Part shown: positions 1 through 32,000 of the stretch, piece after piece
Layout of the letters: each line of letters begins with the position of its first letter
Position numbering within the stretch: the stretch's first letter is position 1
Assembly: GCF_003945235.1 (NCBI RefSeq)
Contig: NZ_RSDW01000001.1
Span: forward strand, 5,400,001-5,432,000
Source: Edaphobacter aggregans
GTDB taxonomy: Bacteria; Acidobacteriota; Terriglobia; Terriglobales; Acidobacteriaceae
Direction of reading: 5' to 3'
DNA length: 32,000 nt
Program-made: the position numbers and the translations under genes
The notes under the pieces: generated by a model
The model's database searches: none
The model's input: the letters and a program-made list of their open reading frames with translations, nothing else
Told to the model about the DNA's origin: nothing

Positions 1-248
1 TGCACCTATATCTCAATTACGCCCGCGAACATTGGATGAAGGCGGGAGAGAATCCTCCGGTTGGACTCATCCTCTGCGCAGAAAAGGGAGCGGCGGAAGC
101 CCACTATGCTCTCGATAACCTGCCGAACAAGGTGCTTGCTGCCGAGTATCAAACCGTGCTCCCGGACGAGAAGCTCATTGCGGATGAACTGGAAAGATCA
201 CGCTCACACCTTGAAGAACGGCGTCTAAGGTTGAATCAGGAACATTGA
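1..248 (+). CDS. PDDEXK-family nuclease, YhcG/DUF1016-like, C-terminal fragment (5' end lies outside the window)
   Basis: The frame is open from the window edge (codon phase starts at nt 3: HLYLNYAREHW MKAGENPPVGLILCAEKGAAEAHYALDNLPNKVLAAEYQTVLPDEKL...) to the stop at 246-248. This C-terminal motif string matches my recollection of YhcG/DUF1016 proteins. The listed ATG at 36 is probably internal. Confidence 0.6.
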   Translation, partial: HLYLNYAREHWMKAGENPPVGLILCAEKGAAEAHYALDNLPNKVLAAEYQTVLPDEKLIADELERSRSHLEERRLRLNQEH

Positions 249-357
249 CTTCCCGTTTTGTTGAATTTGGCCGCAAGCTGTCGCCAAATTGAGTCCTCTC
301 GTTGAGAGCAGTAAGCCGCGGTCAGACCTACTCGACGCCAATGCGCTGTGCTCTCGA

Positions 358-380
358 CAAGTACGACAGAGAGGTACTTG
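358..380. promoter_or_regulatory. Perfect inverted repeat CAAGTAC-N9-GTACTTG upstream of imuA. It could be a repressor (LexA-type) operator or a weak terminator of the upstream gene.
   Basis: Read directly: CAAGTAC (358-364), spacer gacagagag, GTACTTG (374-380). It lies 140 nt upstream of the imuA ATG and 110 nt downstream of the yhcG-like stop. No T-tract follows it. Confidence 0.25.
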
Positions 381-492
381 GAAGCCTTTTCATGCCCTCG
401 TCAAAAATATTTCTCCTTTTACACCAATTACTTAGCTGATGGCCTGCACTGCTCTCAGGGCAGTAGCAGTTGACGTCCACAGGTAGGCATAG

Positions 493-510
493 GCGAATAT
501 AAAGCGAATA
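493..510 (+). repeat. Tandem direct repeat GCGAATA-N4-GCGAATA (11-bp period) immediately upstream of the imuA start; possible operator
   Basis: GCGAATA occurs at 493-499 and 504-510, which reads as GAAT-N7-GAAT. The spacing is the same as the alphaproteobacterial direct-repeat LexA box GAAC-N7-GAAC. A TTGACG hexamer sits at 470-475. Confidence 0.15.
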
Positions 511-519
511 CTTACCTTT

Positions 520-1554
520 ATGCCCGCCACCTCCACAATCCGGACCCAGATCGAAGTAGCGCTTGCCCATAAGATTCCGTCCGCACTGACTCCGGCACCA
601 AAGATGATCCGGCCGATGGCAGAAACTGGCATTAAATCCCTGGACAATCTCCTGCAAGGCGGCTTACCCATTGGGGCCGTAAGCGAGTTGGTCGGGCCAG
701 AGTGTTCAGGTCGGACAGACATCGCTCTTTCGTTTGTGGCGCACCTGACTCAGGCATCCAAGGTCTGCGCCTGGATCGACGCTTCGAATAACTTTGACCC
801 AGTGTCCGCCGCTGCGGCGGGAGTAGATCTTGCGCGGCTCTTATGGGTCCGCTGCGGTGCAGTGCGGGAGACAGTGAAACCACCGACACGCAACTTCGTT
901 TTACCAGACAAGTACCTCGTTCCACGTCCCGCAAAGCAAGGATTGCACGGTGGAGGATTTGGTTCGCATCCTCGTGGCGAGGCAAAGGGGTTGTCCGGTG
1001 CCGTGAGTGGTCTGCTCAATCCACAATCCTTCGCGCCGCGCTGTGCGGAGCCGCAACTCAGGCTGAGAGAAGAAAATCCGAGCTTTATCGCAAGCGATGA
1101 ACCAGCAGTCGTCGCTTCTCGACGTTATTCTCCTACCTCTAAACCATGGGCACGCATTGAACAGGCATTGGGAACTGCAGACCTGCTTTTACAGGGCGGC
1201 GGCTTTAGTGCAGTCGTGCTGGATATGGCGAGTCTCGCCCCGGAGTTTGTCTCACGCATCCAGCTCTCGACCTGGTTTCGCTATCGAGCGGCAGCGGAGC
1301 GAACGCAATCCAGCGTTCTTCTCCTCACGCAGTATGCGTGTGCAAAGAGTAGCGCCGAATTACTTCTTCACCTCCAGCCTGCAGAAGCTATCGGCGATGA
1401 AATCACTGTATTTACAGGGATACAAGCTCATATTGAGGTAACGCGGCGACGTTTCGCGCCGAACACAAGCAATGTTGTTCCATTGCGTAAGCCACCGCAG
1501 AACGTCAGCGGAGCTACATGGCAGTGTCGAACCGCATGGTCAGGTGCGCGATGA
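520..1554 (+). CDS. imuA: ImuA-like RecA-fold protein, first gene of the imuA-imuB-dnaE2 mutagenesis cassette
   Basis: A 344-aa ORF with a RecA/SulA-like segment SLDNLLQGGLPIGAVSELVGPECSGRTDIALSF (degenerate Walker A) and a later GGGFSAVVLD strand. Its stop overlaps the imuB start (ATGA at 1551-1554). The position directly 5' of imuB/dnaE2 is the canonical cassette order. Confidence 0.7.
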   Translation: MPATSTIRTQIEVALAHKIPSALTPAPKMIRPMAETGIKSLDNLLQGGLPIGAVSELVGPECSGRTDIALSFVAHLTQASKVCAWIDASNNFDPVSAAAAGVDLARLLWVRCGAVRETVKPPTRNFVLPDKYLVPRPAKQGLHGGGFGSHPRGEAKGLSGAVSGLLNPQSFAPRCAEPQLRLREENPSFIASDEPAVVASRRYSPTSKPWARIEQALGTADLLLQGGGFSAVVLDMASLAPEFVSRIQLSTWFRYRAAAERTQSSVLLLTQYACAKSSAELLLHLQPAEAIGDEITVFTGIQAHIEVTRRRFAPNTSNVVPLRKPPQNVSGATWQCRTAWSGAR

Positions 1555-3065
1555 CAAAGCCAACGGAACTCTATGCGTGTCTATATACGAAAGAATTTCC
1601 GGCGCAATCGCTATTACGGCTTCGCCCAGAGCTGCACAGTAAGCCTTGTGTGGTCATGGAGGGGGAAGCACCATCGCAATCTGTCTGCTCTCTGAATACA
1701 AAGGCGCGGCTCGCGGGCTTGGCTCGCGGCATGACCCGAGTGGAAGTCGAGACGTTCTCGGAGCCGGTAGTTCTGTCGCGTTCGGTTCAAGCGGAGACGG
1801 TCACAAGGTCGATACTCCTCGAATGCGCAGGTGCGTTTTCACCGAGGATAGAAGATCACAGGTCAGATACAGCTCTGCTCTGCGGTATCGACATCGCCGG
1901 CACAAAGAGTTTGTTCGGGCCCCCTGAACTGCTGGCGCAAAGCCTGCTCCAGCGCGTTAGGTCGCTCGGCATATCTGCGCGGGTCATTGTCAGCGACAAC
2001 TTTCATACAGCAGTCTGTATCGCAAAAGGTCCGATGGCACGCTCTGCTATTCAGATCATTCCTTCACAGAGTAAGACCGAAGCCTTATCCGGCCTGCCAT
2101 TGTCGGTTCTCGATCTCACGGATACGCAGGCAGAAACGTTCGCTCTATGGGGTATTCGAACGTTGGGTAATCTGGCATCTCTTCCCGAGAAAGAGCTGAT
2201 CGCTCGTATGGGACAGGATGGCAAACGTCTCCGGCAACTGGCACGCGGTGAACATCCTCATCTTTTCCAGCCTGCACAGGCGCCATTCACCCTCGACGAG
2301 CAGATGGAACTGGATGCGCCTGTCGATCTGCTCGATTCATTGCTCTTTATCGTGAACATGATGGTGGATCAGCTTATTCTGCGAGCGAAGGCGCGTATCC
2401 TCGCGCTGGCTTCCTTGACGATCACGCTTACGCTGGATGGTGCCGGATCGCATACCAGAACCGTCCGGCCTGCATTGCCGACAACAGACAAGCAACTCTG
2501 GATCAAGCTGCTTCACCTCGATCTGCAGGCGCATCCACCCTCTACTTCCATCCTTGCTGTTGCGCTGCACGCAGAGCCAGGGAGCACCAGCAAGATCCAG
2601 CTTGGGCTGTTCTCCCCACAACTCCCGGAGGCAAGCCGGCTGGACGTGACGCTTGCTCGCATCCGGGCCATTGTCGGCGAAAACAATGTAGGCTGCGCTG
2701 TACTTCAGGATTCTCATGCGTTGGAAAGTTTCCGCATGGAGCCATTCAGCGTGCTTTCCGGCGAATCCGCTACAGCCGCTTCTTCGCAGCCGCGAGCCTC
2801 AATGCGTATTCTTCGGCCATCTGAAGCCGCTTCCGTCACCTTACAGAACGGGCGACCGTCGATATTCTTCTTTCGCGAACGCCGCTATGCCGTTGAACAC
2901 GGCTATGGGCCGTGGGTCGTTGGCGGTGATTGGTGGGCGCAGACGCTCTGGGGCTGCGAGCAATGGGATCTGGTAGCACGATCGCAGGATGGTTCTCTGC
3001 TTTGCTGCTGCATGATGCGTGATCTTCTCGAAAACAAATGGCAGATGGCGGCGCTCTATGATTGA
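1551..3065 (+). CDS. imuB: ImuB, Y-family-polymerase-like inactive accessory subunit
   Basis: I prefer the ATG at 1551 (MTKPTELYACLYTKEFPAQSLL...) over the listed 1518 because it forms an ATGA overlap with the imuA stop and gives about 504 aa. The fold flavour is Y-family, but the N-terminal motif lacks the D-x-D/FFASVE acidic residues (compare dinB in this window: HIDMDAFYASVEQ). Its stop overlaps the dnaE2 start. Confidence 0.85.
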   Translation: MTKPTELYACLYTKEFPAQSLLRLRPELHSKPCVVMEGEAPSQSVCSLNTKARLAGLARGMTRVEVETFSEPVVLSRSVQAETVTRSILLECAGAFSPRIEDHRSDTALLCGIDIAGTKSLFGPPELLAQSLLQRVRSLGISARVIVSDNFHTAVCIAKGPMARSAIQIIPSQSKTEALSGLPLSVLDLTDTQAETFALWGIRTLGNLASLPEKELIARMGQDGKRLRQLARGEHPHLFQPAQAPFTLDEQMELDAPVDLLDSLLFIVNMMVDQLILRAKARILALASLTITLTLDGAGSHTRTVRPALPTTDKQLWIKLLHLDLQAHPPSTSILAVALHAEPGSTSKIQLGLFSPQLPEASRLDVTLARIRAIVGENNVGCAVLQDSHALESFRMEPFSVLSGESATAASSQPRASMRILRPSEAASVTLQNGRPSIFFFRERRYAVEHGYGPWVVGGDWWAQTLWGCEQWDLVARSQDGSLLCCCMMRDLLENKWQMAALYD

Positions 3066-6000
3066 TCGCTACGTGGAACTCCATGCTGCCAGCGCATTCA
3101 GCTTCCTGGAGGGTGCGTCCGAACCCGAAAAGCTTGTAGAGCGCGCCTTCGAGCTGGGAATGCCCGCGATGGCTCTGCTGGACCGTAATGGGGTGTACGG
3201 CTCCGCACGATTCCATACCAGTGCAAAGCGCAATGAAGTACGCGCGCATATCGGAGCTGAAGTTGCCGTCTCCTCACTCGGCTCGCGACTCACGCCTCCG
3301 GCGTGGTTGCCGTATCAACACATTACCGAGCCTGCCCGTCTTCCACTGCTCTGTGAAACTCGCGAGGGCTATCAGAATCTCTGCCGGCTCATCACGCGAT
3401 TCAAAATGCGGGAGACGAAAAAACAAGAAGGAGCGGCCATCTTTGATGATCTGGAGAGACATGCTTCTGGGCTGGTATGTCTGACAGGCGGGGACGAAGG
3501 CCCACTAGCAGCAGCTCTAATGCGCGGTGGTGAGCGAGCCGGAAGCGAGACGGTCGAGCGGCTTGTGCGCATCTTCGGACAAAACAACGTCTATGTCGAA
3601 TTGCAGCGTCACTGTGAACGCGAAGAAGAGTGGCGCAATCAAGCTGCTATTCGCATTGCCCGGTCACTTCAACTGCCGGTGCTGGCGACGAATGGCGTTC
3701 GCTATGCCATCCGGTATGACAAAGAGATTCTGGATGTCTTTACGGCTATTCGGTATCACACAGAACTCGATAGAGCCGGACGTCTTCTGTCTCTCAATAA
3801 CCGCCGTCATCTCCGGACGGCGAAAGAAATGAATGCTCTCTTTCGTGACGTGCCCAATGCCACGGAGAACACGGTAGAACTCTCGTCGCGTCTGAAGTTT
3901 GAGTTGGATGATCTTGGATACGAGTTTCCCAGCTATCCGGTGCCCGACGGCGAAACAATGGATAGCTTCCTGCGAAAGCGCGTTACTGAAGGCGTGCAGC
4001 GGCGGTATGGTCCCAAGAACAATCGAGACCTCTACAAACGCGCGGAGAAGCAGGTTGAGCGCGAGCTAGCATTGATCGAGAAGTTAGGTTTTGCGGGATA
4101 TTTCCTCATCGTGTGGGATGTTGTGCAGTTCTGCAAACGCAACGGCATTCTGATTCAGGGGCGGGGAAGTGCGGCTAATTCGGCGGTCTGCTATGCCCTC
4201 GAAATCACCATTGTTGATCCGGTTGGTATGGACTTGCTCTTCGAGAGGTTTCTGAGTGAGAGCAGGAATGAGTGGCCGGACATCGATCTCGATCTGCCTT
4301 CAGAGGATAAGCGTGAGCAGGCCATCCAGTATGTCTACAGACGCTACGGCGAACTCGGCGCTGCAATGACTGCGAACGTAATCACCTATCGCGCGAAGTC
4401 CGCGACGAGGGAAGTCGGAAAGGTCATGGGTCTTGATCCGGATTCTCTGGATAAGATGTCCGGGGGTGTAGGCAATTGGGAGTGGCGCGGACCAAACGAC
4501 ACAATGGCGCACTCCTACAAGAGTGCTGGATTCGATCTAAGTAACTCCCGGATTGCCAAGACCCTGGAAGTAGCCATGCGTATTCAGGGACTGCCTCGTC
4601 ACCTTGGACAACATAGCGGTGGCATGGTGATCTGTCAGGGCCAGCTCGATCAGGTTGTGCCGTTGGAACGAGCGTCCATGCCGGGTCGCACTGTCATCCA
4701 ATGGGACAAAGAGGACTGTGCAGACATGCACATCATCAAGGTCGATCTGCTTGGCCTGGGCATGATGGCTGTTCTCGCAGGTTGCCTCGATTTGGTTCCT
4801 GAATTCTATGGTGACAGAATCGATCTCGCGCAACTGCCGGAAGATGACGATGTCTATCGGACCATTCAACGTGCCGACACCATCGGCATGTTTCAAATCG
4901 AAAGCCGTGCGCAGATGGCTTCGTTGCCGAAGCATCGGCCCCGGAGCCGATATTGCATCACAAAGCAAGTCGCTCTGATCCGGCCAGGACCGATTCACGG
5001 GGATATGACCCATCCATATTTAGAACGGCGAATGGGAAGGCAGCCTGTAACGTACCCGCATCCTTCCCTCAAACCAGTTCTGGAACGCACCTTGGGTGTG
5101 CCGCTCTTCCAAGAGCAACTGCTCAAGATGGCGATGATTGCAGGCAATTTCAGTGGTGCCGATGCGGACGAGTTGCGCCGCGCGGTAGGGATGAAACGTT
5201 CCTGGGAACGAATGAAGAATCTCGAAGGTAAACTCCGAGCCGGGATGACGGAGAACGGTATTGATCCCAAATCGCAGGATCAGATTGTCAAGAACATTAG
5301 CTCCTTCGCCCTCTATGGCTTCCCGGAATCTCATGCCGCATCCTTTGGTGAGCTTGCCTACGATTCGGCTTACATCAAAGTGAAGTACCCGGAAGCCTTC
5401 CTCTGTGCGATCTTGAATAATCAGCCGATGGGATTCTACTCTGCCGCCACGCTTGTGAAGGACGCCCAACGCCACGGCGTTCATGTCAGATCCATCGACG
5501 TACAGACCTCGAACTGGCAATGCACTATTGAGCGAGGAGAGCACGAAAAGCTCTCCGTTCGTATCGGTCTCGGCTATGTGAAAAATCTGACCAAACGATC
5601 AGCCGAAGCGCTGGTAGCAGTTCGCGAAGCTGATGGTCCCTTCCGCTCTGCCGAGGATCTTACTCAGCGCGTTCCGTCTCTCACTCGACATGAACTGGCC
5701 CGACTAGCTGGGGTAGGAGCACTGAATAACCTCGAGGGAATCGAACATCGTCGCGATGCAATCTGGCAGGTAGAGCGAGCAGGCAAATTGGAGGGTCCGC
5801 TGTTTCGACAGAACAGTGATGTGCTGCGCGATGATGACGCGAGTTTGCCCCTCCAGCAGATGAGCACAGAAGAGAGATTAGTCGCCGATTACGCCGGTAC
5901 CAGTCTTACCATCGGCAAGCATCCGATGGCGTACCGCCGGGAAGCGCTTCGTAAGCAGAATGTACTTTCCTCCAACGATCTACAAAATCGTCGCCATGGA

Positions 6001-6276
6001 GATTTTGTACTCATAGCTGGTTGTGTCGCAGCCCGGCAACGTCCAGGAACTGCCAACGGAATTACCTTCATGTCGCTTGAGGATGAAGAGGGGCTCGCCA
6101 ACCTCATCATCATGGTCGATGTTTACGAAAGAAATCGATCAACAGTCATCCGCAGCAAGTTCGTTCTCGCGGGCGGCGTCCTACAGGTTCACGACGACGT
6201 CATCCATGTAAAAGCGGCATGGCTGAGGCCGCTTTCCGATCAGGCGCTGGAGGTGCAATCACATGACTTCCACTAA
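3058..6276 (+). CDS. dnaE2: Error-prone DNA polymerase III alpha-type subunit DnaE2 (ImuC)
   Basis: PHP N-terminus YVELHAASAFSFLEGAS, then GFAGYFLIVWDVV, RGSAANSAVCYALEIT, WPDIDLDLPS, HSGGMVI, FQIESRAQM, LIRPGP, FPESHAASF and a C-terminal OB-like region. I chose the ATG at 3058 (MIDRYVELH) because it overlaps the imuB stop as ATGATTGA; this gives 1072 aa. Confidence 0.95.
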   Translation: MIDRYVELHAASAFSFLEGASEPEKLVERAFELGMPAMALLDRNGVYGSARFHTSAKRNEVRAHIGAEVAVSSLGSRLTPPAWLPYQHITEPARLPLLCETREGYQNLCRLITRFKMRETKKQEGAAIFDDLERHASGLVCLTGGDEGPLAAALMRGGERAGSETVERLVRIFGQNNVYVELQRHCEREEEWRNQAAIRIARSLQLPVLATNGVRYAIRYDKEILDVFTAIRYHTELDRAGRLLSLNNRRHLRTAKEMNALFRDVPNATENTVELSSRLKFELDDLGYEFPSYPVPDGETMDSFLRKRVTEGVQRRYGPKNNRDLYKRAEKQVERELALIEKLGFAGYFLIVWDVVQFCKRNGILIQGRGSAANSAVCYALEITIVDPVGMDLLFERFLSESRNEWPDIDLDLPSEDKREQAIQYVYRRYGELGAAMTANVITYRAKSATREVGKVMGLDPDSLDKMSGGVGNWEWRGPNDTMAHSYKSAGFDLSNSRIAKTLEVAMRIQGLPRHLGQHSGGMVICQGQLDQVVPLERASMPGRTVIQWDKEDCADMHIIKVDLLGLGMMAVLAGCLDLVPEFYGDRIDLAQLPEDDDVYRTIQRADTIGMFQIESRAQMASLPKHRPRSRYCITKQVALIRPGPIHGDMTHPYLERRMGRQPVTYPHPSLKPVLERTLGVPLFQEQLLKMAMIAGNFSGADADELRRAVGMKRSWERMKNLEGKLRAGMTENGIDPKSQDQIVKNISSFALYGFPESHAASFGELAYDSAYIKVKYPEAFLCAILNNQPMGFYSAATLVKDAQRHGVHVRSIDVQTSNWQCTIERGEHEKLSVRIGLGYVKNLTKRSAEALVAVREADGPFRSAEDLTQRVPSLTRHELARLAGVGALNNLEGIEHRRDAIWQVERAGKLEGPLFRQNSDVLRDDDASLPLQQMSTEERLVADYAGTSLTIGKHPMAYRREALRKQNVLSSNDLQNRRHGDFVLIAGCVAARQRPGTANGITFMSLEDEEGLANLIIMVDVYERNRSTVIRSKFVLAGGVLQVHDDVIHVKAAWLRPLSDQALEVQSHDFH

Positions 6277-6556
6277 TCCTGCCGGACACGTCGGCGGGTA
6301 TCGGCGTGAAGTGGACTTTCAGAAATTAGGTCCAGCTTTGATAATCGCGTCTAGTCTGGTGCTCGCCATCCGAACGGCCCGCTGGCCTCCGACGCACAGC
6401 GACGGACTTGCAAATATGGAATGGGAAAAGGAAGTTGAGCACAGCGTTCGCATCGCGAAGATTGTTCTTTCGCATGTAATCGCACGTTGTCCAGAGATGT
6501 TTCAGATGAAGGACGTGCCCTGGTATGTCGCGACGGACGACGAAATACCAAAGTAG
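6263..6556 (+). CDS. Hypothetical small membrane protein (97 aa), translationally coupled to the dnaE2 3' end
   Basis: The ATG at 6263 is preceded by GGAGG (6250-6254) and overlaps the dnaE2 stop (6274-6276) by 14 nt. It has one hydrophobic helix (GPALIIASSLVLAI). I recognise no family. Confidence 0.4.
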   Translation: MTSTNPAGHVGGYRREVDFQKLGPALIIASSLVLAIRTARWPPTHSDGLANMEWEKEVEHSVRIAKIVLSHVIARCPEMFQMKDVPWYVATDDEIPK

Positions 6557-6701
6557 CATTGACTGCAACTTTTATGATGGCAACGGTTAACCTGACCTTG
6601 ATTAATGAGCTCTTGATGCTGACGATGGATAAGGCCGCACTGGGGTCTTCGCATATACTTCTTTCACGAGTCAGACGACAGAACAGTGAGCCAAATCAAA
6701 C

Positions 6702-9700
6702 GTGATCTCCCGCTATGTACTTTGGAACACCGTTACCCCTTCTACCCCACCGGAACCTGTATCTGTTGCGCTAAAGCAGGCTTTCCAACTTCCAATTGAC
6801 AATCTTGAATCAATCGTTCCGACCTCACTGGCTACGGCAACTCGAATTGCGATTCGAGAATTCCTCGTAACAACCGATGCAGGCCGCGAGTTGGCCGTTT
6901 ATAAGGGAACGCAGCCCCTTTGGCTGGCCCCGTGCGGACAGACATCGATCTCCGATATGGACCTGTCCGTGCGTTCCTTCAATTGTCTGGTTGGCGCGTC
7001 AGTCGCGACTTTGGACGATCTGCTTGCATGGACTCCGAACAAACTCTTGAGCTTGGAACACTTCGGAAGAAAATGTCTCAATGAGATTACCGGGCTTCTA
7101 AGCGACCTTGGATATATTGCAGCTGACGAAGATAGCCCATTCTTCAAAGGTCATCGAACGGGCAACCCATCCGATGACGGCTGCCCGTTCGCCTGCCTGT
7201 TGGCGATTCGGGAGGTGCTTCCCGAAGGGCCACTGCGGACAAAGCTCGAGATGTGCGATTGGACCACGATTGGAGATATCGCGCTTCACCCAATCTCCGA
7301 TGCGTCAATATTCGCAGACCTTACTCAGGAAGAGCAGAATACACTCCAGAACATCTTTCAAAACCTTTCTCTAACCTTGCCTGTTCGGGAATCTGAATGG
7401 GTAACGACTCATGTTTCCGAACTGCGCCGTGTTTTCTCGTCTGAGCTGAGCGCACTTGGGCAGGCTCTCAATGTTGACGACAAACAGCCTACAAGCGACT
7501 CGATCGTTTTCGTTGGAAGCGCCAGCTCGTTGACTGAAGAACTTGATCGACTCATTCCGCCCAAGTACAAGCCGCAAAAACGGTCTATCATCGCTGCGCT
7601 CTTCGGGCTTGATGGCGCTGATCCTCTTACGCTCGAAGAGGTTGCTAAGCGACAGGATCCGCCGATGACGCGGGAGCGAGTCCGCCAGATCGGATCCCCA
7701 TTTCTCAATCGCATCACTTCAGAGGGCAGAAATCTAATCTGGCTTCATAAAGCCCTTGAGACACTGACAGAGGAGATTCCTTGTACACAAGTTCATGCAG
7801 AGATACTTCTCATCGAACGGGGAATCCTCACCTCTCGCCTGTCTCTGACTTCTATTCTCAAACTCTTAAATCGGGCAGGGGTCGAGCATCAGCTAATTCT
7901 GGAATTCGGGCTTCTGCTTTCGAAACAGACCTTGTCTGTCATGAAAGCTGCTGTCTCCAGTGCTCGCAAGAGTTCTTCCCACTGGGGCGTGGCCGACTGG
8001 GAAGAAGTACGGGCTCCGTTGGGCCAATATGGGCATATCATCCGCCCCATTCTTCCCTGGGTTACTTGGCTAGGAGATTCCGAGAGATACTTTGTCTTTC
8101 CAGATGGAGAGAACAGTCTCGCAAACCGGCTGGCTCGGATGTTGCATGTGGCACCCCGGCTTCCGCTTTCGATTGCGTATGAGGCGATCTTTCGGGACAA
8201 TCGGGTGGATTGCTCTCGCCTCCCTAGGGAACATTTCGCTTCGTTCTGCGGACTCTGGCCTTGGTGCAAGCTCGACGGCGACGAGATCGTCTCTATTGGC
8301 ACGCTTCCTCCTGTCGAAGCCTCTGGCGACGATCTTCTGGTCATTCTGATCCGCGAATTCGGCAGACCCGCCACGAGACAGGAGATTTTGCAACGAGCAC
8401 GCATTGAAGGCATTGGCGACGTGACCGTCAACCAGGCCTTGAGTTACAGTAATGTCCTGATGGGGGCTAGTGGTCGGTATTGGGTGGTTGGAGACCCACC
8501 CTTCGTGGAAGAATCCCGCGATTCACAGGCAAAGACCTCCGAGCCTTCTCCTTTAGTGGAGATTACTTCGGGCGATCTTGCTGCTGAGATCATCTCCCAA
8601 GACGGCTCGACAGGACATTCACCCAGTGGAATCTCTAAGCTTGACCCTGCATCCGAGCAGTTCGTAGAGCGCTTGACCCTGGAAGTGCAGCGGCGGGTCG
8701 TCAAGAGACAGCTTGCAACGCCATGGTCAGTAGCAGAACTCGCCCTGGAGGATGCGGAACGATCAGTATTGTTTGAATGGGGTAGCCTCGCGCAATGGGA
8801 TTACCGCAGGGACAATGTTCGATTCAATGACATCGCGAATGAAAGGATTCGCCGGCGCGCCGCGCTCGGGCTTGCGTTCATGGTATTCGCTGCGGAAGCC
8901 GTCCGAAAGCTCGGCGGATCGGGGGTTGTATGGCCCGCGATAAATAAGGCTCTCGGACCGCAGCAACGTCAATTGTTCCTCGCGCAGGAGAGTTCCCCGA
9001 AAACAATGTTGCGAGAAGGAGTGGAGGAGGCTTGCAGGGTCTTCGGGATCAGACACGATTTTGGCGAAGCCGGGCATCAGGTTTGGGTGCGGACGATTGG
9101 CGTTCAGTATGCCATTCCGCTCTCTCAGCTTCCATCCTTACCTCAAATGTTGACCGAATCGTTTGAATTTAATCCGATATCGGTCCAATCACTTCTCAGT
9201 CCGTCGGACAAAATGTACTCGCCTTCGTTCACCGAGGCGTGGAACACTATGAGGCGTCTGCGGCACGGCGACCTTAGCGCGGGCACTGCGGAACAACGGC
9301 TCAAGAAAAATTGCTGGACGATGCATTTCCCTATCGCGGAGCTCCTTGATTGGTGTCTTGCCTCCGCGCCGGCTCGTGCAACCACGAATCAAGGTCTCAC
9401 CCGAGAATCGGAAGGTCTGGCTTATTCCTATTTTGATCAGCCCTCGCTACGATGGGTTGGGGACAACCCGTTTCTTGAATATGCCTTGCACCAGCGGCCG
9501 CCCGCGTGGGTCGAATTAGGCCCGTTGATGTTCATTTCCACTGAACCAGTTAAAAAGGAACAGGTGCTTATCGGCGAGGATGGCTGGCGATTTGCATACG
9601 CTCCATTGTCGATTTCGTTGAGCCACCATCCGTCGACCTATTTCTCCTTCGATCTTCGGTATCGAGGCTCCTCCCAGCTCGCGGAACCAATCGTGCAATC

Positions 9701-11504
9701 GCTGGTACCACCAACCGGGCTCGCCTTCTTCGATGCTTCAGGAGCATTTATCGGCGACAGTGAAACCGCTGTTCCTCTTGACGAATCTGTCACACTACTT
9801 CACGCAGCAGATGTGCAATTCGAAGGAGTTTCGAACCCTCTGCCGTTCCGTTCGATATTTGCCGGATCGTATCGTCTCACTCGATTTCGAGCTGGGGTCT
9901 TGGCTGGGATCACTGTGTTCAATCATTCTGGGGAGCTACTCTGGACCCATGCGGAGGAGGACAGCGAGGCCACGGAAGTTGTCCAAAGTGCCGATCTCGA
10001 CGGGGCGCGATGGGGACATCCTGCGCGCCTTCGGCTACCAACAACAGACTTCGAGCCACATCGGGTTCGGCTCATGAATGGTGAAACCGTTGTATTGCCT
10101 CCGCCAGGAGAAACGACAGTGGTGGAGTTGACGCCCAGCTTGAGTCGAGCGAAATATGCCCGTTTACAGGGATACGCGGGCGTCCACGCGCGATCGGTCA
10201 AGATCCAGTTTCGCCACCTATCGCAGCAGTATGGTGCGGCTTTGGAAGCAAACGGAGCCTGGCAGGCACTACAGGAAAACTCCTCGGTTGAAACGTCCAG
10301 ATTGAGGACGAACCGGTTGCTGGCCCAATCGAAGGACTGGGACTTCGATCCGGAGGAAGCACGGTGGATGGAGGGGAGTCGCGTCATCGCACGACCGCGC
10401 ACCTACGGAACCATCCTGACCGAATGCGAGGGCCTCGGCGCGGGGCTTTGTCTGGCCGGTAAGACCTACAACGAATACCAATCCGGGCTGCGGGCCGCGT
10501 CGGCTGTGATCGACGTAGGCGAATTGAGAAATGTGACTCGACATGATGACAAGAGCTGGAGTGCGCTGCTTCCCTTCGAAGATCCTTTATCCGCAGAGCA
10601 TTGTTTGTGGGCGTGGACTTCAAATTCAAGGCTTCCGCAACCCATCCCAGTTACAGGCCTGGTCAAAAATGGGTCAGAGCTGAAGTGGCGGTTGAGCGTC
10701 ACCGCAGAAGTATTTGGGTGGGCTCTTTCCTTTCGCGGCGCCAGAGTTGGCTCAATGTGTGTGGAGGCGGGATTGTTCCGGTTCGCGGAGCACCTCTCCC
10801 GCGGCGATTGGAGTTCCGACTGGAAGTCCACTTCAGCGTGGATTCGCTGGTGGCATTGCCCTGTATTTCATCCCTCATGGAATGCTGAGATCAAGAAGCT
10901 TTGCATGTTGGCACCCGTGGATACCTGCGCTGCCTGGCTACTGCCCGCGTGTCCGAATTCCTCGATGGTTAACGATGAAGGGCGCGAAGAAGCGTGGGCA
11001 TCTGCCTGCCGCGAGCTGCTTTGGTCATGGCGACCAACCAGCTACGAAGCCAGAGATCTGATGGAGGGCCTGGATATCTGGTCCGGTGACATTGCCAGGG
11101 ATTCGACAGGCGTAAAACTGGAACCGATAGGGAGACTCGCTCGCTGCAATCCCATTCTACTTTCAAGAGCTGCTAGTCTTGCGGCCCCGGAGTTGTACAA
11201 CTACCCGCGTAATCAATTGGTGATTCTTATCCGACTTCTACTCGATGCTATTAACCCGAACGCAGTACGGACCGGATTCGATCTGCGGACACTTTGCGAG
11301 CGTTACGCGCAAGGCGAGAACCGGTTGGACGGCGAATTTATTCTGAGAAGCCTGGTAGTAGACGCCAGGGCAATCCTTGCGGGGCAGGACAGAAAATCGC
11401 ATAACCTCTTGATCGCGTTCCACAACGCAGGATTGCGAGAGATAGTGGCGATTGCACTACTGCTCGATACCATCACGACCTGGCAAGTCGGGGGGAGCGA
11501 CTGA
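6702..11504 (+). CDS. Giant (about 1600 aa) uncharacterised protein with N-terminal RpoA alpha-CTD-like HhH module(s) and a sigma-70 region-4-like HTH. It is the partner of the downstream helicase (DruH-like position).
   Basis: A single uninterrupted 4.8-kb frame. The listed start is GTG at 6702, so the exact start is uncertain. LSVRSFNCLVGASVATLDDLLAWTPNKLLSLEHFGRKCLNEITGLL matches the alpha-CTD pattern (LSVRS.NCL....I.T..DL......LL...NFG.KSL.EI). FGLDGADPLTLEEVAKRQDPPMTRERVRQIGSPFLNRI matches sigma-70 region 4.2. The remaining 1250 aa or so contain no motif I recognise. Confidence 0.85.
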   Translation: MISRYVLWNTVTPSTPPEPVSVALKQAFQLPIDNLESIVPTSLATATRIAIREFLVTTDAGRELAVYKGTQPLWLAPCGQTSISDMDLSVRSFNCLVGASVATLDDLLAWTPNKLLSLEHFGRKCLNEITGLLSDLGYIAADEDSPFFKGHRTGNPSDDGCPFACLLAIREVLPEGPLRTKLEMCDWTTIGDIALHPISDASIFADLTQEEQNTLQNIFQNLSLTLPVRESEWVTTHVSELRRVFSSELSALGQALNVDDKQPTSDSIVFVGSASSLTEELDRLIPPKYKPQKRSIIAALFGLDGADPLTLEEVAKRQDPPMTRERVRQIGSPFLNRITSEGRNLIWLHKALETLTEEIPCTQVHAEILLIERGILTSRLSLTSILKLLNRAGVEHQLILEFGLLLSKQTLSVMKAAVSSARKSSSHWGVADWEEVRAPLGQYGHIIRPILPWVTWLGDSERYFVFPDGENSLANRLARMLHVAPRLPLSIAYEAIFRDNRVDCSRLPREHFASFCGLWPWCKLDGDEIVSIGTLPPVEASGDDLLVILIREFGRPATRQEILQRARIEGIGDVTVNQALSYSNVLMGASGRYWVVGDPPFVEESRDSQAKTSEPSPLVEITSGDLAAEIISQDGSTGHSPSGISKLDPASEQFVERLTLEVQRRVVKRQLATPWSVAELALEDAERSVLFEWGSLAQWDYRRDNVRFNDIANERIRRRAALGLAFMVFAAEAVRKLGGSGVVWPAINKALGPQQRQLFLAQESSPKTMLREGVEEACRVFGIRHDFGEAGHQVWVRTIGVQYAIPLSQLPSLPQMLTESFEFNPISVQSLLSPSDKMYSPSFTEAWNTMRRLRHGDLSAGTAEQRLKKNCWTMHFPIAELLDWCLASAPARATTNQGLTRESEGLAYSYFDQPSLRWVGDNPFLEYALHQRPPAWVELGPLMFISTEPVKKEQVLIGEDGWRFAYAPLSISLSHHPSTYFSFDLRYRGSSQLAEPIVQSLVPPTGLAFFDASGAFIGDSETAVPLDESVTLLHAADVQFEGVSNPLPFRSIFAGSYRLTRFRAGVLAGITVFNHSGELLWTHAEEDSEATEVVQSADLDGARWGHPARLRLPTTDFEPHRVRLMNGETVVLPPPGETTVVELTPSLSRAKYARLQGYAGVHARSVKIQFRHLSQQYGAALEANGAWQALQENSSVETSRLRTNRLLAQSKDWDFDPEEARWMEGSRVIARPRTYGTILTECEGLGAGLCLAGKTYNEYQSGLRAASAVIDVGELRNVTRHDDKSWSALLPFEDPLSAEHCLWAWTSNSRLPQPIPVTGLVKNGSELKWRLSVTAEVFGWALSFRGARVGSMCVEAGLFRFAEHLSRGDWSSDWKSTSAWIRWWHCPVFHPSWNAEIKKLCMLAPVDTCAAWLLPACPNSSMVNDEGREEAWASACRELLWSWRPTSYEARDLMEGLDIWSGDIARDSTGVKLEPIGRLARCNPILLSRAASLAAPELYNYPRNQLVILIRLLLDAINPNAVRTGFDLRTLCERYAQGENRLDGEFILRSLVVDARAILAGQDRKSHNLLIAFHNAGLREIVAIALLLDTITTWQVGGSD

Positions 11505-11505
11505 A

Positions 11506-14500
11506 ATGGAGATCCAAGACACGCTGCATCTCGATGCGGTAACAGCGCAGCATCAACTTCGGGACCGCCTCGTAGGGTTGGCGCGAAGCGAGTCTTTCGT
11601 CCGGTCCCCCGCAGTTTCTGCTGCGTGCGAACGGCTCTGGCTCGCCAATGGCGATGCCGCAGGGCTGCTGAGTGAGATATGGGTTGAATCTCTATTCCCT
11701 GCAAAATCTTCGGGTATCTCGCTGAAGACCACAGCAAACGTCGCGCCGTCGCTGCTTCGCCAGCTCGAGCGTTCGGCGGCTCTCCCTCTGGATCGCAAAC
11801 TCTATGACCATCAGGCCCGGACGATTCAACTCGAATACTCGAGCCGTGGCACAGATGAACGCCCTGCAATGATTGTCTCGGCTGGAACCGGCGCCGGCAA
11901 GACCGAAGCGTTTCTATTGCCGATGCTGAACGATCTCTTTTCAACGCCCCGGAAGGCAGGTGAGACCGGCGTCCGAGCGATCCTGCTCTACCCCTTGAAT
12001 GCGTTAGTTAACGATCAGATTGAGCGGCTCCACGGATGGCTCAAGGGGCAAGGCGAGATTACGGTCATTCACTATACGAGCGAGACCCCGCAGGATGAAC
12101 CAGATCCCAAGGCGGTATTCGATCCCAGCCGGCTGCGAACACGACTTGAGGCGCAAAGAAATCCTCCGGATATCTTGATCACAAACTACTCGATGCTTGA
12201 GTACCTCCTCTGTAGGCCTCAAGACAATCCACTCTTCGGAAAGGGTCTGCGGACGCTTGTCCTCGACGAGGCACACCTTTATAGCGGAAGTCTCGCAGCT
12301 GAAATTTCTCTTCTGTTGCGACGTGTCATGTTACGTTGCGGCGTCCCAAGCGAGCGAGTACTCCAAATTGCAACCTCCGCAACGCTTGGAGGCAGCTCTA
12401 GCGAGATCAAAGACTTTGCCGCCGGCATCTTTTCGAAGTCTCTCTCTCTGGTCCACCATATACCCGGCAAGACCTCCCGTCGGGAGCTGCCGAAGCAAGC
12501 GAGTCCCTCAGCTCAGTGCAGGCCGGAGGATATGCTGAAGCTCACCGAGGCGATTAAGTTGCGCCCCCTGGTAGATGCGAAGGGGCTGCGCACCGATCCG
12601 GAGCTATGCGATGAACTCCGCGCGCTCTCTCCACTATTCGTTGATTCTCGGGCGCATTTCGATTCGGACGAGAGAAGGCCTGCGAGCCTCCTGCACGCAC
12701 TGATCGGCCAAATGCCTCAGCTTCACACCTTAGACAACCTGTTCTGGAATCACCACGAAACTGGATCCGTCATGAAATTGCGCGAAGTCGCCCAAGAGAT
12801 TTGGCAGGCAAACTCTCAGCTCGCGATGCGAGCCACTGTGGCGCTACTCCAGTTGGGATCTCAGGCTCGATTGAATCTCCAGGAATTACCTCTGTTACCT
12901 CACAAGCTACACCTTCTCGCCCGCGCACCCGGGCCGATCAGCGTTTGCGTGAATCCCGACTGCAACGCGGCGCCTGAGGATCGAATCCCCGGTGGAGGTG
13001 CCGTCTCGCTAGACTCGGGGGGGGCCTGCAAGCATTGCGGGTCTGCAACCTTATCCTTGGCACGGTGTAATAGATGTGGCTTGGAGGCGGTCGCTGGAAG
13101 CCGGAGATCCGACAATACGCTACACCCTCGAGGCCAAACATTTGGCCGAGCTAGAAGAAATGCAAGCGAGATGTTTTTTCAGCTCGCTCCCGATGGAGAC
13201 GTCTTTTACAACATCGCGACACGTGATTGTGAGGAGGGCGGCCAGACGGTTCGCATGGCCGAAATTGTGCTTTGCCCGCATTGCGGGGCGGAGGATGATC
13301 CATTTCGTTCCCTAAGCTTGCTGGATGCCCTCGTTCTCCCTGTGGTAGCAGAGACTTTACACGCTTCCCTCCCAGTCATATCGGATCACGAACGCGCCTG
13401 GCTTCCGGCCGGCGGCAGGCGATTGCTTGCATTTAGCGACAGCCGTAACAGGGCGGCGCGGCTAGGCCCACTTTTAACGCGAAGCCATGAAATCCAGATG
13501 GGGCGCTCGTTGATCGATCAGGTGCTAGGCACAGCAACGCCGGACGCAGGTGTTCGGAGGCTTCGTCAGCGGAATATTCAACGAACATTGGAGGATCTCG
13601 CAAGCTCCGATCTAAGCGCCTCGTTGAGGGCAGAACTCGAATCCGATCTGAGGTCCCAACGAACTGAACTCGAAGCAATCGATTTGGGCATAACCATTGA
13701 AGAGTTGGGCAACCGTCTCAAGCACGCACCCGGACTGGCTCAGTTCTACTGCCGTCCTAGCGCAGTCACGCAACGGGCGGCCGAATGGACTCAAACTACA
13801 TGGGAGCGCAATAGAACGGAGATGATGGCGTGGGCGCCGACGATCCTCTCGAGAGAACTCGCCGTACCGGCATGGCAACGGTTGTCGCTTGAGTCGGCAG
13901 GTCTGGTTGAGATCGTATATCCGGGAATAAGCGATTGGAGGCCGCCGGTCGGCCTGGGCTTTACGCCCGCGATAGCAGACGGTCTCAAAGAACAATGGCC
14001 CGTCCTCATTGCAGCCTTACTGGACATCGCGAGAAGGGACCGTGCCGTGACTCTCGGCTCACGCGATCGAGATCATGTTGAATACTCGACGCCTCTTGGG
14101 AAGTGGATGAGCTTACGAACACGTTCCGACACATCTTTGATCTCCTTTGCAGGATCGGCGCAAGGCAGTCGATCGCGGAGGCCTGCGCTCGTCGTGAAGC
14201 TGCTAGAGCGCTTAGGTTGCGTCTCTCGAATTGACGAGCTTACCTCCCAGGTGTTGGAGGCTGTCTTTCAGCAGTTGATCGATGCTGGCCAACAAGGCCA
14301 GTTGCCTTGGATTGAAGTTGGTGATCGGCAAAGCAGGGACGGGATCTCACGAGCCTTCAGACTGAAATTTGATGGACTTCGTGTTCGGCGCCCGTTCAAT
14401 CTCTATCGCTGTGAAGTCACGGGAGAACTTTGGCCCAGGTCTCTCTTGGGGCTCTCGACGACATCTACTGATGGGCGATCTGACCTGAAACCGGTCACTC

Positions 14501-16620
14501 ACGCCGAAGCCGACCAAGATCCACGTTTTGCACGGACGCGTCAGGAAATCCGCTCATCTGAGATATTCCGGATCGGCATTTGGGCTGACGAGCATTCGGC
14601 ACAGCTTGATCCCAAGGAGAATCGCAGACTTCAGGATCTCTTCTCTAAAGGGGCGCGCAATATCCTCTCGGCTACGACAACGCTTGAAGTTGGTATTGAT
14701 ATTGGCGGGCTCTCTGCCGTTCTGCTGGGCAATGTGCCTCCTTCTCGGGCTAACTATCAACAACGCGGTGGTAGAGCTGGCCGACGTGCAGATGGGTCGT
14801 CACTAGTCTGCACATTCGCACCAAACCGCCCCTTCGACCAGGCAGTATTCAATCACTTCAGCCATTTCTTCAGCAAACAGTTGCGTAAGCCCACAGTTCG
14901 CCTTGGGCGTGAGCGCTTCGGGCGTAAGCATGCCCACTCGTTTCTCCTGGGAGAATTCTTTCGGCGCATATATCCAGCAGGAACGACCGTTACCACAATG
15001 AACGCCTTTAATCAGATGGGTTGGCTCTGCGGAGAACAACAAGTTCCAAGGCAGGTCGCCGACCAACCACGAGTCGAGCAACTCATGTCCCCAAACGCAC
15101 TCATTCTGGATGAATCGGCTTCCTGGTGGGTTAGCGGTGATGCCCCGTTTCTACAGTTCGATCACTTCCTCGGTTTTCTTCTTACCGGAGAGAATTCGGT
15201 CAAAGTTCAGCTCGAAGCCTTGCTGCAGGACACGCCGCTCAGCGATACCGTCAACCGCGTGATCTCAGACGCTCAGTCTTCGTTCCGATCCGCGTGTGTG
15301 GCCTGGTCGAAGGACTATCGGTCGTTGGTGAGTGCGTGGCAGTCGGGAATTGCGTCAGGTGTTCCGAATTCAACGCTGAACGCGATCCATTATCAAGCGA
15401 AGACCCTCTGGCAAACGACGACGATCTCGTCGCTAGCTGAGAGGCGGTTCCTCCCACGGTATGGATTTCCTCTGGACGTTCAAGTTTTGACCGCCTTGAC
15501 GGAAGGTCGCGAGGAACCCGTCCGTTTTCAGCGCGGTTCGCTTCTCGCGCTGAGCGAGTACGTCCCCGGGTCAGTCCTGCTCGGAGGAGGGCGCAGTTAC
15601 ACATCAAGAGGCATTCTGAACTTTTGGTCCGCGAGCGGGGACAAGAGTTTTGGCCTCAGGAAATTTCAGTATGCGTGTCAGTCCGGACATCGATGGACTG
15701 AGCTCCAGCCCCTACAAGGGGACCGGTGCCCAACTTGCAATGACTTTCTTCAGAGTTCTGGACGAGAACTGCTGATTCCCACATTCGGCTATTCCACGGC
15801 TCAATGGGACCCGCCGACCTGGGAAGGAGCGCAGGAGCGAATAGGTGAAACGCAAGTACTGGCGTCCGGTTTTCTGACAGCTGGAGCTTCGCCGATCATC
15901 ACGGATTTTGCAGGAATTGTCGGCATGTCTGCCGCCCCACACGAAAACGCGGAGTTGCTTGCAACCAACTCAGGTGAATTTGACGCCGGCTTTGCCATCT
16001 GCACTAAGTGTGGCTTTACCGACAGTATGAGATCAGGGGCGGACGACCTTCCCCGGAGCGGGGAGGGCGTCGATTTCAACGAACACCTACCGCTGCGCTC
16101 AAGACTTAACAGCAAGAAGTGCTGGAATAAAGGAGAAGAACCTGTACTTCGACATCAACATTTAGCAGCACAACACAACACGGACCTGTTGGAGCTTGAT
16201 CTCGAAGATGTACCCGGCCTCCGTACAAGGGTTATGGCAATGACCTTCGCTCACGCTGTTCACTTAGCTGCGGCAGAATTGCTCGAGGTGGACTCGCGCG
16301 AAATCAGTCTCTCAGTCCATGAGATCGATGACCAAACGTCGTGGAAGATCCAGCTCTACGACTCCGAGGCTGGTGGCTCGGGGCACATCCTTGAACTGGC
16401 TGAGAGGCATCATGAATTGCCTGCAGTGCTTAAGCTCGTACTTTTTCGAAATGCTCAACACAATGCAATATGTACTAGTGCGTGCATCCAATGTCTGCTA
16501 ACGCAAGGGAGTCAAGATGCATACGAGGCCGGGCTTCTTGATCGGCGCGCTCTTCTCGATCTGTTGATAACGACTGAATCCACAGATTGCGTAACCGAAT
16601 CGAGTTCCACTGCGTTTTAA
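11506..16620 (+). CDS. Giant DEAH-box SF2 helicase with Zn-ribbon insertions and a C-terminal DUF1998/MZB domain (DruE/DrmAB/MrfA-like)
   Basis: The ATG at 11506 is 1 nt after the upstream stop (TGA 11502-11504) and is preceded by a GGGGGGAG Shine-Dalgarno sequence; the listed 11452 is a TTG. Helicase motifs: Q-like LYDHQ, motif I SAGTGAGKTEA (from 11881), motif II LVLDEAH (DEAH 12265-12276), motif III ATSATL, motif IV-like LLAFSDSRNRAARL, EHSAQL, motif V ILSATTTLEVGIDIGGL, motif VI QQRGGRAGRR. Cys clusters: CVNPDCN..CKHCG..CNRCG and CPHCG. The C-terminus carries RFLPRYGFPLDV...ALSEYVPGS, CPTCN, CTKCG, LYDSEAGGSGH and CTSACIQCL, typical of DUF1998. Confidence 0.9.
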   Translation: MEIQDTLHLDAVTAQHQLRDRLVGLARSESFVRSPAVSAACERLWLANGDAAGLLSEIWVESLFPAKSSGISLKTTANVAPSLLRQLERSAALPLDRKLYDHQARTIQLEYSSRGTDERPAMIVSAGTGAGKTEAFLLPMLNDLFSTPRKAGETGVRAILLYPLNALVNDQIERLHGWLKGQGEITVIHYTSETPQDEPDPKAVFDPSRLRTRLEAQRNPPDILITNYSMLEYLLCRPQDNPLFGKGLRTLVLDEAHLYSGSLAAEISLLLRRVMLRCGVPSERVLQIATSATLGGSSSEIKDFAAGIFSKSLSLVHHIPGKTSRRELPKQASPSAQCRPEDMLKLTEAIKLRPLVDAKGLRTDPELCDELRALSPLFVDSRAHFDSDERRPASLLHALIGQMPQLHTLDNLFWNHHETGSVMKLREVAQEIWQANSQLAMRATVALLQLGSQARLNLQELPLLPHKLHLLARAPGPISVCVNPDCNAAPEDRIPGGGAVSLDSGGACKHCGSATLSLARCNRCGLEAVAGSRRSDNTLHPRGQTFGRARRNASEMFFQLAPDGDVFYNIATRDCEEGGQTVRMAEIVLCPHCGAEDDPFRSLSLLDALVLPVVAETLHASLPVISDHERAWLPAGGRRLLAFSDSRNRAARLGPLLTRSHEIQMGRSLIDQVLGTATPDAGVRRLRQRNIQRTLEDLASSDLSASLRAELESDLRSQRTELEAIDLGITIEELGNRLKHAPGLAQFYCRPSAVTQRAAEWTQTTWERNRTEMMAWAPTILSRELAVPAWQRLSLESAGLVEIVYPGISDWRPPVGLGFTPAIADGLKEQWPVLIAALLDIARRDRAVTLGSRDRDHVEYSTPLGKWMSLRTRSDTSLISFAGSAQGSRSRRPALVVKLLERLGCVSRIDELTSQVLEAVFQQLIDAGQQGQLPWIEVGDRQSRDGISRAFRLKFDGLRVRRPFNLYRCEVTGELWPRSLLGLSTTSTDGRSDLKPVTHAEADQDPRFARTRQEIRSSEIFRIGIWADEHSAQLDPKENRRLQDLFSKGARNILSATTTLEVGIDIGGLSAVLLGNVPPSRANYQQRGGRAGRRADGSSLVCTFAPNRPFDQAVFNHFSHFFSKQLRKPTVRLGRERFGRKHAHSFLLGEFFRRIYPAGTTVTTMNAFNQMGWLCGEQQVPRQVADQPRVEQLMSPNALILDESASWWVSGDAPFLQFDHFLGFLLTGENSVKVQLEALLQDTPLSDTVNRVISDAQSSFRSACVAWSKDYRSLVSAWQSGIASGVPNSTLNAIHYQAKTLWQTTTISSLAERRFLPRYGFPLDVQVLTALTEGREEPVRFQRGSLLALSEYVPGSVLLGGGRSYTSRGILNFWSASGDKSFGLRKFQYACQSGHRWTELQPLQGDRCPTCNDFLQSSGRELLIPTFGYSTAQWDPPTWEGAQERIGETQVLASGFLTAGASPIITDFAGIVGMSAAPHENAELLATNSGEFDAGFAICTKCGFTDSMRSGADDLPRSGEGVDFNEHLPLRSRLNSKKCWNKGEEPVLRHQHLAAQHNTDLLELDLEDVPGLRTRVMAMTFAHAVHLAAAELLEVDSREISLSVHEIDDQTSWKIQLYDSEAGGSGHILELAERHHELPAVLKLVLFRNAQHNAICTSACIQCLLTQGSQDAYEAGLLDRRALLDLLITTESTDCVTESSSTAF

Positions 16621-16648
16621 GCACGGGTCCGCACGAACGCGCATGCCG

Positions 16649-16664
16649 CCAGAATCGATTCTGG
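16649..16664. promoter_or_regulatory. Perfect 16-bp palindrome CCAGAATCGATTCTGG between the giant helicase gene and the RecD-like gene
   Basis: Read directly at 16649-16664, 29 nt after the helicase stop. No T-tract follows, so it is not a canonical intrinsic terminator. It could be a protein-binding site or a short hairpin. Confidence 0.25.
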
Positions 16665-16769
16665 ATTGGAGCTAAATCGCTGATGCACTCATCTGGGAGG
16701 CAACACCGACCGACTTCACATTTGTGATCATGTTGATCTGTAAGGTTGTCGTTTACAGTAATCCCAGCG

Positions 16770-18275
16770 ATGAAAGATCCAGACTCGAATGGCAGCCGCC
16801 TGACCAATCTCGCGAGACGCTGGCGCAAGCGACTCACCCAGGCGCAACCGGAAGCAGATTCTCAAGAGACGTTCTTCTCGCCACCACCACGGGCCGAGGG
16901 GACTAGCGTCGTGGTAAGAGCAATCGTACCGATGCCAGCTGTACCTACCCCGATAGAAGAATCCTCAACCGACCCTGAGCTTACGACGGACCAGGCAGAG
17001 GCGCTCCGTAAGATTGAAGCCGCCTACGAGCCAGGCGAGTTCTACCTACTTACGGGGCACGCTGGCTCAGGCAAGACGTATCTCATGCAGCGGCTAACGA
17101 AGAACATGCTGGCAAAGAAGCGCCGGATCGTTCTCACTGCACCCACGCACAAGGCGGTCGCGGTCCTCGCGCGCAAACTGGCCGAGGCCAACATCAAGGA
17201 CGTACCATGCCGCACGATCCATAGCATCCTCAGCCTAACGCCGAAACCTCGGACGGATCGGCTCGTTTTCGAAAGAGAGCGCGACGCAGAACCCGTCACG
17301 GCCGATGTCGTAGTTGTCGACGAATGCAGTATGGTTTCGGAGGATTTATACCGCCATATAAAGCGGCACCTGCCCAATGCCTTCGTCCTATTTCTTGGGG
17401 ATCCCGCTCAGCTGCCTCCAGTAGGAGAAGTAGAAAGCCAGACGTTCGCAACAAAGAATCGGTCGCACCTCACGACGATTGTGCGGCAAGCGGCTGGGAA
17501 CCCGATCCTGGCTGCCGCAGGCATCATCCGCGCCAGTCAGGGAGGACCGGCGGATATGTCGTGGTGTGCGGCGGCTGCGCTTGAAACCAAGCAGGGCATT
17601 TTCCTGCCAGCCGATGCAGCGCACCGGTGGATGAAGAAGGCCTTCACGTCGCCGGAGTTCGACGCCGACCCGGATAGCTTCCGCTACCTCGCATGGACAA
17701 ATTCGCGTGTTCATCAGGTGAACGAGTTAATCCGGGCTTGGCGGTACGGCGCAAATATTCCGACGCCGTTCATGCCTGGCGAAAGTGCGCTGTTCCGCGC
17801 TCCCGTTGTAATCGACGAGTCCATCATCTTCGCCAACAATCAGGAAGCCAGAGTTATAGCGATTGAACGATCGACGTTCACTCACGAGATTCAGGAGGCT
17901 GATGGCGTTCCTCAATGGACAGCCTCGATCCCATCCTGGAAGATCACACTTCGCGATGTCGAAGGCATCGACAAAGCGGTTCATATGCACGCTGATGAGC
18001 GCGAGTTTCAGAGGGTAATTGAGCGGATAAAGGATGAAGCGGCTGAGTCACGTCTACGATGGAAGCACCTTCATGGGTTCCAGCAGAGTCTGGCACAGCT
18101 GCAATCTGTCTATTGTCTGACGGTTCATCGGAGTCAGGGCTCAACATTCCAGACTGCGTTTCTCGACCTACCTGACATACGCCGGCGCGAAAAAACCAAC
18201 CTATTGGAAGCGCAACAAATGCTATATGTGGCTGTGACCCGGCCCTCGCAGCGCCTGATAGTGGTTGGGGAGTGA
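16770..18275 (+). CDS. SF1B RecD/Dda/Pif1-like DNA helicase (AAA_30 plus UvrD_C-type)
   Basis: Motifs: Walker A TGHAGSGKTY, TAPTHKAV, Walker B VVVDECSMV, LFLGDPAQLPPV, TIVRQ, LTVHRSQGSTF, LYVAVTRPSQRLIVVG. I prefer the ATG at 16770 (MKDPDSNG...) to the listed TTG at 16746. The N-terminal 90 aa or so are low-complexity. Confidence 0.85.
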   Translation: MKDPDSNGSRLTNLARRWRKRLTQAQPEADSQETFFSPPPRAEGTSVVVRAIVPMPAVPTPIEESSTDPELTTDQAEALRKIEAAYEPGEFYLLTGHAGSGKTYLMQRLTKNMLAKKRRIVLTAPTHKAVAVLARKLAEANIKDVPCRTIHSILSLTPKPRTDRLVFERERDAEPVTADVVVVDECSMVSEDLYRHIKRHLPNAFVLFLGDPAQLPPVGEVESQTFATKNRSHLTTIVRQAAGNPILAAAGIIRASQGGPADMSWCAAAALETKQGIFLPADAAHRWMKKAFTSPEFDADPDSFRYLAWTNSRVHQVNELIRAWRYGANIPTPFMPGESALFRAPVVIDESIIFANNQEARVIAIERSTFTHEIQEADGVPQWTASIPSWKITLRDVEGIDKAVHMHADEREFQRVIERIKDEAAESRLRWKHLHGFQQSLAQLQSVYCLTVHRSQGSTFQTAFLDLPDIRRREKTNLLEAQQMLYVAVTRPSQRLIVVGE

Positions 18276-18307
18276 CACCTCTCCAATACTTCCACCCACC
18301 TGCTTTC

Positions 18308-19813
18308 CTACATGTAATACCTGAATGATGACAGCGGAGTGGTCGAATCATCCTCTCCATACTCAGCCATGATGCCCCCAATCTTCCTTGAAAAGGCGAG
18401 CGTCACCGGTTGTCCTCCTGACATACTGGCGGTATTCCAGTTCATTCGCGCCAATCCGAGAATGTCTTTCGCTACCTGTTCGAGGTCAATTATCCGGTCG
18501 CTTCGTAACTCCACGGGCGCAGGTATATGTGGGCCAGGATAGGTGCCGATTGACGGCATATATCCCGTTGTAAAGAGGAAGGATTTCGATCCGTTCACCA
18601 GACAAAGAGTCCCGCGGTTTGGGGGGTATGAACCAAATCGCAGCAGCCGAAATTGCGTTGGCATGATGTTTATGAGCTCCACAACAGGAACCGAAGTTAG
18701 TGCATGACGAAAGCCTTCACTCTCGGCTTCACTAAAGGCCGACGTCTTGTGAAAAACCATTCGTACAGGATCACCACCCGTTCGATCACGATATTCCTCC
18801 AAGACGTTTGTAGCCAAAGCAGCCGCTTGGATGTCAGTCAAATGTACGTTACGCCCTTGGTCTTCGCTCCAGTCTACGTTTCCTCCACGCAGTGCGAACC
18901 CTTCCCCTTTGCTCGAAAAGGCCTGCGCGATGCTCGATTGAACGAGATGTCGTTGAGTTGTACGTAAGTGATGAAAACTAACTCCTACGAAACATGTCTC
19001 TGGGCCATCGAGATTGAGACGCCACGGGATGCCGCCAGCCTTGTAATAAAGGGCTACAGTGCTGTTCCATGCTCTGATATTAGGCGCCTGGTTAGATTCC
19101 TGGTCCTCTACCATGTGTCGCGTAGCGATCTGAACTGGCATTCGAAACCGCATTGCGCGAGCTTTGAGAGCCCTTCTGAAGTCGCGCTGAAGAAGATCCT
19201 CAGGCTGCTCCTCAACAGGCTGGCTATCAAAAGAGAGGGATAGTTGGGGATCACTCTGCTTCTTCTTGAGAGCAGCTACCGCTGCCTTGTCTTCCTTGGT
19301 CAGAGTCTCATTCAGCGACCAGCAACGAGCGATCAACTCGTCTGGCAGACAACACAAAACTACGTCCGGCTTCTTTGTCTCCAGAGAAGAAAGTTGTCGG
19401 ACCCCTTCTGCATACAGCTCCAAAACCGCTTCGAATCGGGTCTTCGGATCACTCAGGTTGAGACAGTTCGCAAGTTCGCCCGATTCACCACCCAGACTTT
19501 TGACGAATCTCGTATTCTGTATCAGCTTGGCGCGGAAGATGTCTTGGAATCCCGGGAAGGCTGGGTATTGAGTCATGTCAGATGAGGCTTCGGGTAGGAT
19601 TTGTTGGCAACGTTCAAGCCATCTCTGAGTGGCATCAATCATCATGTCCGGGCCTACTAGTCCAACTGTGATGGTTTCATTTCGCCCGGCACCGAAGCGC
19701 AGGTCGAACGGGCCGGCCTCCCGAAGGCCCTGTCGCATATCAGAAAATTCGCCGGGGCCGCCAAATTCAAGAAGCGGCTCCGGTAACTGACGAAGATCAA
19801 TTCGAATCGGCAT
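18308..19813 (-). CDS. Short prokaryotic Argonaute (MID plus PIWI only), predicted catalytically inactive
   Basis: End-to-end pattern match to short pAgos as I recall them (e.g. the SPARTA Ago): N-terminus LPEPLLEFGG...GLREAGPFDL, ALKARAMRFRMPVQIA (MID), ALYYKAGGIPWRL, and C-terminus GQPVTLAFSRKIGGIMAEY...SSFRYYM. The PIWI catalytic positions read GVSFHH and FHKTS instead of G.DV.H and HRDG. The ATG at 19813 (MPIRIDL) overlaps the upstream gene's stop by 17 nt; the listed 19834 is a TTG. Confidence 0.9.
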   Translation of the reverse strand: MPIRIDLRQLPEPLLEFGGPGEFSDMRQGLREAGPFDLRFGAGRNETITVGLVGPDMMIDATQRWLERCQQILPEASSDMTQYPAFPGFQDIFRAKLIQNTRFVKSLGGESGELANCLNLSDPKTRFEAVLELYAEGVRQLSSLETKKPDVVLCCLPDELIARCWSLNETLTKEDKAAVAALKKKQSDPQLSLSFDSQPVEEQPEDLLQRDFRRALKARAMRFRMPVQIATRHMVEDQESNQAPNIRAWNSTVALYYKAGGIPWRLNLDGPETCFVGVSFHHLRTTQRHLVQSSIAQAFSSKGEGFALRGGNVDWSEDQGRNVHLTDIQAAALATNVLEEYRDRTGGDPVRMVFHKTSAFSEAESEGFRHALTSVPVVELINIMPTQFRLLRFGSYPPNRGTLCLVNGSKSFLFTTGYMPSIGTYPGPHIPAPVELRSDRIIDLEQVAKDILGLARMNWNTASMSGGQPVTLAFSRKIGGIMAEYGEDDSTTPLSSFRYYM

Positions 19814-22574
19814 TATCTTCCTCTTCCGCTTCAATTCGATAGGTCTCTGCGAGTTCGGCTATTTCATTGACGAGTTCTTCGTCGATGTCGACTTCGCTCA
19901 CATCCGTATCCTGTTCTTCGATTAGGCTGGAATCCGTTAGAACTACAGTCGGGAACTTCGCAGCAAGCGTTATCCGAGAATCAGACTGTCCTAACGACTT
20001 CGAAATTGCCCGAGTTTCGCCTGGTAGAAGATCAGAAACTCGAGGCTCTGGAGCAAAATTAAACATTCCTGTCTCTCCGCGCGCTAGAACCCAGAGCCAA
20101 AATGAGATGTCATTGAACACCGCATTGTTGTAATCCCGCGAAGCCCGTTGGGTTGAAAGTTTGTTGACTCTTTCAGACGCAAGCAATCCCTTCAATCCAT
20201 TAAAGGTGAACACATAGCCAGGCTCGATGATCAGAACCCACACGTCGCCGTAATATTCAAACCTATAGCTGAAGGACTGATGCTCCCAGTAGAGCACTTT
20301 GTCTGTTCGATTTGAGGTTCTGGCCTTAACAACTGTTCGAGTCGCCTTTCGCAATCGAGCTTGATAAGTAATTACACGAGGGCCGTCATCTTCTTTCGGG
20401 AAGTAGGCTCGCTTGCGTTTCTTATCCACTAATAATCCGGCCCGATAAAGATGCCCTTCGAGGCTCATGTTCAGAAGCTGAACCAATTGACGCGAACCAT
20501 CTAAATGCCCAGAAAGCTCATTTAGTGATAAGGTTTCTGTGTCTCCGCCGTCGAGCAATCGAGACAACGGGTTTCTTCGATCTTCGAGATCGTAGAAGCT
20601 GAAGAACCTCCCATCTGAAAGGAGAAAAGGTGGGATCCATTGCTCGCCCGCCTCCTGCCAGACCTCGGAAAGACTGCGAACAGAAGTCCCGGCATGATAG
20701 ACCTGACTCGGCAACTTCGTAACTTCCAGTACGTTGGCAGCATAGCGACTTGTAGTCGCTACGAGCGGAGAAGCTGTGCCTGTTGACTCGTCTACTGCCT
20801 CGGGTCTGGAGAAGATTTCGATCTCAAATGCTGTGTTATCGTTGTTTGGACCAAATCGAACATCTCCACCATTGTTTCTGACGTCTCGTAGAACATCGGA
20901 AAGTCCAGAACCTCTCTTATCCATCTCGCCACTGCCGTAGAACAGATCAGCGAGCACGGGGTTGCGGTAGCCCTTGATCCCGCGGCGGCCACGACGAATT
21001 TCAGTTTCAATTGATCCGGTCTCAAACCTATGTCGAACTTCCTCGACCAAGCCTCCTGGATTGGAGATCTTGATACTGGACGACGTAACGACGATCTCAA
21101 TATTTCCGGCCATGCGATAGTCGCGATGTACGAGTGCATTGACGATAACCTCCTTCAATGCGAGAGGCGGGTAAGGGACTACGCTTTCGGATACTTCCCC
21201 TTTGAGCCTGAAGGACCGATTAAAGCTGCTTAGGAATTGGGTGATCTGCTCGAACTGTTCCCACAAGTGGCCAGAGATGGTTCCCTCAAAACTCTCCTTA
21301 TCCGACAGGTGGGATTTGTCGTCGGCTGACTGACGAATGCGCTTCAACCATTCAGGACTACCAATGGCCTCAATGCGGGTTATAGCGGAAGTGATATGAC
21401 TGTCGGGCTTTCTTCCAAACAACAAAACACCGGCATTGGTCAGCTGCTCCACGGTCGGGCTATTTGCGCGGACAGCCAAGTTCAAGTTGAATAGCTGCTC
21501 CGTTACCCATGCCCGCTCAACCTGAGGCGGAACGCTCAGTTTGAGCGCCTCTGCGTATTGAAGAATACGGGTATGAAGGGTAGACCAGTCCAGTTCGCTC
21601 AGTTCTACCGACGAAACGTCCATGTCGAACGTCGGCGATTGATGGTGTGCACTTGCAGGTCCTGGAGATGAAAATGACAGGTCGGCATCCAGATTGAGTG
21701 CCCACAGGTCGCGCGCAAATAACTCGTCAAATCCGTCGATCTCGATCGTGCTGAAGTTGTCTCCGATTGTCTTTGCAAGCTCATCCACCAACGGAGGAAG
21801 TTCCTGGCTTGACTCGCCAGTGCGCCGGCACCAGAAAATCCCGTGACGATAGAAGTGAGCGCTCTCCGCATTATCGATGAGCAAATGACGCATTACGGAC
21901 GGTTCGGCACCGCGGTAGCCGACCACGATAAGCGGTCGGTCCCGCAATAATGGAAGAAGCATCTCGATCAACCTTGGATCGAGTTTTTGAACCTCGTCAA
22001 TGATGTTCTTGTCTGTGTAGTGATCCACTGAGCCGTGGAGATATACCAGCTGCGGATATTGAGGATCGGTTGTGAATTTCGTGTAATCCGAAGCCGTCTG
22101 GATTGCATTGATGTAGTGAGGACGGCCTTTCTGAGCTCGTGTATCGAGCAGCAGGGAGTCAAAGTTCGTCGTGAGCACCGTGTGAACAAGCTGGAGATGT
22201 AAGAACTCTGCAAGTTTGTCATATCCCGGACTGGGTTCAATCCCGGGCGAGAGAAGCTTGCGAAAGAACTCTGCTCGCGCGTGGCGCGGTTGCAAAAGGT
22301 GTTGAACAACTGAGGGGTAGTTGTCTACGAGCGCCGCGTTCTGATCGAACCACGATTGCTGCTCCACCCAGGGCAGCCAGTCACTTCTCTGGAGTCTCGG
22401 ATCTTCTTCCGATCTTCCGTGCTGATTAGCATAAGCCCAACGAGCGGCCCTTTCGACCACTCCTGCGGCCGCAGGAATGCCAGAACGAACGGAAGCACCT
22501 GCTCCGAGGAGTAGCACTGGCTTGGGTCGCGATTTAAGTAAGGAATAAATTCTACCGATGCTTCCGACCTGCAT
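19797..22574 (-). CDS. SIR2 / AlbA_2-HATPase_c_4 ('RecG-like', Schlafen-related) / APAZ three-module partner of the short pAgo (925 aa)
   Basis: SIR2_2-type motifs: LLLGAGASVRSGIP, TTNFDSLL, YLHGSV, IVVGYRGAEPSV. Middle module: GVLLFGRKP..., PPLALKEVIVNALVHRDYRMAGNIEIVVTSSSIKISNPGGL, YRNPVLADLFYGSGEMDKRGSGLSDV. The C-terminal 310 aa or so parallel the APAZ of TIR-APAZ as I recall it (LEVTKLPSQVYHA, PPFLLSDGRFFSFYDL, WVLIIEPGYVFTFNG, acidic tail). The gene overlaps the pAgo gene. Confidence 0.85.
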   Translation of the reverse strand: MQVGSIGRIYSLLKSRPKPVLLLGAGASVRSGIPAAAGVVERAARWAYANQHGRSEEDPRLQRSDWLPWVEQQSWFDQNAALVDNYPSVVQHLLQPRHARAEFFRKLLSPGIEPSPGYDKLAEFLHLQLVHTVLTTNFDSLLLDTRAQKGRPHYINAIQTASDYTKFTTDPQYPQLVYLHGSVDHYTDKNIIDEVQKLDPRLIEMLLPLLRDRPLIVVGYRGAEPSVMRHLLIDNAESAHFYRHGIFWCRRTGESSQELPPLVDELAKTIGDNFSTIEIDGFDELFARDLWALNLDADLSFSSPGPASAHHQSPTFDMDVSSVELSELDWSTLHTRILQYAEALKLSVPPQVERAWVTEQLFNLNLAVRANSPTVEQLTNAGVLLFGRKPDSHITSAITRIEAIGSPEWLKRIRQSADDKSHLSDKESFEGTISGHLWEQFEQITQFLSSFNRSFRLKGEVSESVVPYPPLALKEVIVNALVHRDYRMAGNIEIVVTSSSIKISNPGGLVEEVRHRFETGSIETEIRRGRRGIKGYRNPVLADLFYGSGEMDKRGSGLSDVLRDVRNNGGDVRFGPNNDNTAFEIEIFSRPEAVDESTGTASPLVATTSRYAANVLEVTKLPSQVYHAGTSVRSLSEVWQEAGEQWIPPFLLSDGRFFSFYDLEDRRNPLSRLLDGGDTETLSLNELSGHLDGSRQLVQLLNMSLEGHLYRAGLLVDKKRKRAYFPKEDDGPRVITYQARLRKATRTVVKARTSNRTDKVLYWEHQSFSYRFEYYGDVWVLIIEPGYVFTFNGLKGLLASERVNKLSTQRASRDYNNAVFNDISFWLWVLARGETGMFNFAPEPRVSDLLPGETRAISKSLGQSDSRITLAAKFPTVVLTDSSLIEEQDTDVSEVDIDEELVNEIAELAETYRIEAEEEDNADSN

Positions 22575-22677
22575 TGCTTGCTCCAGGGGAATGCCCAGCT
22601 CTAAATCCTGATGTCTACAAGATCCAGTGTATCGGCCCCAAGTGCAAAGTTGCTTAGAATGTGAAGTTTGTCCCGGA

Positions 22678-22707
22678 TTTATAAGTGGGAAACGTCTTTC
22701 TCGTCAA
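22678..22707 (-). promoter_or_regulatory. Candidate sigma-70-type promoter for the SIR2-APAZ/pAgo operon
   Basis: The minus strand reads TTGACG (complement of 22702-22707), an 18-nt spacer, then TATAAA (complement of 22678-22683). This is about 100 nt upstream of the ATG at 22574. The match is by consensus only. Confidence 0.25.
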
Positions 22708-22760
22708 TCACTAGTGGTTTGTCATCAACTCGGAAGTCGGAACGGTTCTCCGCGTTGTCC

Positions 22761-23873
22761 TTAGCCTTCGAACAGGGGTGATTGTGATCCTTCTTGGTCT
22801 CTAAAATTACTCAAACCGACCCCGACTAAACGAAAGCGCCGTGCTGCCCCGACATCGACACGCTCTCGCAATGAAAGTGCGATCTCAGCCAGTTCCTCGC
22901 ACGATAGGGGAGGAACGATAGGTGTGTGGCTACGGGTAAGGATGTTGAATTCGCTTGTCTTCAGTTTGAGAACTACGGTCCGCGCCACGCGCGACTCCTT
23001 GCGGGACGCAGACCAGACCTTTTCTGCGAGTCGCCGGATGAGGTCTTCCATCTCCGATAACGGAATGTCCCGCTCGAAAGTATCTTCTGCGGAGATCGAC
23101 TTAGTTGGCCTGTCGGGAATGACTCTGTTGTGATCGATGCCGCGGGCGAGTTCATAGAGGCGCAATCCATAGCGGCCAAACCGTGTTTCGAGGGCGGCCA
23201 GATCGAAGGCATGCAGGTCGCCTACTGTCTGAATGCCGATCTGCTTTAGCCGAGTTTCGGTTACTCTTCCGACTCCGGGAATGCGTCCGACAGGGAGTGG
23301 GGGAAGGAACGTATCCAGGTCCGCCGGCTGAATGACGAAAAGACCATCGGGCTTCCGCCAGTCGGAGGCGATCTTTGCGAGGAATTTATTCGGCGCGACG
23401 CCCGCTGACGCGGTCAACTGAAGCTCTTCGCGGATTTGTTGGCGGATGGTTTTGGCAACTCTGGTTGCCGTAGGTAAGTGCGTTTTATTCTTTGTGACGT
23501 CTAGATACGCCTCGTCGAGCGAAAGAGGTTCGACGAGGTCGGTGTGGCGCTGAAAAATATCTCGTACTGCGCGTGACACAGCCTTGTAACGCGTGAAATC
23601 GGGAGGAAGGAAGATCGCTTCGGGACACAAGCGTTCGGCAGTAACCGCCGGCATTGCGGAACGTACACCGAAGCGTCTCGCCTCATAAGACGCGGCGCAT
23701 ACAACAGACCGTTTTCCGCGCCACGCCACGACAACTGGTCTGCCGCGCAGCGTCGGGTCATCTCGCTGTTCAACCGAGGCGTAGAACGCGTCCATATCGA
23801 TATGAACGATCTTGCGAAACGTCACCTCGCCAGAGCTATCGGCTTTGGGACCAGGAGATCTGTCATCGTTCAT
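22761..23873 (-). CDS. dinB: DNA polymerase IV (Y-family translesion polymerase)
   Basis: Motifs: IVHIDMDAFYASVEQRDDPTLRGRPVVV, SLDEAYLDVT, ASAGVAPNKFLAKIASD, and an HhH segment IPGVGRVTETRL. I prefer the ATG at 23873 (MNDDRSPG..., 370 aa) to the listed GTG at 23957, whose extra 28 aa are hydrophobic and atypical. Confidence 0.9.
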   Translation of the reverse strand: MNDDRSPGPKADSSGEVTFRKIVHIDMDAFYASVEQRDDPTLRGRPVVVAWRGKRSVVCAASYEARRFGVRSAMPAVTAERLCPEAIFLPPDFTRYKAVSRAVRDIFQRHTDLVEPLSLDEAYLDVTKNKTHLPTATRVAKTIRQQIREELQLTASAGVAPNKFLAKIASDWRKPDGLFVIQPADLDTFLPPLPVGRIPGVGRVTETRLKQIGIQTVGDLHAFDLAALETRFGRYGLRLYELARGIDHNRVIPDRPTKSISAEDTFERDIPLSEMEDLIRRLAEKVWSASRKESRVARTVVLKLKTSEFNILTRSHTPIVPPLSCEELAEIALSLRERVDVGAARRFRLVGVGLSNFRDQEGSQSPLFEG

Positions 23874-24030
23874 GCGCTTGATTGTAAGCGAAGAGGCGGC
23901 GAAAACTGCAACAGGATCGGACACATAAAATGCACTGGGTAGCAAAAACTTGATCACCCATGTGCGTGCGCCCGTCTCCCGTGCAAGGTGGCCTCGTTTG
24001 CCAAGAGCTGTACCCTGCCTTGGAAAGGTG

Positions 24031-24060
24031 AAAACGGGCTGATCTCACACAGATCAGCCC
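24031..24060 (-). terminator. Rho-independent terminator-like hairpin downstream of the SRAP gene and upstream of dinB
   Basis: Perfect 10-bp stem GGGCTGATCT (24036-24045), loop cacac, AGATCAGCCC (24051-24060). On the minus strand a GTTTT run (complement of 24031-24035) follows the stem. On the plus strand CTTTGG follows it. Confidence 0.5.
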
Positions 24061-24080
24061 TTTGGCCCCGCTCCTAAAAG

Positions 24081-24100
24081 TTTGTCGCATCTTTGTCGCA
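24081..24100. repeat. Tandem direct repeat TTTGTCGCA-tc-TTTGTCGCA (11-bp period) in the SRAP-dinB intergenic region
   Basis: Read directly: TTTGTCGCA at 24081-24089 and at 24092-24100. Function unknown. Confidence 0.3.
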
Positions 24101-24290
24101 AATAGCGCCGATTATGTCGGTATTGCGGCTCATCCGACTCGTAAGTGCTGTGCCGTCTATAATTTGCGGTTTGACTCATTTCATCGCATGGAAGAGGTCA
24201 TCTGTGAGATCTCGATTAGGTTGACGAGCTAATCTGCAAGCGTGGCGTCGCTATTCGATTTGCCTGAGCAATATTCATCACGTCAACCTA

Positions 24291-24920
24291 TCATGCGCTG
24301 TTCAGTGGGAGCTGCATATTGTGCGCTTCGAGCAGCTGGATGTTCATTTGCTCGGACGGAATGATGCGCAGTAAATGGAGTGGAGGGCGTACAGTAGGAG
24401 CAAACCACTCTGCGTAGTCACGCGGCTCCAATATCACCGGCTGGCGATCATGGATCTCCGCCATGGCCTCATTCGGCTCGCTCGTGATGACGGAGACGGT
24501 AGGAACATAATCTCCCGCCTTGTTCTTCCACATGCTCCAGGTGCCCGCCAATGCAAAGGGTTCACGCCCCGGAATGGTTATCTCATATTTGGGATTGTTC
24601 TTCTTATGCAGCCGTTTCCACTCAAAGAAGCTGTCGGCCGGCACAATACAGCGCCTCTCCTCAAAGGAGGTTTTCCAAAGACCCGTCTTCAGAATGCCGT
24701 CAGACCGCGTATTGAAGGTAAAGCGCTGGGGAAAGGTGAAGCCCCAATACATCAGCTCAACGCTGCGATCACCTTCGTCGTTTGTGAATACGACTGGCTG
24801 AAAACTGCCGGGGGTGATGTCATCCTCGGCTGAAAAGTTGAGGTCGTCGAGGTTGGCCCTTACCTGAAAAGCTTCCGCAATCCTTTGTTTATCCGATCTC
24901 CGTCGGTAGCGTCCACACAT
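24291..24920 (-). CDS. yedK: SOS-response-associated peptidase (SRAP/DUF159; abasic-site DNA-protein crosslink protein, YedK/HMCES family)
   Basis: A 209-aa ORF starting MCGRYRRR (the invariant Cys2 after Met). It contains the family-typical stretches WGF...FNTRSD and PADSFFEW. The family is assigned from motif memory. Confidence 0.85.
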   Translation of the reverse strand: MCGRYRRRSDKQRIAEAFQVRANLDDLNFSAEDDITPGSFQPVVFTNDEGDRSVELMYWGFTFPQRFTFNTRSDGILKTGLWKTSFEERRCIVPADSFFEWKRLHKKNNPKYEITIPGREPFALAGTWSMWKNKAGDYVPTVSVITSEPNEAMAEIHDRQPVILEPRDYAEWFAPTVRPPLHLLRIIPSEQMNIQLLEAHNMQLPLNSA

Positions 24921-24971
24921 CGGTTTACTCCTCGATCACGGGTTATTTAGAGCCCTGTATGGTCATGACAT

Positions 24972-25241
24972 TCAGATAATTGGAGGGGTGAGGTCAAGAG
25001 AGGTATCGGCCCTGGGATCGTAATACTCGTTGCATTTTGGGCAGCGATTGACGTGGTCGTAGAAGGTCTTCGCCTCCGGGCCGGTCGCACCTTCGGGGAT
25101 ATCTGGGAAGAACCTGGCGAGAGTAGGGTCCGCGTTTGCCCACCGGCGGAGCAGCATCATACCGGTTTCACACGCCGGAGGATCGAAGTCCTTACCGGGC
25201 TCGGTCTTCATCCATATCGAATTGAAGCTGTCTTGGCCCAT
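24972..25241 (-). CDS. Hypothetical protein (89 aa)
   Basis: An ORF in the same orientation and closely spaced with the SRAP gene (51-nt gap). It contains CPKCNEYY. No family recognised. Confidence 0.45.
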   Translation of the reverse strand: MGQDSFNSIWMKTEPGKDFDPPACETGMMLLRRWANADPTLARFFPDIPEGATGPEAKTFYDHVNRCPKCNEYYDPRADTSLDLTPPII

Positions 25242-25268
25242 TGAATATACGGTTTCAAATTCCTGAAG

Positions 25269-25358
25269 CTACCAGAATATTTTGTGGCGTATGCTCCAAA
25301 AGCCCACGTAAGCGATAGCCGCGAAAATCAGGATGCCCGTCGCAACTTCCTTTAGCAT
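25269..25358 (-). CDS. Possible 29-aa single-pass membrane peptide (below the ORF-track cutoff)
   Basis: The minus strand reads GGAG-N7-ATG (ATG = complement of 25356-25358) and encodes MLKEVATGILIFAAIAYVGFWSIRHKIFW, ending at TAG (complement of 25269-25271). I translated this by hand. Confidence 0.25.
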   Translation of the reverse strand: MLKEVATGILIFAAIAYVGFWSIRHKIFW

Positions 25359-25449
25359 TGGATACTCCTCAACCAAAGAGTACTCTTCGCGCAGTAATAG
25401 GTATTTGCCGGATACATGATTTCTGGCAATTAGTTCCTCTGCAAGTTCG

Positions 25450-25794
25450 TCAGGAGAGGTATTTCCCGGCGTTATAAACCACAGCCTCTAGCGGCTCCTG
25501 CCATTTTTGATCGAGAACACCGTCTATCTTCAAACGGCTGATGCCGCTTCTCTTCCAGGTCTCTTCGATCGTGGGCGAATAGACGGTGAGTTCGAACATC
25601 GACATCGTCCTCTGCGCTCGCTCGGGCGACATGCGGTCATATTCGTTGTGCAACTCATCCTTAATCCATTGGGCCAGGCTCCGAATTTCAGCCTGTGCTT
25701 CAACAGAGAGGGGCTTCGACTCAAGCAGCTTCAGAGCTTGAGTTCCTTTGTCTGTGATCGTTTGGAGTCGTTGCAGAATTTCCGTACGGGTCAT
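25450..25794 (-). CDS. Hypothetical protein (114 aa), helical
   Basis: A clean ATG ORF co-oriented with its neighbours. No family recognised. Confidence 0.5.
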   Translation of the reverse strand: MTRTEILQRLQTITDKGTQALKLLESKPLSVEAQAEIRSLAQWIKDELHNEYDRMSPERAQRTMSMFELTVYSPTIEETWKRSGISRLKIDGVLDQKWQEPLEAVVYNAGKYLS

Positions 25795-25902
25795 GATGGT
25801 CTCAGTTATCGGTCAGGGAAGGGAACTGTTCTCACCATGGTATCTCGCGACAAAGGACTTAACGAAGAAGGCAGCCGAAGTTGGCCTTCTTCGTTGCCTT
25901 TG

Positions 25903-27216
25903 TTAACGAACCGGTAGCGATCTGCGTGACAAGCGAGGATCGATGGCGGAATCGACAACTCGACCGAACTCCTCAACCGAGCACGCATAGGCGGGTGCCG
26001 GGCCGCTGCAACCAGGGACAAAAACAGGCGCTACGGAAGGATGCTCAGCGCCAGTCAAAGGATGAAGATCGCGTATCTGGTCCAGTGTCTGACTGATAAA
26101 GAAAACTTGCACGAAAGAGCCGTTGTTTATCCGGCTGCGTCGAACCTCGAAGACGAGCGCACTTCCAGGAGGAGTCGCGTTAAACGTCTGGTCGGGCAGA
26201 AGCCAATCGAGATTAAGCAGGCCGCCAAGCCAACTCAAGTTGGAGTCGTGCCCTACGAGCAGGATGAACCGATCTTTCGGGTTACCGAGTTGATTGGGCG
26301 TCGGCTTATCCGAAGCAGCGCTGAGAACAGTGTCGCGAATGTGTGCCGCAAGATGGGAGGCTCCCACCTGTGCCGTATAGGGAGTGCGGAGTATGAAATC
26401 GTGGAACTGGGTGTTCATCTGCATCAGATCGTTGAGGTCTGCGCGGGATAGCCGGCCCCAGCCAACCTGCGTCATAGGCTTGCCTTCGGTGTATTGAAGC
26501 AAGAAGTTTTCAGCGAAATCTGCGCCGAGGACGACTGGGTTTTCAATATGCGGATCACGAGGAGTTGCTATGCCGTCCTGAACCTGAATACTGCGAAAGT
26601 CCGGAACGGCGCGATTGCAACCGGGACCTTTGCAATCGATAAGTATGGTGTGCATCTTTTCCAATTGACGGGCAAAGGCGTTAGTAAACCAATCTGGCTG
26701 GTCTGCCATTCGGCCAGAAGTAGCATCCTTGATACGCTGCTGGTCGACATCCTTGCTCATCGACGGCGAAAAGAGCGGGTTGAATGGACTAACCGTCGAA
26801 TGTACTTCCACCTTGCATTGCGGAGATAGCCCGGTCAGTACCGCCTTAGCCGAGGCGATCGTGCGTTGGGTCGTATTCGCTTCGACGTAGAACACCGATT
26901 GATCGCAGGTGTCATCCTGTAAGAACGAGGAATAACGTTCGCGATAGAACTCACCAAGCCTACGCAAAGCGTCGCTCCCGTGCGGTGTCAGGACACCGGG
27001 CTCAGTCGGCCATGCTGGCCAAGCCTGCGCGTTGTAGGCGCTGGAACGTGTCTCGCTTTCTATCGGTGCTCGCACGCCATGCCGCATGAGCACAATCACG
27101 GCCTGAAGATCGCCATCGTCTGGCTTTTGTGCAGGCTGTCCGAGAGCGATTTGAGCGCAGAAAGCTGCAATTAAAATGTTGAGGAGGAGGCGTCGGTCGT
27201 ACACTCTGAAAATCAT
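25903..27216 (-). CDS. Secreted histidine acid phosphatase (branch-2 histidine phosphatase; phytase or glucose-1-phosphatase-like)
   Basis: N-terminal signal-like segment LLLNILIAAFCAQIALGQPA, the catalytic RHGxRxP motif (LMRHGVRAP) and the downstream HD motif (LLVGHDSNL). Confidence 0.85.
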   Translation of the reverse strand: MIFRVYDRRLLLNILIAAFCAQIALGQPAQKPDDGDLQAVIVLMRHGVRAPIESETRSSAYNAQAWPAWPTEPGVLTPHGSDALRRLGEFYRERYSSFLQDDTCDQSVFYVEANTTQRTIASAKAVLTGLSPQCKVEVHSTVSPFNPLFSPSMSKDVDQQRIKDATSGRMADQPDWFTNAFARQLEKMHTILIDCKGPGCNRAVPDFRSIQVQDGIATPRDPHIENPVVLGADFAENFLLQYTEGKPMTQVGWGRLSRADLNDLMQMNTQFHDFILRTPYTAQVGASHLAAHIRDTVLSAASDKPTPNQLGNPKDRFILLVGHDSNLSWLGGLLNLDWLLPDQTFNATPPGSALVFEVRRSRINNGSFVQVFFISQTLDQIRDLHPLTGAEHPSVAPVFVPGCSGPAPAYACSVEEFGRVVDSAIDPRLSRRSLPVR

Positions 27217-27283
27217 CCTGGCTCCTATCTTTTAAATCCTGAATAAATCACTAAGCCATGCGCGCCTAAGCCGCCAGCAGGAA

Positions 27284-28348
27284 CTACCTGCTGGATGGGG
27301 CGGAAGCTGATGGGCGAAGTTCCTTAGCATCCTGCTTCAGATAGGGAGCCAGCGCCTCGTACTGGTTCGTAGGGATAAAGTTTACCCCGGCAGAGATTGC
27401 GGCCTTCCACCGCAGGACGACTGCCTCACGCGAGCCGAAGTTGTAACTCATTCCCCAGCCTTGGTCCTCCACGGGAGCAAACCCGTCAAGCGCATAAAAC
27501 CGCACCCAGTAGCCCATTGCGTGCGCATGATCGACGAGTGAGCGCAACCGCTTGTTGTCGGCTTCAGTCCAATCGCCTGCCTGCGGTGCACCGCCTTCTT
27601 CCACCGAGTACCAAGAGCTGTTCCACCAACGCCTGTAGTTTGTGGGTTTCTCCTTTAGAAGCTCTTCGGGGCTTACAGTGACCGCCCAATGCATGAGCTG
27701 GTCCTTCGTCATGTTCCCGGGGGTGTCGTGAGAGTGCGCCGAACCAAAAAGACGCAGACGGGCGCCCACCGGCAGGGCGTCGTAGAAGACCTTCTGCTGT
27801 TCGTCTGCCTCTTCCGTGACCACCAGGATGGGTTTGCGGTCGATCGGCGAGAGTTTCGCAGGATCGCTTGTCTTCAGCGCGGTCGAAAGCCAGTCTTCGT
27901 GTTGGCCAAGGACGTTCCAGACTGCCTCGAGCAATGCGGTCTGGTTATCCTTAAAATCGAAATGCAGAACGATGAGCGGCCATTGACTGCGCTTATTTTC
28001 AGCGATGATCTTTTCCACGACGGGACTCACCTGCTTGAAGAAGTAGTCCTCCAGTGTGGGCTCCTGACCCGTTGGGTGGGGTGTATGGGAGACGACAACG
28101 CGGCCTTTGCCGGTAGCTGGGTCGACGTGCCAGGCGAGGTCCTGTTCGATGGACACCGGAAAGCCGGAGTTGAGAGCACGCTGAATCCGATCATTCCAGT
28201 GTCCCTCGTACGGATAGCAGTTATGTGCATCCAGCATGGGCTGGTTGTGATTCAGAAAGTCCAAATCCGCTTTCTGTGCAAGAGCAGAGAAAGCGGACAG
28301 GGTAACTATCGCTAAGAGCCCGACAAGTGAGATGGATTTGGGGCGCAT
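27284..28348 (-). CDS. Secreted protein, possibly a PLC-like phosphodiesterase (function tentative)
   Basis: Signal peptide MRPKSISLVGLLAIVTLSAFSALAQ. DAHNCYPYEG resembles the H-N-x-Y catalytic start of PI-PLC X-type TIM barrels. The ORF itself is solid; the family call is weak. Confidence 0.5.
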   Translation of the reverse strand: MRPKSISLVGLLAIVTLSAFSALAQKADLDFLNHNQPMLDAHNCYPYEGHWNDRIQRALNSGFPVSIEQDLAWHVDPATGKGRVVVSHTPHPTGQEPTLEDYFFKQVSPVVEKIIAENKRSQWPLIVLHFDFKDNQTALLEAVWNVLGQHEDWLSTALKTSDPAKLSPIDRKPILVVTEEADEQQKVFYDALPVGARLRLFGSAHSHDTPGNMTKDQLMHWAVTVSPEELLKEKPTNYRRWWNSSWYSVEEGGAPQAGDWTEADNKRLRSLVDHAHAMGYWVRFYALDGFAPVEDQGWGMSYNFGSREAVVLRWKAAISAGVNFIPTNQYEALAPYLKQDAKELRPSASAPSSR

Positions 28349-28369
28349 GCTGGCATACCTTTTGTTCGT

Positions 28370-30151
28370 TCAGGGGATGTAATAACGGAAGCTGGTGTAG
28401 ACCATATTGTTGGTTGCCTTTGGCGCTCCGCCTACGCCCGTCCACCCATTTCGAGTGAGATAGCTGTATGCGGCGCCATACTGTAGTTTACCCGCAGGAC
28501 CGTTGTAGATGCGGTAGACCCAACCGACCGAATACTGAGAGATTGCTCGCGTCGCTCCAAGGCAGGGACTCGCACCTGGAGCGTATCCGGTTCCCGCTGT
28601 GGGGACTGCTTCGACGTCACAGCCAGAATTGTTACCGCTGGGAGGCGCATAACCAACGAGTGTGCCAGTGCTGCTGATGTAGTAGGTTCTCTGAACATAC
28701 TCAGAACCTACATAACCAAAGATATCGAGTTTCGTGAGCGGGTGATATTCAAGCGAGAGAAGTCCCTGCGCGTTGCGTAGCGGGACCAAGGTACCGTTCG
28801 GACGCACTGTGATGTCCGGCAGCAGAGCGGCTCCATACCGTCCGGTCCCGTCACCAGCCACCAGATGTAATCCCAAATCGAGTTTGGGGATTACAGGGAA
28901 GCGCGCACTCGCTACAAATCCCCCACCAACGCGGGTATCATTCTGAGCCCCTACAGATGTTGTTCCATCGGGGTAGAAACGGCTACGAAAGAAGCGAACA
29001 ACTCCGCCAATTTCGTAATGGCCATGGCCTGGATCAAACGCGGCTTTTACCAGAATATCCGGCGCGACTTGATTGGTGTAGTTTGCACTCGGATTGTCCA
29101 GCCCACCAGCGGCTCCCGCACTGCCAAAGAAGAAATTGGAGGGTGCATTCGAGGCGCTGAATTGATATTGCGAGTTTTCAATTGCCGCAGCGAGCGTGAT
29201 CCTTGGAGTGATCGCATCCTGAAAGCGGAAACTCGCTTGTCTAAGGTAGGTAGCTCCTACATGGAGGTTTTGATCGAAGATCAGAGGGACGGCCTCTTGT
29301 CCTGCATCAGTTGACTTTTTGTTTTCCGCCAAAAGAGTCCACATCTGGCCCCCGGTAAATTTCATGCTGTCGAAGGTAGCTTGTCCCCAAGCCTGTCGCA
29401 CTCGAAGGGTATAGCTATTGCTTTGCAAGTTGTTGGAGGTTGTGCCTGCTGAGAGGAAGTCAGTTTCAAGAAACCCGTTCAGCGTTCCAAAAGGAACTTT
29501 GCCACTGAAGAGTGTGGAGAACCGCGACGCTCGTGCACTGGGAACCCACTCGCTGGTGTGTGCCTCTCCCGAGTTCATGTAAGGGGTCGCGTTGAAGTTG
29601 GTGTAGATATCGGCGTTCATCGCTCGTTGACGCCAGATACTTTCGCCGGCTATAAATCCGCCCGGTACGATCGCAACCCCTTTATAGCGTATGGCATCTG
29701 GCTCATCCAGGCTTTTCCGCAGCTTTTCCTGGGTTTGTTTTACCTGCTGAACGCTACTGGATACTGCAATCGTATCTGTTCGAAGGTCGGTAACGGACGC
29801 CTGAAGAGTGCCTACAGCTGCTGCGTTTTGCTGCACGGTGTTGTCAATGGTTTGGATCTGTGCGGCGGCTGTAGTCGTCTTTGCCTCGGTATTCTGATGC
29901 ATAGCCTGAAGGGCTTCAATCTGGGAGTCCTTCGCAGTAAGTTTTTCCTTAAGAACATCGATCTGCCCTTGAAGGTCCTCTCGCAGTTCGCGTATTTGTT
30001 CCTGAACGGATGGGGTCGCAGTTTTCTTTGACTGTTTACGATTGGTTGTAGTCGATCGAGTGGTAGTCGATGCAGGCGTCTGGGCCAACGTGGCGGTCGC
30101 CAGCATAGCAAAGAGAACGGTAACGAGGGTCAATTTGCGTTGTGTTTTCAT
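28370..30151 (-). CDS. Outer-membrane beta-barrel (porin-like) protein with an N-terminal coiled-coil stalk of about 100 aa
   Basis: GGAGG Shine-Dalgarno sequence 5 nt before the ATG. Signal peptide MKTQRKLTLVTVLFAMLATATLAQ. Heptad-like, Q/T/A-rich helix region (VQEQIRELREDLQGQIDVLKEKLTAKDSQIEALQ...). Then alternating beta-strand patterning through to the aromatic C-terminus (YTSFRYYIP). Confidence 0.7.
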   Translation of the reverse strand: MKTQRKLTLVTVLFAMLATATLAQTPASTTTRSTTTNRKQSKKTATPSVQEQIRELREDLQGQIDVLKEKLTAKDSQIEALQAMHQNTEAKTTTAAAQIQTIDNTVQQNAAAVGTLQASVTDLRTDTIAVSSSVQQVKQTQEKLRKSLDEPDAIRYKGVAIVPGGFIAGESIWRQRAMNADIYTNFNATPYMNSGEAHTSEWVPSARASRFSTLFSGKVPFGTLNGFLETDFLSAGTTSNNLQSNSYTLRVRQAWGQATFDSMKFTGGQMWTLLAENKKSTDAGQEAVPLIFDQNLHVGATYLRQASFRFQDAITPRITLAAAIENSQYQFSASNAPSNFFFGSAGAAGGLDNPSANYTNQVAPDILVKAAFDPGHGHYEIGGVVRFFRSRFYPDGTTSVGAQNDTRVGGGFVASARFPVIPKLDLGLHLVAGDGTGRYGAALLPDITVRPNGTLVPLRNAQGLLSLEYHPLTKLDIFGYVGSEYVQRTYYISSTGTLVGYAPPSGNNSGCDVEAVPTAGTGYAPGASPCLGATRAISQYSVGWVYRIYNGPAGKLQYGAAYSYLTRNGWTGVGGAPKATNNMVYTSFRYYIP

Positions 30152-30381
30152 ATAGCCTCCGACAGAGTCGCGAAACAGAAACTTTTCTTCGAGGGACGTC
30201 TTGTGACCTGGTCCTGGATTGTTACTGAACAGAAAGACGTAGGTGTCTCGAGCCGATTCTTTTATCCGTTAGGTATGAATTCAGCCATGAAGACAGTAAG
30301 TTTCACAAATGCGAGATGATTCAATTTGGTTACATTGATAATTTGAGAAGTCATATTGTGGCGTGCCGCAAGCAAAATTAG

Positions 30382-31803
30382 CTAACCTATGGGAACTTCG
30401 ATATGACACAGAGCACCAATTGATTGAGCCGCATCGAAATAAATACATCCATGAGTTGTTTCGATCGCAAGCTTTGCGATTGCCAATCCTAACCCGACGC
30501 CCTCTCCGCGGGATGAGCGAGCTTCTCCACCGCGAAAGAAACGCTCAAAAACTCGGTTCTGGTCGATAGCAGCGATTCCGGGCCCCTGGTCGAGGATCGA
30601 TAAGCGCAGAAATCTCTGTGTGTTTCGTGCGACAGGCTGATAAGAGCAGACGATAATCGAATTGGCAGGCGAGAACTTCACGGCATTGTGAAGCACATTT
30701 AAAACACAAGCGCGGAGAAGGGTTCGATCAGCGGTCACATGAGTCTCCGACTCCTCCGGGTTTCGTTGCACAATGGCGATGTCACGTTCCTCTGTGACGA
30801 CATCCAGAAGATCAATAATCTCTTCTACGAGCTCGCGGAGGGAGAATGATGTGACGGTCAGCTGAATCTCCCCCGCCTCCGCTTTCGAGATCATGAGTAA
30901 ACCCTCTACGGTTTGGTTGAGCCGTGATGTTTCTTCGAGCATGCTGCTAACAGCGTCCCGATATGCTTCTTGACTCTGACCTGAACGAAGAGAGGCTTCG
31001 CCCACCACACGAATCGACGCTAGAGGAGTTTTCAATTCGTGAGCGGCATCGGCGGTAAAGCGTTGCAATTGGAGAAAGGACCTCTCCAAACGTGACAGCA
31101 AAGAGTTTATGACAGCTGCCATTCGGCCCAATTCATCGTGTTCATCTTCAATTTGCAACCGACCGCTTAAATTATTGGCAGTTATTTTCTCAGCGCGTGA
31201 AGCCATCGATTCAAGAGGGGCCAGTGCCCGACAGGCGATACGGTATCCGGCGAACCCCGCAAGGGCTAAAGCAGGTGGCAGAGCCAGCAAGAGCGAAAGT
31301 AGGAATTTCTCTAATCTGGAAGCTAACGGAGATAGGCTGTAACCGAGCCGAATGAGCAGTATTCGACCCGCGACAGGGTGACGGTGACTAATGATCAAAA
31401 CCCAAGTGCCATCTGCAAGGCGTTCTGTCCGGTCATCGAAAGATGTCGCTCCTTCATCTTTTCCCGGAGCCACGCTGCCCAACGGCATTGAATTGAGGGT
31501 GTCGCTTCGATAAAGTACATTTCCCGTGAGCTCGCGAACCTCCATGAGACGATCAACCAGCAAATGGGATTGAGGATGCGAATAATAATCCTGTCGTAGG
31601 CGAAGCACTTCCTGACCGTCGAAGTACAAAAGGCCTTCGACCGTTTCCATGTCCTGAACCATATCGTGGTAGATCTGAGTTCTTAGAATGGTGTACTGGA
31701 AGATACAGACGACGACTATGTAGATCGCCAAAATGGAGGCAAGCACCCCTACATACCAAAGCGTCAATCGCGTGCGCACGCTTTTAGGTCGCAAACGTTT
31801 CAT
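30382..31803 (-). CDS. Two-component sensor histidine kinase (CusS/heavy-metal-sensor-like topology)
   Basis: Two TM segments flank a periplasmic domain, followed by a HAMP-like linker. H-box FTADAAHELKTPL. HATPase_c N/G boxes (LHNAVKFS, DQGPGI, GVGLGLAIA). Its ATG overlaps the response-regulator stop. Confidence 0.9.
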   Translation of the reverse strand: MKRLRPKSVRTRLTLWYVGVLASILAIYIVVVCIFQYTILRTQIYHDMVQDMETVEGLLYFDGQEVLRLRQDYYSHPQSHLLVDRLMEVRELTGNVLYRSDTLNSMPLGSVAPGKDEGATSFDDRTERLADGTWVLIISHRHPVAGRILLIRLGYSLSPLASRLEKFLLSLLLALPPALALAGFAGYRIACRALAPLESMASRAEKITANNLSGRLQIEDEHDELGRMAAVINSLLSRLERSFLQLQRFTADAAHELKTPLASIRVVGEASLRSGQSQEAYRDAVSSMLEETSRLNQTVEGLLMISKAEAGEIQLTVTSFSLRELVEEIIDLLDVVTEERDIAIVQRNPEESETHVTADRTLLRACVLNVLHNAVKFSPANSIIVCSYQPVARNTQRFLRLSILDQGPGIAAIDQNRVFERFFRGGEARSSRGEGVGLGLAIAKLAIETTHGCIYFDAAQSIGALCHIEVPIG

Positions 31804-32000
31804 TCACTGGACTCCCCAAGAATGAAGCCAACTCCCCTCACCGTTCTCAGGAGTTTCTGCGGGTAGGGATCGTCAAGTTTCCTGCGGAGCCGAGTAATTT
31901 GGACATCTATCACGTTATCTATTGGGGTGAACCGAGAGGTTTCGTTCCAAACATCCCGTGCTAGCATTTCACGAGATACGGTCCGTCCTCGGTTCTGAAA
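31800..32000 (-). CDS. OmpR/PhoB-family response regulator, C-terminal winged-helix fragment (5' end outside the window)
   Basis: Hand translation of the minus strand from the window edge: FQNRGRTVSREMLARDVWNETSRFTPIDNVIDVQITRLRRKLDDPYPQKLLRTVRGVGFILGESSE*. This is the Trans_reg_C pattern. The stop TGA (31800-31802) overlaps the kinase ATG (ATGA). Confidence 0.8.
   Translation of the reverse strand, partial: FQNRGRTVSREMLARDVWNETSRFTPIDNVIDVQITRLRRKLDDPYPQKLLRTVRGVGFILGESSE

Follow-up and report, generated by a model that had tools for sequence, protein, structure and literature searches.

The 32,000-nucleotide stretch of DNA from the soil bacterium Edaphobacter aggregans analyzed here (the window) most likely carries a mosaic of defence DNA, about 16.1 kb long, between the convergent dnaE2-orf97 and dinB genes. 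We put the probability that this DNA forms a small mosaic defence island, accumulated where two DNA-damage-tolerance units converge, at roughly 0.7. In appearance, the region resembles small defence islands of the ordinary kind, and its sequence gave no evidence that the defence genes would be under damage-response control. All genes and spacers described in the initial annotation were recovered (ORF calls, profile matches, and GenBank matches; Table 1), with the protein records running consecutively from RSL18959 to RSL18976 in GenBank. Both defence modules indeed lie downstream of, and co-oriented with, a TLS locus, across spacers of 145 nt after orf97 (6557 to 6701, plus strand) and 186 nt after dinB (22575 to 22760, minus strand), and the two arms meet at 18275/18308, leaving a convergence gap of 32 nt. 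A literature search returned no description of a defence island between two SOS-type TLS units.

Table 1. Features of the window, with positions counted from its first nucleotide
Feature	Position	Strand	Description
Operator on imuA promoter	490-512	+	TAGGCGAATATAAAGCGAATACT; direct-repeat core GCGAA-N6-GCGAA at 493-508
imuA	520-1554	+	RecA-like mutasome accessory protein, 344 aa, RSL18959; Pfam RecA 2.2e-14; exact GenBank match
imuB	1518-3065	+	Y-family polymerase homologue, 515 aa (GenBank), RSL18960 "protein ImuB"; Pfam IMS 1.5e-13; synteny
dnaE2 (imuC)	3058-6276 (ORF from 3019)	+	Error-prone C-family polymerase, 1072 aa, RSL18961; exact match
orf97	6263-6556	+	Conserved 97-aa protein, EDE15_4572; 14-nt overlap with dnaE2 stop
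Resident spacer left of inserted block	6557-6631		75 nt, 41% G+C; outside L161 homology
Cassette 1	6632-16580	+	Druantia-like two-gene module with own 70-nt 5' region
Giant partner	6702-11504	+	1600 aa; RNA polymerase alpha-CTD-like helix-hairpin-helix, residues 80-134 (PF03118 1.6e-15)
DruE-family helicase	11506-16620 (ORF from 11452)	+	YprA-like DEAD/DEAH, C-terminal MZB/DUF1998; 1704 aa, RSL18964
Perfect 16-bp palindrome	16649-16664		CCAGAATCGATTCTGG, between DruE and RecD-like gene
RecD-like SF1 helicase	16770-18275 (ORF from 16746)	+	501 aa, RSL18965; Pfam AAA_30, AAA_19, UvrD_C_2
Cassette 2	18301-22737	-	SIR2-X-APAZ and short pAgo, own ~160-nt 5' region
Short pAgo	18308-19813 (ORF to 19834)	-	501 aa, RSL18966; PADLOC pAgo_I 2.1e-146
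SIR2-X-APAZ	19797-22574	-	925 aa, RSL18967; SIR2/HATPase_c_4-like middle/APAZ; overlaps pAgo start
Promoter-like TTGACG-17-TTATAA	22679-22707	-	Before SIR2-X-APAZ; consensus match by eye, missed by scan
dinB	22761-23873	-	DNA polymerase IV, 370 aa (RefSeq); 398 aa from GTG 23957 (GenBank)
Putative dinB promoter	23881-23903	-	Operator TTCGCCGCCTCTTCGC (23903-23888) abuts -10 box TACAAT (23886-23881)
Predicted intrinsic terminator after SRAP	24031-24060	-	GGGCUGAUCU-GUGUG-AGAUCAGCCC, then GUUUU; 10-bp G+C stem
SRAP	24291-24920	-	YedK-type abasic-site peptidase, 209 aa, RSL18969; PF02586 8.8e-46; exact match

The flanking TLS units and their operators

The imuA-imuB-dnaE2 cassette has been described as LexA regulated (PMC6511836), and the plus-strand unit shows the same order (RecA-like ImuA, Y-family ImuB, DnaE2) and an operator on its promoter, but here, as in two relatives, a fourth ORF of 97 aa follows dnaE2. 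ImuA scored under the cut-off of the NCBIfam ImuA model (43.8 bits), while its position before imuB-dnaE2 is kept in related loci; DnaE2 reached 1219.9 bits against NF004225 ("error-prone DNA polymerase"; cut-off, 939) and contains the Pfam domains PHP, DNA_pol3_alpha, finger, and HHH_6. Metagenome gene calls place the imuB start at 1551, and a DUF1016/YhcG gene precedes imuA in the window. Because of its overlap with the dnaE2 stop, orf97 is probably translationally coupled to dnaE2. In L002 and L013, copies with 80% and 64% identity, respectively, overlap dnaE2 in the same way, and the family, which has no Pfam or PADLOC match, comprises 445 clusters, nearly all of exactly 97 aa.

On the minus strand, DinB scored 455 bits against NF002677 (cut-off, 256), with Pfam domains IMS, IMS_C, and IMS_HHH, and both of its start codons are backed by exact matches, in GenBank and RefSeq. 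The SRAP protein starts with MCGRY. Since the predicted terminator at 24031 to 24060 separates them, SRAP and dinB would belong to different transcription units. At ≥90% identity, the dinB cluster (10 members) is as small as that of the pAgo cassette (7 to 9 members), and dinB might therefore be accessory itself or have arrived with the island.

The operator upstream of imuA ends 8 nt before the ATG, scores close to the site median (position weight matrix [PWM] score, 34.3 versus 34.1), and occurs in the same place in 54 of 80 Acidobacteriota loci. Exact copies of its core were found twice in the window, against 0.24 expected. These exact cores lie at the imuA and dinB promoters; no operator copy precedes any of the defence genes, where no PWM score in the window scan exceeded -1. 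With the dinB ATG at 23873, the dinB leader would be very short or absent. This in-register arrangement of operator and -10 box is also seen at three other dinB loci (exactly in L148 and with one mismatch each in L085 and L105); across dinB orthologues, the operator is not generally conserved, being present at ≤1 mismatch in 7 of 76 upstream regions versus 10 of 76 control regions. Presumably, the operator binds a LexA-type SOS repressor. It has an 11-bp period and a TTC/GAA core in common with the GTTC-N7-GTTC LexA box that Mazon et al. reportedly described in 2006 for Acidobacterium capsulatum and Alphaproteobacteria, whereas its fourth position varies.

Two defence cassettes and a RecD-like gene

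The plus-strand defence genes had been taken as one cluster; all of them are present, but they fall apart into a giant/DruE pair and a separate RecD-like gene. A metagenome contig (L161) is 95.7% identical to the window at the nucleotide level over exactly 6632 to 16580, has no similarity to it outside those positions, and carries an XRE-type regulator gene before the pair and PDC-M54A after it. Conserved in four other loci altogether, the pairing also occurs in a CHAT/second-DruE island (L162), in an island with an integrase, ApeA-HEPN, and Prim-Pol (L176), and, as a distant copy, beside SRAP-imuABC (L177); in the last of these, the SRAP unit faces the DruE gene from its 3' side, an orientation that excludes sense read-through there.

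The helicase, whose start at 11506 was confirmed by an exact GenBank match, matched PADLOC DruE3 (1.8e-202) and Pfam DEAD, Helicase_C, and MZB. As in Druantia type III (DruH-DruE), a very large partner is encoded upstream of a DruE helicase of about 1,700 aa with DUF1998/MZB, in a module of two genes. However, DruH is described as a YjiT-family protein (PMC13192584), whereas the giant protein had no YjiT-family match in Pfam or NCBIfam scans and instead combines its alpha-CTD-like domain, present as PF03118 in all 36 clusters of homologues, with a weak sigma-70 region-4-like helix-turn-helix (HTH) at about residues 276 to 345; there is a match to MzaA, too. The giant protein does not qualify as a recognised DruH, since no PADLOC DruH match was obtained even at E≤5. 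Some of its homologues resemble a segment of PglW.

As homology with other copies of the cassettes stops at 16580 and 18301, the RecD-like gene is a separate unit, included in neither cassette; other giant/DruE copies are followed by different genes. Its product matched PDC-S68, PDC-M16A, and typeIV_RecD in PADLOC, and its cluster at ≥90% identity counts 52 members, including Silvibacterium metagenome-assembled genomes (MAGs).

For the second cassette, three loci (L167 to L169) aligned with 85 to 86% nucleotide identity over 22695 to 18301 and with weaker similarity up to about 22737. There, its neighbours are an integrase, Prok_Ub/E2 with ArdC, and PIN-MazE, and none of the copies examined lies beside dinB. 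As in SPARSA-type short pAgo systems, the SIR2-APAZ gene precedes and overlaps the pAgo gene (an exact GenBank match, "Piwi domain-containing protein"), and both products are full-length PADLOC class I matches; here, however, an extra middle domain (HATPase_c_4, "kinase" in PADLOC naming) accounts for the length of the partner. This long form is already modelled by PADLOC: the partner matched Aga_SIR2-PNTD1-PNTD2 (E=0, residues 7 to 919) and Aga_SIR2-Kinase-PNTD1-PNTD2 (9.2e-287), contains Pfam SIR2_2 and HATPase_c_4, and counts more than 700 homologues in different phyla. L167 to L169 also have the TTGAC and TATAAA elements of the promoter-like sequence before SIR2-X-APAZ, at a different spacing, and the promoters assigned to the cassettes are consensus guesses.

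Edges of the block and the ancestral arrangement

Because the cassette homologies end there, the foreign block spans approximately 6632 to 22737, so that 75 nt separate it from orf97 and about 24 nt from dinB. The earlier suggestion that some 16 kb of defence DNA had been inserted is well supported by the presence of both cassettes elsewhere, beside other genes. At ≥90% identity, the flank genes have clusters of 26 to 111 members in the protein collection, against 5 to 21 members for giant and DruE, and a 938-kb contig encodes ImuB, SRAP, and orf89 at ≥90% identity and no cassette protein at that level. Neither target-site duplications nor tRNA genes, integrase genes, or boundary repeats were found, and the block does not stand out in G+C content (0.545, versus 0.550 and 0.534 in the flanks). 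The region shares with defence islands at variable loci or hotspots the side-by-side placement of unrelated anti-phage systems, close copies elsewhere near integrases, toxin-antitoxin, and defence genes, and presence that varies among close relatives. It differs in its small size (three units, 16 kb), in having no integrase, tRNA gene, or flanking repeat, and in being placed exactly between two SOS-type TLS units.

A once-contiguous imuABC and dinB/SRAP neighbourhood, also proposed earlier, is supported only indirectly. In one other acidobacterial lineage (L090, L097, and L108), ligase-dinB and dnaE2 converge, with a spacer that varies between loci (17 nt, 1.1 kb, or 3 kb), and imuA has SRAP or dinB as a neighbour in L013, L020, L029, L031, L032, L033, and L177, which speaks for former adjacency; against it, dinB was found downstream of dnaE2 in 0 of 80 dnaE2 loci. 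The combination of SRAP upstream and the pAgo cassette downstream of dinB was likewise seen in 0 of 80 dinB loci. The sole SRAP match among the latter (L106) is weak and divergently oriented. By our estimate, two TLS loci would lie within 17 kb of each other in a 6.15-Mb genome with a chance of roughly 0.5%, which is unlikely.

Origin of the arrangement and transcription of the defence genes

We propose that the resident genes are imuA-imuB-dnaE2-orf97 on the plus strand and dinB on the minus strand, SRAP forming its own unit upstream of the latter, and that each TLS unit would begin at a promoter overlapped by the direct-repeat operator GCGAA-N6-GCGAA. Between the two 3' ends, by whatever mechanism and in whatever order they were inserted, would lie at least three units that arose separately: the Druantia-like pair (a DruE-family helicase with its unclassified 1,600-aa partner), the RecD-like helicase gene by itself, and the SIR2-X-APAZ/short pAgo pair. 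Since both pairs carry their own upstream regions and are found elsewhere without a TLS gene, they would normally rely on promoters of their own. That they are co-oriented with their flanks, for which we estimate a prior of about 1 in 4, is what would be expected to last between converging units, as genes turned the other way would meet incoming transcription head-on.

It is unlikely, in our view, that the arrangement was selected for a coupling to the SOS response, in which de-repression of the imuA and dinB promoters and subsequent read-through would raise the levels of the defence proteins upon DNA damage. Such coupling would fit the operator on both upstream units, the co-orientation of both modules with those units, the distant giant/DruE pair adjoining SRAP-imuABC in L177, and the close pAgo cassette adjoining an operator-controlled unit in L170 to L172. 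It would also fit the spacers, as neither contains a terminator hairpin or T-tract terminator: the terminator scan, which covers intrinsic and not Rho-dependent termination, was negative for both, and folding was no better than that of shuffled sequences (z = +0.63 for 6557 to 6631, +0.25, and -1.26), in agreement with the earlier statement that no intrinsic terminator follows dnaE2/orf97 or dinB. However, as a recognisable terminator is also absent after all four close dinB orthologues inspected, and dinB orthologues with ordinary downstream genes have none either, this absence after dinB is uninformative. In L177 and L170, moreover, orientation would yield antisense rather than sense transcription, with the operator-controlled small-gene unit of L170 converging on pAgo, and no TLS gene lies upstream of the copies most similar to either cassette (95.7% and 85 to 86%). 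The gene preceding the cassette is on the opposite strand in L167, L162, and L176, which requires a promoter belonging to the cassette itself; both cassettes come with 5' regions of their own, without an operator, and must be expressed alone elsewhere. Because the cassettes are self-contained and their close copies elsewhere are never beside dinB, the insertion reading is favoured, whereas read-through is not favoured as a selected feature.

It is somewhat unlikely that SOS/TLS loci attract islands, with imuABC and other operator-controlled genes of Acidobacteriaceae residing in flexible genome regions or being mobile cargo themselves, so that defence cassettes would come to lie beside them more often than by chance and without regulatory meaning. 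In L013 (Granulicella mallensis), TIR-APAZ/pAgo, RES, and Mrr are followed by SRAP and ligase, then imuABC-orf97, then OLD-like and Gabija-like genes; in L002, orf97 is followed by Gabija-like, NACHT, and RecD-like genes; adjacency is also seen in L177 and L170; and the DUF1016/YhcG gene in the window lies ahead of imuA. Moreover, the 103 ORFs next to imuABC in the 29 closest genomes represent 161 Pfam families and differ in almost every genome, and the dinB-dnaE2 spacer varies in length in L090, L097, and L108. Yet no PADLOC family accounted for more than two proteins among those 103 immediate neighbours, the top matches being generic kinases, and five other loci have ordinary downstream genes on Pfam inspection. 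The counts (2 of 29; 2 of 7 independent cassette contexts) are small, post hoc, and without a matched genomic control. We consider it very improbable that the giant, DruE, and RecD-like proteins, perhaps with the pAgo pair, form one composite three-helicase system, cooperative in defence, that moved as a single unit. Tight packing (spacers of 125 nt and 32 nt), the reported dependence of Druantia III on host RecD (PMC13192584), and a RecD-like gene (≥90%) about 10 genes from a giant/DruE pair in a Silvibacterium MAG (as judged from GenBank accession numbers) are in its favour, but the RecD-like gene lies in neither homology block and stands next to DruE in 0 of 4 other giant/DruE loci. Furthermore, no pAgo-cassette locus examined has a giant/DruE pair, and the five-gene block with the same junctions is so far absent from unrelated genomes.

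Were SOS coupling the right reading after all, the Druantia-like and pAgo proteins would be upregulated upon, for example, phage replication or prophage induction; were SOS/TLS loci to attract islands, accessory status would extend to the TLS genes and hence to the entire region of about 24 kb. If defence genes accumulated in the convergent gap, the reading that we prefer, some transcription from the SOS promoters may still enter the cassettes, since no terminator is visible, and we would regard this as a by-product rather than as the reason for the arrangement.

Gene content of the two convergent arms

The window proteins were found to be exact matches to consecutive GenBank records (RSL18959 to RSL18976), and our ORF map agrees with the gene order and the 145-nt and 186-nt spacers described in the initial annotation. 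Judged by profile matches, the family assignments are firm for most genes, and the TLS genes are typical of their own families. The overlapping genes imuA, imuB and dnaE2 make up one operon, in an order that is kept across related loci; with a DnaE2-type polymerase preceded by a RecA-like ImuA and a Y-family ImuB, the locus belongs to the imuABC type. Since ImuA reached only 43.8 bits against the NCBIfam ImuA model (cut-off, 150), its assignment, presumptive to that extent, was made by position and fold family. The dinB product matches the curated equivalog model for DNA polymerase IV (DinB) over its full length, and the SRAP protein begins with MCGRY and so has the Cys2 of the SRAP/YedK family. 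The gene ending just before imuA (1 to 250, plus strand) is of the DUF1016/YhcG type (PDDEXK-like), a family also present in the pAgo island of a comparison locus, L163.

Coordinates (window positions) and supporting matches of genes and operator copies
Feature	Position	Strand	Remarks
Operator copy 1	493-508		imuA promoter; PWM score 34.3
imuA	520-1554	+	RecA domain, 2.2e-14; position before imuB
imuB	1518-3065	+	Y-family; IMS domain, 1.5e-13
dnaE2	3058-6276	+	NF004225, 1219.9 bits (curated cut-off 939)
orf97 (97 aa)	6263-6556	+	Overlaps dnaE2 stop codon
Giant ORF (1600 aa)	6702-11504	+	Begins after 145-nt spacer
DruE-family helicase (1704 aa)	11506-16620	+	PADLOC DruE3, 1.8e-202; Pfam DEAD, Helicase_C, MZB
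RecD-like helicase (501 aa)	16770-18275	+	Ends 32 nt from opposite arm
Short pAgo	18308-19813	-	pAgo_I, 2.1e-146
SIR2-X-APAZ (925 aa)	19797-22574	-	Aga_SIR2-PNTD1-PNTD2, E=0, full length
dinB	22761-23873	-	NF002677, 455.1 bits (cut-off 256); 186-nt spacer to SIR2-X-APAZ
Operator copy 2	23888-23903	-	Abuts TACAAT -10 box, 8 nt before dinB ATG; PWM score 10.0
SRAP	24291-24920	-	PF02586, 8.8e-46 over residues 1-193

The small ORF that trails dnaE2, orf97, represents a family with no fewer than 445 protein clusters, nearly all of exactly 97 aa and 72 to 94% identical, whose named members come without exception from Acidobacteriaceae and for which no Pfam or PADLOC match was found; a paralogue (EDE15_4253, 78% identical) is encoded in the same genome. 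Overlap of orf97 with the dnaE2 stop codon is seen in the window and at two related imuABC loci (L002 and L013), most dnaE2 loci being without orf97. A family of ~70-aa proteins starts 3 to 13 nt past the dnaE2 stop codon at three other loci (L030, L031 and L033); homology between the two families was not supported (nothing by BLASTP; hhalign E=0.088).

The plus-strand defence pair resembles Druantia type III in its layout and in its DruE helicase (DEAD/DEAH plus DUF1998, about 1700 aa). However, the DruH of that system is a YjiT-family protein (PMC13192584), and the giant protein did not match the PADLOC DruH model even at an E value of ≤5, its only PADLOC match being MzaA (0.0025). Because the partner thus differs from DruH, we refer to the pair as Druantia-like, not as type III, and, by profile searches, the DruE partner here belongs to an unclassified giant protein family. 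This family, with 36 homologue clusters and, as far as searched, no plasmid-borne copy, combines an RNAP alpha-CTD-like domain (doubled in some members) with a sigma-70 region-4-like HTH; a match to a segment of PglW and to one of MzaA is seen in some homologues. On the minus strand, an APAZ partner with an effector domain directly precedes the pAgo gene and overlaps it (19797 to 19813), as befits a short pAgo; the pair corresponds to the long form among SIR2-APAZ short-pAgo systems, a form already modelled by PADLOC.

Borders and origin of the defence DNA

Two readings of this layout had been offered initially: damage-induced read-through from the TLS loci into the defence genes, or the insertion of about 16 kb of defence DNA into a once-contiguous damage-tolerance neighbourhood. 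The second is the better of the two; its insertion half is well supported by the homology of both cassettes to DNA found in other contexts, and prior contiguity of the TLS loci has indirect support only. A metagenome contig (L161) carries a giant protein that is 95% identical, with a DNA identity of 95.7% over window positions 6632 to 16580 and no match beyond them; there, the cassette follows an XRE-type regulator gene and is itself followed by a PDC-M54A gene in place of the RecD-like gene. The PDC-M54A gene (L161, 10689 to 15619) encodes a candidate defence protein of ~1750 aa (PADLOC E=0) and overlaps the end of DruE. Giant copies at 58 to 59% identity lie in two islands, one with CHAT and a second DruE and the other with an integrase, ApeA-HEPN and Prim-Pol. 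Close copies of the SIR2-X-APAZ/pAgo pair (79 to 91% amino acid identity) neighbour a phage-type integrase, Prok_Ub/E2 plus ArdC, or PIN-MazE, and never dinB; the DNA identity of this cassette is 85 to 86% across window positions 22695 to 18301, with weaker alignment similarity extending to about 22737, which leaves only ~24 nt up to the dinB stop codon. The RecD-like gene falls outside both homology blocks and adjoins DruE at no other giant/DruE locus. Since the blocks end at these positions and the RecD-like gene is part of neither, the foreign DNA spans about 6632 to 22737 (16.1 kb) and comprises at least three units. The gap from the DruE stop codon to the start of the RecD-like gene contains a perfect 16-bp palindrome, CCAGAATCGATTCTGG (16649 to 16664), with no T-tract behind it, which could be a regulator binding site.

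The integrase, att repeats or tRNA target that would border an integrative mobile element were lacking: no recombinase or integrase domain was detected among the window ORFs, no tRNA gene or Rfam family in the window, and no target-site duplication or shared repeat at the four junctions, and base composition showed no shift marking the inserted block. Related Acidobacteria are the probable source of the cassettes, and recombination, as opposed to site-specific integration, their probable route of entry. At ≥90% identity, the flanking genes form clusters of 26 to 111 members, compared with 7 to 9 for the genes of the pAgo cassette and 5 to 21 for giant and DruE, a hint of presence/absence variation; on a 938-kb contig, ImuB, SRAP and orf89 were present at ≥90% identity and no cassette protein was found at that level. 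Further metagenome contigs with members at ≥90% identity are one of 100,465 bp (ImuA and DnaE2), one of 68,691 bp (DnaE2 and orf97) and one of 43,242 bp (orf97, giant and DruE). With 10 members, the dinB cluster is likewise small, for which reason dinB may itself be accessory.

As for the contiguity of the TLS loci, we sampled 80 dnaE2 loci from species-representative genomes (closest relative, DnaE2 at 76%) and 80 dinB loci from metagenomes (closest, DinB at 84%). None of the 80 dnaE2 loci had dinB, SRAP or the defence genes of the window within 10 kb downstream, none of the 80 dinB loci combined SRAP upstream with pAgo downstream (the sole SRAP match, in L106, being weak and in divergent orientation), and neither conserved downstream neighbours nor an empty site emerged from either set. 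Exact copies of SRAP, orf97, DinB and DnaE2 were found on no contig of the gene-position index. A convergent pair turned up on three closely related metagenome contigs, where ligase-dinB converges on dnaE2 (L090, 7678 to 8670; L097, 1428 to 4375; L108, 2210 to 3294). Because the dinB/dnaE2 spacer differs among these contigs (17 nt, 3 kb and 1.1 kb, respectively), the junction is variable in that lineage too. Three ORFs without a family match occupy the 3-kb spacer, and dnaE2 of L090 is left as a C-terminal fragment only; no PADLOC or Pfam assignment pointed to defence content in the spacers of L097 and L108. SRAP, dinB or an ATP-dependent ligase adjoins imuA at seven loci (L013, L020, L029, L031, L032, L033 and L177), and chance is, by our own estimate, an unlikely reason for two TLS loci to lie ≤17 kb apart in a 6.15-Mb genome. 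Such gene neighbourhoods lend indirect support to a damage-tolerance region that may once have been contiguous.

A putative SOS-type operator upstream of imuA and dinB

The imuABC cassette has been described as LexA-regulated (PMC6511836). The gammaproteobacterial LexA box (CTGT-N8-ACAG) gave 11 window matches with ≤1 mismatch, against 10 expected, none of them at a promoter, and was rejected; exact GAAC-N7-GAAC or GTTC-N7-GTTC occurred in the window inside genes only. Alignment of the regions upstream of imuA in related Acidobacteriota yielded TAGGCGAAnAnAAnGCGAA, strictly placed a few bases before the imuA start codon in 54 of 80 loci and built around the direct repeat GCGAA-N6-GCGAA, an exact core that occurs twice in the window (0.24 expected), once at each TLS promoter. 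The LexA box of Acidobacterium capsulatum, reportedly the subject of work by Mazon et al. in 2006, has the form GTTC-N7-GTTC, which the operator found here would fit in its 11-bp period and TTC/GAA core.

Of the two sites, the one at dinB is the less secure: an operator in the same register is present in L148, L085 and L105, but dinB orthologues overall show no enrichment, and general conservation of the dinB operator was not supported. No exact or near-PWM operator precedes the giant, RecD-like or SIR2-X-APAZ gene (starts at 6702, 16770 and 22574), the highest PWM score that the window gives away from the TLS promoters being -0.9; for lack of an operator in their promoter regions, the defence genes do not qualify as SOS regulon members. 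A second direct repeat with an 11-bp period, GCGAC-N6-GCGAC (TTTGCGACAAAGATGCGACAAAC), is located at 24080 to 24102 on the minus strand, just upstream of the SRAP terminator.

Read-through and the placement of defence genes

The reported lack of terminators after dnaE2-orf97 and dinB held up: a pattern scan found none in the 145-nt or 186-nt spacer, and folding was no better than that of shuffled sequence (z = +0.63, +0.25 and -1.26). A textbook terminator lies 3' of SRAP (24031 to 24060), making SRAP and dinB separate transcription units. Given that none of the four close dinB orthologues examined, each followed by ordinary genes, has a recognisable terminator either, its absence from the spacer carries little weight; of two orf97 orthologues examined, one (L002) has a good hairpin 3' of the stop codon.

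With SOS-type promoters upstream, a common orientation and no visible terminator, the preconditions for read-through are present, an idea to which we nevertheless assign a low prior. At three loci (L162, L167 and L176) the gene upstream of the cassette lies on the opposite strand, from which it follows that the cassettes must have promoters of their own, and here they retain 70 nt (giant/DruE) and about 160 nt (SIR2-X-APAZ/pAgo) of their own 5' sequence; no promoter common to the distant giant/DruE copies was visible. The nearest cassette copies have no TLS neighbour. At L177, the SRAP unit is directed into the DruE 3' end, and at L170 to L172 an operator-controlled unit of small genes converges on pAgo, orientations in which read-through would be antisense. 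Own promoters and 5' sequence, TLS-free copies and antisense orientation elsewhere together argue against read-through as the reason for the gene placement.

Defence genes do recur beside such loci, at 2 of the 29 closest imuABC loci (L013 and L002) and also at L177 and L170. In Granulicella mallensis X5P3 (L013, 161 to 18434) they lie on both sides of imuABC-orf97: the upstream side has TIR-APAZ plus short pAgo along with RES-domain and Mrr nuclease genes, followed by SRAP and the gene of an ATP-dependent ligase, and the downstream side has a TOPRIM gene of OLD-like type plus a GajA/GajB-like (Gabija-like) pair. Gabija-like, NACHT and RecD-like genes follow imuABC in Acidobacterium sp. S8 (L002). 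At L177 (10001 to 24839), a distant giant/DruE pair (38% and 57% identity) is found immediately upstream of a divergent SRAP and an imuA-imuB-dnaE2 operon bearing the same operator, GCGAACATAAGGCGAA; here the giant/DruE module adjoins the mutasome cassette a second time, independently of the window and in a different orientation. At L170 (14383 to 14860, minus strand), L171 and L172, a two-ORF unit begins directly after the operator TTCGCCTTCTATTCGC and runs convergently towards a pAgo cassette 79 to 83% identical to that of the window, facing its 3' end; the second ORF of L170 (71 aa) belongs to the ~70-aa family found after dnaE2 (phmmer, 7.5e-6 to 9e-4).

On the strength of these cases (both arms of the window, L177, L170 to L172, L013 with its SPARTA-like and Gabija-like genes, and L002), anti-phage cassettes of Acidobacteriaceae might be placed non-randomly beside operator-controlled genes (imuABC, dinB, SRAP and small ORFs), whether through landing sites or through transcription spill, a reading to which we give a probability of roughly 0.15. 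In the former case, cassettes would land or recombine preferentially at operator-controlled loci; in the latter, damage-induced spill would modulate defence, with sense induction here and antisense damping at L170 and L177. The immediate neighbours of imuABC (103 ORFs in 29 genomes) are heterogeneous, with 161 Pfam families, among which two-component signalling (up to 7 each), SRAP (3) and ligase (2) recur; ordinary genes lie downstream at five other imuABC loci. As no defence family appeared in more than two of the 103 neighbours, we rejected the imuABC flank as a general defence hotspot, and a weak enrichment, recognised after the fact, is possible.

Taken as a whole, the region represents a small defence island of a familiar kind, in a location not described in the papers searched, and the evidence points to ordinary island build-up. 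The value of the analysis is mainly descriptive: acidobacterial imuABC gains a defined, conserved SOS-type operator, and two mobile defence cassettes are delimited exactly. A regulatory role of the arrangement, were there one, would link anti-phage defence with the response to DNA damage in a soil phylum that has been little studied.

What the first reader, a model, noticed from the sequence alone, without database searches (positions are those of the whole stretch)
6702..18275. Candidate novel defence-type system: a 1600-aa HTH-bearing giant protein, a 1704-aa DEAH helicase with Zn-ribbons and DUF1998, and possibly a RecD-like helicase
Two very large genes are translationally coupled: stop TGA at 11502-11504, ATG at 11506, and a GGGGGGAG Shine-Dalgarno sequence inside the upstream gene.

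A helicase with DUF1998 is the core of known anti-phage systems (DISARM DrmA/DrmB, Druantia DruE) and of MrfA repair helicases. This window contains no methyltransferase, PLD nuclease or SNF2 gene, which argues against DISARM. At 1704 aa the protein is far beyond MrfA size.

The closest known architecture is Druantia type III: one large protein of unknown function (DruH) followed by a DruE helicase of roughly this size or larger. However, the partner here carries transcription-factor-like DNA-binding modules, and 1250 aa or so of it have no motif I recognise. An SF1B helicase follows in the same orientation.

The cluster lies next to a pAgo system, so it sits in a defence-island context.
Basis: partly seen in the sequence, partly recalled or inferred. 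Interest (0 to 1): 0.85.

Follow-up and report, generated by a model that had tools for sequence, protein, structure and literature searches.

The report
Druantia-III-like pair with RNA-polymerase-like partner
Two coupled giant genes form a variant of the known Druantia type III anti-phage system: an ordinary DruE helicase, plus an unusual partner whose front end copies the promoter-reading parts of RNA polymerase.

Summary
ORFs 6702-11504 (1600 aa) and 11506-16620 (1704 aa) are intact and translationally coupled (TGA-A-ATG, GGGGGGAG 8 nt upstream).

The helicase is a clear DruE. Its best PADLOC hit is DruE3 (674 bits). It has GAGKT, DEAH, six CxxC motifs and MZB, but no PLD, so it resembles the compact type III-B DruE.

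The 1600-aa protein hits no DruH model, although E. coli DruH hits 12 of them. It has two parts:
- **N-terminal part (about 600 aa):** an RNA polymerase alpha-CTD, sigma-70 region 4 with an intact -35 recognition helix, and tandem winged helices.
- **C-terminal body (about 950 aa):** this belongs to a family of 739 clusters, mostly stand-alone proteins of about 950 aa. In all five extra loci examined, the family member sits directly upstream of a DruE-like helicase.

The predicted fold of the body (helical, then Ig/Fn3 array, then helical) and one weak colinear motif resemble DruH. Homology is not proven.

The gene pair is conserved in 14 of 14 Acidobacteriota loci. The RecD-like gene is conserved in none, so it is not part of the system.

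Verdict: a new variant of a known kind (Druantia III-like), not a categorically new system. The imuABC/dinB neighbourhood recurs and deserves a note.

The parts
6702..11504 (+). Partner protein in the DruH position, 1600 aa (whole gene)
   Evidence: Intact ORF. 100% identical to an Edaphobacter aggregans protein that NCBI annotates as 'RNA polymerase alpha subunit'. Found immediately upstream of a DruE-like helicase in 14/14 related loci. No PADLOC DruH hit even at E<=10, whether scanned whole or in segments.
6939..7112 (+). RNA polymerase alpha C-terminal-domain-like module (aa 80-137)
   Evidence: Pfam RNA_pol_A_CTD E 1.6e-15. PDB alpha subunits match at E down to 1.8e-8. Foldseek probability 1.0, TM 0.83, rmsd 0.7 A. 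R91/N94/G122/K124 align with E. coli R265/N268/G296/K298 and are invariant in the family.
7527..7736 (+). Sigma-70 region 4-like HTH (about aa 276-345)
   Evidence: NCBIfam MzaA 3e-8, RpoS/RpoD 1e-5 to 1e-6. Pfam Sigma70_r4 in homologues P0032, P0036 and P0396. BLASTP to E. coli RpoD 554-604, E 1e-5: TRERVRQI aligns with sigma70 T583-I590. R324, E325, R326, R328 and Q329 are invariant. Foldseek hits to sigma4/beta-flap chimeras.
7749..8501 (+). Tandem winged-helix region (about aa 350-600)
   Evidence: AF2 model ma3012b0408b6 has pLDDT 80-94 here. The top Foldseek hit is the SelB C-terminal four-winged-helix fragment 1lva (probability 1.0, 285 columns); Dcc1 and COR winged-helix arrays also match.
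8634..11501 (+). C-terminal body of about 950 aa (aa 645-1600): a DruH-analogous core shared with stand-alone DruE partners
   Evidence: The A2 profile finds 739 representative clusters at E<=1e-3. Of the 146 listed hits outside the first search, 82 are 900-1060 aa, most matched over nearly their full length. AF2 model: helical 1-270, beta-sandwich array 270-710, helical 710-956, mean pLDDT 68.7. The top but non-significant Foldseek hits are Fn3 and cytokine-receptor arrays.
11490..11508 (+). Translational coupling junction (SD GGGGGGAG, stop TGA, start ATG)
   Evidence: Read directly from the sequence. A gap of 1-6 nt or an overlap between the two genes is also seen in L001, L002, L004, L005, L006, L017, L019 and L022. 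The gap is 13 nt in L023 and 4 nt in L024.
11506..16620 (+). DruE-class YprA/MrfA-family SF2 helicase, 1704 aa, without PLD nuclease domains
   Evidence: PADLOC DruE3 PDLC00037 674 bits, E 1.7e-202; the match stops at profile position 1674 of 2055. Pfam DEAD, Helicase_C and MZB. PDB 9tu7, a 2108-aa DEAD/DEAH helicase deposited in the same run of entries as DruH 9tud and taken here to be E. coli DruE, matches at E 1.4e-83. GAGKT, DEAH, 6 CxxC, no PLD motif.

Best explanation
Genes 6702-11504 and 11506-16620 form a two-gene anti-phage module of the Druantia type III kind. It is closest to the compact, PLD-less 'III-B' form.

**Gene 2 (shown).** It is a DruE-class helicase.

**Gene 1 (shown).** It occupies the DruH position and is translationally coupled to DruE. 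It is a fusion of two parts:
- a lineage-specific N-terminal array (in Acidobacteriota) of RNA-polymerase promoter-recognition modules: an alpha-CTD with the DNA-binding '265 determinant' conserved, sigma-70 region 4 with the -35 recognition helix conserved, and SelB-like tandem winged helices;
- a body of about 950 aa from a widespread, so far unannotated family that always precedes DruE-like helicases.

**Mechanism (inferred by analogy with the 2026 Druantia III studies).** DruE loads on exposed single-stranded DNA, 3' ends or forks of invading DNA and unwinds 3'->5'. The partner acts as a DNA-binding sensor or scaffold. Here its extra N-terminal modules would place it on duplex, promoter-like (A/T-tract plus TTGACA-like) DNA, or on RNA polymerase itself, so the helicase is directed to actively transcribed or promoter-rich foreign DNA.

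**Excluded.** The RecD-like gene and the pAgo/SIR2-APAZ pair are separate neighbours in a defence hotspot that lies between imuA-imuB-dnaE2 and dinB.
For: - **Helicase identity:** PADLOC DruE3 at 674 bits, against NCBIfam's closest YprA/MrfA-like helicase model (TIGR03817) at 98 bits. PDB 9tu7 (taken to be E. coli DruE) matches at E 1.4e-83.
- **Pair conservation:** The partner is followed by the helicase, adjacent and co-directional, in 14/14 loci. Giant identity runs 26-62% and DruE identity 44-77%.
- **Body family:** 739 clusters. Relatives of 901-2171 aa are followed directly by 1707-1806-aa DEAD/Helicase_C/MZB helicases in L017, L019, L022, L023 and L024. All four partner helicases scanned (L001, L017, L019, L022) best-hit DruE3 at 650-720 bits and lack the profile's C-terminal part.
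- **Contexts are defence or mobile-element rich:** AbiEii, toxin-antitoxin genes and SIR2 (L001); type I R-M and a STAND NTPase (L002); CBASS (L003); integrases, a methylase and T4SS genes (L006); an integrase (L022); reverse transcriptases, a transposase and a recombinase (L024); short pAgo/SIR2-APAZ in the window.
- **N-terminal modules:**
- **Experimental defence by two-gene DruH-DruE systems:** E. coli (10.64898/2026.05.13.724758; 10.64898/2026.05.12.722862) and M. smegmatis, whose DruE is 1667 aa (PMC13316683).
- **Published subtype:** A III-B subtype with a compact DruE lacking PLD domains is described in PMC12458937 and 10.64898/2026.05.13.724758.
Against: - **No DruH model match:** Neither the partner nor nine of its relatives hit any of the PADLOC DruH models that E. 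coli YjiT/DruH hits (12 models, up to 1828 bits).
- **No new-Pfam DruH families:** Families PF27205 and PF27201 are precomputed on canonical DruH but not on this family.
- **Profile comparisons are weak:** hhalign gives only 3-26% probability.
- **PDB sequence search is empty:** The family profile finds nothing at E<=10, although DruH 9tud is in that file.
- **No experiment on this subfamily:** Nothing has been tested for it.
- **Repair genes recur nearby:** DNA-damage-tolerance genes lie near four of the fifteen loci, which leaves a repair role open.
- **Function of the RNAP-like modules is inferred:** It rests on residue conservation only.
Confidence: 0.75

Rival explanations
1. The pair is a DNA-damage or transcription-coupled repair module that works with the neighbouring imuA-imuB-dnaE2 mutasome, dinB and SRAP. 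A YprA/MrfA-family helicase would be brought to stalled RNA polymerase or damaged promoters by a partner carrying RNAP-related modules, much as Mfd uses its RID domain.
For: - imuA-imuB-dnaE2 lies directly upstream in the window and in L001 (62-nt gap, same strand), and downstream in L002.
- dinB is present in the window and L001. SRAP is present in the window, L002 and L003. Ku is in L001 and an ATP-dependent ligase in L003.
- The helicase family includes the repair helicase MrfA (PDB 6znp, E 1.5e-15).
- A Thioploca relative of the partner carries a CarD/TRCF RNAP-interacting domain (E 2e-11).
Against: - The helicase scores about seven times higher with DruE models than with the closest YprA/MrfA-like helicase model.
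- 11 of 15 loci have no repair gene within reach, and nearly all have defence or mobile-element genes.
- The family is very patchy: 8 loci among 185,579 species genomes by the pattern scan, which has limited sensitivity. That fits accessory defence cargo rather than core repair.
- The window and L001 share imuABC ... dinB flanks but differ in the cargo between them, which is how a defence hotspot behaves.
Confidence: 0.1
2. It is a three-gene system in which the RecD-like SF1B helicase (16746-18275) is an obligatory third component.
For: - Same orientation, with only about 125 nt after DruE and no terminator-like site between them.
- It matches PADLOC candidate-system helicases PDC-S68 and PDC-M16A and type IV RecD.
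Against: - tblastn finds no homologue of it in any of the 14 related loci, although DruE is found in all of them.
- The called genes downstream of DruE differ in every locus.
Confidence: 0.05
3. The two-gene module is a new defence system only analogous to Druantia III. The partner family is unrelated to DruH and supplies a different activity, such as RNAP-directed sensing, so the mechanism differs from DruH-DruE.
For: - No HMM or profile evidence of DruH homology.
- RNAP-related modules recur in different forms in the family: alpha-CTD plus sigma4; 6-7 alpha-CTD-like repeats in P0083; CarD_TRCF_RID in P0131. No such domain was seen on the E. coli YjiT/DruH-like proteins.
Against: - Gene order, coupling and size class are the same as for DruH.
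- The predicted helical/Ig-Fn3/helical architecture matches the published DruH description, whose Fn3-like D6-D8 and Ig-like D4 are reported in 10.64898/2026.05.13.724758.
- A colinear N-terminal motif (hydrophobic run, A/S-E-x-x-R-R, then W) sits at the same distance from the start in both canonical DruH subfamilies. hhalign scores 32.6, against 16-17 for reversed controls and at most 29.7 in 30 block shuffles.
Confidence: 0.1

Closest known systems
Druantia type III-B (compact DruH-DruE; Bell et al. 2025 PMC12458937; M. smegmatis MSMEG_1253/1254, PMC13316683)
   Same: - Two co-directional, coupled genes.
- A large partner of unknown catalytic function upstream of a DruE of about 1700 aa with DEAD/Helicase_C/MZB, zinc modules and no PLD nuclease.
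- A defence-island or mobile-element context.
   Different: - The partner is 1600 aa, against about 1100-1130 aa.
- It hits none of the DruH HMMs.
- It carries about 600 aa of alpha-CTD, sigma region 4 and winged-helix modules. The E. coli studies report no annotated domains in DruH (10.64898/2026.05.13.724758), and none of these modules was seen on the YjiT-like proteins.
Druantia type III-A (E. coli DruH/YjiT-DruE; PDB 9tud, and 9tu7 taken to be its DruE)
   Same: - DruE core: E 1.4e-83 to 9tu7.
- A partner with a predicted Ig/Fn3-like domain array between helical regions.
- Gene order.
   Different: - E. coli DruE has about 400 extra C-terminal residues with two PLD-like domains.
- E. coli DruH is detectably unrelated at the sequence level, apart from a weak N-terminal motif.
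MzaA of the MZA (MzaABCDE) defence system
   Same: A sigma-70-family region 4 HTH embedded in a defence-associated protein (NCBIfam NF041931, E 3e-8, aa 276-345).
   Different: The match covers only about 70 residues, scoring 33 bits against a cut-off of 800. The rest of the protein and the system composition are unrelated.
MrfA/YprA-MrfB repair helicase system
   Same: Same helicase superfamily branch, with an MZB/DUF1998 domain.
   Different: MrfA is about 750 aa, is paired with an exonuclease, and lacks the DruE-specific insertions. The match here is far weaker (98 bits to the closest NCBIfam YprA/MrfA-like helicase model, TIGR03817).

Membership tests
Druantia type III (DruH + DruE) | A DruE-class YprA-like helicase (DEAD/DExH core, Helicase_C, MZB/DUF1998, zinc modules) | tested here: met
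   PADLOC DruE3 PDLC00037 674 bits, E 1.7e-202; other DruE1-4 models 274-503 bits. Pfam DEAD, Helicase_C and MZB. GAGKT, DEAH and six CxxC. PDB 9tu7 at E 1.4e-83.
Druantia type III (DruH + DruE) | A partner protein that belongs to the DruH family by sequence profile | tested here: not met
   No DruH hit at E<=10 for the whole protein or for five overlapping 400-aa segments. Nine relatives also give none. Positive control: E. coli YjiT hits 12 DruH3 models. No PF27205/PF27201 is on record for this family, unlike canonical DruH.
Druantia type III (DruH + DruE) | Remote homology or a shared fold between the partner's body and DruH | tested here: inconclusive
   hhalign on the N-terminal domain: probability 26%, E 7e-4, score 32.6, against 16-17 reversed and at most 29.7 in 30 block shuffles. 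The same motif register appears with 9tud. Full-length probability is 3%. The AF2 architecture resembles the published DruH description, but 9tud is not in the Foldseek library.
Druantia type III (DruH + DruE) | A two-gene operon with the partner immediately upstream of DruE, conserved across genomes | tested here: met
   14/14 loci of the giant subfamily and 5/5 more distant relatives.
Druantia type III (DruH + DruE) | Protection against phage that requires both genes | not testable with these tools
   Needs cloning and phage challenge.
Druantia subtype III-A | DruE carries two C-terminal PLD-like nuclease domains | tested here: not met
   No PLDc Pfam hit and no HxKxxxxD motif. The match to the 2055-position DruE3 profile ends at 1674.
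DISARM | DrmA + DrmB (split helicase/DUF1998) with DrmC (PLD) and/or an SNF2 helicase and a methyltransferase | tested here: not met
   DrmA models reach only 61-63 bits, against 674 for DruE. No PLD, SNF2 or methyltransferase was found among the window's large ORFs.
RNA polymerase alpha subunit (the NCBI name of this protein) | An alpha N-terminal dimerisation/assembly domain plus a CTD, about 330 aa in total | tested here: not met
   Only the CTD matches: rpoA models give 45 bits against cut-offs of 228-434 and cover model positions 231-293 only. The protein is 1600 aa.

The most novel reading that the evidence does not exclude
The alpha-CTD and sigma-region-4 copies (and the CarD/TRCF RNAP-interacting domain in the Thioploca relative) may be integrated decoys or docking modules. 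Through them the Druantia partner would either be attacked by phage proteins that hijack host RNA polymerase (anti-sigma factors of the AsiA type, alpha-CTD-modifying enzymes), or ride on RNA polymerase itself. Take-over of transcription, rather than a DNA feature alone, would then be the signal that licenses the DruE helicase. That would give the enigmatic DruH-position proteins a defined sensing logic.
Probability: 0.12. Interest if true: 0.85.

Novelty: new variant of a known kind. Interest (0 to 1): 0.55.

Why it matters
Druantia III is under intense study; five mechanistic papers or preprints appeared in 2026. The role of its second protein, DruH, is still unclear, with proposals ranging from ssDNA binder to scaffold to sensor.

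This locus shows that DruE-class helicases also pair with a large partner family (739 clusters at 50% identity) that PADLOC 2.0 and Pfam do not recognise. Current defence finders would therefore call such loci incomplete.

In one lineage that partner has acquired the exact promoter-reading modules of RNA polymerase, with their DNA-contact residues conserved. In another lineage it has acquired an RNAP-interacting domain. This gives a concrete, testable lead: Druantia partners may act at promoters or on the transcription machinery.

It also supplies new HMM seeds for annotation.

Tried and rejected
- **Sequence-level DruH membership:** PADLOC at E<=10 on the whole protein and on segments, on nine relatives, and a PDB sequence search with the family profile. 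All were negative.
- **Structural match to DruH:** Foldseek of the body model against the PDB gave no significant hit. The DruH entry 9tud post-dates the structure library.
- **LexA box GTTC-N7-GTTC** (the motif I recall for Acidobacterium): matches are no more frequent than chance, and none lies upstream of imuA, dinB or the giant gene. SOS control could therefore not be tested.
- **Plasmid, phage and viral carriage:** tblastn of the body and of P0067 against plasmids, and an IMG/VR scan, found nothing.
- **Pfam on the 200-340-aa and 1200-aa N-terminal extensions of other relatives:** no domains, except alpha-CTD-like repeats in P0083.
- **Bell et al. supplementary table:** it is truncated in the held copy, so I could not see how they classified the Edaphobacter aggregans helicase.
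- **RecD-like gene as a component:** rejected on 0/14 conservation.
- **A wasted call:** one repeat PDB search added nothing new.


Full report
**Origin and layout.** The window comes from Edaphobacter aggregans (Acidobacteriota): the 1600-aa product is 100% identical to an NCBI protein of that species, which NCBI names 'RNA polymerase alpha subunit'. Gene order:

| Coordinates | Strand | Gene |
|---|---|---|
| 520-1554 | + | imuA-like |
| 1518-3065 | + | imuB-like (IMS) |
| 3019-6276 | + | dnaE2 |
| 6263-6556 | + | unassigned 97-aa ORF |
| 6702-11504 | + | the 1600-aa gene |
| 11506-16620 | + | the 1704-aa helicase |
| 16746-18275 | + | RecD-like SF1B helicase |
| 18308-19834 | - | short pAgo |
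| 19797-22574 | - | SIR2-APAZ |
| 22761-23957 | - | dinB |
| 24291-24920 | - | SRAP |

Ordinary genes follow: a histidine phosphatase and a HAMP histidine kinase.

**Observation.**
- The junction reads GGGGGGAG (11490-11497), TGA (11502-11504), A, ATG (11506-11508).
- The helicase has GAGKT at aa 129, DEAH at aa 254 and six CxxC motifs. Pfam finds DEAD, Helicase_C and MZB/DUF1998, and there is no PLD motif.

**The helicase is DruE.**
- PADLOC's best model is DruE3 PDLC00037 (674 bits, E 1.7e-202). Other DruE1-4 models score 274-503 bits, DpdJ 116 and DrmA 63.
- NCBIfam's closest YprA/MrfA-like helicase model (TIGR03817) reaches only 98 bits.
- The closest solved structure is 9tu7, a 2108-aa DEAD/DEAH helicase deposited alongside DruH 9tud and taken here to be E. 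coli DruE (E 1.4e-83).
- The match to the 2055-position DruE3 profile ends at position 1674. Together with the missing PLD motifs, this corresponds to the compact 'III-B' DruE, which lacks the PLD domains of III-A. That form is described by Bell et al. (PMC12458937) and Himpich et al. (10.64898/2026.05.13.724758).

**The partner is not a recognisable DruH.**
- It hits no DruH model, either whole or in five overlapping segments, even at E<=10.
- As a positive control I fetched full-length E. coli YjiT (1096 aa), which lies upstream of a frameshifted DEAD/DEAH helicase gene of about 2110 codons next to mcrBC. YjiT hits 12 DruH3 models at up to 1828 bits and the PDB entry named DruH, 9tud.

**Anatomy of the partner.** An alignment of 30 homologues shows a variable linker at about aa 600-650 that separates two parts.

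*N-terminal part* (AF2 model pLDDT 78.8):
- *alpha-CTD (aa 80-137):* Pfam E 1.6e-15; Foldseek probability 1.0, TM 0.83, rmsd 0.7 A.
- *Sigma-70 region 4 (about aa 276-345):*.
- *Tandem winged helices (about aa 350-600):* these resemble the SelB C-terminal fragment.

BLASTP against E. coli RpoA and RpoD aligns the following residues:
- R91, N94, G122 and K124 with alpha R265, N268, G296 and K298. From established knowledge, these form the '265 determinant' that contacts UP-element DNA.
- T323-R-E-R-V-R-Q-I330 with sigma70 T583-I590, the -35 recognition helix.

All of these residues are invariant across the family, so DNA binding is probably retained. That is an inference.

*C-terminal body* (aa 645-1600):
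- A seven-sequence profile (A2) searched against 1.84 billion representatives found 739 clusters at E<=1e-3 and 261 at E<=1e-30.
- Of the 146 listed hits outside the first search, 82 are stand-alone proteins of 900-1060 aa, most of them matched over nearly their full length.
- 16 have short N-terminal extensions without Pfam domains.
- 16 are proteins of 1300-1800 aa, most of which (12 of 16) carry both alpha-CTD and sigma4, as here.
- 7 exceed 1800 aa. One of these has six or seven alpha-CTD-like repeats.

**Synteny.**
- Every locus of the giant subfamily has the DruE-like helicase immediately downstream. This holds for six metagenomic contigs and eight Acidobacteriota genomes, and was confirmed by tblastn. 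Giant identity is 26-62% and DruE identity 44-77%.
- More distant relatives show the same pair: a 974-aa protein followed by an 1806-aa helicase (L017); 2171 aa followed by 1775 aa (L019); 944 aa followed by 1716 aa in Thioploca ingrica (L022); 968 aa followed by 1773 aa (L023); and 901 aa followed by 1707 aa (L024).
- The four partner helicases I scanned (L001, L017, L019, L022) all best-hit DruE3 at 648-721 bits and lack the profile's C-terminal part.
- The RecD-like gene, the pAgo and the SIR2-APAZ have no counterpart in any of the 14 loci.

**Is the body a remote DruH?**
- *Against:* HMMs find nothing. Full-length hhalign gives 3% probability.
- *For:* Restricted to the N-terminal helical domain, hhalign gives 26% probability, E 7e-4 and score 32.6. 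Reversed controls score 16-17, and the maximum over 30 block shuffles is 29.7. The alignment covers body residues 13-108 and DruH residues 12-95. It centres on a hydrophobic run followed by (A/S)-E-x-x-R-R and a tryptophan. The independent DruH subfamily of PDB 9tud aligns at the same motif and register.
- *Fold:* The AF2 model of the body (pLDDT 68.7) is helical (1-270), then a beta-sandwich array (270-710), then helical (710-956). Its top Foldseek hits are not significant, but they are fibronectin-III and cytokine-receptor arrays. The cryo-EM DruH is described as having Ig-like and Fn3-like central domains (10.64898/2026.05.13.724758).

I rate remote homology as likely but unproven. Strict membership by profile is not met.

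**Context and the rival reading.**
- Neighbours in other loci are mostly defence or mobile-element genes: AbiEii, toxin-antitoxin pairs, SIR2, type I R-M, a STAND NTPase, CBASS, integrases, reverse transcriptases and a T4SS.
- DNA-damage-tolerance genes recur all the same. imuA-imuB-dnaE2 lies directly upstream in the window and in L001 (62-nt gap), and downstream in L002. dinB is in the window and L001. SRAP is in the window, L002 and L003. Ku and a ligase also appear.
- The window and L001 share the imuABC and dinB flanks but carry different cargo between them. I read this as a defence hotspot beside the mutasome cassette.
- A repair role, or SOS-linked expression, is not excluded. The Thioploca partner's CarD/TRCF RNAP-interacting domain (E 2e-11) keeps a transcription link alive.
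- A scan for the GTTC-N7-GTTC LexA box was uninformative.

**Mechanism.**
- *Shown:* a DruE-class helicase; a conserved coupled pair; the modular composition of the partner; conserved DNA-contact residues.
- *Inferred from published Druantia III work:* DruE engages exposed ssDNA, 3' ends or forks and unwinds 3'->5'. The partner binds DNA or acts as sensor or scaffold, and both genes are needed (10.64898/2026.05.13.724758; 10.64898/2026.05.12.722862; PMC13192584; PMC13316683).
- *Speculative:* the alpha-CTD, sigma4 and winged-helix array targets the partner to promoter-like duplex DNA or to RNA polymerase, or serves as a decoy for phage factors that hijack RNAP.

**Novelty.** No paper in the held library links Druantia with alpha-CTD or sigma modules. 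PADLOC 2.0 and Pfam do not cover the partner family. Even so, the system's core and architecture are those of Druantia III. I classify it as a new variant of a known kind, of moderate interest.

Noticed in passing
window 520-6276 (+); also L001 4472-9939 and L002 21627-24839: An imuA-imuB-dnaE2 mutasome cassette lies directly upstream of the Druantia-like pair. The same adjacency recurs in two distant homologous loci, where the giant is 30-39% identical. With dinB on the far side in both the window and L001, the interval looks like a defence hotspot flanked by damage-tolerance genes. In L001 the gap from dnaE2 to the giant gene is only 62 nt, so SOS-linked co-transcription is conceivable.
   Followed up: partly
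window 18308-22574 (-): A complete short-pAgo system: a 508-aa short pAgo (PADLOC pAgo_I, 487 bits) overlapping a 925-aa SIR2-APAZ partner (Aga_SIR2-PNTD1-PNTD2, 1200 bits). The partner also matches Pfam HATPase_c_4 at aa 491-570. The system is convergent with the Druantia-like operon.
   Followed up: no
window 16746-18275 (+): An orphan RecD2-like SF1B helicase (509 aa) sits between DruE and the pAgo. It matches the PADLOC candidate systems PDC-S68 and PDC-M16A and type IV RecD, but is absent from all 14 related loci. Its partner system, if any, is unknown.
   Followed up: partly
window 6263-6556 (+): A 97-aa ORF whose ATG overlaps the dnaE2 stop by 14 nt. It has no Pfam, NCBIfam or tblastn match in the related loci. 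A promoter-like site (TTCAGA-16-GATAAT) lies inside it at 6318-6345.
   Followed up: partly
L022 10001-12835 (Thioploca ingrica AP014633.1): A 944-aa relative of the partner's body carries a CarD/TRCF RNAP-interacting domain (aa 819-869, E 2e-11) in place of part of the C-terminal helical region. A 1716-aa DruE-like helicase follows it. This is a second, independent link between this partner family and RNA polymerase.
   Followed up: partly
L019 3992-10507 (GCA_028293605.1): A 2171-aa relative has six or seven tandem alpha-CTD-like helix-hairpin-helix repeats (aa 365-1014) ahead of the body. A 1775-aa DruE-like helicase follows it.
   Followed up: no
L004 1-1059 (-): A second DruE-like helicase gene of 1726 aa (29.6% identical to the window DruE over the 321 aligned N-terminal residues) lies about 9 kb upstream of the giant-DruE pair on the opposite strand. 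That genome therefore carries two Druantia-like helicases in one island.
   Followed up: no
window 6702-11504: The public annotation of this protein as 'RNA polymerase alpha subunit' is a misnomer. It is driven by the 58-residue alpha-CTD module; no alpha N-terminal domain is present.
   Followed up: yes
L007/L008 (E. coli K-12 4572414-4576855; ECONIH1): E. coli K-12 yjiT and the yjiV pseudogene next to mcrBC are remnants of a Druantia III-A system. Full-length YjiT (1096 aa) hits the DruH3 models end to end. It shares only its N-terminal 250 aa with the DruH of PDB 9tud, which shows how fast DruH diverges.
   Followed up: partly

Follow-up and report, generated by a model that had tools for sequence, protein, structure and literature searches.

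A giant partner of a DruE-type helicase in Edaphobacter aggregans carries RNA polymerase alpha-CTD and sigma-70 region 4 modules at its N terminus

Druantia defense systems are widespread, but their mechanism, including the way in which the non-helicase partner selects its target, is only now emerging. In Druantia type III, DruH is a DNA-binding protein that works together with DruE to counter the replication of phage DNA (10.64898/2026.05.12.722862; PMC13316683), and in subtype III-B the DruE protein carries no PLD nuclease (10.1101/2025.09.15.676423; PMC13316683). In PglW of BREX type 2, helix-turn-helix or winged-helix modules come after an alpha-CTD-like helical domain (PMC12839542). NCBIfam already labels MzaA, a protein of the MZA system, as a member of the sigma-70 family.

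The window analyzed here, a stretch of 32,000 nucleotides from Edaphobacter aggregans, contains a gene pair that resembles Druantia type III both in its arrangement, two co-directional and tightly coupled genes with the large partner first, and in its products, a partner of more than 1000 aa without an enzymatic domain followed by a DruE of about 1700 aa. The features of the pair, with the evidence used to delimit them, are listed below.

6702 to 11504, plus strand: partner protein gene, 1600 aa (open reading frame, GTG start)
6702 to 6914, plus strand: N-terminal leader, residues 1-71, a small alpha/beta region (AlphaFold2 [AF2] secondary structure)
6915 to 7121, plus strand: alpha-CTD module, helix-hairpin-helix, residues 72-140 (Pfam, PDB profile, Foldseek, BLASTP)
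7173 to 7397, plus strand: probable degenerate second alpha-CTD-like unit, residues ~158-232 (hhalign, cassette position, AF2 helices)
7518 to 7736, plus strand: sigma-70 region 4-like helix-turn-helix (4.1 and 4.2), residues 273-345 (NCBIfam, phmmer, profile, Foldseek)
7737 to 8501, plus strand: helical segment, then two or three winged-helix-like units, residues 346-600 (AF2, Foldseek)
8652 to 9422, plus strand: alpha-helical domain of the body, residues ~651-907 (AF2, Roseomonas homology)
9444 to 10760, plus strand: beta-sandwich (Ig-like) domain array, residues ~915-1353 (AF2, Foldseek)
10764 to 11501, plus strand: C-terminal alpha-helical domain, residues 1355-1600, with invariant tryptophans and a WIRWWH motif (AF2, invariant columns)
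11506 to 16620, plus strand: DruE-type helicase of the YprA/MrfA family, DEAD, Helicase_C, and MZB/DUF1998 (PADLOC, Pfam)

The second gene was assigned to DruE3 by PADLOC (E=1.8e-202), and Pfam recognized DEAD (5e-21), Helicase_C (4e-12), and MZB (1e-6) domains in its product. Pfam found no C-terminal PLD nuclease in this 1722-aa protein, whose MZB domain ends at residue 1682; a nuclease-less DruE is the condition of subtype III-B, and the PLD nuclease domains of type III-A are missing here. Because the helicase is recognizable as DruE, the pair is a Druantia type III-like system and not an orphan, and the Mycobacterium smegmatis MSMEG_1253/1254 system is among the closest known systems. The helicase ATG lies one base past the partner stop codon, and a GGAG Shine-Dalgarno motif is found within the last codons of the partner. 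The pairing of giant protein and giant helicase, reported in a preliminary description of this locus, proved to be strict: in all 14 loci with enough downstream sequence, the partner lies directly 5' of a nuclease-less DruE-like helicase, with the two frames overlapping or nearly abutting. A distant branch of the partner (L017) likewise precedes a DruE-like helicase. Genes flanking the pair encode CBASS, HsdR, KAP NTPase, CHAT, toxin-antitoxin pairs, integrases, type IV secretion, and SPARSA, contexts that are typical of defense islands. Homology and context suggest an anti-phage role for the pair.

The GTG start of the partner is supported by the N-terminal ISRYVLW motif, which is kept in homologues, and the peptides quoted in the preliminary description are the exact translation of 6957-7715, inside this reading frame. 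The search for relatives returned 36 homologues of 29-95% identity, nearly all of them full length. The leader is the least conserved folded part of the protein (mean pairwise identity 0.22), and the alpha-CTD and sigma-4 modules are among its best-conserved segments (0.50 and 0.56, respectively).

The alpha-CTD at the partner N terminus is real, and its matches lie far beyond chance. As had been proposed from the sequence, residues 80-134 match Pfam RNA_pol_A_CTD (PF03118) at E=1.6e-15, and their 57-60 bits pass the cut-off of 23.8. A profile of the family matched RpoA among PDB sequences at E=4.7e-20, and BLASTP aligned the partner with the E. coli alpha-CTD at 35% identity (E=3e-12). In an AF2 model of residues 1-400 (mean pLDDT 81.8), in which the spatial arrangement among head domains is unreliable (pTM 0.52), the best Foldseek matches in the PDB were nearly all RpoA alpha-CTDs, with TM scores on the target of 0.68-0.92 and the tightest alignments on solved domains reaching an rmsd of 0.6-0.8 Å over 54-58 residues. 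Domains of the alpha-CTD type bind A/T-rich DNA through its minor groove. Residues R91, N94, C95, G122, K124, and E128 correspond in the BLASTP alignment to E. coli R265, N268, C269, G296, K298, and E302, and all six are invariant in 29 of 29 homologues; the position equivalent to S299 is C, S, or T. Together these seven E. coli residues make up the '265 determinant', with which the E. coli domain contacts UP-element DNA, so that the module shares with RpoA not only its fold and sequence family but also these DNA-binding residues. Unlike that of RpoA, however, it forms part of a 1600-aa protein, and some homologues carry it in two copies.

The sigma-70 module required more sensitive comparisons. 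The Pfam check suggested in the preliminary description placed RNA_pol_A_CTD well above its cut-off but left Sigma70_r4 (PF04545) below it, with residues 291-330 scoring 13.9-16.3 bits against a cut-off of 24.1. That threshold is passed by two orthologues (P0034, 31.3 bits; P0036, 24.6 bits) and by relatives that carry the same cassette (27-40 bits). Residues 276-345 were matched by the NCBIfam full-length sigma models MzaA (3e-8), RpoS (3e-6), and RpoD_Cterm (1.7e-5). A single-sequence phmmer search of the PDB returned 57 matches, all 57 of them to sigma-factor region 4, spanning both 4.1 and 4.2 (best, SigA at 1.4e-4), and the family profile matched RpoS, SigA, and RpoD at 2.7e-8 to 2e-6, the former value upholding the initial sigma-70 assignment. 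In Foldseek, sigma-A region 4 also aligned with the partner model (TM about 0.5). Residues 273-345 are a sigma-70 region 4. A chance motif match was considered for the head modules and rejected, as their scores far exceed chance.

The recognition helix of this module, TRERVRQI, aligns with sigma-70 residues 583-590 and is identical to that of the primary sigma factors; the partner thus shares both 4.1 and 4.2 and this helix with group 1/2 sigma factors. Equivalents of sigma-70 R584 and Q589 (R324 and Q329) are found in 29 of 29 homologues, and those of E585, R586, and R588 (E325, R326, and R328) in 27-28 of 29. With these five residues, sigma-70 contacts DNA at the -35 box. Positions at which sigma-70 contacts activators are changed in this partner (K593→P, R596→N, K597→R), and the family majority at the same positions is P, D, and A.

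A degenerate second alpha-CTD copy, which had also been suspected, was borne out with weaker support. Profiles of the second and first segments aligned in register in hhalign (probability 79.6%, E=1.5e-5), the segment occupies the site of an intact second alpha-CTD in cassette relatives, and AF2 predicts folded helices for it (pLDDT 79-91). In the hhalign alignment, its DNA-contact positions are replaced (R265→P177, N268→T180, G296→E208, K298→N210). Residues 158-232 are thus probably a decayed alpha-CTD that has lost its DNA-contact residues.

Downstream of the sigma module, residues 346-600 matched arrays of winged-helix units in tandem in Foldseek (UFL1/DDRGK1 at a probability of 1.00 and SelB WH2-4 at 0.95), both at low TM. 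The remaining body (AF2 model of residues 401-1600, mean pLDDT 75) returned generic matches. Its Ig-like array resembled, at low TM, strings of Ig-like domains in the PDB and viral tail proteins, and the body as a whole gave only generic, low-TM matches to Ig-like or winged-helix arrays when compared with viral models and with a PDB release extending to April 2026 that holds no DruH structure. PADLOC models gave zero matches at E≤10 to the 1200-aa body, which was scanned both intact and in three 400-aa pieces, and a word-index search with the body profile returned only the partner's own family. Roseomonas plasmids encode another DruE-like helicase with a partner, and the body is homologous to that partner (hhalign probability 99.2%, E=2e-19), which carries no alpha-CTD/sigma-4 head. 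In tblastn searches of plasmids, the giant partner matched only RpoA alpha-CTDs and the Roseomonas partner matched only Roseomonas sequences.

Comparison with DruH gave a divided picture. The AF2 model gives the partner an Ig-like array and a C-terminal domain, features that it shares with E. coli DruH (10.64898/2026.05.12.722862), but the partner is 500 aa longer and has the added alpha-CTD/sigma-4/winged-helix head. The PADLOC DruH3 model (STY4851 family) did not match the partner, even when the body was searched at E≤10, whereas the E. coli DruH control scored 2539 bits, and hhalign gave the partner family a probability of 0.26% against E. coli DruH. Judged by sequence against E. coli DruH and the PADLOC DruH3 models, then, the partner would not be classed as DruH. 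In the literature on Druantia, we found no mention of a head of this kind.

The head itself is not confined to this family. At E≤1e-30, 230 clusters (50% identity) match the 400-residue N-terminal profile, and both sequence motifs are present in 70 of the best 146 matches. The ordered alpha-CTD→sigma-4 cassette occurs across many unrelated architectures. A SNF2 helicase and a ResIII helicase fused to the cassette have four alpha-CTDs each, and in arrays the number of matched alpha-CTD-like stretches reaches 11. In a further 37 proteins, one match runs all the way from alpha-CTD to sigma-4; in this set, which includes a few fragments of the giant partner family, the equivalents of R265 and G296 are present in 37 of 37, as are all five -35-contact sigma residues. 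When the head was used as a single sequence in a word-index search, seven matches were returned, including two short proteins with an alpha-CTD plus sigma-4. The head therefore appears to be a mobile module that is reused in many other defense-like proteins.

Two described proteins share parts of it. Positions ~796-964 of the PADLOC PglW model align, locally only, to the alpha-CTD→sigma-4 stretch of partner homologues and cassette relatives. PglW belongs to another system. Its cassette lies in the C-terminal half and not at the N terminus, and it has a NERD nuclease, tandem kinase domains, and an iSTAND domain, none of which is present in the giant partner. Pfam detected neither kinase nor NERD domains in the partner, and no BREX genes were found in the window. 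MzaA (NF041931) has the sigma-4-like helix-turn-helix in common with the partner (32.9 bits, E=3e-8; PADLOC, E=0.0025), but this match is local only, against a cut-off of 800 bits, and the rest of the protein and its system partners differ. The preliminary description knew of no account of such a fusion. The fusion is not unique, given a cassette in 230 clusters, a published alpha-CTD-like domain in PglW (PMC12839542), and an MzaA already named for the sigma-70 family; since the cassette recurs in many other proteins, the fusion is less unusual than first thought. In the literature, we found neither the alpha-CTD→sigma-4 cassette described as one unit nor a description of it on a DruE partner. 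It is common to PglW-like, MzaA-like, and helicase-fused proteins and to hundreds of uncharacterized protein clusters.

The head most likely binds DNA. Of the functional ideas raised at the outset, DNA targeting of the helicase fits best, because both modules keep their DNA-contact residues with little or no variation; sensing and mimicry of the transcription apparatus are neither supported nor set aside by the data. The reading we favor, to which we give about an even chance, is that of a two-gene Druantia type III-like defense module in which the partner carries a head for binding double-stranded DNA. An intact alpha-CTD, a decayed alpha-CTD, and a sigma-70 region 4 within the first ~350 residues, followed by the winged-helix units, would hold the partner on double-stranded DNA, with a preference for sequence that is rich in A/T or resembles promoters, as in the DNA of an invading phage. 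The body, with its Ig-like and helical domains, may then engage the translationally coupled DruE helicase, which would unwind the bound DNA and interfere with its replication. We infer both the DNA that is bound and the link between head and helicase. E. coli DruH binds single-stranded and not double-stranded DNA, which counts against this proposal. If the proposal is right, this branch of partners may bear a readable address label, two DNA-reading modules whose contacts are known residue by residue; because the contact residues are known, point mutants can probe whether the head binds DNA, which sequences it prefers, and whether it has a link to RNA polymerase.

The same surfaces could instead serve to reach RNA polymerase. 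The sigma-4 module would sit on the beta-flap tip and the alpha-CTD on upstream DNA, tethering partner and helicase to transcription complexes, where they might act on hijacked or phage transcription or resolve transcription-linked DNA damage. We regard this as unlikely. The match does span the entire region 4, from 4.1 to the helix that follows the helix-turn-helix, and among close family members the equivalents of alpha D259 and E261 are each kept in 23 of 29 and that of sigma R603 (R343) in 17 of 29. However, the R603 equivalent is kept in just 3 of 37 proteins of the wider cassette set, and sigma regions 2 and 3 are missing from the partner. The Imu, DinB, and SRAP genes near several loci suit such docking, and they are also the basis for an unlikely reading in which the pair would serve DNA repair and not defense, as an SOS-linked helicase complex working with the ImuA-ImuB-DnaE2 mutasome, DinB, and SRAP, in the manner of MrfA/YprA helicases. 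In 5 of ~13 loci, SOS or damage-tolerance genes neighbor the pair, which could point to such a role: imuA-imuB-dnaE2 is immediately upstream of it in the window and L001 but downstream of it in L002, and SRAP, dinB, DNA ligase, or Ku genes are near the pair in the window, L001, L002, L003, and L006. Also in line with a repair role, the GC profile does not set the gene pair apart in composition. Yet the helicase scores as a defense-branch DruE, at least eight loci have no repair neighbors and are set among defense or mobile-element genes, and the pair is patchy and rare (8 loci among 185,579 species genomes). In addition, the two sites found for GTTCN7GTTC, the LexA box of the Alphaproteobacteria/Acidobacteria type, are no more than expected by chance, and neither is near the operon.

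Of the RNA polymerase surfaces, alpha-CTD and sigma region 4 are those most often hijacked by phages: phage takeover factors are known that ADP-ribosylate alpha R265 (ADP-ribosyltransferases) or bind region 4 (AsiA-like anti-sigma proteins). The modules could therefore be an integrated decoy, copies of RNA polymerase surfaces that, when bound or modified by a hypothetical takeover factor, would fire DruE. We consider this quite unlikely, although the modules keep real polymerase surfaces, among them the R265 equivalent and all of regions 4.1 and 4.2, and are located on a flexible N-terminal head. Conserved DNA-contact residues would be equally expected of modules that mimic polymerase parts, and DruH-type partners have been proposed as infection sensors that answer phage proteins (PMC13192584; PMC13316683). 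Against a decoy, arrays with as many as 11 matched alpha-CTD-like stretches and fusions to SNF2 or ResIII motors suit DNA binding better than bait, and it is specifically the DNA-contacting residues that are conserved while the sigma-70 activator-contact positions vary (K593→P, R596→D/N, K597→A). A decoy, if true, would parallel in bacteria the integrated decoys of plant NLR immune receptors and would extend to many other cassette-carrying proteins. It is very improbable that the head only represses or regulates its own operon and has no part in the effector mechanism. Many defense proteins do use helix-turn-helix domains to repress their own promoters, but the cassette is large and multi-domain, and its order is conserved across many architectures. 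Moreover, the intergenic stretch 6276-6701 holds one weak promoter-like match (9/12 positions) and no obvious operator repeats, and a promoter/terminator scan of 6200-18500 found fewer sites than in shuffled sequence.

Neither module makes the partner part of the transcription apparatus itself. Pfam found no alpha N-terminal domain (PF01000/PF01193) in it, and the NCBIfam rpoA models align to it by their C-terminal ends only, far under cut-off. A true RpoA paralogue was therefore rejected: without the N-terminal domain of dimerization and assembly, the partner is not an RNA polymerase subunit. Similarly, Pfam gave no match to Sigma70_r2 or Sigma70_r3, the NCBIfam sigma models align by their C-terminal ends only, and, unlike group 1/2 sigma factors, the partner has no region 1.2, 2, or 3. 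Identity as a sigma factor was likewise rejected, as a protein that has neither region 2 nor region 3 is not a sigma factor. In GenBank, the 1600-aa E. aggregans protein is named 'RNA polymerase alpha subunit', a misannotation that the domain analysis corrects.

The 1600-aa protein (the giant protein, or partner) is encoded directly upstream of a DruE helicase, in the following gene order:

520-1554, plus strand: imuA-like gene
1518-3065, plus strand: imuB
3019-6276, plus strand: dnaE2
6417-6557, plus strand: small ORF of ~46 codons, in the 426 nt that separate dnaE2 from the giant gene
6702-11504, plus strand: giant gene (1600 aa)
11506-16620, plus strand: DruE helicase, 1704-1722 aa
16746-18275, plus strand: RecD2/PIF1-like SF1 helicase, 126 nt after DruE
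18308-19834, minus strand: short pAgo (PADLOC pAgo_I, 2e-146)
19797-22574, minus strand: SIR2-APAZ, 925 aa (PADLOC Aga_SIR2-PNTD, E=0)
22761-23957, minus strand: dinB
24291-24920, minus strand: SRAP/YedK-like gene

The giant protein matches, at 100% identity, an Edaphobacter aggregans (Acidobacteriota) entry in GenBank named "RNA polymerase alpha subunit." This name, which UniRef also carries, is a misannotation that arose from the PF03118 match alone. The peptides quoted in the preliminary description are present in the window sequence where it had placed them, and the alpha-CTD that it recognized was borne out by both profile search and superposition. Pfam RNA_pol_A_CTD matched residues 80-134 (E=1.6e-15, 57 bits; cut-off 23.8), a profile of 29 homologues matched solved RpoA chains at E=4.7e-20, and BLASTP aligned the E. 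coli alpha-CTD at 35% identity (E=3e-12), making residue mapping unambiguous. In an AlphaFold2 model of residues 1-400 (16-sequence alignment, mean pLDDT 81.8), nearly all of the best Foldseek PDB matches were alpha-CTDs, with TM-scores on the target of 0.68-0.92 and rmsd of 0.6-0.8 Å over 54-58 residues in the tightest alignments. The alpha-CTD identity is therefore solid, resting on independent sequence and structure evidence.

The degenerate second copy suspected at first is also upheld, although with weaker support than the alpha-CTD and sigma-4 modules. Profiles of segments 72-140 and 158-232 align in register (probability 79.6%, E=1.5e-5), and the latter segment occupies the exact slot, ~140-150 residues ahead of the TRERVRQI motif, of an intact second alpha-CTD in other proteins with the same alpha-CTD→sigma-4 order (the cassette). 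Its DNA-contact positions are replaced, and it is therefore a relic. In about one-third of homologues, a further intact alpha-CTD has been inserted upstream (two Pfam stretches, 132-134 bits).

The proposed sigma-70 region 4 held as to identity, but the expected Pfam Sigma70_r4 match fell below the cut-off in the giant protein (13.9-16.3 bits against 24.1). By routes other than Pfam, the match is specific and significant. NCBIfam profiles for MzaA (3e-8), RpoS (3e-6), and the RpoD C terminus (1.7e-5) matched residues 276-345, and all 57 PDB matches from a single-sequence search with residues 267-353 were sigma-factor region 4, in alignments running through regions 4.1 and 4.2. The family profile matched RpoS, SigA, and RpoD at 2.7e-8 to 2e-6, Foldseek returned sigma-A region 4 chimeras at a TM of ~0.5, and orthologues P0034 and P0036 passed the Pfam cut-off.

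Residues were mapped onto E. coli reference sequences for which numbering and alignments were checked. Equivalents of alpha R265, N268, C269, G296, K298, and E302 are invariant in all 29 family members, and the S299 position holds C, S, or T. For sigma-70, R584 and Q589 are likewise kept in 29/29, and E585, R586, and R588 in 27-28. In E. coli, these alpha and sigma-70 positions make the contacts with UP-element DNA and with the -35 hexamer. Sigma positions that contact activators are changed (K593→P, R596→D/N, K597→A). Alpha D259/E261 and sigma R603 touch each other within the alpha-CTD/sigma-4/DNA complex; the acidic equivalents are each found in 23/29 members and that of R603 (R343) in 17/29, all close relatives, and neither side is kept across the wider cassette set. 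Few segments of the protein are as well conserved as the alpha-CTD and sigma-4 (mean pairwise identity 0.50 and 0.56).

The remainder of the protein (the body) was modeled with AlphaFold2 as residues 401-1600 (mean pLDDT 75, pTM 0.37), giving these predicted units:

Residues ~408-595: two or three winged-helix-like units
Residues ~654-907: helical domain
Residues ~915-1353: long beta-sandwich array
After the beta-sandwich array: tryptophan-rich helical C-terminal domain

For the body, Foldseek gave only generic matches, to strings of Ig-like domains and to arrays of winged helices in tandem. In E. coli DruH, the known type III partner of DruE, a globular domain at the N terminus is described as preceding six Ig-like subdomains and a C-terminal domain (10.64898/2026.05.12.722862), and the modeled body layout is reminiscent of it. 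None of the eleven PADLOC DruH3 models matched the giant protein (the E. coli DruH control scored up to 2539 bits), and aligning the family to E. coli DruH with hhalign revealed no sequence relationship (probability 0.26%). Residues ~589-1600 instead share homology with a hypothetical protein of 1325 aa (hhalign 99.2%, E=2e-19, 921 columns) on Roseomonas mucosa plasmid AP031465.1 (L018), encoded directly upstream of a 1731-aa DruE-like helicase that is 39% identical to the window's; the pair spans 4019-13268. That partner, which PADLOC DruH models also fail to recognize, lacks the alpha-CTD/sigma-4 head and has a different N terminus of ~330 aa. Because the body is shared with a headless partner, these proteins form a distinct DruE-partner family whose head was gained in the acidobacterial lineage. 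IS elements flank the Roseomonas pair on four Roseomonas plasmids.

The helicase is DruE (PADLOC DruE3, E=1.8e-202); it carries DEAD, Helicase_C, and MZB domains, the last of which is followed by no other. It agrees in domain layout with nuclease-less Druantia type III-B (Bell et al., 10.1101/2025.09.15.676423) and is of a kind with the 1667-aa DruE of the M. smegmatis system (PMC13316683). Its ATG lies one base past the partner stop, with GGAG within the partner's last codons. In 14/14 related loci whose sequence reaches far enough downstream, the partner gene comes directly before the helicase gene; the two frames usually overlap or abut, and the arrangement is unchanged in a more distant branch (P0049, locus L017). 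The family is seldom found (8 loci in 185,579 species genomes) and occurs almost only in Acidobacteriota. Flanks vary by locus and include CBASS, HsdR, KAP NTPase, CHAT, toxin-antitoxin pairs, and integrases with type IV secretion genes, as is usual in defence islands and mobile elements; in the window, the flanking defence genes are the short pAgo and SIR2-APAZ, a SPARSA-type pair. GC at these two genes is 0.51, slightly below the flanks.

At E≤1e-30, an exhaustive HMMER search with a 400-residue N-terminal profile gave 230 clusters (50% identity). Of the 146 best hits not already in the analysis, 70 combine a strict alpha-CTD motif with a [TS]RER[IV]RQ[IVL]-type motif, nearly always alpha-CTD first. 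Eight hits scanned for domains included 700-1700-aa proteins with two or three alpha-CTDs plus Sigma70_r4 (5/6 above the Pfam cut-off), and a SNF2 and a ResIII helicase, each with four C-terminal alpha-CTDs. The cassette also aligns to positions ~796-964 of the PADLOC PglW model and to the C terminus of that for MzaA, which NCBIfam labels a sigma-70 family protein; for PglW, published work describes an alpha-CTD-like domain with winged-helix modules after it (PMC12839542). The preliminary description thus named the modules correctly but overstated the uniqueness of their fusion; the cassette can be recognized as a mobile module. Three Druantia III studies and the YprA-family survey, searched for the term, make no mention of a DruE partner with RNA polymerase-like domains. 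Protein P0077 (727 aa; L016, 8001-10184) joins an alpha-CTD(x2)→sigma-4 cassette to an uncharacterized C-terminal half, beside a 552-aa HATPase_c_3 protein, toxin-antitoxin genes, and an IS110 transposase, likely a further defence context.

Judged from sequence, the system is a Druantia type III-like pair in which a non-DruH partner carries a predicted, promoter-reader-like DNA head. The best-supported reading is that this head binds double-stranded DNA, because its DNA-contact residues are selectively and near-totally conserved in the family and in other cassette hosts, and because the cassette is also fused to DNA motors. The alpha-CTD would read the A/T-rich minor groove and the sigma-4 helix-turn-helix the major groove, with the winged helices contributing additional contacts; once bound, the head would bring the partner to target DNA, and the coupled DruE helicase with it. 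DNA binding at all, the choice of DNA, the connection to DruE, and phage defence by the pair are what we infer here, and they provide residue-level, testable hypotheses on how a Druantia-type partner may find its target.

It is unlikely that sigma-4 instead docks the partner on RNA polymerase. There is a slim chance that the pair acts in DNA repair, a reading suggested by the SOS and damage-tolerance genes (imuA-imuB-dnaE2 mutasome, dinB, SRAP/YedK, DNA ligase, Ku) that adjoin it in 5 of ~13 loci (the window, L001, L002, L003, and L006), whose members are only 30-40% identical. Such proximity could mean that the site is a hot spot for insertions or that the genes are functionally linked; a search for GTTCN7GTTC LexA-type boxes gave none close to the operon. 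Slimmer still is the prospect that the head is a decoy of RNA polymerase surfaces, sensing phage takeover factors, and a simple autoregulator of the operon seems very improbable.

Alongside the partner and DruE, the RecD2/PIF1-like helicase may form an optional third component, and most other loci lack it. At L017 (11239-13376), a 217-aa gene and a UvrD-like helicase come next after the DruE-like gene. At L012, a second gene for a 1726-aa DEAD/Helicase_C/MZB helicase (1-1059, minus strand) lies ~9 kb upstream of the partner and DruE pair, on the same contig but the opposite strand.

What the first reader, a model, noticed from the sequence alone, without database searches (positions are those of the whole stretch)
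11506..16620. Helicase core split by two insertions of about 350-380 aa carrying Cys4 ribbons, plus a terminal DUF1998
Motifs I-III lie within residues 144-312 of the listed ORF. Motif IV-like LLAFSDSRNRAARL appears only at about residue 658. Motifs V and VI appear at about 1071-1112.

The first insertion contains CVNPDCN..(x19)..CKHCG..(x8)..CNRCG (nt 12946-13077) and CPHCG (from nt 13273). These are Zn-ribbon-like.

The DUF1998 part (nt 15439-16620 or so) has additional CxxC pairs: CPTCN, CTKCG and CIQC.

The insertions are large enough to be independent domains, such as sensor or nuclease domains, that motif reading cannot name.
Basis: seen in the sequence. Interest (0 to 1): 0.55.

Follow-up and report, generated by a model that had tools for sequence, protein, structure and literature searches.

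The report
Druantia III-B DruE helicase, ordinary architecture
The gene encodes a PLD-less (type III-B-like) DruE helicase of the Druantia anti-phage system, and the two large "insertions" with zinc ribbons are the standard accessory domains already seen in 2026 cryo-EM structures of E. coli and Pseudomonas DruE, so the finding is real but ordinary.

Summary
The protein is DruE of a type III Druantia defence system: PADLOC DruE3 scores E 1.7e-202, and it aligns in order with solved E. coli DruE 9tu7 (E 1.4e-83).

The two "insertions" are canonical DruE domains.
- Insertion 1 is a WH/FHD (BrxA-like) helical domain plus the double-zinc dZBD/ZBM_L, also called "INS".
- Insertion 2 is the four-helix dimerisation bundle (DD/PD) plus the duplex-binding DBD/Cap, also called "Stalk".

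Published work assigns them duplex binding, a lock loop, dimerisation and DruH docking. Profiles built from the insert segments alone find the matching segments of E. coli DruE. All 8 Cys of insertion 1 are invariant in 69 homologues. No nuclease signature was detected.

The protein stops where the dispensable PLD domains of III-A DruE begin, which makes it III-B-like.

The more unusual feature lies upstream. A DruH-like partner (6702-11504) carries an N-terminal RNA-polymerase alpha-CTD, a sigma region 4 and winged-helix units. This extension appears only in an Acidobacteriota subclade.

The parts
11506..11805 (+). DruE N-terminal region (residues 1-100)
   Evidence: Confident helices and strands in the AF2 model. 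A corresponding N-terminal region (NTR) is described for DruE and MrfA in the literature. Boundaries are approximate.
11806..12465 (+). RecA1 (residues ~101-320): motif I GTGAGKT 127-133, DEAH 254-257, SAT 291-293
   Evidence: Pfam DEAD E 5.3e-21. Motif positions. Aligns to 9tu7 residues 110-310.
12466..12885 (+). First half of insertion 1: helical WH / five-helix / BrxA-like domain (residues ~321-460)
   Evidence: Six helices between 340 and 453 in the AF2 model. Occupies the same position as the WH/FHD of E. coli DruE. An ins1 profile matches EcDruE 379-514.
12886..13320 (+). Second half of insertion 1: double zinc-binding beta domain (dZBD / ZBM_L / INS; residues ~461-605) with 8 invariant Cys (481, 486, 508, 511, 521, 524, 590, 593). 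The low-confidence loop ~541-553 is the likely 'lock' loop.
   Evidence: Cys invariance. All-beta model with pLDDT<50 at 548-550. phmmer aligns 427-531 to 9tu7 392-493, including the CxxC pairs. A dZBD-only profile hits EcDruE 445-517 at E 2e-7. Weak Pfam double-zinc-ribbon hits.
13321..13497 (+). RecA2, N-terminal part with motif IV LLAFSDSRNRAARL (residues 606-664)
   Evidence: Aligns to 9tu7 591-689, where the motif reads LLTFTDSRQGTARI. Highly conserved in the family (0.72 majority frequency).
13498..13725 (+). Start of insertion 2: helical dimerisation bundle (DD / PD / Stalk helix; residues ~665-740)
   Evidence: Long helices 647-677, 681-698, 705-727 and 731-738 in the AF2 model. The position matches the PD of EcDruE at P680-Q758. 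Boundaries are approximate.
13726..14571 (+). Rest of insertion 2: duplex-binding / Cap / 'MarR-like' domain (residues ~741-1022), with the conserved SLETxGL motif (E796) and D840/R843
   Evidence: pLDDT is mostly above 85. An ins2b profile hits EcDruE 809-886 at E 1.4e-6. No Pfam family at E<=10.
14572..14895 (+). RecA2, C-terminal part with motifs V (TLEVGIDIG, 1059-1067) and VI (QQRGGRAGRR, 1085-1094)
   Evidence: Pfam Helicase_C E 4.1e-12.. Aligns to 9tu7 1076-1211.
14896..16245 (+). eWH plus OB/CON/Zn region (OBZ; residues ~1131-1580). Contains the wedge Phe F1321 in YGFP and two CCHC-type sites (C1391/H1395/C1408/C1411 and C1499/C1502/His in FNEH/C1539).
   Evidence: Alignment to 9tu7 1212-1717. 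The GFP Phe aligns with the published wedge F1327. Conserved C and H columns.
16246..16620 (+). MZB (DUF1998) zinc module and C-terminus (residues 1581-1704; H1652/C1656/C1660/C1663). The protein ends where the PLD1/PLD2 domains of III-A DruE begin.
   Evidence: Pfam MZB 29.9 bits, above the 24.2 cut-off. Aligns to 9tu7 up to 1717 of 2108. The published truncation DruE(1-1723) is functional.
6702..11504 (+). Upstream partner gene (1600 aa). The DruH-like body (residues ~645-1600) runs alpha-helical domain, Ig-like array, alpha-helical domain. It is preceded by an RNAP alpha-CTD (80-134), a sigma-70 region 4 (~276-345) and about three winged-helix units (408-600).
   Evidence: Pfam RNA_pol_A_CTD E 1.6e-15. 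PDB profile hits to alpha-CTD (E 6e-20) and sigma region 4 (E 3e-8). AF2 model. Foldseek hits to multi-Ig proteins. The body family lies immediately upstream of DruE in 63 of 76 genome loci.

Best explanation
Nt 11506-16620 encodes DruE, the signature YprA/MrfA-type SF2 DNA helicase of a two-gene type III Druantia anti-phage system. It is the compact, PLD-less form that the literature calls III-B.

The two insertions are the standard DruE accessory domains.
- After RecA1 comes a helical WH/FHD domain.
- A double-zinc beta domain (dZBD) follows at the start of RecA2.
- After motif IV come a helical dimerisation bundle (DD/PD) and a duplex-binding Cap/DBD domain, before RecA2 resumes with motifs V and VI.

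By analogy with the solved E. coli and P. aeruginosa proteins (inferred, not shown here), dZBD and DBD form the platform and entry channel for the DNA duplex. A dZBD loop acts as a lock. The DD holds DruE as a dimer and is the docking site for DruH. The eWH/OBZ/MZB roof with the wedge Phe (F1321 here) drives 3'-to-5' unwinding from ssDNA-containing replication or recombination intermediates of the phage.

The zinc ribbons are structural or DNA-contact elements, not catalytic. With no PLD domain present, any DNA degradation would have to come from the upstream DruH-like partner or from host nucleases.
For: Family assignment:
- PADLOC DruE3 E 1.7e-202, with further DruE1/2/4 hits.
- phmmer to solved DruE 9tu7: E 1.4e-83, five segments in order, including the Zn-ribbon segment and motif IV.
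- BLASTP to full-length E. coli DruE: one alignment spanning residue 117 to at least 1450, E 5e-81.
- Precomputed Pfam YjiV_N hits on homologues.

The inserts are conserved DruE parts:
- Insert-only profiles detect the matching EcDruE segments at E 7e-10 and 1.5e-6.
- The inserts are present in every one of 69 homologues, with 8 invariant Cys.
- They are present in genome loci from more than 10 phyla whose matches span residues ~8-1150.
- The AF2 model is confident, and its order of helical, beta and helical-bundle segments matches the published domain order.

YprA/MrfA relationship: Foldseek's best solved structure is MrfA 6znp, which aligns only the core.

III-B-like form: the protein ends at the position equivalent to 9tu7 ~1717-1723, before the PLDs, and DruE(1-1723) is functional in E. 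coli. A PLD-less 1667-aa DruE with a 1132-aa DruH defends M. smegmatis.

Context:
- A large gene abuts the start codon upstream, and this partner is conserved across homologous loci.
- Homologous loci sit in mobile elements: a conjugative element and a Tn7-like element.
- A short pAgo/SIR2-APAZ defence system lies next door.
Against: - No experiment exists for this locus.
- Identity to solved DruE is only ~25%, and inside the Cap/DBD region the alignment is anchored by a few motifs only.
- Per-domain structural superposition on 9tu7 was not possible. The Foldseek PDB copy ends 2026-04-08 and holds no DruE, and the tool cannot search model segments.
- The published clamp residues W1480 and H1698 align with Ile and Asp here, so details of strand handling may differ.
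- The upstream partner is not detectably homologous in sequence to III-A DruH. PADLOC gives no DruH hit. hhalign gives E 0.003-0.03 and probability at most 11%. HMM searches give nothing.
- The III-B label rests on absence of PLD and on published descriptions, not on a phylogeny computed here.
Confidence: 0.9

Rival explanations
1. One of the inserted domains, most plausibly the ~280-aa Cap/DBD for which no homologous fold is known, carries a lineage-specific catalytic or sensor activity. It might be a cryptic nuclease that replaces the missing PLD domains in PLD-less DruE.
For: The protein lacks the PLD domains, which one group found essential for DNA degradation in P. aeruginosa DruE. Insert 2 has invariant acidic and basic residues (E796, E802, D840, R843, R892, R978) and no Pfam annotation.
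Against: E796, D840 and R843 are also conserved in PLD-containing E. coli DruE, and E802 is Gln there, so they are not a III-B-specific substitute. Cryo-EM assigns this domain duplex binding and dimer contacts. DruE(1-1723) without PLDs is fully protective in E. coli, and no nuclease activity was seen there. No nuclease family hit at E<=10.
Confidence: 0.05
2. The helicase is a housekeeping DNA-repair enzyme of the MrfA/YprA type. It would work with the neighbouring SOS and damage-tolerance genes (imuA-imuB-dnaE2 upstream; dinB and the SRAP gene downstream), not in phage defence.
For: MrfA is the best solved structural match available to Foldseek. The gene pair sits between imuA/imuB/dnaE2 and dinB/SRAP.
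Against: MrfA lacks both insertions: its whole chain is 751 aa, and its motif V region aligns at 332-421 against 1036-1126 here. Scores to DruE models are vastly higher. Homologous gene pairs lie in unrelated contexts, including a conjugative element and a Tn7-like element. A pAgo defence system is adjacent.
Confidence: 0.03
3. The protein belongs to another defence clade of the YprA family that shares the same inserted domains (ARMADA, BRIGADE, TALON, or Druantia type I/II), not to Druantia III.
For: The BrxA-like, ZBM and MarR-like insertions are shared by all these clades. PADLOC DruE1, DruE2 and DruE4 models also score well.
Against: The top PADLOC models are DruE3 (E 1.7e-202 and 4e-151). 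No BrxHII-like helicase, PglX methyltransferase, DruA-D or DruM/F/G genes appear among the ORFs scanned in the window. The locus has the two-gene layout with a large upstream partner typical of type III. There is no C-terminal Vsr or EEP nuclease domain.
Confidence: 0.03

Closest known systems
E. coli Druantia type III-A DruE (PDB 9tu7-9tuc; strains ATCC 8739/EDL933; 10.64898/2026.05.13.724758 and 10.64898/2026.05.12.722862)
   Same: The domain order is the same: NTR, RecA1, WH/FHD, dZBD (2 Zn), RecA2 with the embedded DD and DBD/Cap, eWH, OBZ (2 Zn), MZB (1 Zn). Helicase motifs I-VI, the motif IV sequence, the wedge Phe in GFP and the MZB Cys cluster are conserved. A large partner gene lies directly upstream.
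   Different: - About 25% identity.
- Lacks the two C-terminal PLD-like domains (1704 versus 2104-2114 aa).
- The clamp residues W1480 and H1698 are not conserved at the aligned positions.
- The partner is not recognisably similar in sequence to III-A DruH and carries an N-terminal alpha-CTD/sigma-4/wHTH extension.
Druantia type III-B (Bell et al., PMC12458937, representative GIH50614.1) and the M. smegmatis DruH-DruE system (MSMEG_1253/1254; PMC13316683)
   Same: Compact DruE of ~1670-1700 aa with DEAD, Helicase_C and DUF1998 and no nuclease domain. Two-gene operon with the partner upstream. Published annotation of BrxA-like, ZBM beta-barrel and MarR-like inserted domains in III-B DruE.
   Different: M. 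smegmatis DruH is 1132 aa; the partner here is 1600 aa because of its RNA-polymerase-like N-terminal modules.
MrfA / YprA (PDB 6znp, Bacillus subtilis DUF1998 repair helicase)
   Same: RecA1/RecA2 core, N-terminal strand and an OB-CON-MZB canopy with a zinc cluster. It is the best Foldseek match in the available PDB copy (E 3.8e-9).
   Different: MrfA is 751 aa and has neither the WH+dZBD nor the DD+DBD insertion. It is a repair enzyme, not part of a two-gene defence operon.
DISARM DrmA/DrmB
   Same: YprA-family helicase core and DUF1998 zinc module. PADLOC DrmA matches the core motifs (E 4e-18).
   Different: In DISARM the DUF1998 module is a separate protein (DrmB), and the BrxA-like, ZBM and MarR-like insertions are absent. 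No DrmC, methylase or DrmD genes are present here.

Membership tests
Druantia DruE (type III) | SF2 DEAH helicase core with motifs I-VI | tested here: met
   Pfam DEAD E 5e-21 and Helicase_C E 4e-12. Motifs located.
Druantia DruE (type III) | C-terminal MZB/DUF1998 zinc module fused to the helicase | tested here: met
   Pfam MZB 29.9 bits against a 24.2 cut-off, residues 1581-1664. The Cys cluster aligns with the mutated, essential MZB cysteines of 9tu7.
Druantia DruE (type III) | DruE-specific accessory domains embedded around RecA2 (WH/FHD, dZBD with two Zn sites, DBD/Cap, DD/PD) | tested here: met
   phmmer and BLASTP alignments in matching order. Insert-only profiles hit EcDruE. 8 invariant Cys. 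AF2 secondary-structure order. A per-domain 3-D superposition was not possible.
Druantia DruE (type III) | Match to curated DruE type III profiles | tested here: met
   PADLOC PDLC00037 DruE3 E 1.7e-202, PDLC00035 E 4e-151, PDLC00036 E 3e-129.
Druantia type III system | Co-oriented druH gene immediately upstream of druE | tested here: inconclusive
   A 1600-aa gene abuts druE. Its body family is upstream of DruE in 63 of 76 loci. Its model runs alpha domain, Ig-like array, alpha domain, like DruH, with Foldseek hits to multi-Ig proteins. Homology to III-A DruH is not significant: hhalign E 0.003-0.03 and no PADLOC or HMM hit.
Druantia subtype III-A | Two C-terminal PLD-like domains on DruE | tested here: not met
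   The protein ends at the equivalent of 9tu7 ~1717 of 2108. The last ~380 positions of PADLOC profile PDLC00037 are unmatched. No PLD Pfam hit.
Druantia subtype III-B | Compact DruE without a nuclease domain, in the distinct 'type III-like' branch of the YprA tree, paired with one partner gene | tested here: inconclusive
   Absence of a nuclease domain and the two-gene layout are met. Branch placement relative to GIH50614.1 could not be computed.
Druantia (any type) | Protection against phage infection | not testable with these tools
   Needs a phage challenge of the cloned operon.
ARMADA | [quoted passage not shown] | tested here: not met
   The neighbours are the alpha-CTD partner, a RecD-like SF1 helicase, pAgo/SIR2-APAZ and repair genes. 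No methyltransferase or BrxHII was found.
DISARM | DUF1998 module on a separate DrmB protein, plus DrmC (PLD) and a methylase | tested here: not met
   Helicase and MZB are fused in one 1704-aa ORF. There are no DrmB, DrmC or methylase hits in the window.
MrfA/YprA repair helicases | Compact (~750 aa) core plus OB-CON-MZB without inserted domains, often with MrfB/YprB | tested here: not met
   About 650 extra residues lie between motifs III and V relative to MrfA. No MrfB-like exonuclease gene is adjacent.

The most novel reading that the evidence does not exclude
The evidence does not exclude that this acidobacterial locus is a functionally distinct Druantia III variant. In this reading DruE lacks any nuclease and relies entirely on its partner. 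The partner's N-terminal RNA-polymerase alpha-CTD, sigma region 4 and winged-helix modules would either tether the DruH-DruE machine to promoter-like or AT-rich phage DNA, or act as integrated decoys for phage proteins that hijack host RNA polymerase. The DruE dimerisation/Stalk insertion (residues ~665-1022) would then transmit that signal to the helicase.
Probability: 0.15. Interest if true: 0.6.

Novelty: new member of a known kind. Interest (0 to 1): 0.22.

Why it matters
For the finding as written, little changes. The "split" helicase core and its zinc ribbons are the hallmark architecture of DruE, now described structurally by several groups.

The value of this check has three parts.
- It assigns a previously generic annotation ("uncharacterized protein DUF1998", RSL18964.1) to Druantia type III, in the PLD-less form.
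- It shows that this form is widespread: at least 586 matches among species-representative genomes across many phyla. It almost always keeps a ~950-aa upstream partner whose sequence is not recognised by current DruH models, so tools such as PADLOC would miss the system.
- It flags an Acidobacteriota-specific partner variant fused to RNA-polymerase-like DNA-binding modules. That variant could help test how DruH finds its DNA substrate.

Tried and rejected
- Foldseek of the whole 1-1150 model against PDB. The hits are dominated by RecA cores (MrfA, DEAD-box, RIG-I). The library stops at 2026-04-08 and contains no DruE.
- Pfam on the isolated inserts at E<=10. Only sub-threshold zinc-ribbon hits appeared in insert 1, and nothing in insert 2.
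- Tests of the upstream partner as DruH by sequence all came out non-significant. The tests were PADLOC at E<=10, phmmer and profile searches against PDB, which includes DruH 9tud, hhalign against a 31-sequence III-A DruH profile, and hmmsearch of the III-A profile against 146 family representatives. Only one short motif recurs: LF(A/C)SE..RR..G..W..I.
- I tried to match the published PaDruH catalytic residues (R22, K28, E64, E220) to Pseudomonas-type homologues. The numbering did not correspond, so I make no claim about them.
- Looked for M. smegmatis or other named III-B loci through cluster names and a genome scan. None were among the returned loci.
- Tested whether the downstream RecD-like helicase is a conserved third component. 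It shares only generic SF1 motif similarity with the Pif1-like gene next to the Terracidiphilus homologue and is absent from other loci. Rejected.
One call failed on a frame error.
Full report
**1. What is there**

The long + strand ORF listed from TTG 11452 really starts at ATG 11506. That ATG lies one base after the TGA (11502-11504) of the preceding 1600-aa gene and is preceded by a G-rich Shine-Dalgarno-like run. The 1704-aa product is identical to GenBank RSL18964.1, "uncharacterized protein DUF1998" of Edaphobacter aggregans. The upstream product is 100% identical to an E. aggregans protein annotated "RNA polymerase alpha subunit".

In ATG numbering the elements are:
- Motif I GTGAGKT, 127-133.
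- DEAH, 254-257.
- SAT, 291-293.
- Motif IV LLAFSDSRNRAARL, 640-653.
- Motif V TLEVGIDIG, 1059-1067.
- Motif VI QQRGGRAGRR, 1085-1094.
- Cys pairs at C481/C486, C508/C511, C521/C524, C590/C593, C1408/C1411, C1499/C1502 and C1660/C1663.

Two corrections are minor. One spacer is 20 residues, not 19. The Pfam MZB (DUF1998) match covers only residues 1581-1664.

**2. Family**

- Pfam finds DEAD, Helicase_C and MZB.
- PADLOC's best models are DruE type III (E 1.7e-202, 4e-151 and 3e-129), followed by DruE1, DruE2 and DruE4, and then, far weaker, DpdJ, BrxH and DrmA.
- Against PDB sequences the best match is 9tu7, a 2108-aa E. coli DruE (E 1.4e-83). Five segments align in order: RecA1, the Zn-ribbon segment (query 427-531 to chain 392-493), motif IV (588-684 to 591-689), motifs V-VI, and the OB/MZB region up to chain residue 1717.
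- MrfA (6znp) and Lhr match only the core.
- I recovered a full-length E. coli druH-druE pair by following the K-12 yjiT/yjiV remnants into strain 23CRST013. BLASTP of the window protein to that 2114-aa DruE gives one alignment running from residue 117 to at least 1450 (25% identity, E 5e-81).

**3. Are the insertions ordinary DruE parts?**

Yes, on four lines of evidence.

(a) Conservation. The database search returned 4409 relatives at E<=1e-10. The best 120 are ~1700-aa proteins covering 99% of the query at 39-96% identity. In a 69-sequence alignment both inserts have at least 98% occupancy. The eight Cys of insert 1 are invariant, and insert 2 has invariant W761, W766, E796, E802, W831, D840, R843, R892 and R978.

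(b) Insert-only profiles. Profile HMMs built only from insert columns find the corresponding regions of E. coli DruE. Insert 1 matches Ec 379-514 (E 6.6e-10). The dZBD alone matches Ec 445-517 (E 2.3e-7). Insert 2 matches Ec 809-885 (E 1.5e-6).

(c) Structure prediction. An AlphaFold2 model of residues 1-1150 is confident (pLDDT 88.6, pTM 0.88) and shows this order:
- RecA1.
- Six helices (340-453).
- An all-beta region (466-602) with one disordered loop (548-550).
- A RecA2 strand and helix with motif IV.
- Long helices (647-738).
- A mixed alpha/beta domain (742-1022).
- The rest of RecA2.

(d) Published architecture. That is exactly the architecture already described:
- Bell et al. describe a BrxA-like helical domain after RecA1, a beta-barrel zinc-binding module with at least two CxxC motifs at the start of RecA2, and an adjacent MarR-like domain inserted in RecA2. 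These are shared by ARMADA, BRIGADE, TALON and Druantia and are absent from MrfA and DISARM. Their Table S2 lists the same three domains for a III-B DruE.
- Hu et al. name them FHD, ZBM_L (two zinc sites), Cap and the protruding PD four-helix bundle (P680-Q758). Deleting PD abolishes dimerisation and defence.
- The Beisel-lab preprint names them WH, dZBD, DBD and DD. It shows that dZBD and DBD form the duplex entry platform, that a dZBD loop is a "lock", and that five zinc motifs exist: 2 in dZBD, 2 in OBZ and 1 in MZB. This matches the five Cys/His clusters I count here.
- A P. aeruginosa study calls them INS and Stalk, "embedded within the RecA2 domain". The Stalk mediates dimerisation and contacts DruH.

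**4. Nuclease or sensor folds?**

Nothing supports a hidden nuclease. Pfam at E<=10 gives only sub-threshold double-zinc-ribbon hits in insert 1 and nothing in insert 2. Foldseek on the whole model returns MrfA and other SF2 helicases. Its PDB copy predates the DruE depositions, and segments could not be searched, so this remains a limitation. The conserved acidic and basic residues of insert 2 (E796, D840, R843) are also present in PLD-bearing E. coli DruE. That argues against a III-B-specific catalytic replacement.

**5. What is different here**

The protein ends where the two PLD-like domains of III-A DruE begin. The literature calls this compact form III-B.
- DruE(1-1723) lacking the PLDs is fully active in E. 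coli (one search reports the same).
- A PLD active-site mutant abolished defence in the P. aeruginosa system.
- A PLD-less 1667-aa DruE with a 1132-aa DruH protects M. smegmatis.

The wedge Phe (F1327 in E. coli) is conserved as F1321 in a near-invariant YGFP motif. The clamp residues W1480 and H1698 align with Ile and Asp.

**6. Surroundings**

The upstream gene (6702-11504) is the conserved partner.
- Large co-oriented genes abut DruE homologues in Terracidiphilus (1610 and 1576 aa, with alpha-CTD), a JGI contig (1509 aa), Belnapia (1409 aa, with Sigma70_r4) and an ENA genome (967 aa, no Pfam hit).
- The 967-aa protein aligns with residues 660-918 and 1341-1491 of the window partner.
- An exhaustive search with residues 644-1600 finds 375 representative proteins. 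Many are stand-alone proteins of ~900-1000 aa.
- In 76 genome loci from many phyla, this "body" family is the gene just upstream of DruE in 63. Only six, all Acidobacteriota, carry the alpha-CTD (one or two copies) plus sigma-4 plus middle module.
[quoted passage not shown] Foldseek hits are multi-Ig proteins such as contactin, neurofascin, titin and NCAM2.
- This mirrors the published DruH architecture: an N-terminal alpha domain, six Ig-like domains, a C-terminal alpha domain, and similarity to ICAM/NCAM.
- Sequence homology to III-A DruH (the STY4851/ECs_5259 family) is not demonstrable. I therefore call the partner DruH-like by position and architecture only.
- Its alpha-CTD keeps the DNA-binding "265 determinant" residues (R91, N94, C95, G122, K124, compared with E. 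coli alpha from my own knowledge).
- Its sigma-4 segment resembles MzaA, a sigma-like component of another anti-phage system.

Further neighbours are:
- A RecD-like SF1 helicase (16746-18275), not conserved with DruE.
- A short pAgo plus SIR2-APAZ pair on the minus strand.
- Flanking both sides, imuA-imuB-dnaE2, dinB and an SRAP gene.
- No tRNA gene.

**7. Verdict**

The insertions are not a new feature. They are the defining accessory domains of DruE, with experimentally assigned roles in duplex binding, locking, dimerisation and DruH docking. The gene is a new, uncharacterised member of the PLD-less (III-B-like) Druantia type III. The only element that looks under-described in the literature I could search is the RNA-polymerase-like N-terminal extension of the partner protein (no paper pairs DruH with "RNA polymerase alpha"). 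It lies outside the finding's coordinates.

Noticed in passing
window 6702-11504 (+): The DruH-like partner carries a ~640-aa N-terminal extension: an RNA polymerase alpha-CTD (residues 80-134, with DNA-binding determinant residues conserved), a sigma-70 region 4 HTH (~276-345, best NCBIfam hit MzaA) and about three winged-helix units (408-600). Among 63 DruE-adjacent partners, only 6 Acidobacteriota loci have it. Its sequence is not recognised by PADLOC DruH models or by a III-A DruH profile. GenBank annotates it 'RNA polymerase alpha subunit'.
   Followed up: partly
window 18308-19834 (-) and 19797-22574 (-): A short prokaryotic Argonaute (PADLOC pAgo_I, E 2e-146) overlaps a 925-aa SIR2-APAZ partner (Aga_SIR2-PNTD1-PNTD2, E=0). 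This is a SPARSA-type short pAgo defence system, convergent with the Druantia operon, so the region is a defence island.
   Followed up: partly
window 16746-18275 (+): A 509-aa RecD/Pif1-like SF1 helicase (AAA_30, UvrD_C_2) lies directly downstream of druE. It hits PADLOC candidate systems PDC-S68 and PDC-M16A (E ~1e-31). It is not conserved next to DruE homologues, and its role is unknown.
   Followed up: partly
window 520-6276 (+), 22761-23957 (-), 24291-24920 (-): The defence genes are bracketed by DNA-damage-tolerance genes: an imuA-like RecA-fold gene, imuB (IMS) and dnaE2 (PHP/Pol III alpha) upstream, and dinB (Pol IV) and an SRAP/YedK gene downstream. I did not examine whether the island inserted into an SOS gene cluster.
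   Followed up: no
window 11506-16620 (annotation records): The same 90%-identity cluster holds an 808-aa RefSeq protein from the same 6.15-Mb E. aggregans contig (WP_260473022.1, 'DUF1998 domain-containing / helicase-related protein') alongside the 1704-aa GenBank model RSL18964.1. RefSeq may therefore annotate a truncated or split gene model, although the ORF is uninterrupted in this window.
   Followed up: no
L004 12415-16856 and L005 2475-12122 (E. coli): E. coli K-12 yjiT (505 aa) and the yjiV pseudogene next to mcrBC are remnants of a Druantia III druH-druE pair. The pair is intact (1096 and 2114 aa) in strain 23CRST013. This K-12-type DruH is only distantly related (E 1.7e-21, N-terminal 250 aa) to the solved DruH 9tud, so E. 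coli carries at least two divergent type III lineages.
   Followed up: partly
L007 2363-8004: In one ENA genome the partner of a DruE homologue appears as three consecutive ORFs (821 aa with alpha-CTD and Sigma70_r4, then 690 aa, then 243 aa). It may be a naturally split or frameshifted version of the long partner.
   Followed up: no

What the first reader, a model, noticed from the sequence alone, without database searches (positions are those of the whole stretch)
19797..22574. Short-pAgo partner with a three-module architecture: SIR2, an inserted AlbA_2/HATPase_c_4 (Schlafen-related, 'RecG-like') module, and APAZ
As I recall, the characterised SIR2-APAZ partners of short pAgos (SPARSA-type) are about 580-600 aa: SIR2 directly followed by APAZ. 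This protein is 925 aa.

Between an apparently NADase-competent SIR2 (TTNFD Asn and LHGS His present) and the APAZ region (nt 20753-19797 or so) lies an insert of about 270 aa (nt 21617-20805 or so). The insert carries hallmark strings of the AlbA_2/HATPase_c_4 family: VNALVHRDYRMAGNIEIVV..IKISNPGGL and YRNPVLADLFYGSGEMDKRGSGL.

I recall APAZ proteins annotated 'RecG/DHS-like' being listed in surveys of the poorly studied S2B short-pAgo clade, but I know of no experimental description of what this module does.

It could act as a second nucleic-acid sensor, as a regulator gating the NADase, or as a Schlafen-like RNase effector.
Basis: partly seen in the sequence, partly recalled or inferred. 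Interest (0 to 1): 0.8.

Follow-up and report, generated by a model that had tools for sequence, protein, structure and literature searches.

The report
SIR2–GHKL ATPase–APAZ partner of short Argonaute
This gene encodes the effector subunit of a two-gene bacterial Argonaute defence cassette in which an NAD-destroying SIR2 enzyme is joined to the Argonaute-binding domain through an ATPase-like switch module (not a Schlafen nuclease); the family is already catalogued and widespread, but nobody has tested it experimentally.

Summary
It is followed by a 501-aa short pAgo (18308-19813) that overlaps it by 17 nt.

- **SIR2 (residues 1-296):** it keeps the catalytic Asn and His of SPARSA. N137 and H180 align to GsSir2 N142 and H186 and are invariant in 44/44 relatives.
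- **APAZ and pAgo:** both are closest to SPARHA/SPARDA, which places the system in clade S2B.
- **Middle module (residues ~316-590):** it is a GHKL-type ATPase (Pfam HATPase_c_4) with its N-terminal subdomain. It does not contain the AlbA_2/Schlafen domain. It starts exactly where that domain ends in free-standing relatives, and the Schlafen nuclease motif is absent.

The architecture is not new. PADLOC has a full-length model for it, Ryazansky 2018 lists it as og_40, at least 259 species-representative genomes encode a relative, and 80 of 81 loci carry a pAgo directly downstream. I found no functional study of this subtype.

A May 2026 preprint shows that the same GHKL domain in Schlafen-pAgos binds ATP through an E-x3-N motif and drives tetramerisation. 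That motif is invariant here (E475/N479).

Most likely mechanism (inferred): guide-RNA-directed recognition of invader DNA, together with ATP-dependent GHKL oligomerisation, assembles SIR2 into an active NADase, causing abortive infection.

The parts
19797..22574 (-). Complete ORF (925 aa plus stop) for the SIR2-GHKL-APAZ partner protein of the short pAgo
   Evidence: ORF list. Full-length match to PADLOC PDLC02402 Aga_SIR2-PNTD1-PNTD2: residues 7-919 against model positions 3-872 of 876, 1199.5 bits. AF2 model with mean pLDDT 79.7.
21687..22574 (-). SIR2 NADase domain (residues 1-296), with the GAGAS cofactor loop at 24-28, catalytic N137 (nt 22164-22166) and catalytic H180 (nt 22035-22037)
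   Evidence: Pfam SIR2_2. phmmer alignment to the GsSir2 chains 8jkz/8in8 places N137 on N142 and H180 on H186. Those two residues are the catalytic residues according to PMC11452484. N137, D139 and H180 are invariant in 44/44 relatives. Codons verified.
21630..21686 (-). Variable, low-confidence linker (residues 297-315)
   Evidence: pLDDT is below 50 at residues 299-303 and 308-310. No column is invariant and median identity is 16%.
21261..21629 (-). N-terminal subdomain of the GHKL module (residues 316-438), including the conserved AG(Y)LLF motif and a variable insertion of about 25 aa at roughly 405-430
   Evidence: It aligns to residues ~142-300 of free-standing Schlatpase proteins, directly after their AlbA_2 domain. 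Foldseek matches the whole module to 3lmm_A with E 3.3e-11 and TMq 0.65. Pfam finds nothing here.
20805..21260 (-). Bergerat-fold (GHKL, Pfam HATPase_c_4) half of the module (residues 439-590). Motifs: N-box E475-x3-N479...H483-R484-D-Y; G1-like N505-P-G507-G508-L; lid R537-N538-P; G2-like K553-x-G555-S-G557-L
   Evidence: Pfam PF13749. Profile hit to 3lmm with E 5.7e-9. Foldseek hits to histidine kinases and to PDK1/2/3. It is the most conserved segment of the protein, with 21% of columns invariant. The motifs are shared with free-standing relatives. Codons verified.
20055..20804 (-). APAZ domain (residues 591-840; equivalent to N-L1-L2 of long pAgos), which binds the pAgo
   Evidence: phmmer: 9om4_A SPARHA HNH-APAZ 3.6e-24, 9jsb_D DREN-APAZ 2e-11. 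Foldseek: 9om4_A TM 0.79 normalised to the target, rmsd 4.5. PADLOC Aga_REase-PNTD1-PNTD2 5.3e-43.
19800..19934 (-). Acidic C-terminal tail (residues 881-925, net charge -18)
   Evidence: Charge count. The last 45 aa are acidic in all 44 relatives (median -13.5). This is analogous to the acidic C-tail of DREN-APAZ, which occupies the duplex groove in auto-inhibited SPARDA.
18308..19813 (-). Short pAgo (MID-PIWI, 501 aa from ATG 19813), overlapping the partner gene by 17 nt, with a GAGGA Shine-Dalgarno-like motif upstream
   Evidence: PADLOC pAgo_I PDLC02376 2.1e-146. PDB bit scores: SPARHA pAgo 9om4_B 228, SPARDA 162-168, SPARTA 152-157, SPARSA 68. The junction sequence is shown. Gene calls of 501 and 494 aa with the same 17-nt overlap occur in relatives. 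The mechanical ORF listing starts at TTG 19834.

Best explanation
The ORF is the effector and adaptor subunit of a clade-S2B short prokaryotic Argonaute defence system. It is encoded as a self-contained, translationally coupled two-gene cassette: the partner gene first, then the pAgo.

What the sequence and structure comparisons show:
- The partner is built as SIR2 NADase, then a GHKL-type ATPase module (an N-terminal subdomain plus a Bergerat fold; Pfam HATPase_c_4), then APAZ, then an acidic tail.
- The GHKL module is the part of the widespread 'Schlatpase' supradomain (Schlafen/AlbA_2 + GHKL) that remains once the Schlafen nuclease is removed.
- SIR2 sits exactly where the Schlafen domain sits in those proteins.

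The mechanism below is inferred by analogy with SPARSA, SPARDA, SPARHA and the Schlafen-pAgo RzAgo:
1. APAZ and the MID-PIWI pAgo form a heterodimer that loads a short RNA guide and scans DNA.
2. In the resting state the acidic tail and the domain packing keep the complex inactive.
3. Pairing with invader DNA switches the pAgo sensor loops and promotes pAgo-pAgo assembly.
4. The GHKL module binds ATP-Mg through E475/N479 and the glycine boxes, and it dimerises or tetramerises through its ATP lid.
5. The two events together bring the SIR2 domains into the oligomer that positions H180 next to N137.
6. NAD+ is hydrolysed and the infected cell dies or goes dormant (abortive infection).

On this reading the module is a regulatory, ATP-dependent assembly switch. 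It is not a second nuclease.

The confidence of 0.6 combines about 0.95 for the identity and anatomy of the system with about 0.5 for the ATP-gated assembly mechanism.
For: Identity and anatomy:
- Domain hits and a full-length PADLOC model.
- A confident AF2 model of the whole protein (pLDDT 79.7) and of the module alone (pLDDT 88, pTM 0.87).
- APAZ and pAgo are closest to SPARHA and SPARDA.
- 80 of 81 related loci carry a pAgo directly downstream on the same strand. The one exception is a contig end.
- The same cassette, with the same 17-nt overlap, sits in unrelated flanks next to an integrase in an 88%-identical relative.

SIR2 competence:
- N137 and H180 align to the catalytic N142 and H186 of GsSir2.
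- Both are invariant in 44/44 relatives.

Nature of the module:
- The module profile aligns to residues ~142-395 of free-standing proteins. In those proteins AlbA_2 occupies ~11-136 and HATPase_c_4 ~297-395.
- Foldseek matches it to 3lmm, and then to histidine kinases and pyruvate dehydrogenase kinases.
- The Bergerat half is the most conserved segment of the protein, with 21% invariant columns, including E475, N479, H483, R484, G507, G508, R537, N538, K553, G555 and G557.

Precedent for function:
- In RzAgo the PF13749 domain binds ATP specifically and hydrolyses it.
- E314 and N318 coordinate the gamma-phosphate and Mg2+.
- ATP binding drives tetramerisation mainly through the GHKL domain and its ATP lid.
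- The RzAgo fold is likened to PDK4. The module here also hits PDK structures.
- SPARSA needs SIR2 tetramerisation to align H186.
- SPARDA uses an acidic C-tail for auto-inhibition. The tail here has a net charge of -18.
Against: - No biochemical step was tested here.
- The canonical GHKL G1-box aspartate, which contacts adenine, is Asn or Ser here (N505). ATP binding therefore rests on homology to RzAgo, not on a textbook motif set.
- The mapping of E475/N479 onto RzAgo E314/N318 rests on the shared E-x3-N...HRDY motif and on a PADLOC profile hit (PDLC02394, 1.3e-9). I could not obtain the RzAgo sequence to align it directly.
- Schlafen-pAgo-sized proteins are not among the 150 best hits of the module profile, so the two GHKL modules are not close relatives and their regulation could differ.
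- In RzAgo the guide induces inhibitory filaments and the target dissolves them. S2B nuclease systems do the opposite: the target induces filaments. Which logic applies here is unknown.
- The AF2 inter-domain arrangement is uncertain (pTM 0.59).
- No heterodimer model could be made.
Confidence: 0.6

Rival explanations
1. The GHKL-like module is a nucleotide-independent scaffold. It would be a rigid spacer, or an auto-inhibitory or oligomerisation domain, that has lost ATP binding (a pseudo-ATPase) and only sets the geometry between SIR2 and APAZ.
For: The G1-box Asp is replaced by Asn or Ser. A family-specific basic insertion in the lid region (residues ~524-535) could be a protein or nucleic-acid interface rather than an ATP lid. 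SPARSA, SPARTA, SPARDA and SPARHA all work without any ATPase.
Against: The residues expected to bind Mg-ATP (E475, N479, G507/G508, K553, G555, G557) are invariant across relatives that are only 43-91% identical. This half is more conserved than the catalytic SIR2 domain. The same [S/N]PGG variant of G1 occurs throughout the PF13749 family, and a member of that family binds and hydrolyses ATP.
Confidence: 0.2
2. One reading: the module is a Schlafen-like RNase effector, or a second nucleic-acid sensor.
For: [quoted passage not shown] Free-standing relatives of the module do carry an AlbA_2/Schlafen domain, and often an HTH as well. Some GHKL proteins, such as MutL and MORC, act on DNA (general knowledge).
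Against: There is no PF04326 hit in this protein, in residues 314-470 alone, or in any of 120 homologues. The alignment shows the module starting exactly after the AlbA_2 domain of its relatives, and the E-x4-(D/E)-x-K nuclease motif has no counterpart (the motif is defined in PMC13056530). No Schlafen structure appears among the top 50 Foldseek hits. The C-terminal HTH of the free-standing proteins is also missing, with APAZ in its place.
Confidence: 0.07
3. The GHKL module is itself a second effector or an enzymatic partner of SIR2. It might deplete ATP alongside NAD+, or act as a kinase or nucleotidyl-transferase on a SIR2 product or on a protein.
For: The putative catalytic residues are very strongly conserved. 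PADLOC names a sister model 'SIR2-Kinase-PNTD1-PNTD2'. The chassis tolerates further stacked effector domains (PNP, protease, metallophosphatase, TIR), which shows that multi-effector designs exist in this family.
Against: RzAgo hydrolyses ATP only as part of a conformational switch, and its E314A hydrolysis-dead mutant still oligomerises. There is no phospho-acceptor (HisKA-like) domain and no substrate-binding domain. I found no SIR2-less module-APAZ variants. The apparent ones are truncated ORF calls that begin inside the end of SIR2.
Confidence: 0.1

Closest known systems
SPARSA (short pAgo with SIR2-APAZ, clades S1A/S1B; e.g. Geobacter sulfurreducens Sir2/Ago, PDB 8in8, 8jkz, 8y80)
   Same: Both have the pAgo-associated type of SIR2 domain (PADLOC PDLC02419 3e-39; phmmer 1.5e-8). 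The catalytic Asn and His and the GAGxS cofactor loop align. Both have an APAZ at the C-terminus and a short pAgo in the same operon. The expected output is NAD+ depletion after RNA-guided DNA recognition.
   Different: SPARSA partners are 584-587 aa, with SIR2 directly followed by APAZ. Here a GHKL module of about 275 aa lies between them. The APAZ and pAgo here belong to S2B, not S1: the pAgo scores 68 bits against SPARSA pAgo and 228 bits against SPARHA pAgo.
SPARHA and SPARDA (clade S2B short pAgo with HNH-APAZ or DREN-APAZ; PDB 9om4, 9jsb, 9qbl, 9qbp)
   Same: These are the closest solved relatives of both the APAZ (3.6e-24; TM 0.79) and the pAgo (1.8e-66), and they share the operon order. 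The MID pocket strings (RxxxK...Q, YYK, C-terminal YYM) are shared with the SPARHA pAgo. The acidic C-terminal tail resembles that of SPARDA.
   Different: Their effector is a nuclease attached directly to APAZ. Here the effector is a SIR2 NADase attached through a GHKL module.
SLFN-pAgo (e.g. Runella zeae RzAgo; long-B pAgo with the Schlatpase supradomain; bioRxiv 10.64898/2026.05.29.728809)
   Same: In both, a PF13749 GHKL ATPase module with its N-terminal subdomain lies between an N-terminal effector and the Argonaute N-L1-L2-like region. The E-x3-N motif that binds Mg-ATP in RzAgo is invariant here. PADLOC's 1121-position pAgo model hits residues 353-520 (1.3e-9).
   Different: The effector there is a Schlafen tRNase, and here it is SIR2. 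RzAgo is a single-chain long-B pAgo with a PAZ domain, whereas this system is a split S2B short pAgo plus APAZ. The GHKL modules are not each other's closest relatives. The preprint does not mention SIR2 at all.
Free-standing Schlatpase(-HTH) proteins (AlbA_2 + HATPase_c_4, COG2865 type; e.g. DIP2311, PDB 3lmm)
   Same: The whole 281-aa module aligns to their residues ~142-395 and shares all the GHKL motifs.
   Different: They have an N-terminal AlbA_2/Schlafen nuclease domain, and usually a C-terminal winged HTH. Here those positions are taken by SIR2 and APAZ. This family also has two insertions (residues ~405-430 and ~524-535).

Membership tests
Short pAgo system, clade S2B | The partner protein ends in an APAZ domain related to those of S2B partners | tested here: met
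   phmmer 3.6e-24 to 9om4_A and 2e-11 to 9jsb_D. Foldseek TM 0.79 normalised to 9om4_A. PADLOC Aga_REase-PNTD1-PNTD2 5.3e-43.
Short pAgo system, clade S2B | A short (MID-PIWI only) pAgo is encoded directly downstream in the same operon | tested here: met
   A 501-aa pAgo overlaps the partner gene by 17 nt. PADLOC pAgo_I 2.1e-146. The arrangement is conserved in 80 of 81 related loci.
Short pAgo system, clade S2B | The pAgo groups with S2B rather than with S1A, S1B or S2A | tested here: met
   This is a proxy by bit score against solved references: SPARHA 228, SPARDA 162-168, SPARTA 152-157, SPARSA 68. No phylogenetic tree was built.
Short pAgo system, clade S2B | The PIWI domain lacks the DEDX catalytic tetrad | not tested
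   No reference alignment to an active long-A pAgo was made. Koopal 2022 states that this holds for all short pAgos.
Short pAgo system, clade S2B | The partner and the pAgo form a physical heterodimer that is activated by guide RNA and target DNA | not testable with these tools
   No multimer prediction or experiment is available.
SPARSA (S1A/S1B SIR2-APAZ systems) | A SIR2 domain with the catalytic Asn and His (GsSir2 N142, H186) | tested here: met
   N137 and H180 align to N142 and H186. They are invariant in 44/44 relatives. Their catalytic role is taken from PMC11452484.
SPARSA (S1A/S1B SIR2-APAZ systems) | SIR2 is directly fused to APAZ (a partner of about 580 aa) or to APAZ-pAgo | tested here: not met
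   The protein is 925 aa, with a folded GHKL module of about 275 aa between SIR2 and APAZ. SPARSA chains are 584-587 aa.
SPARSA (S1A/S1B SIR2-APAZ systems) | The pAgo and APAZ belong to clade S1 | tested here: not met
   SPARSA pAgo is the weakest short-pAgo match (7.1e-18, against 1.8e-66 for SPARHA).
PADLOC family PDLC02402 (Aga_SIR2-PNTD1-PNTD2, Class I); equals Ryazansky 2018 og_40 | A match to the family profile from end to end | tested here: met
   Residues 7-919 match model positions 3-872 of 876, 1199.5 bits, E=0. The og_40 description is. The equivalence of the two catalogues is my inference.
Schlatpase supradomain (SLFN/AlbA_2 + GHKL PF13749) | A PF13749 GHKL domain with the E-x3-N motif | tested here: met
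   PF13749 5.9e-8 and 6.5e-9. E475 and N479 are invariant. The motif column is shared with free-standing members.
Schlatpase supradomain (SLFN/AlbA_2 + GHKL PF13749) | An AlbA_2/Schlafen domain (PF04326) with the E-x4-(D/E)-x-K nuclease motif | tested here: not met
   There is no PF04326 hit, even at E<=10, and none in 120 homologues. The module aligns only to the post-AlbA_2 part of its relatives.
Schlatpase supradomain (SLFN/AlbA_2 + GHKL PF13749) | ATP binding and hydrolysis, and ATP-driven tetramerisation | not testable with these tools
   Shown only for RzAgo.
GHKL ATPase superfamily | Bergerat alpha/beta sandwich fold | tested here: met
   Foldseek of the module model: histidine kinases (4kp4, CpxA, HK853) and PDK1/2/3 at E 6e-5 to 3e-3, probability 0.9-1.0.
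GHKL ATPase superfamily | The full canonical motif set (N-box E-x3-N, G1 D-x-G-x-G, G2 G-x-x-G-x-G) | tested here: inconclusive
   The N-box is present and invariant, and a G2-like K-x-G-S-G-L is invariant. The G1 Asp is replaced by Asn or Ser (N505: 38 N and 6 S of 44).

The most novel reading that the evidence does not exclude
The PF13749 GHKL module may be a portable, ATP-dependent oligomerisation switch that Argonaute systems have recruited more than once to control different effectors: a Schlafen tRNase in long-B SLFN-pAgos and a SIR2 NADase here. In this family further stacked domains (PNP, protease, metallophosphatase, TIR) also occur.

On this reading the S2B SIR2-GHKL-APAZ system is a two-key NADase. 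It fires only when the pAgo has found invader DNA and the GHKL module is ATP-loaded. Immune NAD+ depletion would then be coupled to the cell's energy state, and ATP hydrolysis could provide a reset or timer. SPARSA, SPARTA, SPARDA and SPARHA all lack such a control layer.
Probability: 0.45. Interest if true: 0.65.

Novelty: new member of a known kind. Interest (0 to 1): 0.5.

Why it matters
Short pAgo systems are being developed as programmable nucleic-acid detectors, and they are models for how immune effectors are switched on by oligomerisation. Every characterised short pAgo system couples the sensor directly to its effector.

This widespread but untested subtype puts a conserved ATPase-like switch between sensor and effector. 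If the switch binds ATP as its Schlafen-pAgo relative does, it would add a metabolic input to Argonaute immunity.

It would also show that SIR2 and Schlafen effectors are interchangeable heads on the same GHKL switch.

The analysis corrects the 'Schlafen' label attached to this orthogroup in the survey literature. It also gives precise residues to mutate: N137, H180, E475, N479 and the deletion of 316-590.

Tried and rejected
- **AlbA_2/Schlafen in the insert: rejected.** Pfam found nothing in the whole protein or in residues 314-470 alone, even at E<=10. Profile and alignment mapping confirmed the absence.
- **SIR2-less 'module-APAZ' variants: rejected.** These would have implied that the module is an effector by itself. 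Five of the six candidates start inside the C-terminal end of SIR2 ('...IDGFDEL...') or at a non-Met residue, so they are truncated ORF calls. Only P0126 is ambiguous.
- **Exact-sequence lookup of the window protein in the assembly index:** not on record.
- **Sigma-70 promoter and intrinsic terminator scan around the operon:** no promoter-like sites, and terminator-like sites no more frequent than in shuffles. Uninformative.
- **Plasmid carriage:** one distant (29% identity) Mesorhizobium plasmid hit. The family is essentially chromosomal.
- **Origin of the PADLOC 'PNTD/Kinase' names:** literature searches led nowhere.
- **Koopal 2023 Trends Cell Biol review:** not held in the library.
- **Direct alignment to RzAgo, to map E314/N318:** not possible, because the sequence could not be obtained with the tools.
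- **Functional study of this subtype:** literature searches found none. Subscription-only papers are not covered.

Full report
**1. Observation**

The ORF listing shows a 925-aa ORF at 19797-22574 on the minus strand. A 508-aa ORF (18308-19834) overlaps its end.

- Pfam finds SIR2_2 (residues 132-232, 1.5e-9) and HATPase_c_4 (residues 491-570, 5.9e-8), both above their gathering thresholds.
- The C-terminal third is an APAZ. phmmer gives 3.6e-24 to the HNH-APAZ chain of SPARHA (9om4_A, residues 593-898) and 2e-11 to DREN-APAZ of SPARDA.
- Foldseek of the AF2 model (mean pLDDT 79.7) gives a TM-score of 0.79, normalised to 9om4_A.
- Solved SPARSA partners are 584-587 aa, so the extra length is real.

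**2. The partner pAgo and the operon**

The downstream ORF is a short pAgo (PADLOC pAgo_I, 2.1e-146). Against solved structures it scores 228 bits with the SPARHA pAgo, 162-168 with SPARDA pAgos, 152-157 with SPARTA pAgos and only 68 with the SPARSA pAgo.

Its most likely start is ATG 19813. A GAGGA motif precedes it, and it overlaps the partner's stop by 17 nt. Gene calls in two relatives show the same 17-nt overlap, with pAgos of 494 and 501 aa.

The MID-pocket strings (RxxxK...Q, YYK, C-terminal YYM) are shared with the RNA-guided SPARHA pAgo.

**3. How common it is**

- A search of 5.8 billion proteins returned 727 hits at E<=1e-5 among the candidates scored. The best 120 are all about 790-1050 aa and carry only SIR2_2 and HATPase_c_4 annotations. 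They come from Acidobacteriota, Alphaproteobacteria, Bacteroidota, Cyanobacteria and Poribacteria.
- The closest hits are 91% and 88% identical. The 88% hit is from a Terracidiphilus MAG, so the window probably comes from an Acidobacteriaceae genome.
- A scan of one genome per GTDB species found 259 genomes that encode a relative.
- In 80 of the 81 loci fetched, a pAgo homologue (43-60% identity) lies directly downstream on the same strand. The single exception is a contig that ends 11 nt after the partner gene.
- In the Terracidiphilus relative the same two-gene cassette sits next to a phage-type integrase and an HTH_17 gene, in flanks unrelated to this window. The pair is therefore a self-contained mobile unit.
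- In the window, the GC content of the operon (0.50-0.52) is below that of the flanks (0.55-0.58).

**4. It is already catalogued**

- PADLOC-DB holds a full-length profile for exactly this architecture. PDLC02402 'Aga_SIR2-PNTD1-PNTD2' matches residues 7-919 to model positions 3-872 of 876, at 1199.5 bits.
- A sister model is called 'Aga_SIR2-Kinase-PNTD1-PNTD2'.
- Ryazansky et al. [quoted passage not shown]
- Koopal et al. 2022 describe S2B operons with 'DHS-like-APAZ'.
- The SPARDA preprint notes 'a subgroup of SIR2 effectors' in S2B.
- The SPARHA paper still speaks of 'additional uncharacterized effectors' in S2B.
- Six literature searches found no functional study of this subtype. Papers available only by subscription are not covered.

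**5. SIR2**

The SIR2 domain is of the pAgo-associated type (PADLOC PDLC02419 3e-39; generic SIR2 models score only about 1e-2). The phmmer alignment to Geobacter Sir2 (8jkz/8in8) places N137 on N142, H180 on H186 and the GAGAS loop on GAGTS. N142 and H186 are the catalytic residues, and H186 is brought into position only when SIR2 tetramerises (PMC11452484). N137, D139 and H180 are invariant in all 44 aligned relatives. The domain therefore looks catalytically competent.

**6. The middle module**

- PF04326 (AlbA_2/Schlafen) is not detected in the protein, nor in residues 314-470 alone at E<=10, nor in any of the 120 homologues.
- Modelled alone, residues 312-592 form one compact unit (pLDDT 88, pTM 0.87).
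- Foldseek matches the whole unit to 3lmm, a structural-genomics protein of the AlbA_2-HATPase_c_4 class (3.3e-11, TMq 0.65, 287 columns). Histidine kinases and pyruvate dehydrogenase kinases come next. No Schlafen structure is in the top 50.
- A profile of the module, searched against 1.84 billion representatives, finds 7640 proteins at E<=1e-3.
- In free-standing relatives of 390-500 aa, the profile (positions ~4-280) aligns to residues ~142-395.
- Pfam places SLFN_AlbA_2 at ~11-136 and HATPase_c_4 at ~297-395 in those same proteins.
- A MAFFT alignment shows the boundary directly. The pAgo-partner module begins exactly where the AlbA_2 domain ends. That domain carries the E-x4-E-x-K nuclease motif defined in PMC13056530.
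- From that point on the module shares every motif with its relatives: A-L-K/R-E-x3-N-A-x-V-H-R-D-Y, [S/N]-P-G-G, R-N-P and K/R-x-G-S/T-G.

So the module is the GHKL ATPase part of the supradomain, with its N-terminal subdomain. It lacks both the Schlafen nuclease and the C-terminal HTH. SIR2 occupies the position of the Schlafen domain, and APAZ occupies the position of the HTH.

**7. Conservation**

The Bergerat-fold half (residues 439-590) is the most conserved segment of the whole protein. 21% of its columns are invariant, against 11% for SIR2, 8% for APAZ, 6% for the module's N-subdomain and 0% for the linker and the tail.

- The invariant residues include E475, N479, H483, R484, G507, G508, R537, N538, D543, K553, G555, S556 and G557.
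- The segment between the G1-like and G2-like boxes has low pLDDT at residues 548-555, as expected of a mobile ATP lid.
- One departure from the textbook GHKL pattern is that the G1 aspartate is Asn or Ser. This is true of the whole PF13749 family.
- Relative to free-standing proteins, this family has a basic insertion (residues ~524-535) in the lid region and a variable insertion at ~405-430.

**8. Functional precedent**

A preprint of 30 May 2026 (Kuzmenko et al., bioRxiv 10.64898/2026.05.29.728809) studies long-B 'SLFN-pAgos'. These carry the 'Schlatpase' supradomain (AlbA_2 at residues 1-142, plus a PF13749 GHKL domain, up to residue 442) in front of the pAgo core.

- RzAgo binds ATP specifically and hydrolyses it.
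- E314 and N318 coordinate the gamma-phosphate and Mg2+.
- E314A abolishes hydrolysis but not binding.
- ATP or ATP-gamma-S drives dimer and tetramer formation, mainly through the GHKL domain and its lid.
- Removing the Schlafen domain alone has little effect on tetramerisation.
- The fold resembles PDK4.
- The preprint never mentions SIR2.

PADLOC's 1121-position pAgo model (PDLC02394), presumably this family, hits residues 353-520 of the window protein at 1.3e-9. SLFN-pAgo-sized proteins are absent from the 150 best hits of the module profile. The two GHKL modules are therefore homologous but not close relatives.

**9. Mechanism**

Shown by sequence and structure comparison:
- the domain order;
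- an intact SIR2 catalytic dyad;
- an intact GHKL N-box and glycine boxes;
- an S2B-type APAZ and pAgo;
- strict operon linkage;
- an acidic C-tail (net charge -18 over 45 aa; family median -13.5).

Inferred by analogy:
- The APAZ-pAgo heterodimer loads an RNA guide and recognises invader DNA.
- The acidic tail helps auto-inhibition, as in SPARDA.
- Target binding flips the pAgo sensor loops and promotes pAgo-pAgo contacts.
- ATP-loaded GHKL modules dimerise or tetramerise.
- Together these events assemble SIR2 into the oligomer that aligns H180, as in SPARSA.
- NAD+ is depleted.

I put about 0.95 on the identity of the system and about 0.5 on the ATP-gated assembly mechanism. The rival readings are:
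- a nucleotide-independent scaffold (0.2);
- an independent second enzymatic effector (0.1);

**10. Variants and context**

The same chassis occurs with an extra N-terminal domain. All these variants match PDLC02402 end to end:
- PNP_UDP_1 (P0122, 1221 aa);
- trypsin-like protease (P0158, 1096 aa);
- metallophosphatase (P0138, 1267 aa);
- TIR_2 (P0078, 1053 aa).

In the window the cassette lies in a defence island. Convergent to it are a RecD-like helicase gene and a DruE-like helicase gene, and a 1600-aa ORF that has only an RNA polymerase alpha CTD hit. The island sits between SOS and mutagenesis genes: imuA/imuB/dnaE2 on one side, and dinB and an SRAP gene on the other.

**11. Verdict**

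The 'AlbA_2/Schlafen' label is wrong, and the RNase idea that depends on it falls with it. The architecture is a catalogued, widespread family that has not been tested experimentally, so this instance is a new member of a known kind.

What remains interesting is the mechanistic question: is this an ATP-gated, Argonaute-controlled SIR2 NADase? The question is now directly testable, and the residues to mutate are named above. Interest: 0.5.

Noticed in passing
window 6702-18275 (+): A possible non-canonical Druantia-like module. It consists of a 1600-aa ORF (6702-11504) whose only hit is an RNA polymerase alpha CTD domain (residues 80-134) and which has no PADLOC hit. This ORF overlaps the start of a 1722-aa DruE-like helicase (11452-16620; PADLOC DruE3 1.8e-202). 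A 509-aa RecD-like helicase follows (16746-18275; PDC-S68, PDC-M16A and type IV RecD hits).
   Followed up: partly
window 520-6276 (+), 22761-23957 (-) and 24291-24920 (-): The defence island is flanked by SOS and mutagenesis genes. On one side is an imuA-like (RecA fold), imuB-like (IMS) and dnaE2 (Pol III alpha) cassette. On the other are dinB (Pol IV) and an SRAP/YedK-type gene.
   Followed up: partly
L082 8341-14802 (Terracidiphilus sp. MAG, GCA_049579105.1): An 88%-identical copy of the two-gene cassette (925 + 501 aa, same 17-nt overlap) sits between a phage-type integrase and an HTH_17 excisionase-like gene, in flanks unrelated to the window. The cassette therefore appears to move as a unit on an integrative element.
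   Followed up: partly
proteins P0122, P0158, P0138, P0078, P0175 (relatives, not in the window): There are variants of the SIR2-GHKL-APAZ chassis with an additional N-terminal domain: PNP_UDP_1 phosphorylase/nucleosidase, trypsin-like protease, calcineurin-like metallophosphatase, TIR_2, or a PDC-M54A-like region. These are stacked dual-effector designs under pAgo control.
   Followed up: partly
window 20928-21002 (-), residues ~524-548 of the partner: A family-specific basic insertion (E-I-R-R-G-R-R-G-I-K-G) lies in the presumed ATP-lid segment and is absent from free-standing Schlatpase relatives. It could contact SIR2, nucleic acid or the acidic C-terminal tail.
   Followed up: no
proteins P0221 and P0230 (relatives, not in the window): DUF4062-containing proteins of about 870-885 aa that carry two HATPase_c_4 copies are among the nearest non-pAgo relatives of the module. 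Their architecture appears uncharacterised.
   Followed up: no
window 30382-31803 (-): An ordinary HAMP-HisKA-HATPase_c sensor histidine kinase, unrelated to the finding. It is a useful contrast: the window holds a canonical GHKL kinase as well as the PF13749-type module.
   Followed up: no

What the first reader, a model, noticed from the sequence alone, without database searches (positions are those of the whole stretch)
18308..19813. The short pAgo lacks the PIWI catalytic residues and has an Arg at the MID position that is His in the SPARTA pAgo I recall
At the positions where active Argonautes carry the first and third catalytic Asp (G.DV.H and HRDG contexts), this protein reads CFVGVSFHH and RMVFHKTSAF. 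It should therefore bind guides and targets without slicing and rely on the SIR2 partner as effector.

In the MID segment aligned by the shared LKAR string, this protein reads FRRALKAR, where the SPARTA pAgo I recall reads FHDQLKAR. That places Arg in the His position of the 5'-end binding motif.

The gene overlaps its partner's stop by 17 nt, which implies coupled, stoichiometric expression.
Basis: partly seen in the sequence, partly recalled or inferred. Interest (0 to 1): 0.45.

Follow-up and report, generated by a model that had tools for sequence, protein, structure and literature searches.

The report
Ordinary inactive short Argonaute, RK-type pocket
This gene encodes a typical non-cutting "short" bacterial Argonaute whose Arg-Lys guide-binding pocket is a common, already described variant, paired with a large SIR2-ATPase-APAZ partner in a catalogued but untested defence module.

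Summary
The ORF at 18308..19813(-) is a 501-aa short pAgo from Edaphobacter aggregans (EDE15_4576). It scores 2e-146 against PADLOC pAgo_I. Its nearest solved relative is the SPARHA pAgo 9om4_B (2e-66).

A profile-profile alignment to the TtAgo family (98% probability) maps the TtAgo residues as follows:
- **Catalytic tetrad:** D478/E512/D546/D660 fall on S279/V323/T357/R476, none acidic.
- **MID pocket:** R418/K422/Q433/K457 fall on R213/K217/Q228/K258.

The Arg-for-His change is real but not unusual. It is the "RK-type" MID motif described in 2018. It occurs in 60 of 121 diverse short pAgos and is also found in TtAgo. In solved SPARHA and SPARDA structures this Arg contacts the guide 5'-phosphate.

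The 17-nt overlap is real. Five of seven related loci overlap by 11-17 nt and two have gaps of 6-10 nt.

The partner is more than SIR2-APAZ. It has an intact SIR2 site, a conserved GHKL ATPase module, an APAZ domain and an acidic tail. This is the S2B "RecG/DHS-like-APAZ" type. It is already in PADLOC and in the literature, and I found no experimental work on it.

Verdict: a new member of a known kind, of low interest. The only open question is what the GHKL module does.

The parts
18308..19813 (-). Short pAgo gene (MID-PIWI only, 501 aa; EDE15_4576 of Edaphobacter aggregans)
   Evidence: PADLOC pAgo_I 2e-146. PDB 9om4_B 2.3e-66, SPARDA and SPARTA pAgos 1e-43 to 1e-48. The AF2 model matches short pAgos in Foldseek at TMq about 0.7. 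P0001 is 100% identical.
19040..19180 (-). MID 5'-end pocket, residues 212-258: R213 (19175-19177), K217 (19163-19165), Q228 (19130-19132), K258 (19040-19042). This is the RK-type R-K-Q-K motif.
   Evidence: Aligns to TtAgo R418/K422/Q433/K457, to AcaAgo R180/K184 and to NbaAgo R183/K187. K217 is present in 121/121, Q228 in 119/121 and K258 in 121/121 diverse short pAgos. Position 213 is R in 60, H in 53.
18386..18979 (-). Degenerate PIWI active site: S279 (18977-18979), V323 (18845-18847), T357 (18743-18745), R476 (18386-18388), in place of D-E-D-D/H.
   Evidence: hhalign against the TtAgo family profile: Prob 98.2%, E 5.7e-14. Column counts. No full tetrad in 120 relatives.
19797..19823 (-). 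Gene junction: GAGGA (19819-19823), a 5-nt spacer, the pAgo ATG (19811-19813), and the partner stop TGA (19797-19799). The overlap is 17 nt.
   Evidence: Sequence read directly. Junctions in relatives: overlaps of 17, 17, 11 and 11 nt, and gaps of 10 and 6 nt.
19797..22574 (-). Partner gene, 925 aa: SIR2, middle domain, GHKL ATPase, APAZ, acidic tail
   Evidence: PADLOC Aga_SIR2-PNTD1-PNTD2 (PDLC02402) E=0, and Aga_SIR2-Kinase-PNTD1-PNTD2. More than 720 full-length homologues.
21690..22556 (-). SIR2 (DHS-like) domain, residues about 7-295, with GAGAS 24-28, N137 and H180
   Evidence: Pfam SIR2_2 1.5e-9. Aligned to GsSir2 8jkz_A at 1.4e-8, with N137=N142 and H180=H186. Motifs conserved in at least 90% of 119 sequences.
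20805..21629 (-). Middle alpha/beta domain plus GHKL (Bergerat) ATPase, residues about 316-590. N-box E475/N479, NPGG 505-508, GSG 555-557.
   Evidence: Pfam HATPase_c_4 5.9e-8. AF2 pLDDT 87.3. Foldseek top hit 3lmm at 6.4e-11 over 288 columns, followed by histidine kinases and PDKs. Motif residues invariant in 47 sequences. No AlbA_2 hit even at E<=10.
20025..20798 (-). APAZ domain, residues about 593-850
   Evidence: phmmer hits to HNH-APAZ 9om4_A (3.6e-24), DREN-APAZ 9jsb_D (2e-11) and DUF4365-APAZ 9qbp_A and 9qbq_A.
19800..19949 (-). Acidic C-terminal tail of the partner (last 50 aa: 19 D/E, 1 K/R)
   Evidence: Composition counted. An acidic C-terminal tail is reported as an autoinhibitory feature of S2A and S2B APAZ proteins (PMC10899771).

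Best explanation
This is a two-gene short-Argonaute defence module of clade S2B.

[quoted passage not shown] Its RK-type MID pocket (R213, K217, Q228, K258) should anchor the 5'-phosphate of a small guide, most likely RNA. Its PIWI domain has lost all four catalytic residues (S279/V323/T357/R476), so it can pair guide with target DNA but cannot cut it.

The pAgo most likely forms a heterodimer with the upstream-encoded 925-aa partner through that protein's APAZ domain. Target binding would then trigger oligomerisation and switch on the partner's SIR2 domain to hydrolyse NAD+, giving abortive infection. The acidic C-terminal tail probably acts as an autoinhibitor. The conserved GHKL ATPase module probably controls assembly.

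Shown here: domain identities, residue mapping, motif conservation, and conserved gene pairing and junction. Inferred from characterised relatives (SPARTA, SPARSA, SPARDA, SPARHA, RzAgo): heterodimer formation, guide type, NADase output, and the roles of the tail and the GHKL module.
For: pAgo identity.

Tetrad loss: hhalign Prob 97.4% against TtAgo alone and 98.2% against the TtAgo family. Column counts at these positions: S94/A11/G8 at 279, T56/S52 at 357, R73/D12/K12 at 476. No full tetrad in 120 relatives.

MID pocket: R213, K217 and Q228 are invariant in the close family. The equivalent R180/K184 in AcaSPARHA and R183/K187 in NbaSPARDA bind the guide 5'-phosphate.

Partner: SIR2 catalytic N and H are conserved. 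The APAZ region matches HNH-, DREN- and DUF4365-APAZ proteins. GHKL motifs are invariant and the fold is confirmed. The tail is acidic.

Operon: the same gene pair occurs in 6 other loci with unrelated flanks, with an 11-17 nt overlap or a gap of 10 nt or less.

Literature: all short pAgos lack DEDX and carry HK or RK MID motifs. S2B includes DHS-like or RecG/DHS-like APAZ partners predicted to bind NAD.
Against: There are no functional data for this subtype; searches for characterised DHS-like-APAZ systems found none.

The AF2 model of the pAgo is only moderate (pLDDT 69.7).

The glutamate-finger position (V323) lies in a loop, and the fourth position aligns either to R476 or to a gap. These two assignments are therefore approximate, although no acidic residue lies at or immediately next to either site (D327 is four residues downstream of V323 and is not conserved in the family).

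The SIR2 domain shows only about 1e-8 similarity to GsSir2, so a different chemistry such as ADP-ribosylation is not excluded. Guide type cannot be read from sequence: TtAgo carries the same Arg and, from my own knowledge of TtAgo, uses DNA guides.
Confidence: 0.8

Rival explanations
1. The R-for-H change at the first MID position gives this pAgo a distinct guide specificity compared with SPARTA, for example a 5'-A preference, tolerance of 5'-OH guides, or DNA guides. On this reading the Arg is functionally meaningful rather than a neutral variant.
For: In AcaSPARHA, R180 makes a cation-pi contact with guide base A1, and D178 (equivalent to D211 here) also contacts A1. MllaSPARHA works with or without a 5'-phosphate. 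NbaSPARDA, also R-type, prefers 5'-AU guides. SPARTA, which is H-type, shows no 5'-base specificity. R dominates among the nearest relatives (30 of the 40 top-ranked) and H among the distant ones.
Against: R and H both occur widely, and both types bind 5'-P RNA guides in characterised systems. The other A1 and U2 contact residues of SPARHA (G163, R164, D212) have no clear equivalents here, because there is an insertion at 163-205 and P244 aligns to D212. The specificity of the R-type systems differs among themselves.
Confidence: 0.3
2. The main output is not SIR2-mediated NAD+ depletion. Either the GHKL module or the SIR2 domain has another role, such as ADP-ribosylation, signal production or ATP-dependent remodelling, and SIR2 serves mainly as an NAD sensor or scaffold.
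For: The partner is about 340 aa longer than canonical SIR2-APAZ proteins (584-587 aa). GHKL motifs are invariant in 47 sequences. In RzAgo, a homologous PF13749 GHKL domain drives ATP-dependent tetramerisation.
Against: The SIR2 catalytic Asn/His and the GAGAS loop are conserved in at least 90% of the family. No other recognisable effector domain is present: there is no AlbA_2/SLFN hit and no nuclease hit. All characterised SIR2-bearing pAgo systems deplete NAD+.
Confidence: 0.15
3. The pAgo retains nuclease activity through a non-canonical active site located elsewhere in the PIWI domain.
For: A few relatives carry Asp at single tetrad positions: D at 279 in 2 and D at 476 in 12 of 121.
Against: None of the four positions is acidic in this protein. 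The 279, 357 and 476 substitutions are S, T or S, and R in most relatives. Koopal et al. 2022 report no target cleavage by SPARTA for any guide/target combination, and the literature read here describes all short pAgos as catalytically inactive.
Confidence: 0.02

Closest known systems
AcaSPARHA short pAgo (PDB 9om4_B; Acidithiobacillus caldus, HNH-APAZ partner), clade S2B
   Same: Best sequence match (2.3e-66). MID-PIWI only. The RK motif matches: R180/K184 correspond to R213/K217, and D178 to D211. The degenerate PIWI reads similarly (CYVGISFHQ, HKTT, FSK). The partner APAZ is also the best match (3.6e-24).
   Different: The effector there is an HNH nuclease that forms filaments and degrades DNA. 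Here it is SIR2 plus GHKL. The query has a 40-aa insertion at residues 163-205 of the MID domain.
SPARDA pAgos (NbaAgo 9jsb, XauAgo 9qbl, EaeAgo 9qbp), clade S2B
   Same: E 1e-46 to 1e-48 and the top Foldseek hits at TMq 0.72. RK-type MID in NbaAgo and XauAgo, with R183/K187/K240 binding the 5'-phosphate in NbaAgo. The APAZ domains are related.
   Different: The effector is a DREN (DUF4365) nuclease, not SIR2, and there is no GHKL module.
SPARTA pAgos (MapAgo 8fex, CrtAgo 8ifk, BabAgo 8qlo), clade S2A
   Same: Same architecture, E about 1e-44. PIWI is inactive. The partner has an acidic C-terminal tail. The output is NAD+ depletion.
   Different: The MID motif is HK-type (His207 in BabAgo where this protein has R213). 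The effector is TIR, not SIR2.
GsSir2/Ago (SPARSA, PDB 8in8/8jkz), clade S1B
   Same: SIR2 effector fused to APAZ and encoded upstream of a short pAgo. The SIR2 catalytic Asn and His align (N142/H186 with N137/H180).
   Different: The pAgo is only distantly related (67.8 bits against 227.7 for SPARHA). GsSir2-APAZ is 584-587 aa and has no GHKL insert. S1B partners are reported to lack the acidic tail.
RzAgo SLFN-pAgo 'Schlatpase' systems (bioRxiv 10.64898/2026.05.29.728809)
   Same: Contains a PF13749 GHKL ATPase linked to an inactive Argonaute sensor. The PADLOC model PDLC02394 (labelled only 'pAgo', 1121 positions, a length in the reported SLFN-pAgo range) hits partner residues 353-520 at 1.3e-9.
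   Different: RzAgo is a single-chain long-B pAgo with an AlbA_2 nuclease effector. Here no AlbA_2 domain is detectable, the effector is SIR2, and the pAgo is a separate short protein.
TtAgo (long-A, active nuclease)
   Same: The same Arg-Lys-Gln-Lys MID pocket: R418/K422/Q433/K457 correspond to R213/K217/Q228/K258.
   Different: TtAgo has N and PAZ domains and an intact D478/E512/D546/D660 tetrad.

Membership tests
Short prokaryotic Argonaute | MID and PIWI domains only; no N or PAZ domain | tested here: met
   501 aa, aligned end to end with 471-507-aa solved short pAgos. Foldseek TMq about 0.7 over about 515 columns.
Short prokaryotic Argonaute | PIWI lacks the DEDX catalytic tetrad | tested here: met
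   S279/V323/T357/R476 fall at TtAgo D478/E512/D546/D660. hhalign Prob 98.2%.
Short prokaryotic Argonaute | Canonical 5'-P pocket with HK or RK at the first two motif positions, followed by Q and K | tested here: met
   R213-K217-Q228-K258. Motif definition from PMC6299218.
Short prokaryotic Argonaute | Encoded next to, or fused with, an APAZ-domain protein | tested here: met
   The upstream gene's residues 593-898 match HNH-APAZ at 3.6e-24. The pairing is conserved in 6 other loci.
Clade S2B short pAgo system (SPARDA / SPARHA / DHS-like-APAZ) | The pAgo groups with S2B pAgos rather than with S1 or S2A | tested here: inconclusive
   Ranking by score: SPARHA 227.7 bits, SPARDA 162-168, SPARTA 152-157, GsAgo 67.8. 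This favours S2B, but no formal phylogeny with reference clades was built.
Clade S2B short pAgo system (SPARDA / SPARHA / DHS-like-APAZ) | The partner carries one of the S2B effector types, including RecG/DHS-like, fused to APAZ with an acidic C-terminal tail | tested here: met
   SIR2_2 plus HATPase_c_4 ('RecG C-terminal') plus APAZ. The tail has 19 D/E in 50 aa. Type named in PMC9097488 and PMC10899771.
SPARSA (S1A/S1B SIR2-APAZ + short pAgo) | SIR2 domain with conserved catalytic Asn and His | tested here: met
   N137 and H180 align to GsSir2 N142 and H186. Conserved in at least 90% of the family.
SPARSA (S1A/S1B SIR2-APAZ + short pAgo) | The pAgo belongs to the S1 clade and the partner is a plain SIR2-APAZ protein of about 580 aa | tested here: not met
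   GsAgo is the weakest short-pAgo match (6.9e-18). The partner is 925 aa with a GHKL insert.
SPARSA (S1A/S1B SIR2-APAZ + short pAgo) | Guide- and target-triggered NAD+ depletion | not testable with these tools
   This needs biochemistry or in-cell NAD measurements.
Schlatpase (SLFN-GHKL) Argonaute systems | AlbA_2/Schlafen nuclease domain | tested here: not met
   No PF04326 hit for residues 301-600 at E<=10. The middle region 300-440 is poorly conserved.
Schlatpase (SLFN-GHKL) Argonaute systems | PF13749 GHKL ATPase domain with ATP-binding motifs | tested here: met
   HATPase_c_4 5.9e-8. E475, N479, G507-G508 and G555-S556-G557 are invariant. The fold matches 3lmm and histidine kinases. ATP binding itself was not tested.

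The most novel reading that the evidence does not exclude
The S2B 'SIR2-GHKL-APAZ + RK-type short pAgo' module could be a two-input system. [quoted passage not shown] No ATP-dependent control layer of this kind was found for any short pAgo system in the literature searched here.
Probability: 0.3. Interest if true: 0.5.

Novelty: new member of a known kind. Interest (0 to 1): 0.15.

Why it matters
For the finding as stated, it matters little. Loss of the DEDX tetrad is a defining property of all short pAgos. The Arg at the first MID position is the published RK-type motif, shared with TtAgo, SPARDA and SPARHA.

The locus is useful mainly as a clean, full-length, chromosomal example from a cultured acidobacterium of the S2B SIR2(DHS-like)-GHKL-APAZ/pAgo subtype. 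That subtype is abundant in metagenomes: more than 700 partner and more than 1400 pAgo homologues were scored. It appears never to have been studied experimentally. Working out what the GHKL ATPase does would extend the known activation mechanisms of short Argonaute systems.

Tried and rejected
- **Pfam on the pAgo:** no hit, even at E<=10, so the Piwi model PF02171 does not detect it. I relied on PADLOC, PDB and profile comparisons instead.
- **First hhalign attempt:** the close-family alignment A1 (Neff 2.3) against single-sequence TtAgo gave only Prob 1.2%. Replacing it with a 121-sequence diverse profile raised this to 97.4%, and adding a TtAgo family profile to 98.2%.
- **First catalytic position:** the single-sequence alignment shifted it by 2 residues (H281 rather than S279). 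The family-profile alignment and the G-hydrophobic-D strand context both favour S279. Neither residue is acidic.
- **Schlafen/AlbA_2 domain in the partner:** suggested by Ryazansky's og_40 and the 2026 SLFN-pAgo preprint, but not detected. The model of residues 296-600 matches the GHKL part and the preceding domain of 3lmm, not a nuclease.
- **Neighbouring helicases:** I considered whether the convergent RecD-like helicase or the DruE-like helicase belongs to the system. This was rejected because flanks differ in all 6 related loci.
- **Promoter and terminator scan of 18100-22900:** nothing informative.
- **PADLOC scan of ten other ORFs in the window:** no hits.
Full report
**1. Observation**

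The minus-strand ORF 18308..19834 has an in-frame ATG at 19813, which gives a 501-aa protein. Homologues of 493-504 aa begin at the equivalent Met (MPIK..., MLID...). A GAGGA motif sits 5 nt upstream of this ATG, so 19813 is the likely start.

The upstream gene (19797..22574, 925 aa) ends with TGA at 19799..19797. The overlap is therefore exactly 17 nt.

The protein is 100% identical to EDE15_4576 of Edaphobacter aggregans, on a 6.15-Mb contig.

**2. Identity of the protein**

- Pfam gives no hit.
- PADLOC pAgo_I scores 2e-146 over the full length.
- phmmer against the PDB finds only short pAgos at high significance:
  - AcaSPARHA 9om4_B, 2.3e-66
  - SPARDA pAgos 9jsb, 9qbp and 9qbl, 1e-46 to 3e-48
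  - SPARTA pAgos 8qlo, 8ifk and 8fex, about 1e-44
  - the SPARSA pAgo GsAgo 8in8_C, far weaker at 6.9e-18
- An AF2 model (pLDDT 69.7, moderate) retrieves the same short pAgos by Foldseek at TMq 0.65-0.72.
- The family is large. 1427 proteins scored E<=1e-10 in the word-indexed search. 879 cluster representatives did so in the exhaustive search.

**3. Catalytic tetrad**

I took the TtAgo sequence from plasmid pTT27 (L001:22997-25054). I confirmed D478, E512, D546 and D660 in their expected sequence contexts.

A 121-sequence alignment of diverse short-pAgo representatives was compared with TtAgo by hhalign. It gave Prob 97.4% and E 4.6e-11 against TtAgo alone. Against a 13-sequence TtAgo family profile it gave Prob 98.2% and E 5.7e-14.

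| TtAgo residue | TtAgo context | This protein | Context here |
|---|---|---|---|
| D478 | VGFD | S279 | VGVS |
| E512 | AGER | V323 | RNVH |
| D546 | LRDG | T357 | HKTS |
| D660 | LADR | R476 or an adjacent gap | FSRK |

No acidic residue lies at any of the four sites.

Across the 121 sequences:
- position 279 is S 94, A 11, G 8, D 2;
- position 323 is P 93, V 11;
- position 357 is T 56, S 52;
- position 476 is R 73, D 12, K 12.

No sequence has a complete tetrad. The predicted secondary structure places S279 in a beta-strand. It places T357 just after strand 351-356, as expected for an RNase H-like fold. The refutation condition, "intact DEDX elsewhere", is not met.

**4. MID pocket**

The same alignments put R213, K217, Q228 and K258 on TtAgo R418, K422, Q433 and K457.

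The HMMER alignments to solved short pAgos give these equivalents:
- R213/K217 correspond to R180/K184 of AcaAgo.
- They correspond to R183/K187 of NbaAgo.
- They correspond to H207/K211 of BabAgo, which reads QFHDQLKAR.

The structure papers describe the contacts directly. In AcaSPARHA the 5'-phosphate is anchored by R180, K184 and the backbone of I196. R180 also makes a cation-pi contact with guide base A1, and D178 contacts A1 as well (PMC12738770). Here I229 corresponds to I196 and D211 to D178. In NbaSPARDA the 5'-phosphate interacts with K187, K240 and R183 (PMC12205087). The Arg is therefore in the 5'-end pocket.

It is not unusual, however:
- Ryazansky et al. 2018 reported that almost all short pAgos carry HK or RK at the first two motif positions, and that TtAgo exemplifies the Arg variant (PMC6299218).
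- In my diverse set, position 213 is R in 60 sequences and H in 53.
- R dominates among the nearest relatives (30 of the 40 top-ranked). H dominates among the more distant ones.
- Within the close family (at least 54% identity), D211-F-R-R-A-L-K-A218 is invariant.

**5. The partner and the operon**

The 925-aa partner hits the PADLOC models Aga_SIR2-PNTD1-PNTD2 (PDLC02402, E=0, full length) and Aga_SIR2-Kinase-PNTD1-PNTD2. Its parts are:

- **SIR2 domain.** Pfam SIR2_2. It aligns to GsSir2 at 1.4e-8. The GAGAS loop (24-28), TTN137FD and LH180GS match GsSir2 N142 and H186. These motifs are conserved in at least 90% of 119 family members.
- **Middle domain and GHKL ATPase (about 316-590).** AF2 pLDDT is 87.3. 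The best structural match is 3lmm, a COG2865-type AlbA_2/HATPase_c_4 protein, at E 6.4e-11 over 288 columns. Histidine kinases and PDKs follow. E475, N479, G507-G508 and G555-S556-G557 are invariant in 47 sequences. No AlbA_2/Schlafen domain is detectable.
- **APAZ domain (593-about 850).** It matches HNH-APAZ at 3.6e-24 and DREN-APAZ at 2e-11.
- **Acidic tail.** 19 D/E in the last 50 residues.

This corresponds to three published descriptions:
- the "DHS-like-APAZ" S2B partner of Koopal et al. 2022;
- the "RecG/DHS-like" partner of Finocchio et al. 2024, who also note that an acidic autoinhibitory C-terminus is conserved in S2A and S2B partners;
- og_40 of Ryazansky et al..

I found no experimental study of this subtype.

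The gene pair recurs in six other loci whose flanks are unrelated: integrase, ArdC, Type ISP restriction-modification genes, and others. Five of the seven loci, counting the window, have an 11-17 nt overlap and two have a 6-10 nt gap:

| Locus | pAgo identity to the query | Junction |
|---|---|---|
| window | (query) | 17-nt overlap |
| L005 | 89% | 17-nt overlap |
| L006 | 67% | 17-nt overlap |
| L007 | 60% | 11-nt overlap |
| L008 | 58% | 11-nt overlap |
| L003 | 61% | 6-nt gap |
| L002 | 55% | 10-nt gap |

This supports an autonomous two-gene module with probable translational coupling. Equal stoichiometry remains an inference.

**6. Mechanism**

*Shown here:*
- The sensor has an intact 5'-P pocket and a dead PIWI.
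- The partner has an intact SIR2 site, a conserved GHKL ATP-binding site, an APAZ domain and an acidic tail.
- The gene pairing is conserved.

*Inferred from characterised relatives:*
- The two proteins form an APAZ-mediated heterodimer.
- A small guide, probably 5'-P RNA, directs recognition of invader DNA.
- Target binding triggers oligomerisation, SIR2 NADase activation and abortive infection.
- By analogy with RzAgo, the GHKL module may couple assembly to ATP.

**7. Comparison and novelty**

The system works like SPARSA or SPARTA, with NAD+ depletion as the predicted output. By pAgo and APAZ similarity, however, it belongs with S2B (SPARHA and SPARDA).

It fails two SPARSA membership features: the pAgo clade and the plain SIR2-APAZ architecture. 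It also fails the Schlafen feature of Schlatpase systems.

The protein itself is an uncharacterised member of a catalogued subtype. Verdict: new member of a known kind, interest 0.15.

Noticed in passing
window 20805-21629 (-), partner residues about 316-590: The SIR2-APAZ partner contains an inserted middle domain plus a GHKL/Bergerat ATPase (Pfam HATPase_c_4). Its N-box and G-box residues are invariant across the family, and the fold matches 3lmm and histidine kinases. No Schlafen/AlbA_2 domain was detected, although the literature labels related partners 'SIR2-Schlafen-APAZ'. The role of this module in a short pAgo system is unknown.
   Followed up: partly
window 6702-18275 (+): Three large plus-strand genes converge on the pAgo operon. 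The first is a 1600-aa ORF with an RNA-polymerase alpha-CTD-like N-terminus and no PADLOC hit; it overlaps the next gene by 53 nt. The second is a 1722-aa DruE-like helicase (PADLOC DruE3 1.8e-202, DEAD/Helicase_C/MZB). The third is a 509-aa RecD/PIF1-like SF1 helicase (PADLOC PDC-S68 and PDC-M16A, about 1e-31). Together they may form a Druantia-like or novel helicase defence system.
   Followed up: partly
window 520-6276 (+) and 22761-24920 (-): The defence genes are flanked on both sides by DNA-damage-tolerance genes. On one side is an imuA-like (RecA fold), imuB (IMS) and dnaE2 (Pol III alpha) cassette. On the other are DinB (Pol IV) and an SRAP/YedK peptidase.
   Followed up: no
window 18001-23000: GC content drops to 0.50-0.52 across the pAgo operon, against about 0.55-0.58 in the flanking genes. 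This is consistent with horizontal acquisition.
   Followed up: no
L006 2869-3657 (-); L007 6139-7512; L005 7180-9506; L008 1-1063: Related pAgo operons sit beside a stand-alone 262-aa SIR2_2 gene (L006), a phage integrase with AlpA (L007), Prok-E2_D and ArdC genes (L005), and Type ISP restriction-modification genes (L008). These are variable contexts typical of mobile or defence islands.
   Followed up: no
alignment column of pAgo residue 476: 12 of 121 diverse short pAgos, and BabAgo (FADKIG), keep an Asp at the fourth tetrad position even though the other three catalytic positions are lost. In this protein the position is Arg.
   Followed up: no
window 19199-19327 (-), pAgo residues 163-205: The MID domain carries an insertion of about 40 residues (RCWSLNETLTKEDKAAVAALKKKQSDPQLSLSFDSQPVEEQPE) relative to AcaAgo. 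It lies just upstream of the RK motif and is modelled with low confidence (pLDDT below 50 for 188-208). It replaces the segment that holds the A1-contacting G163 and R164 in SPARHA.
   Followed up: no
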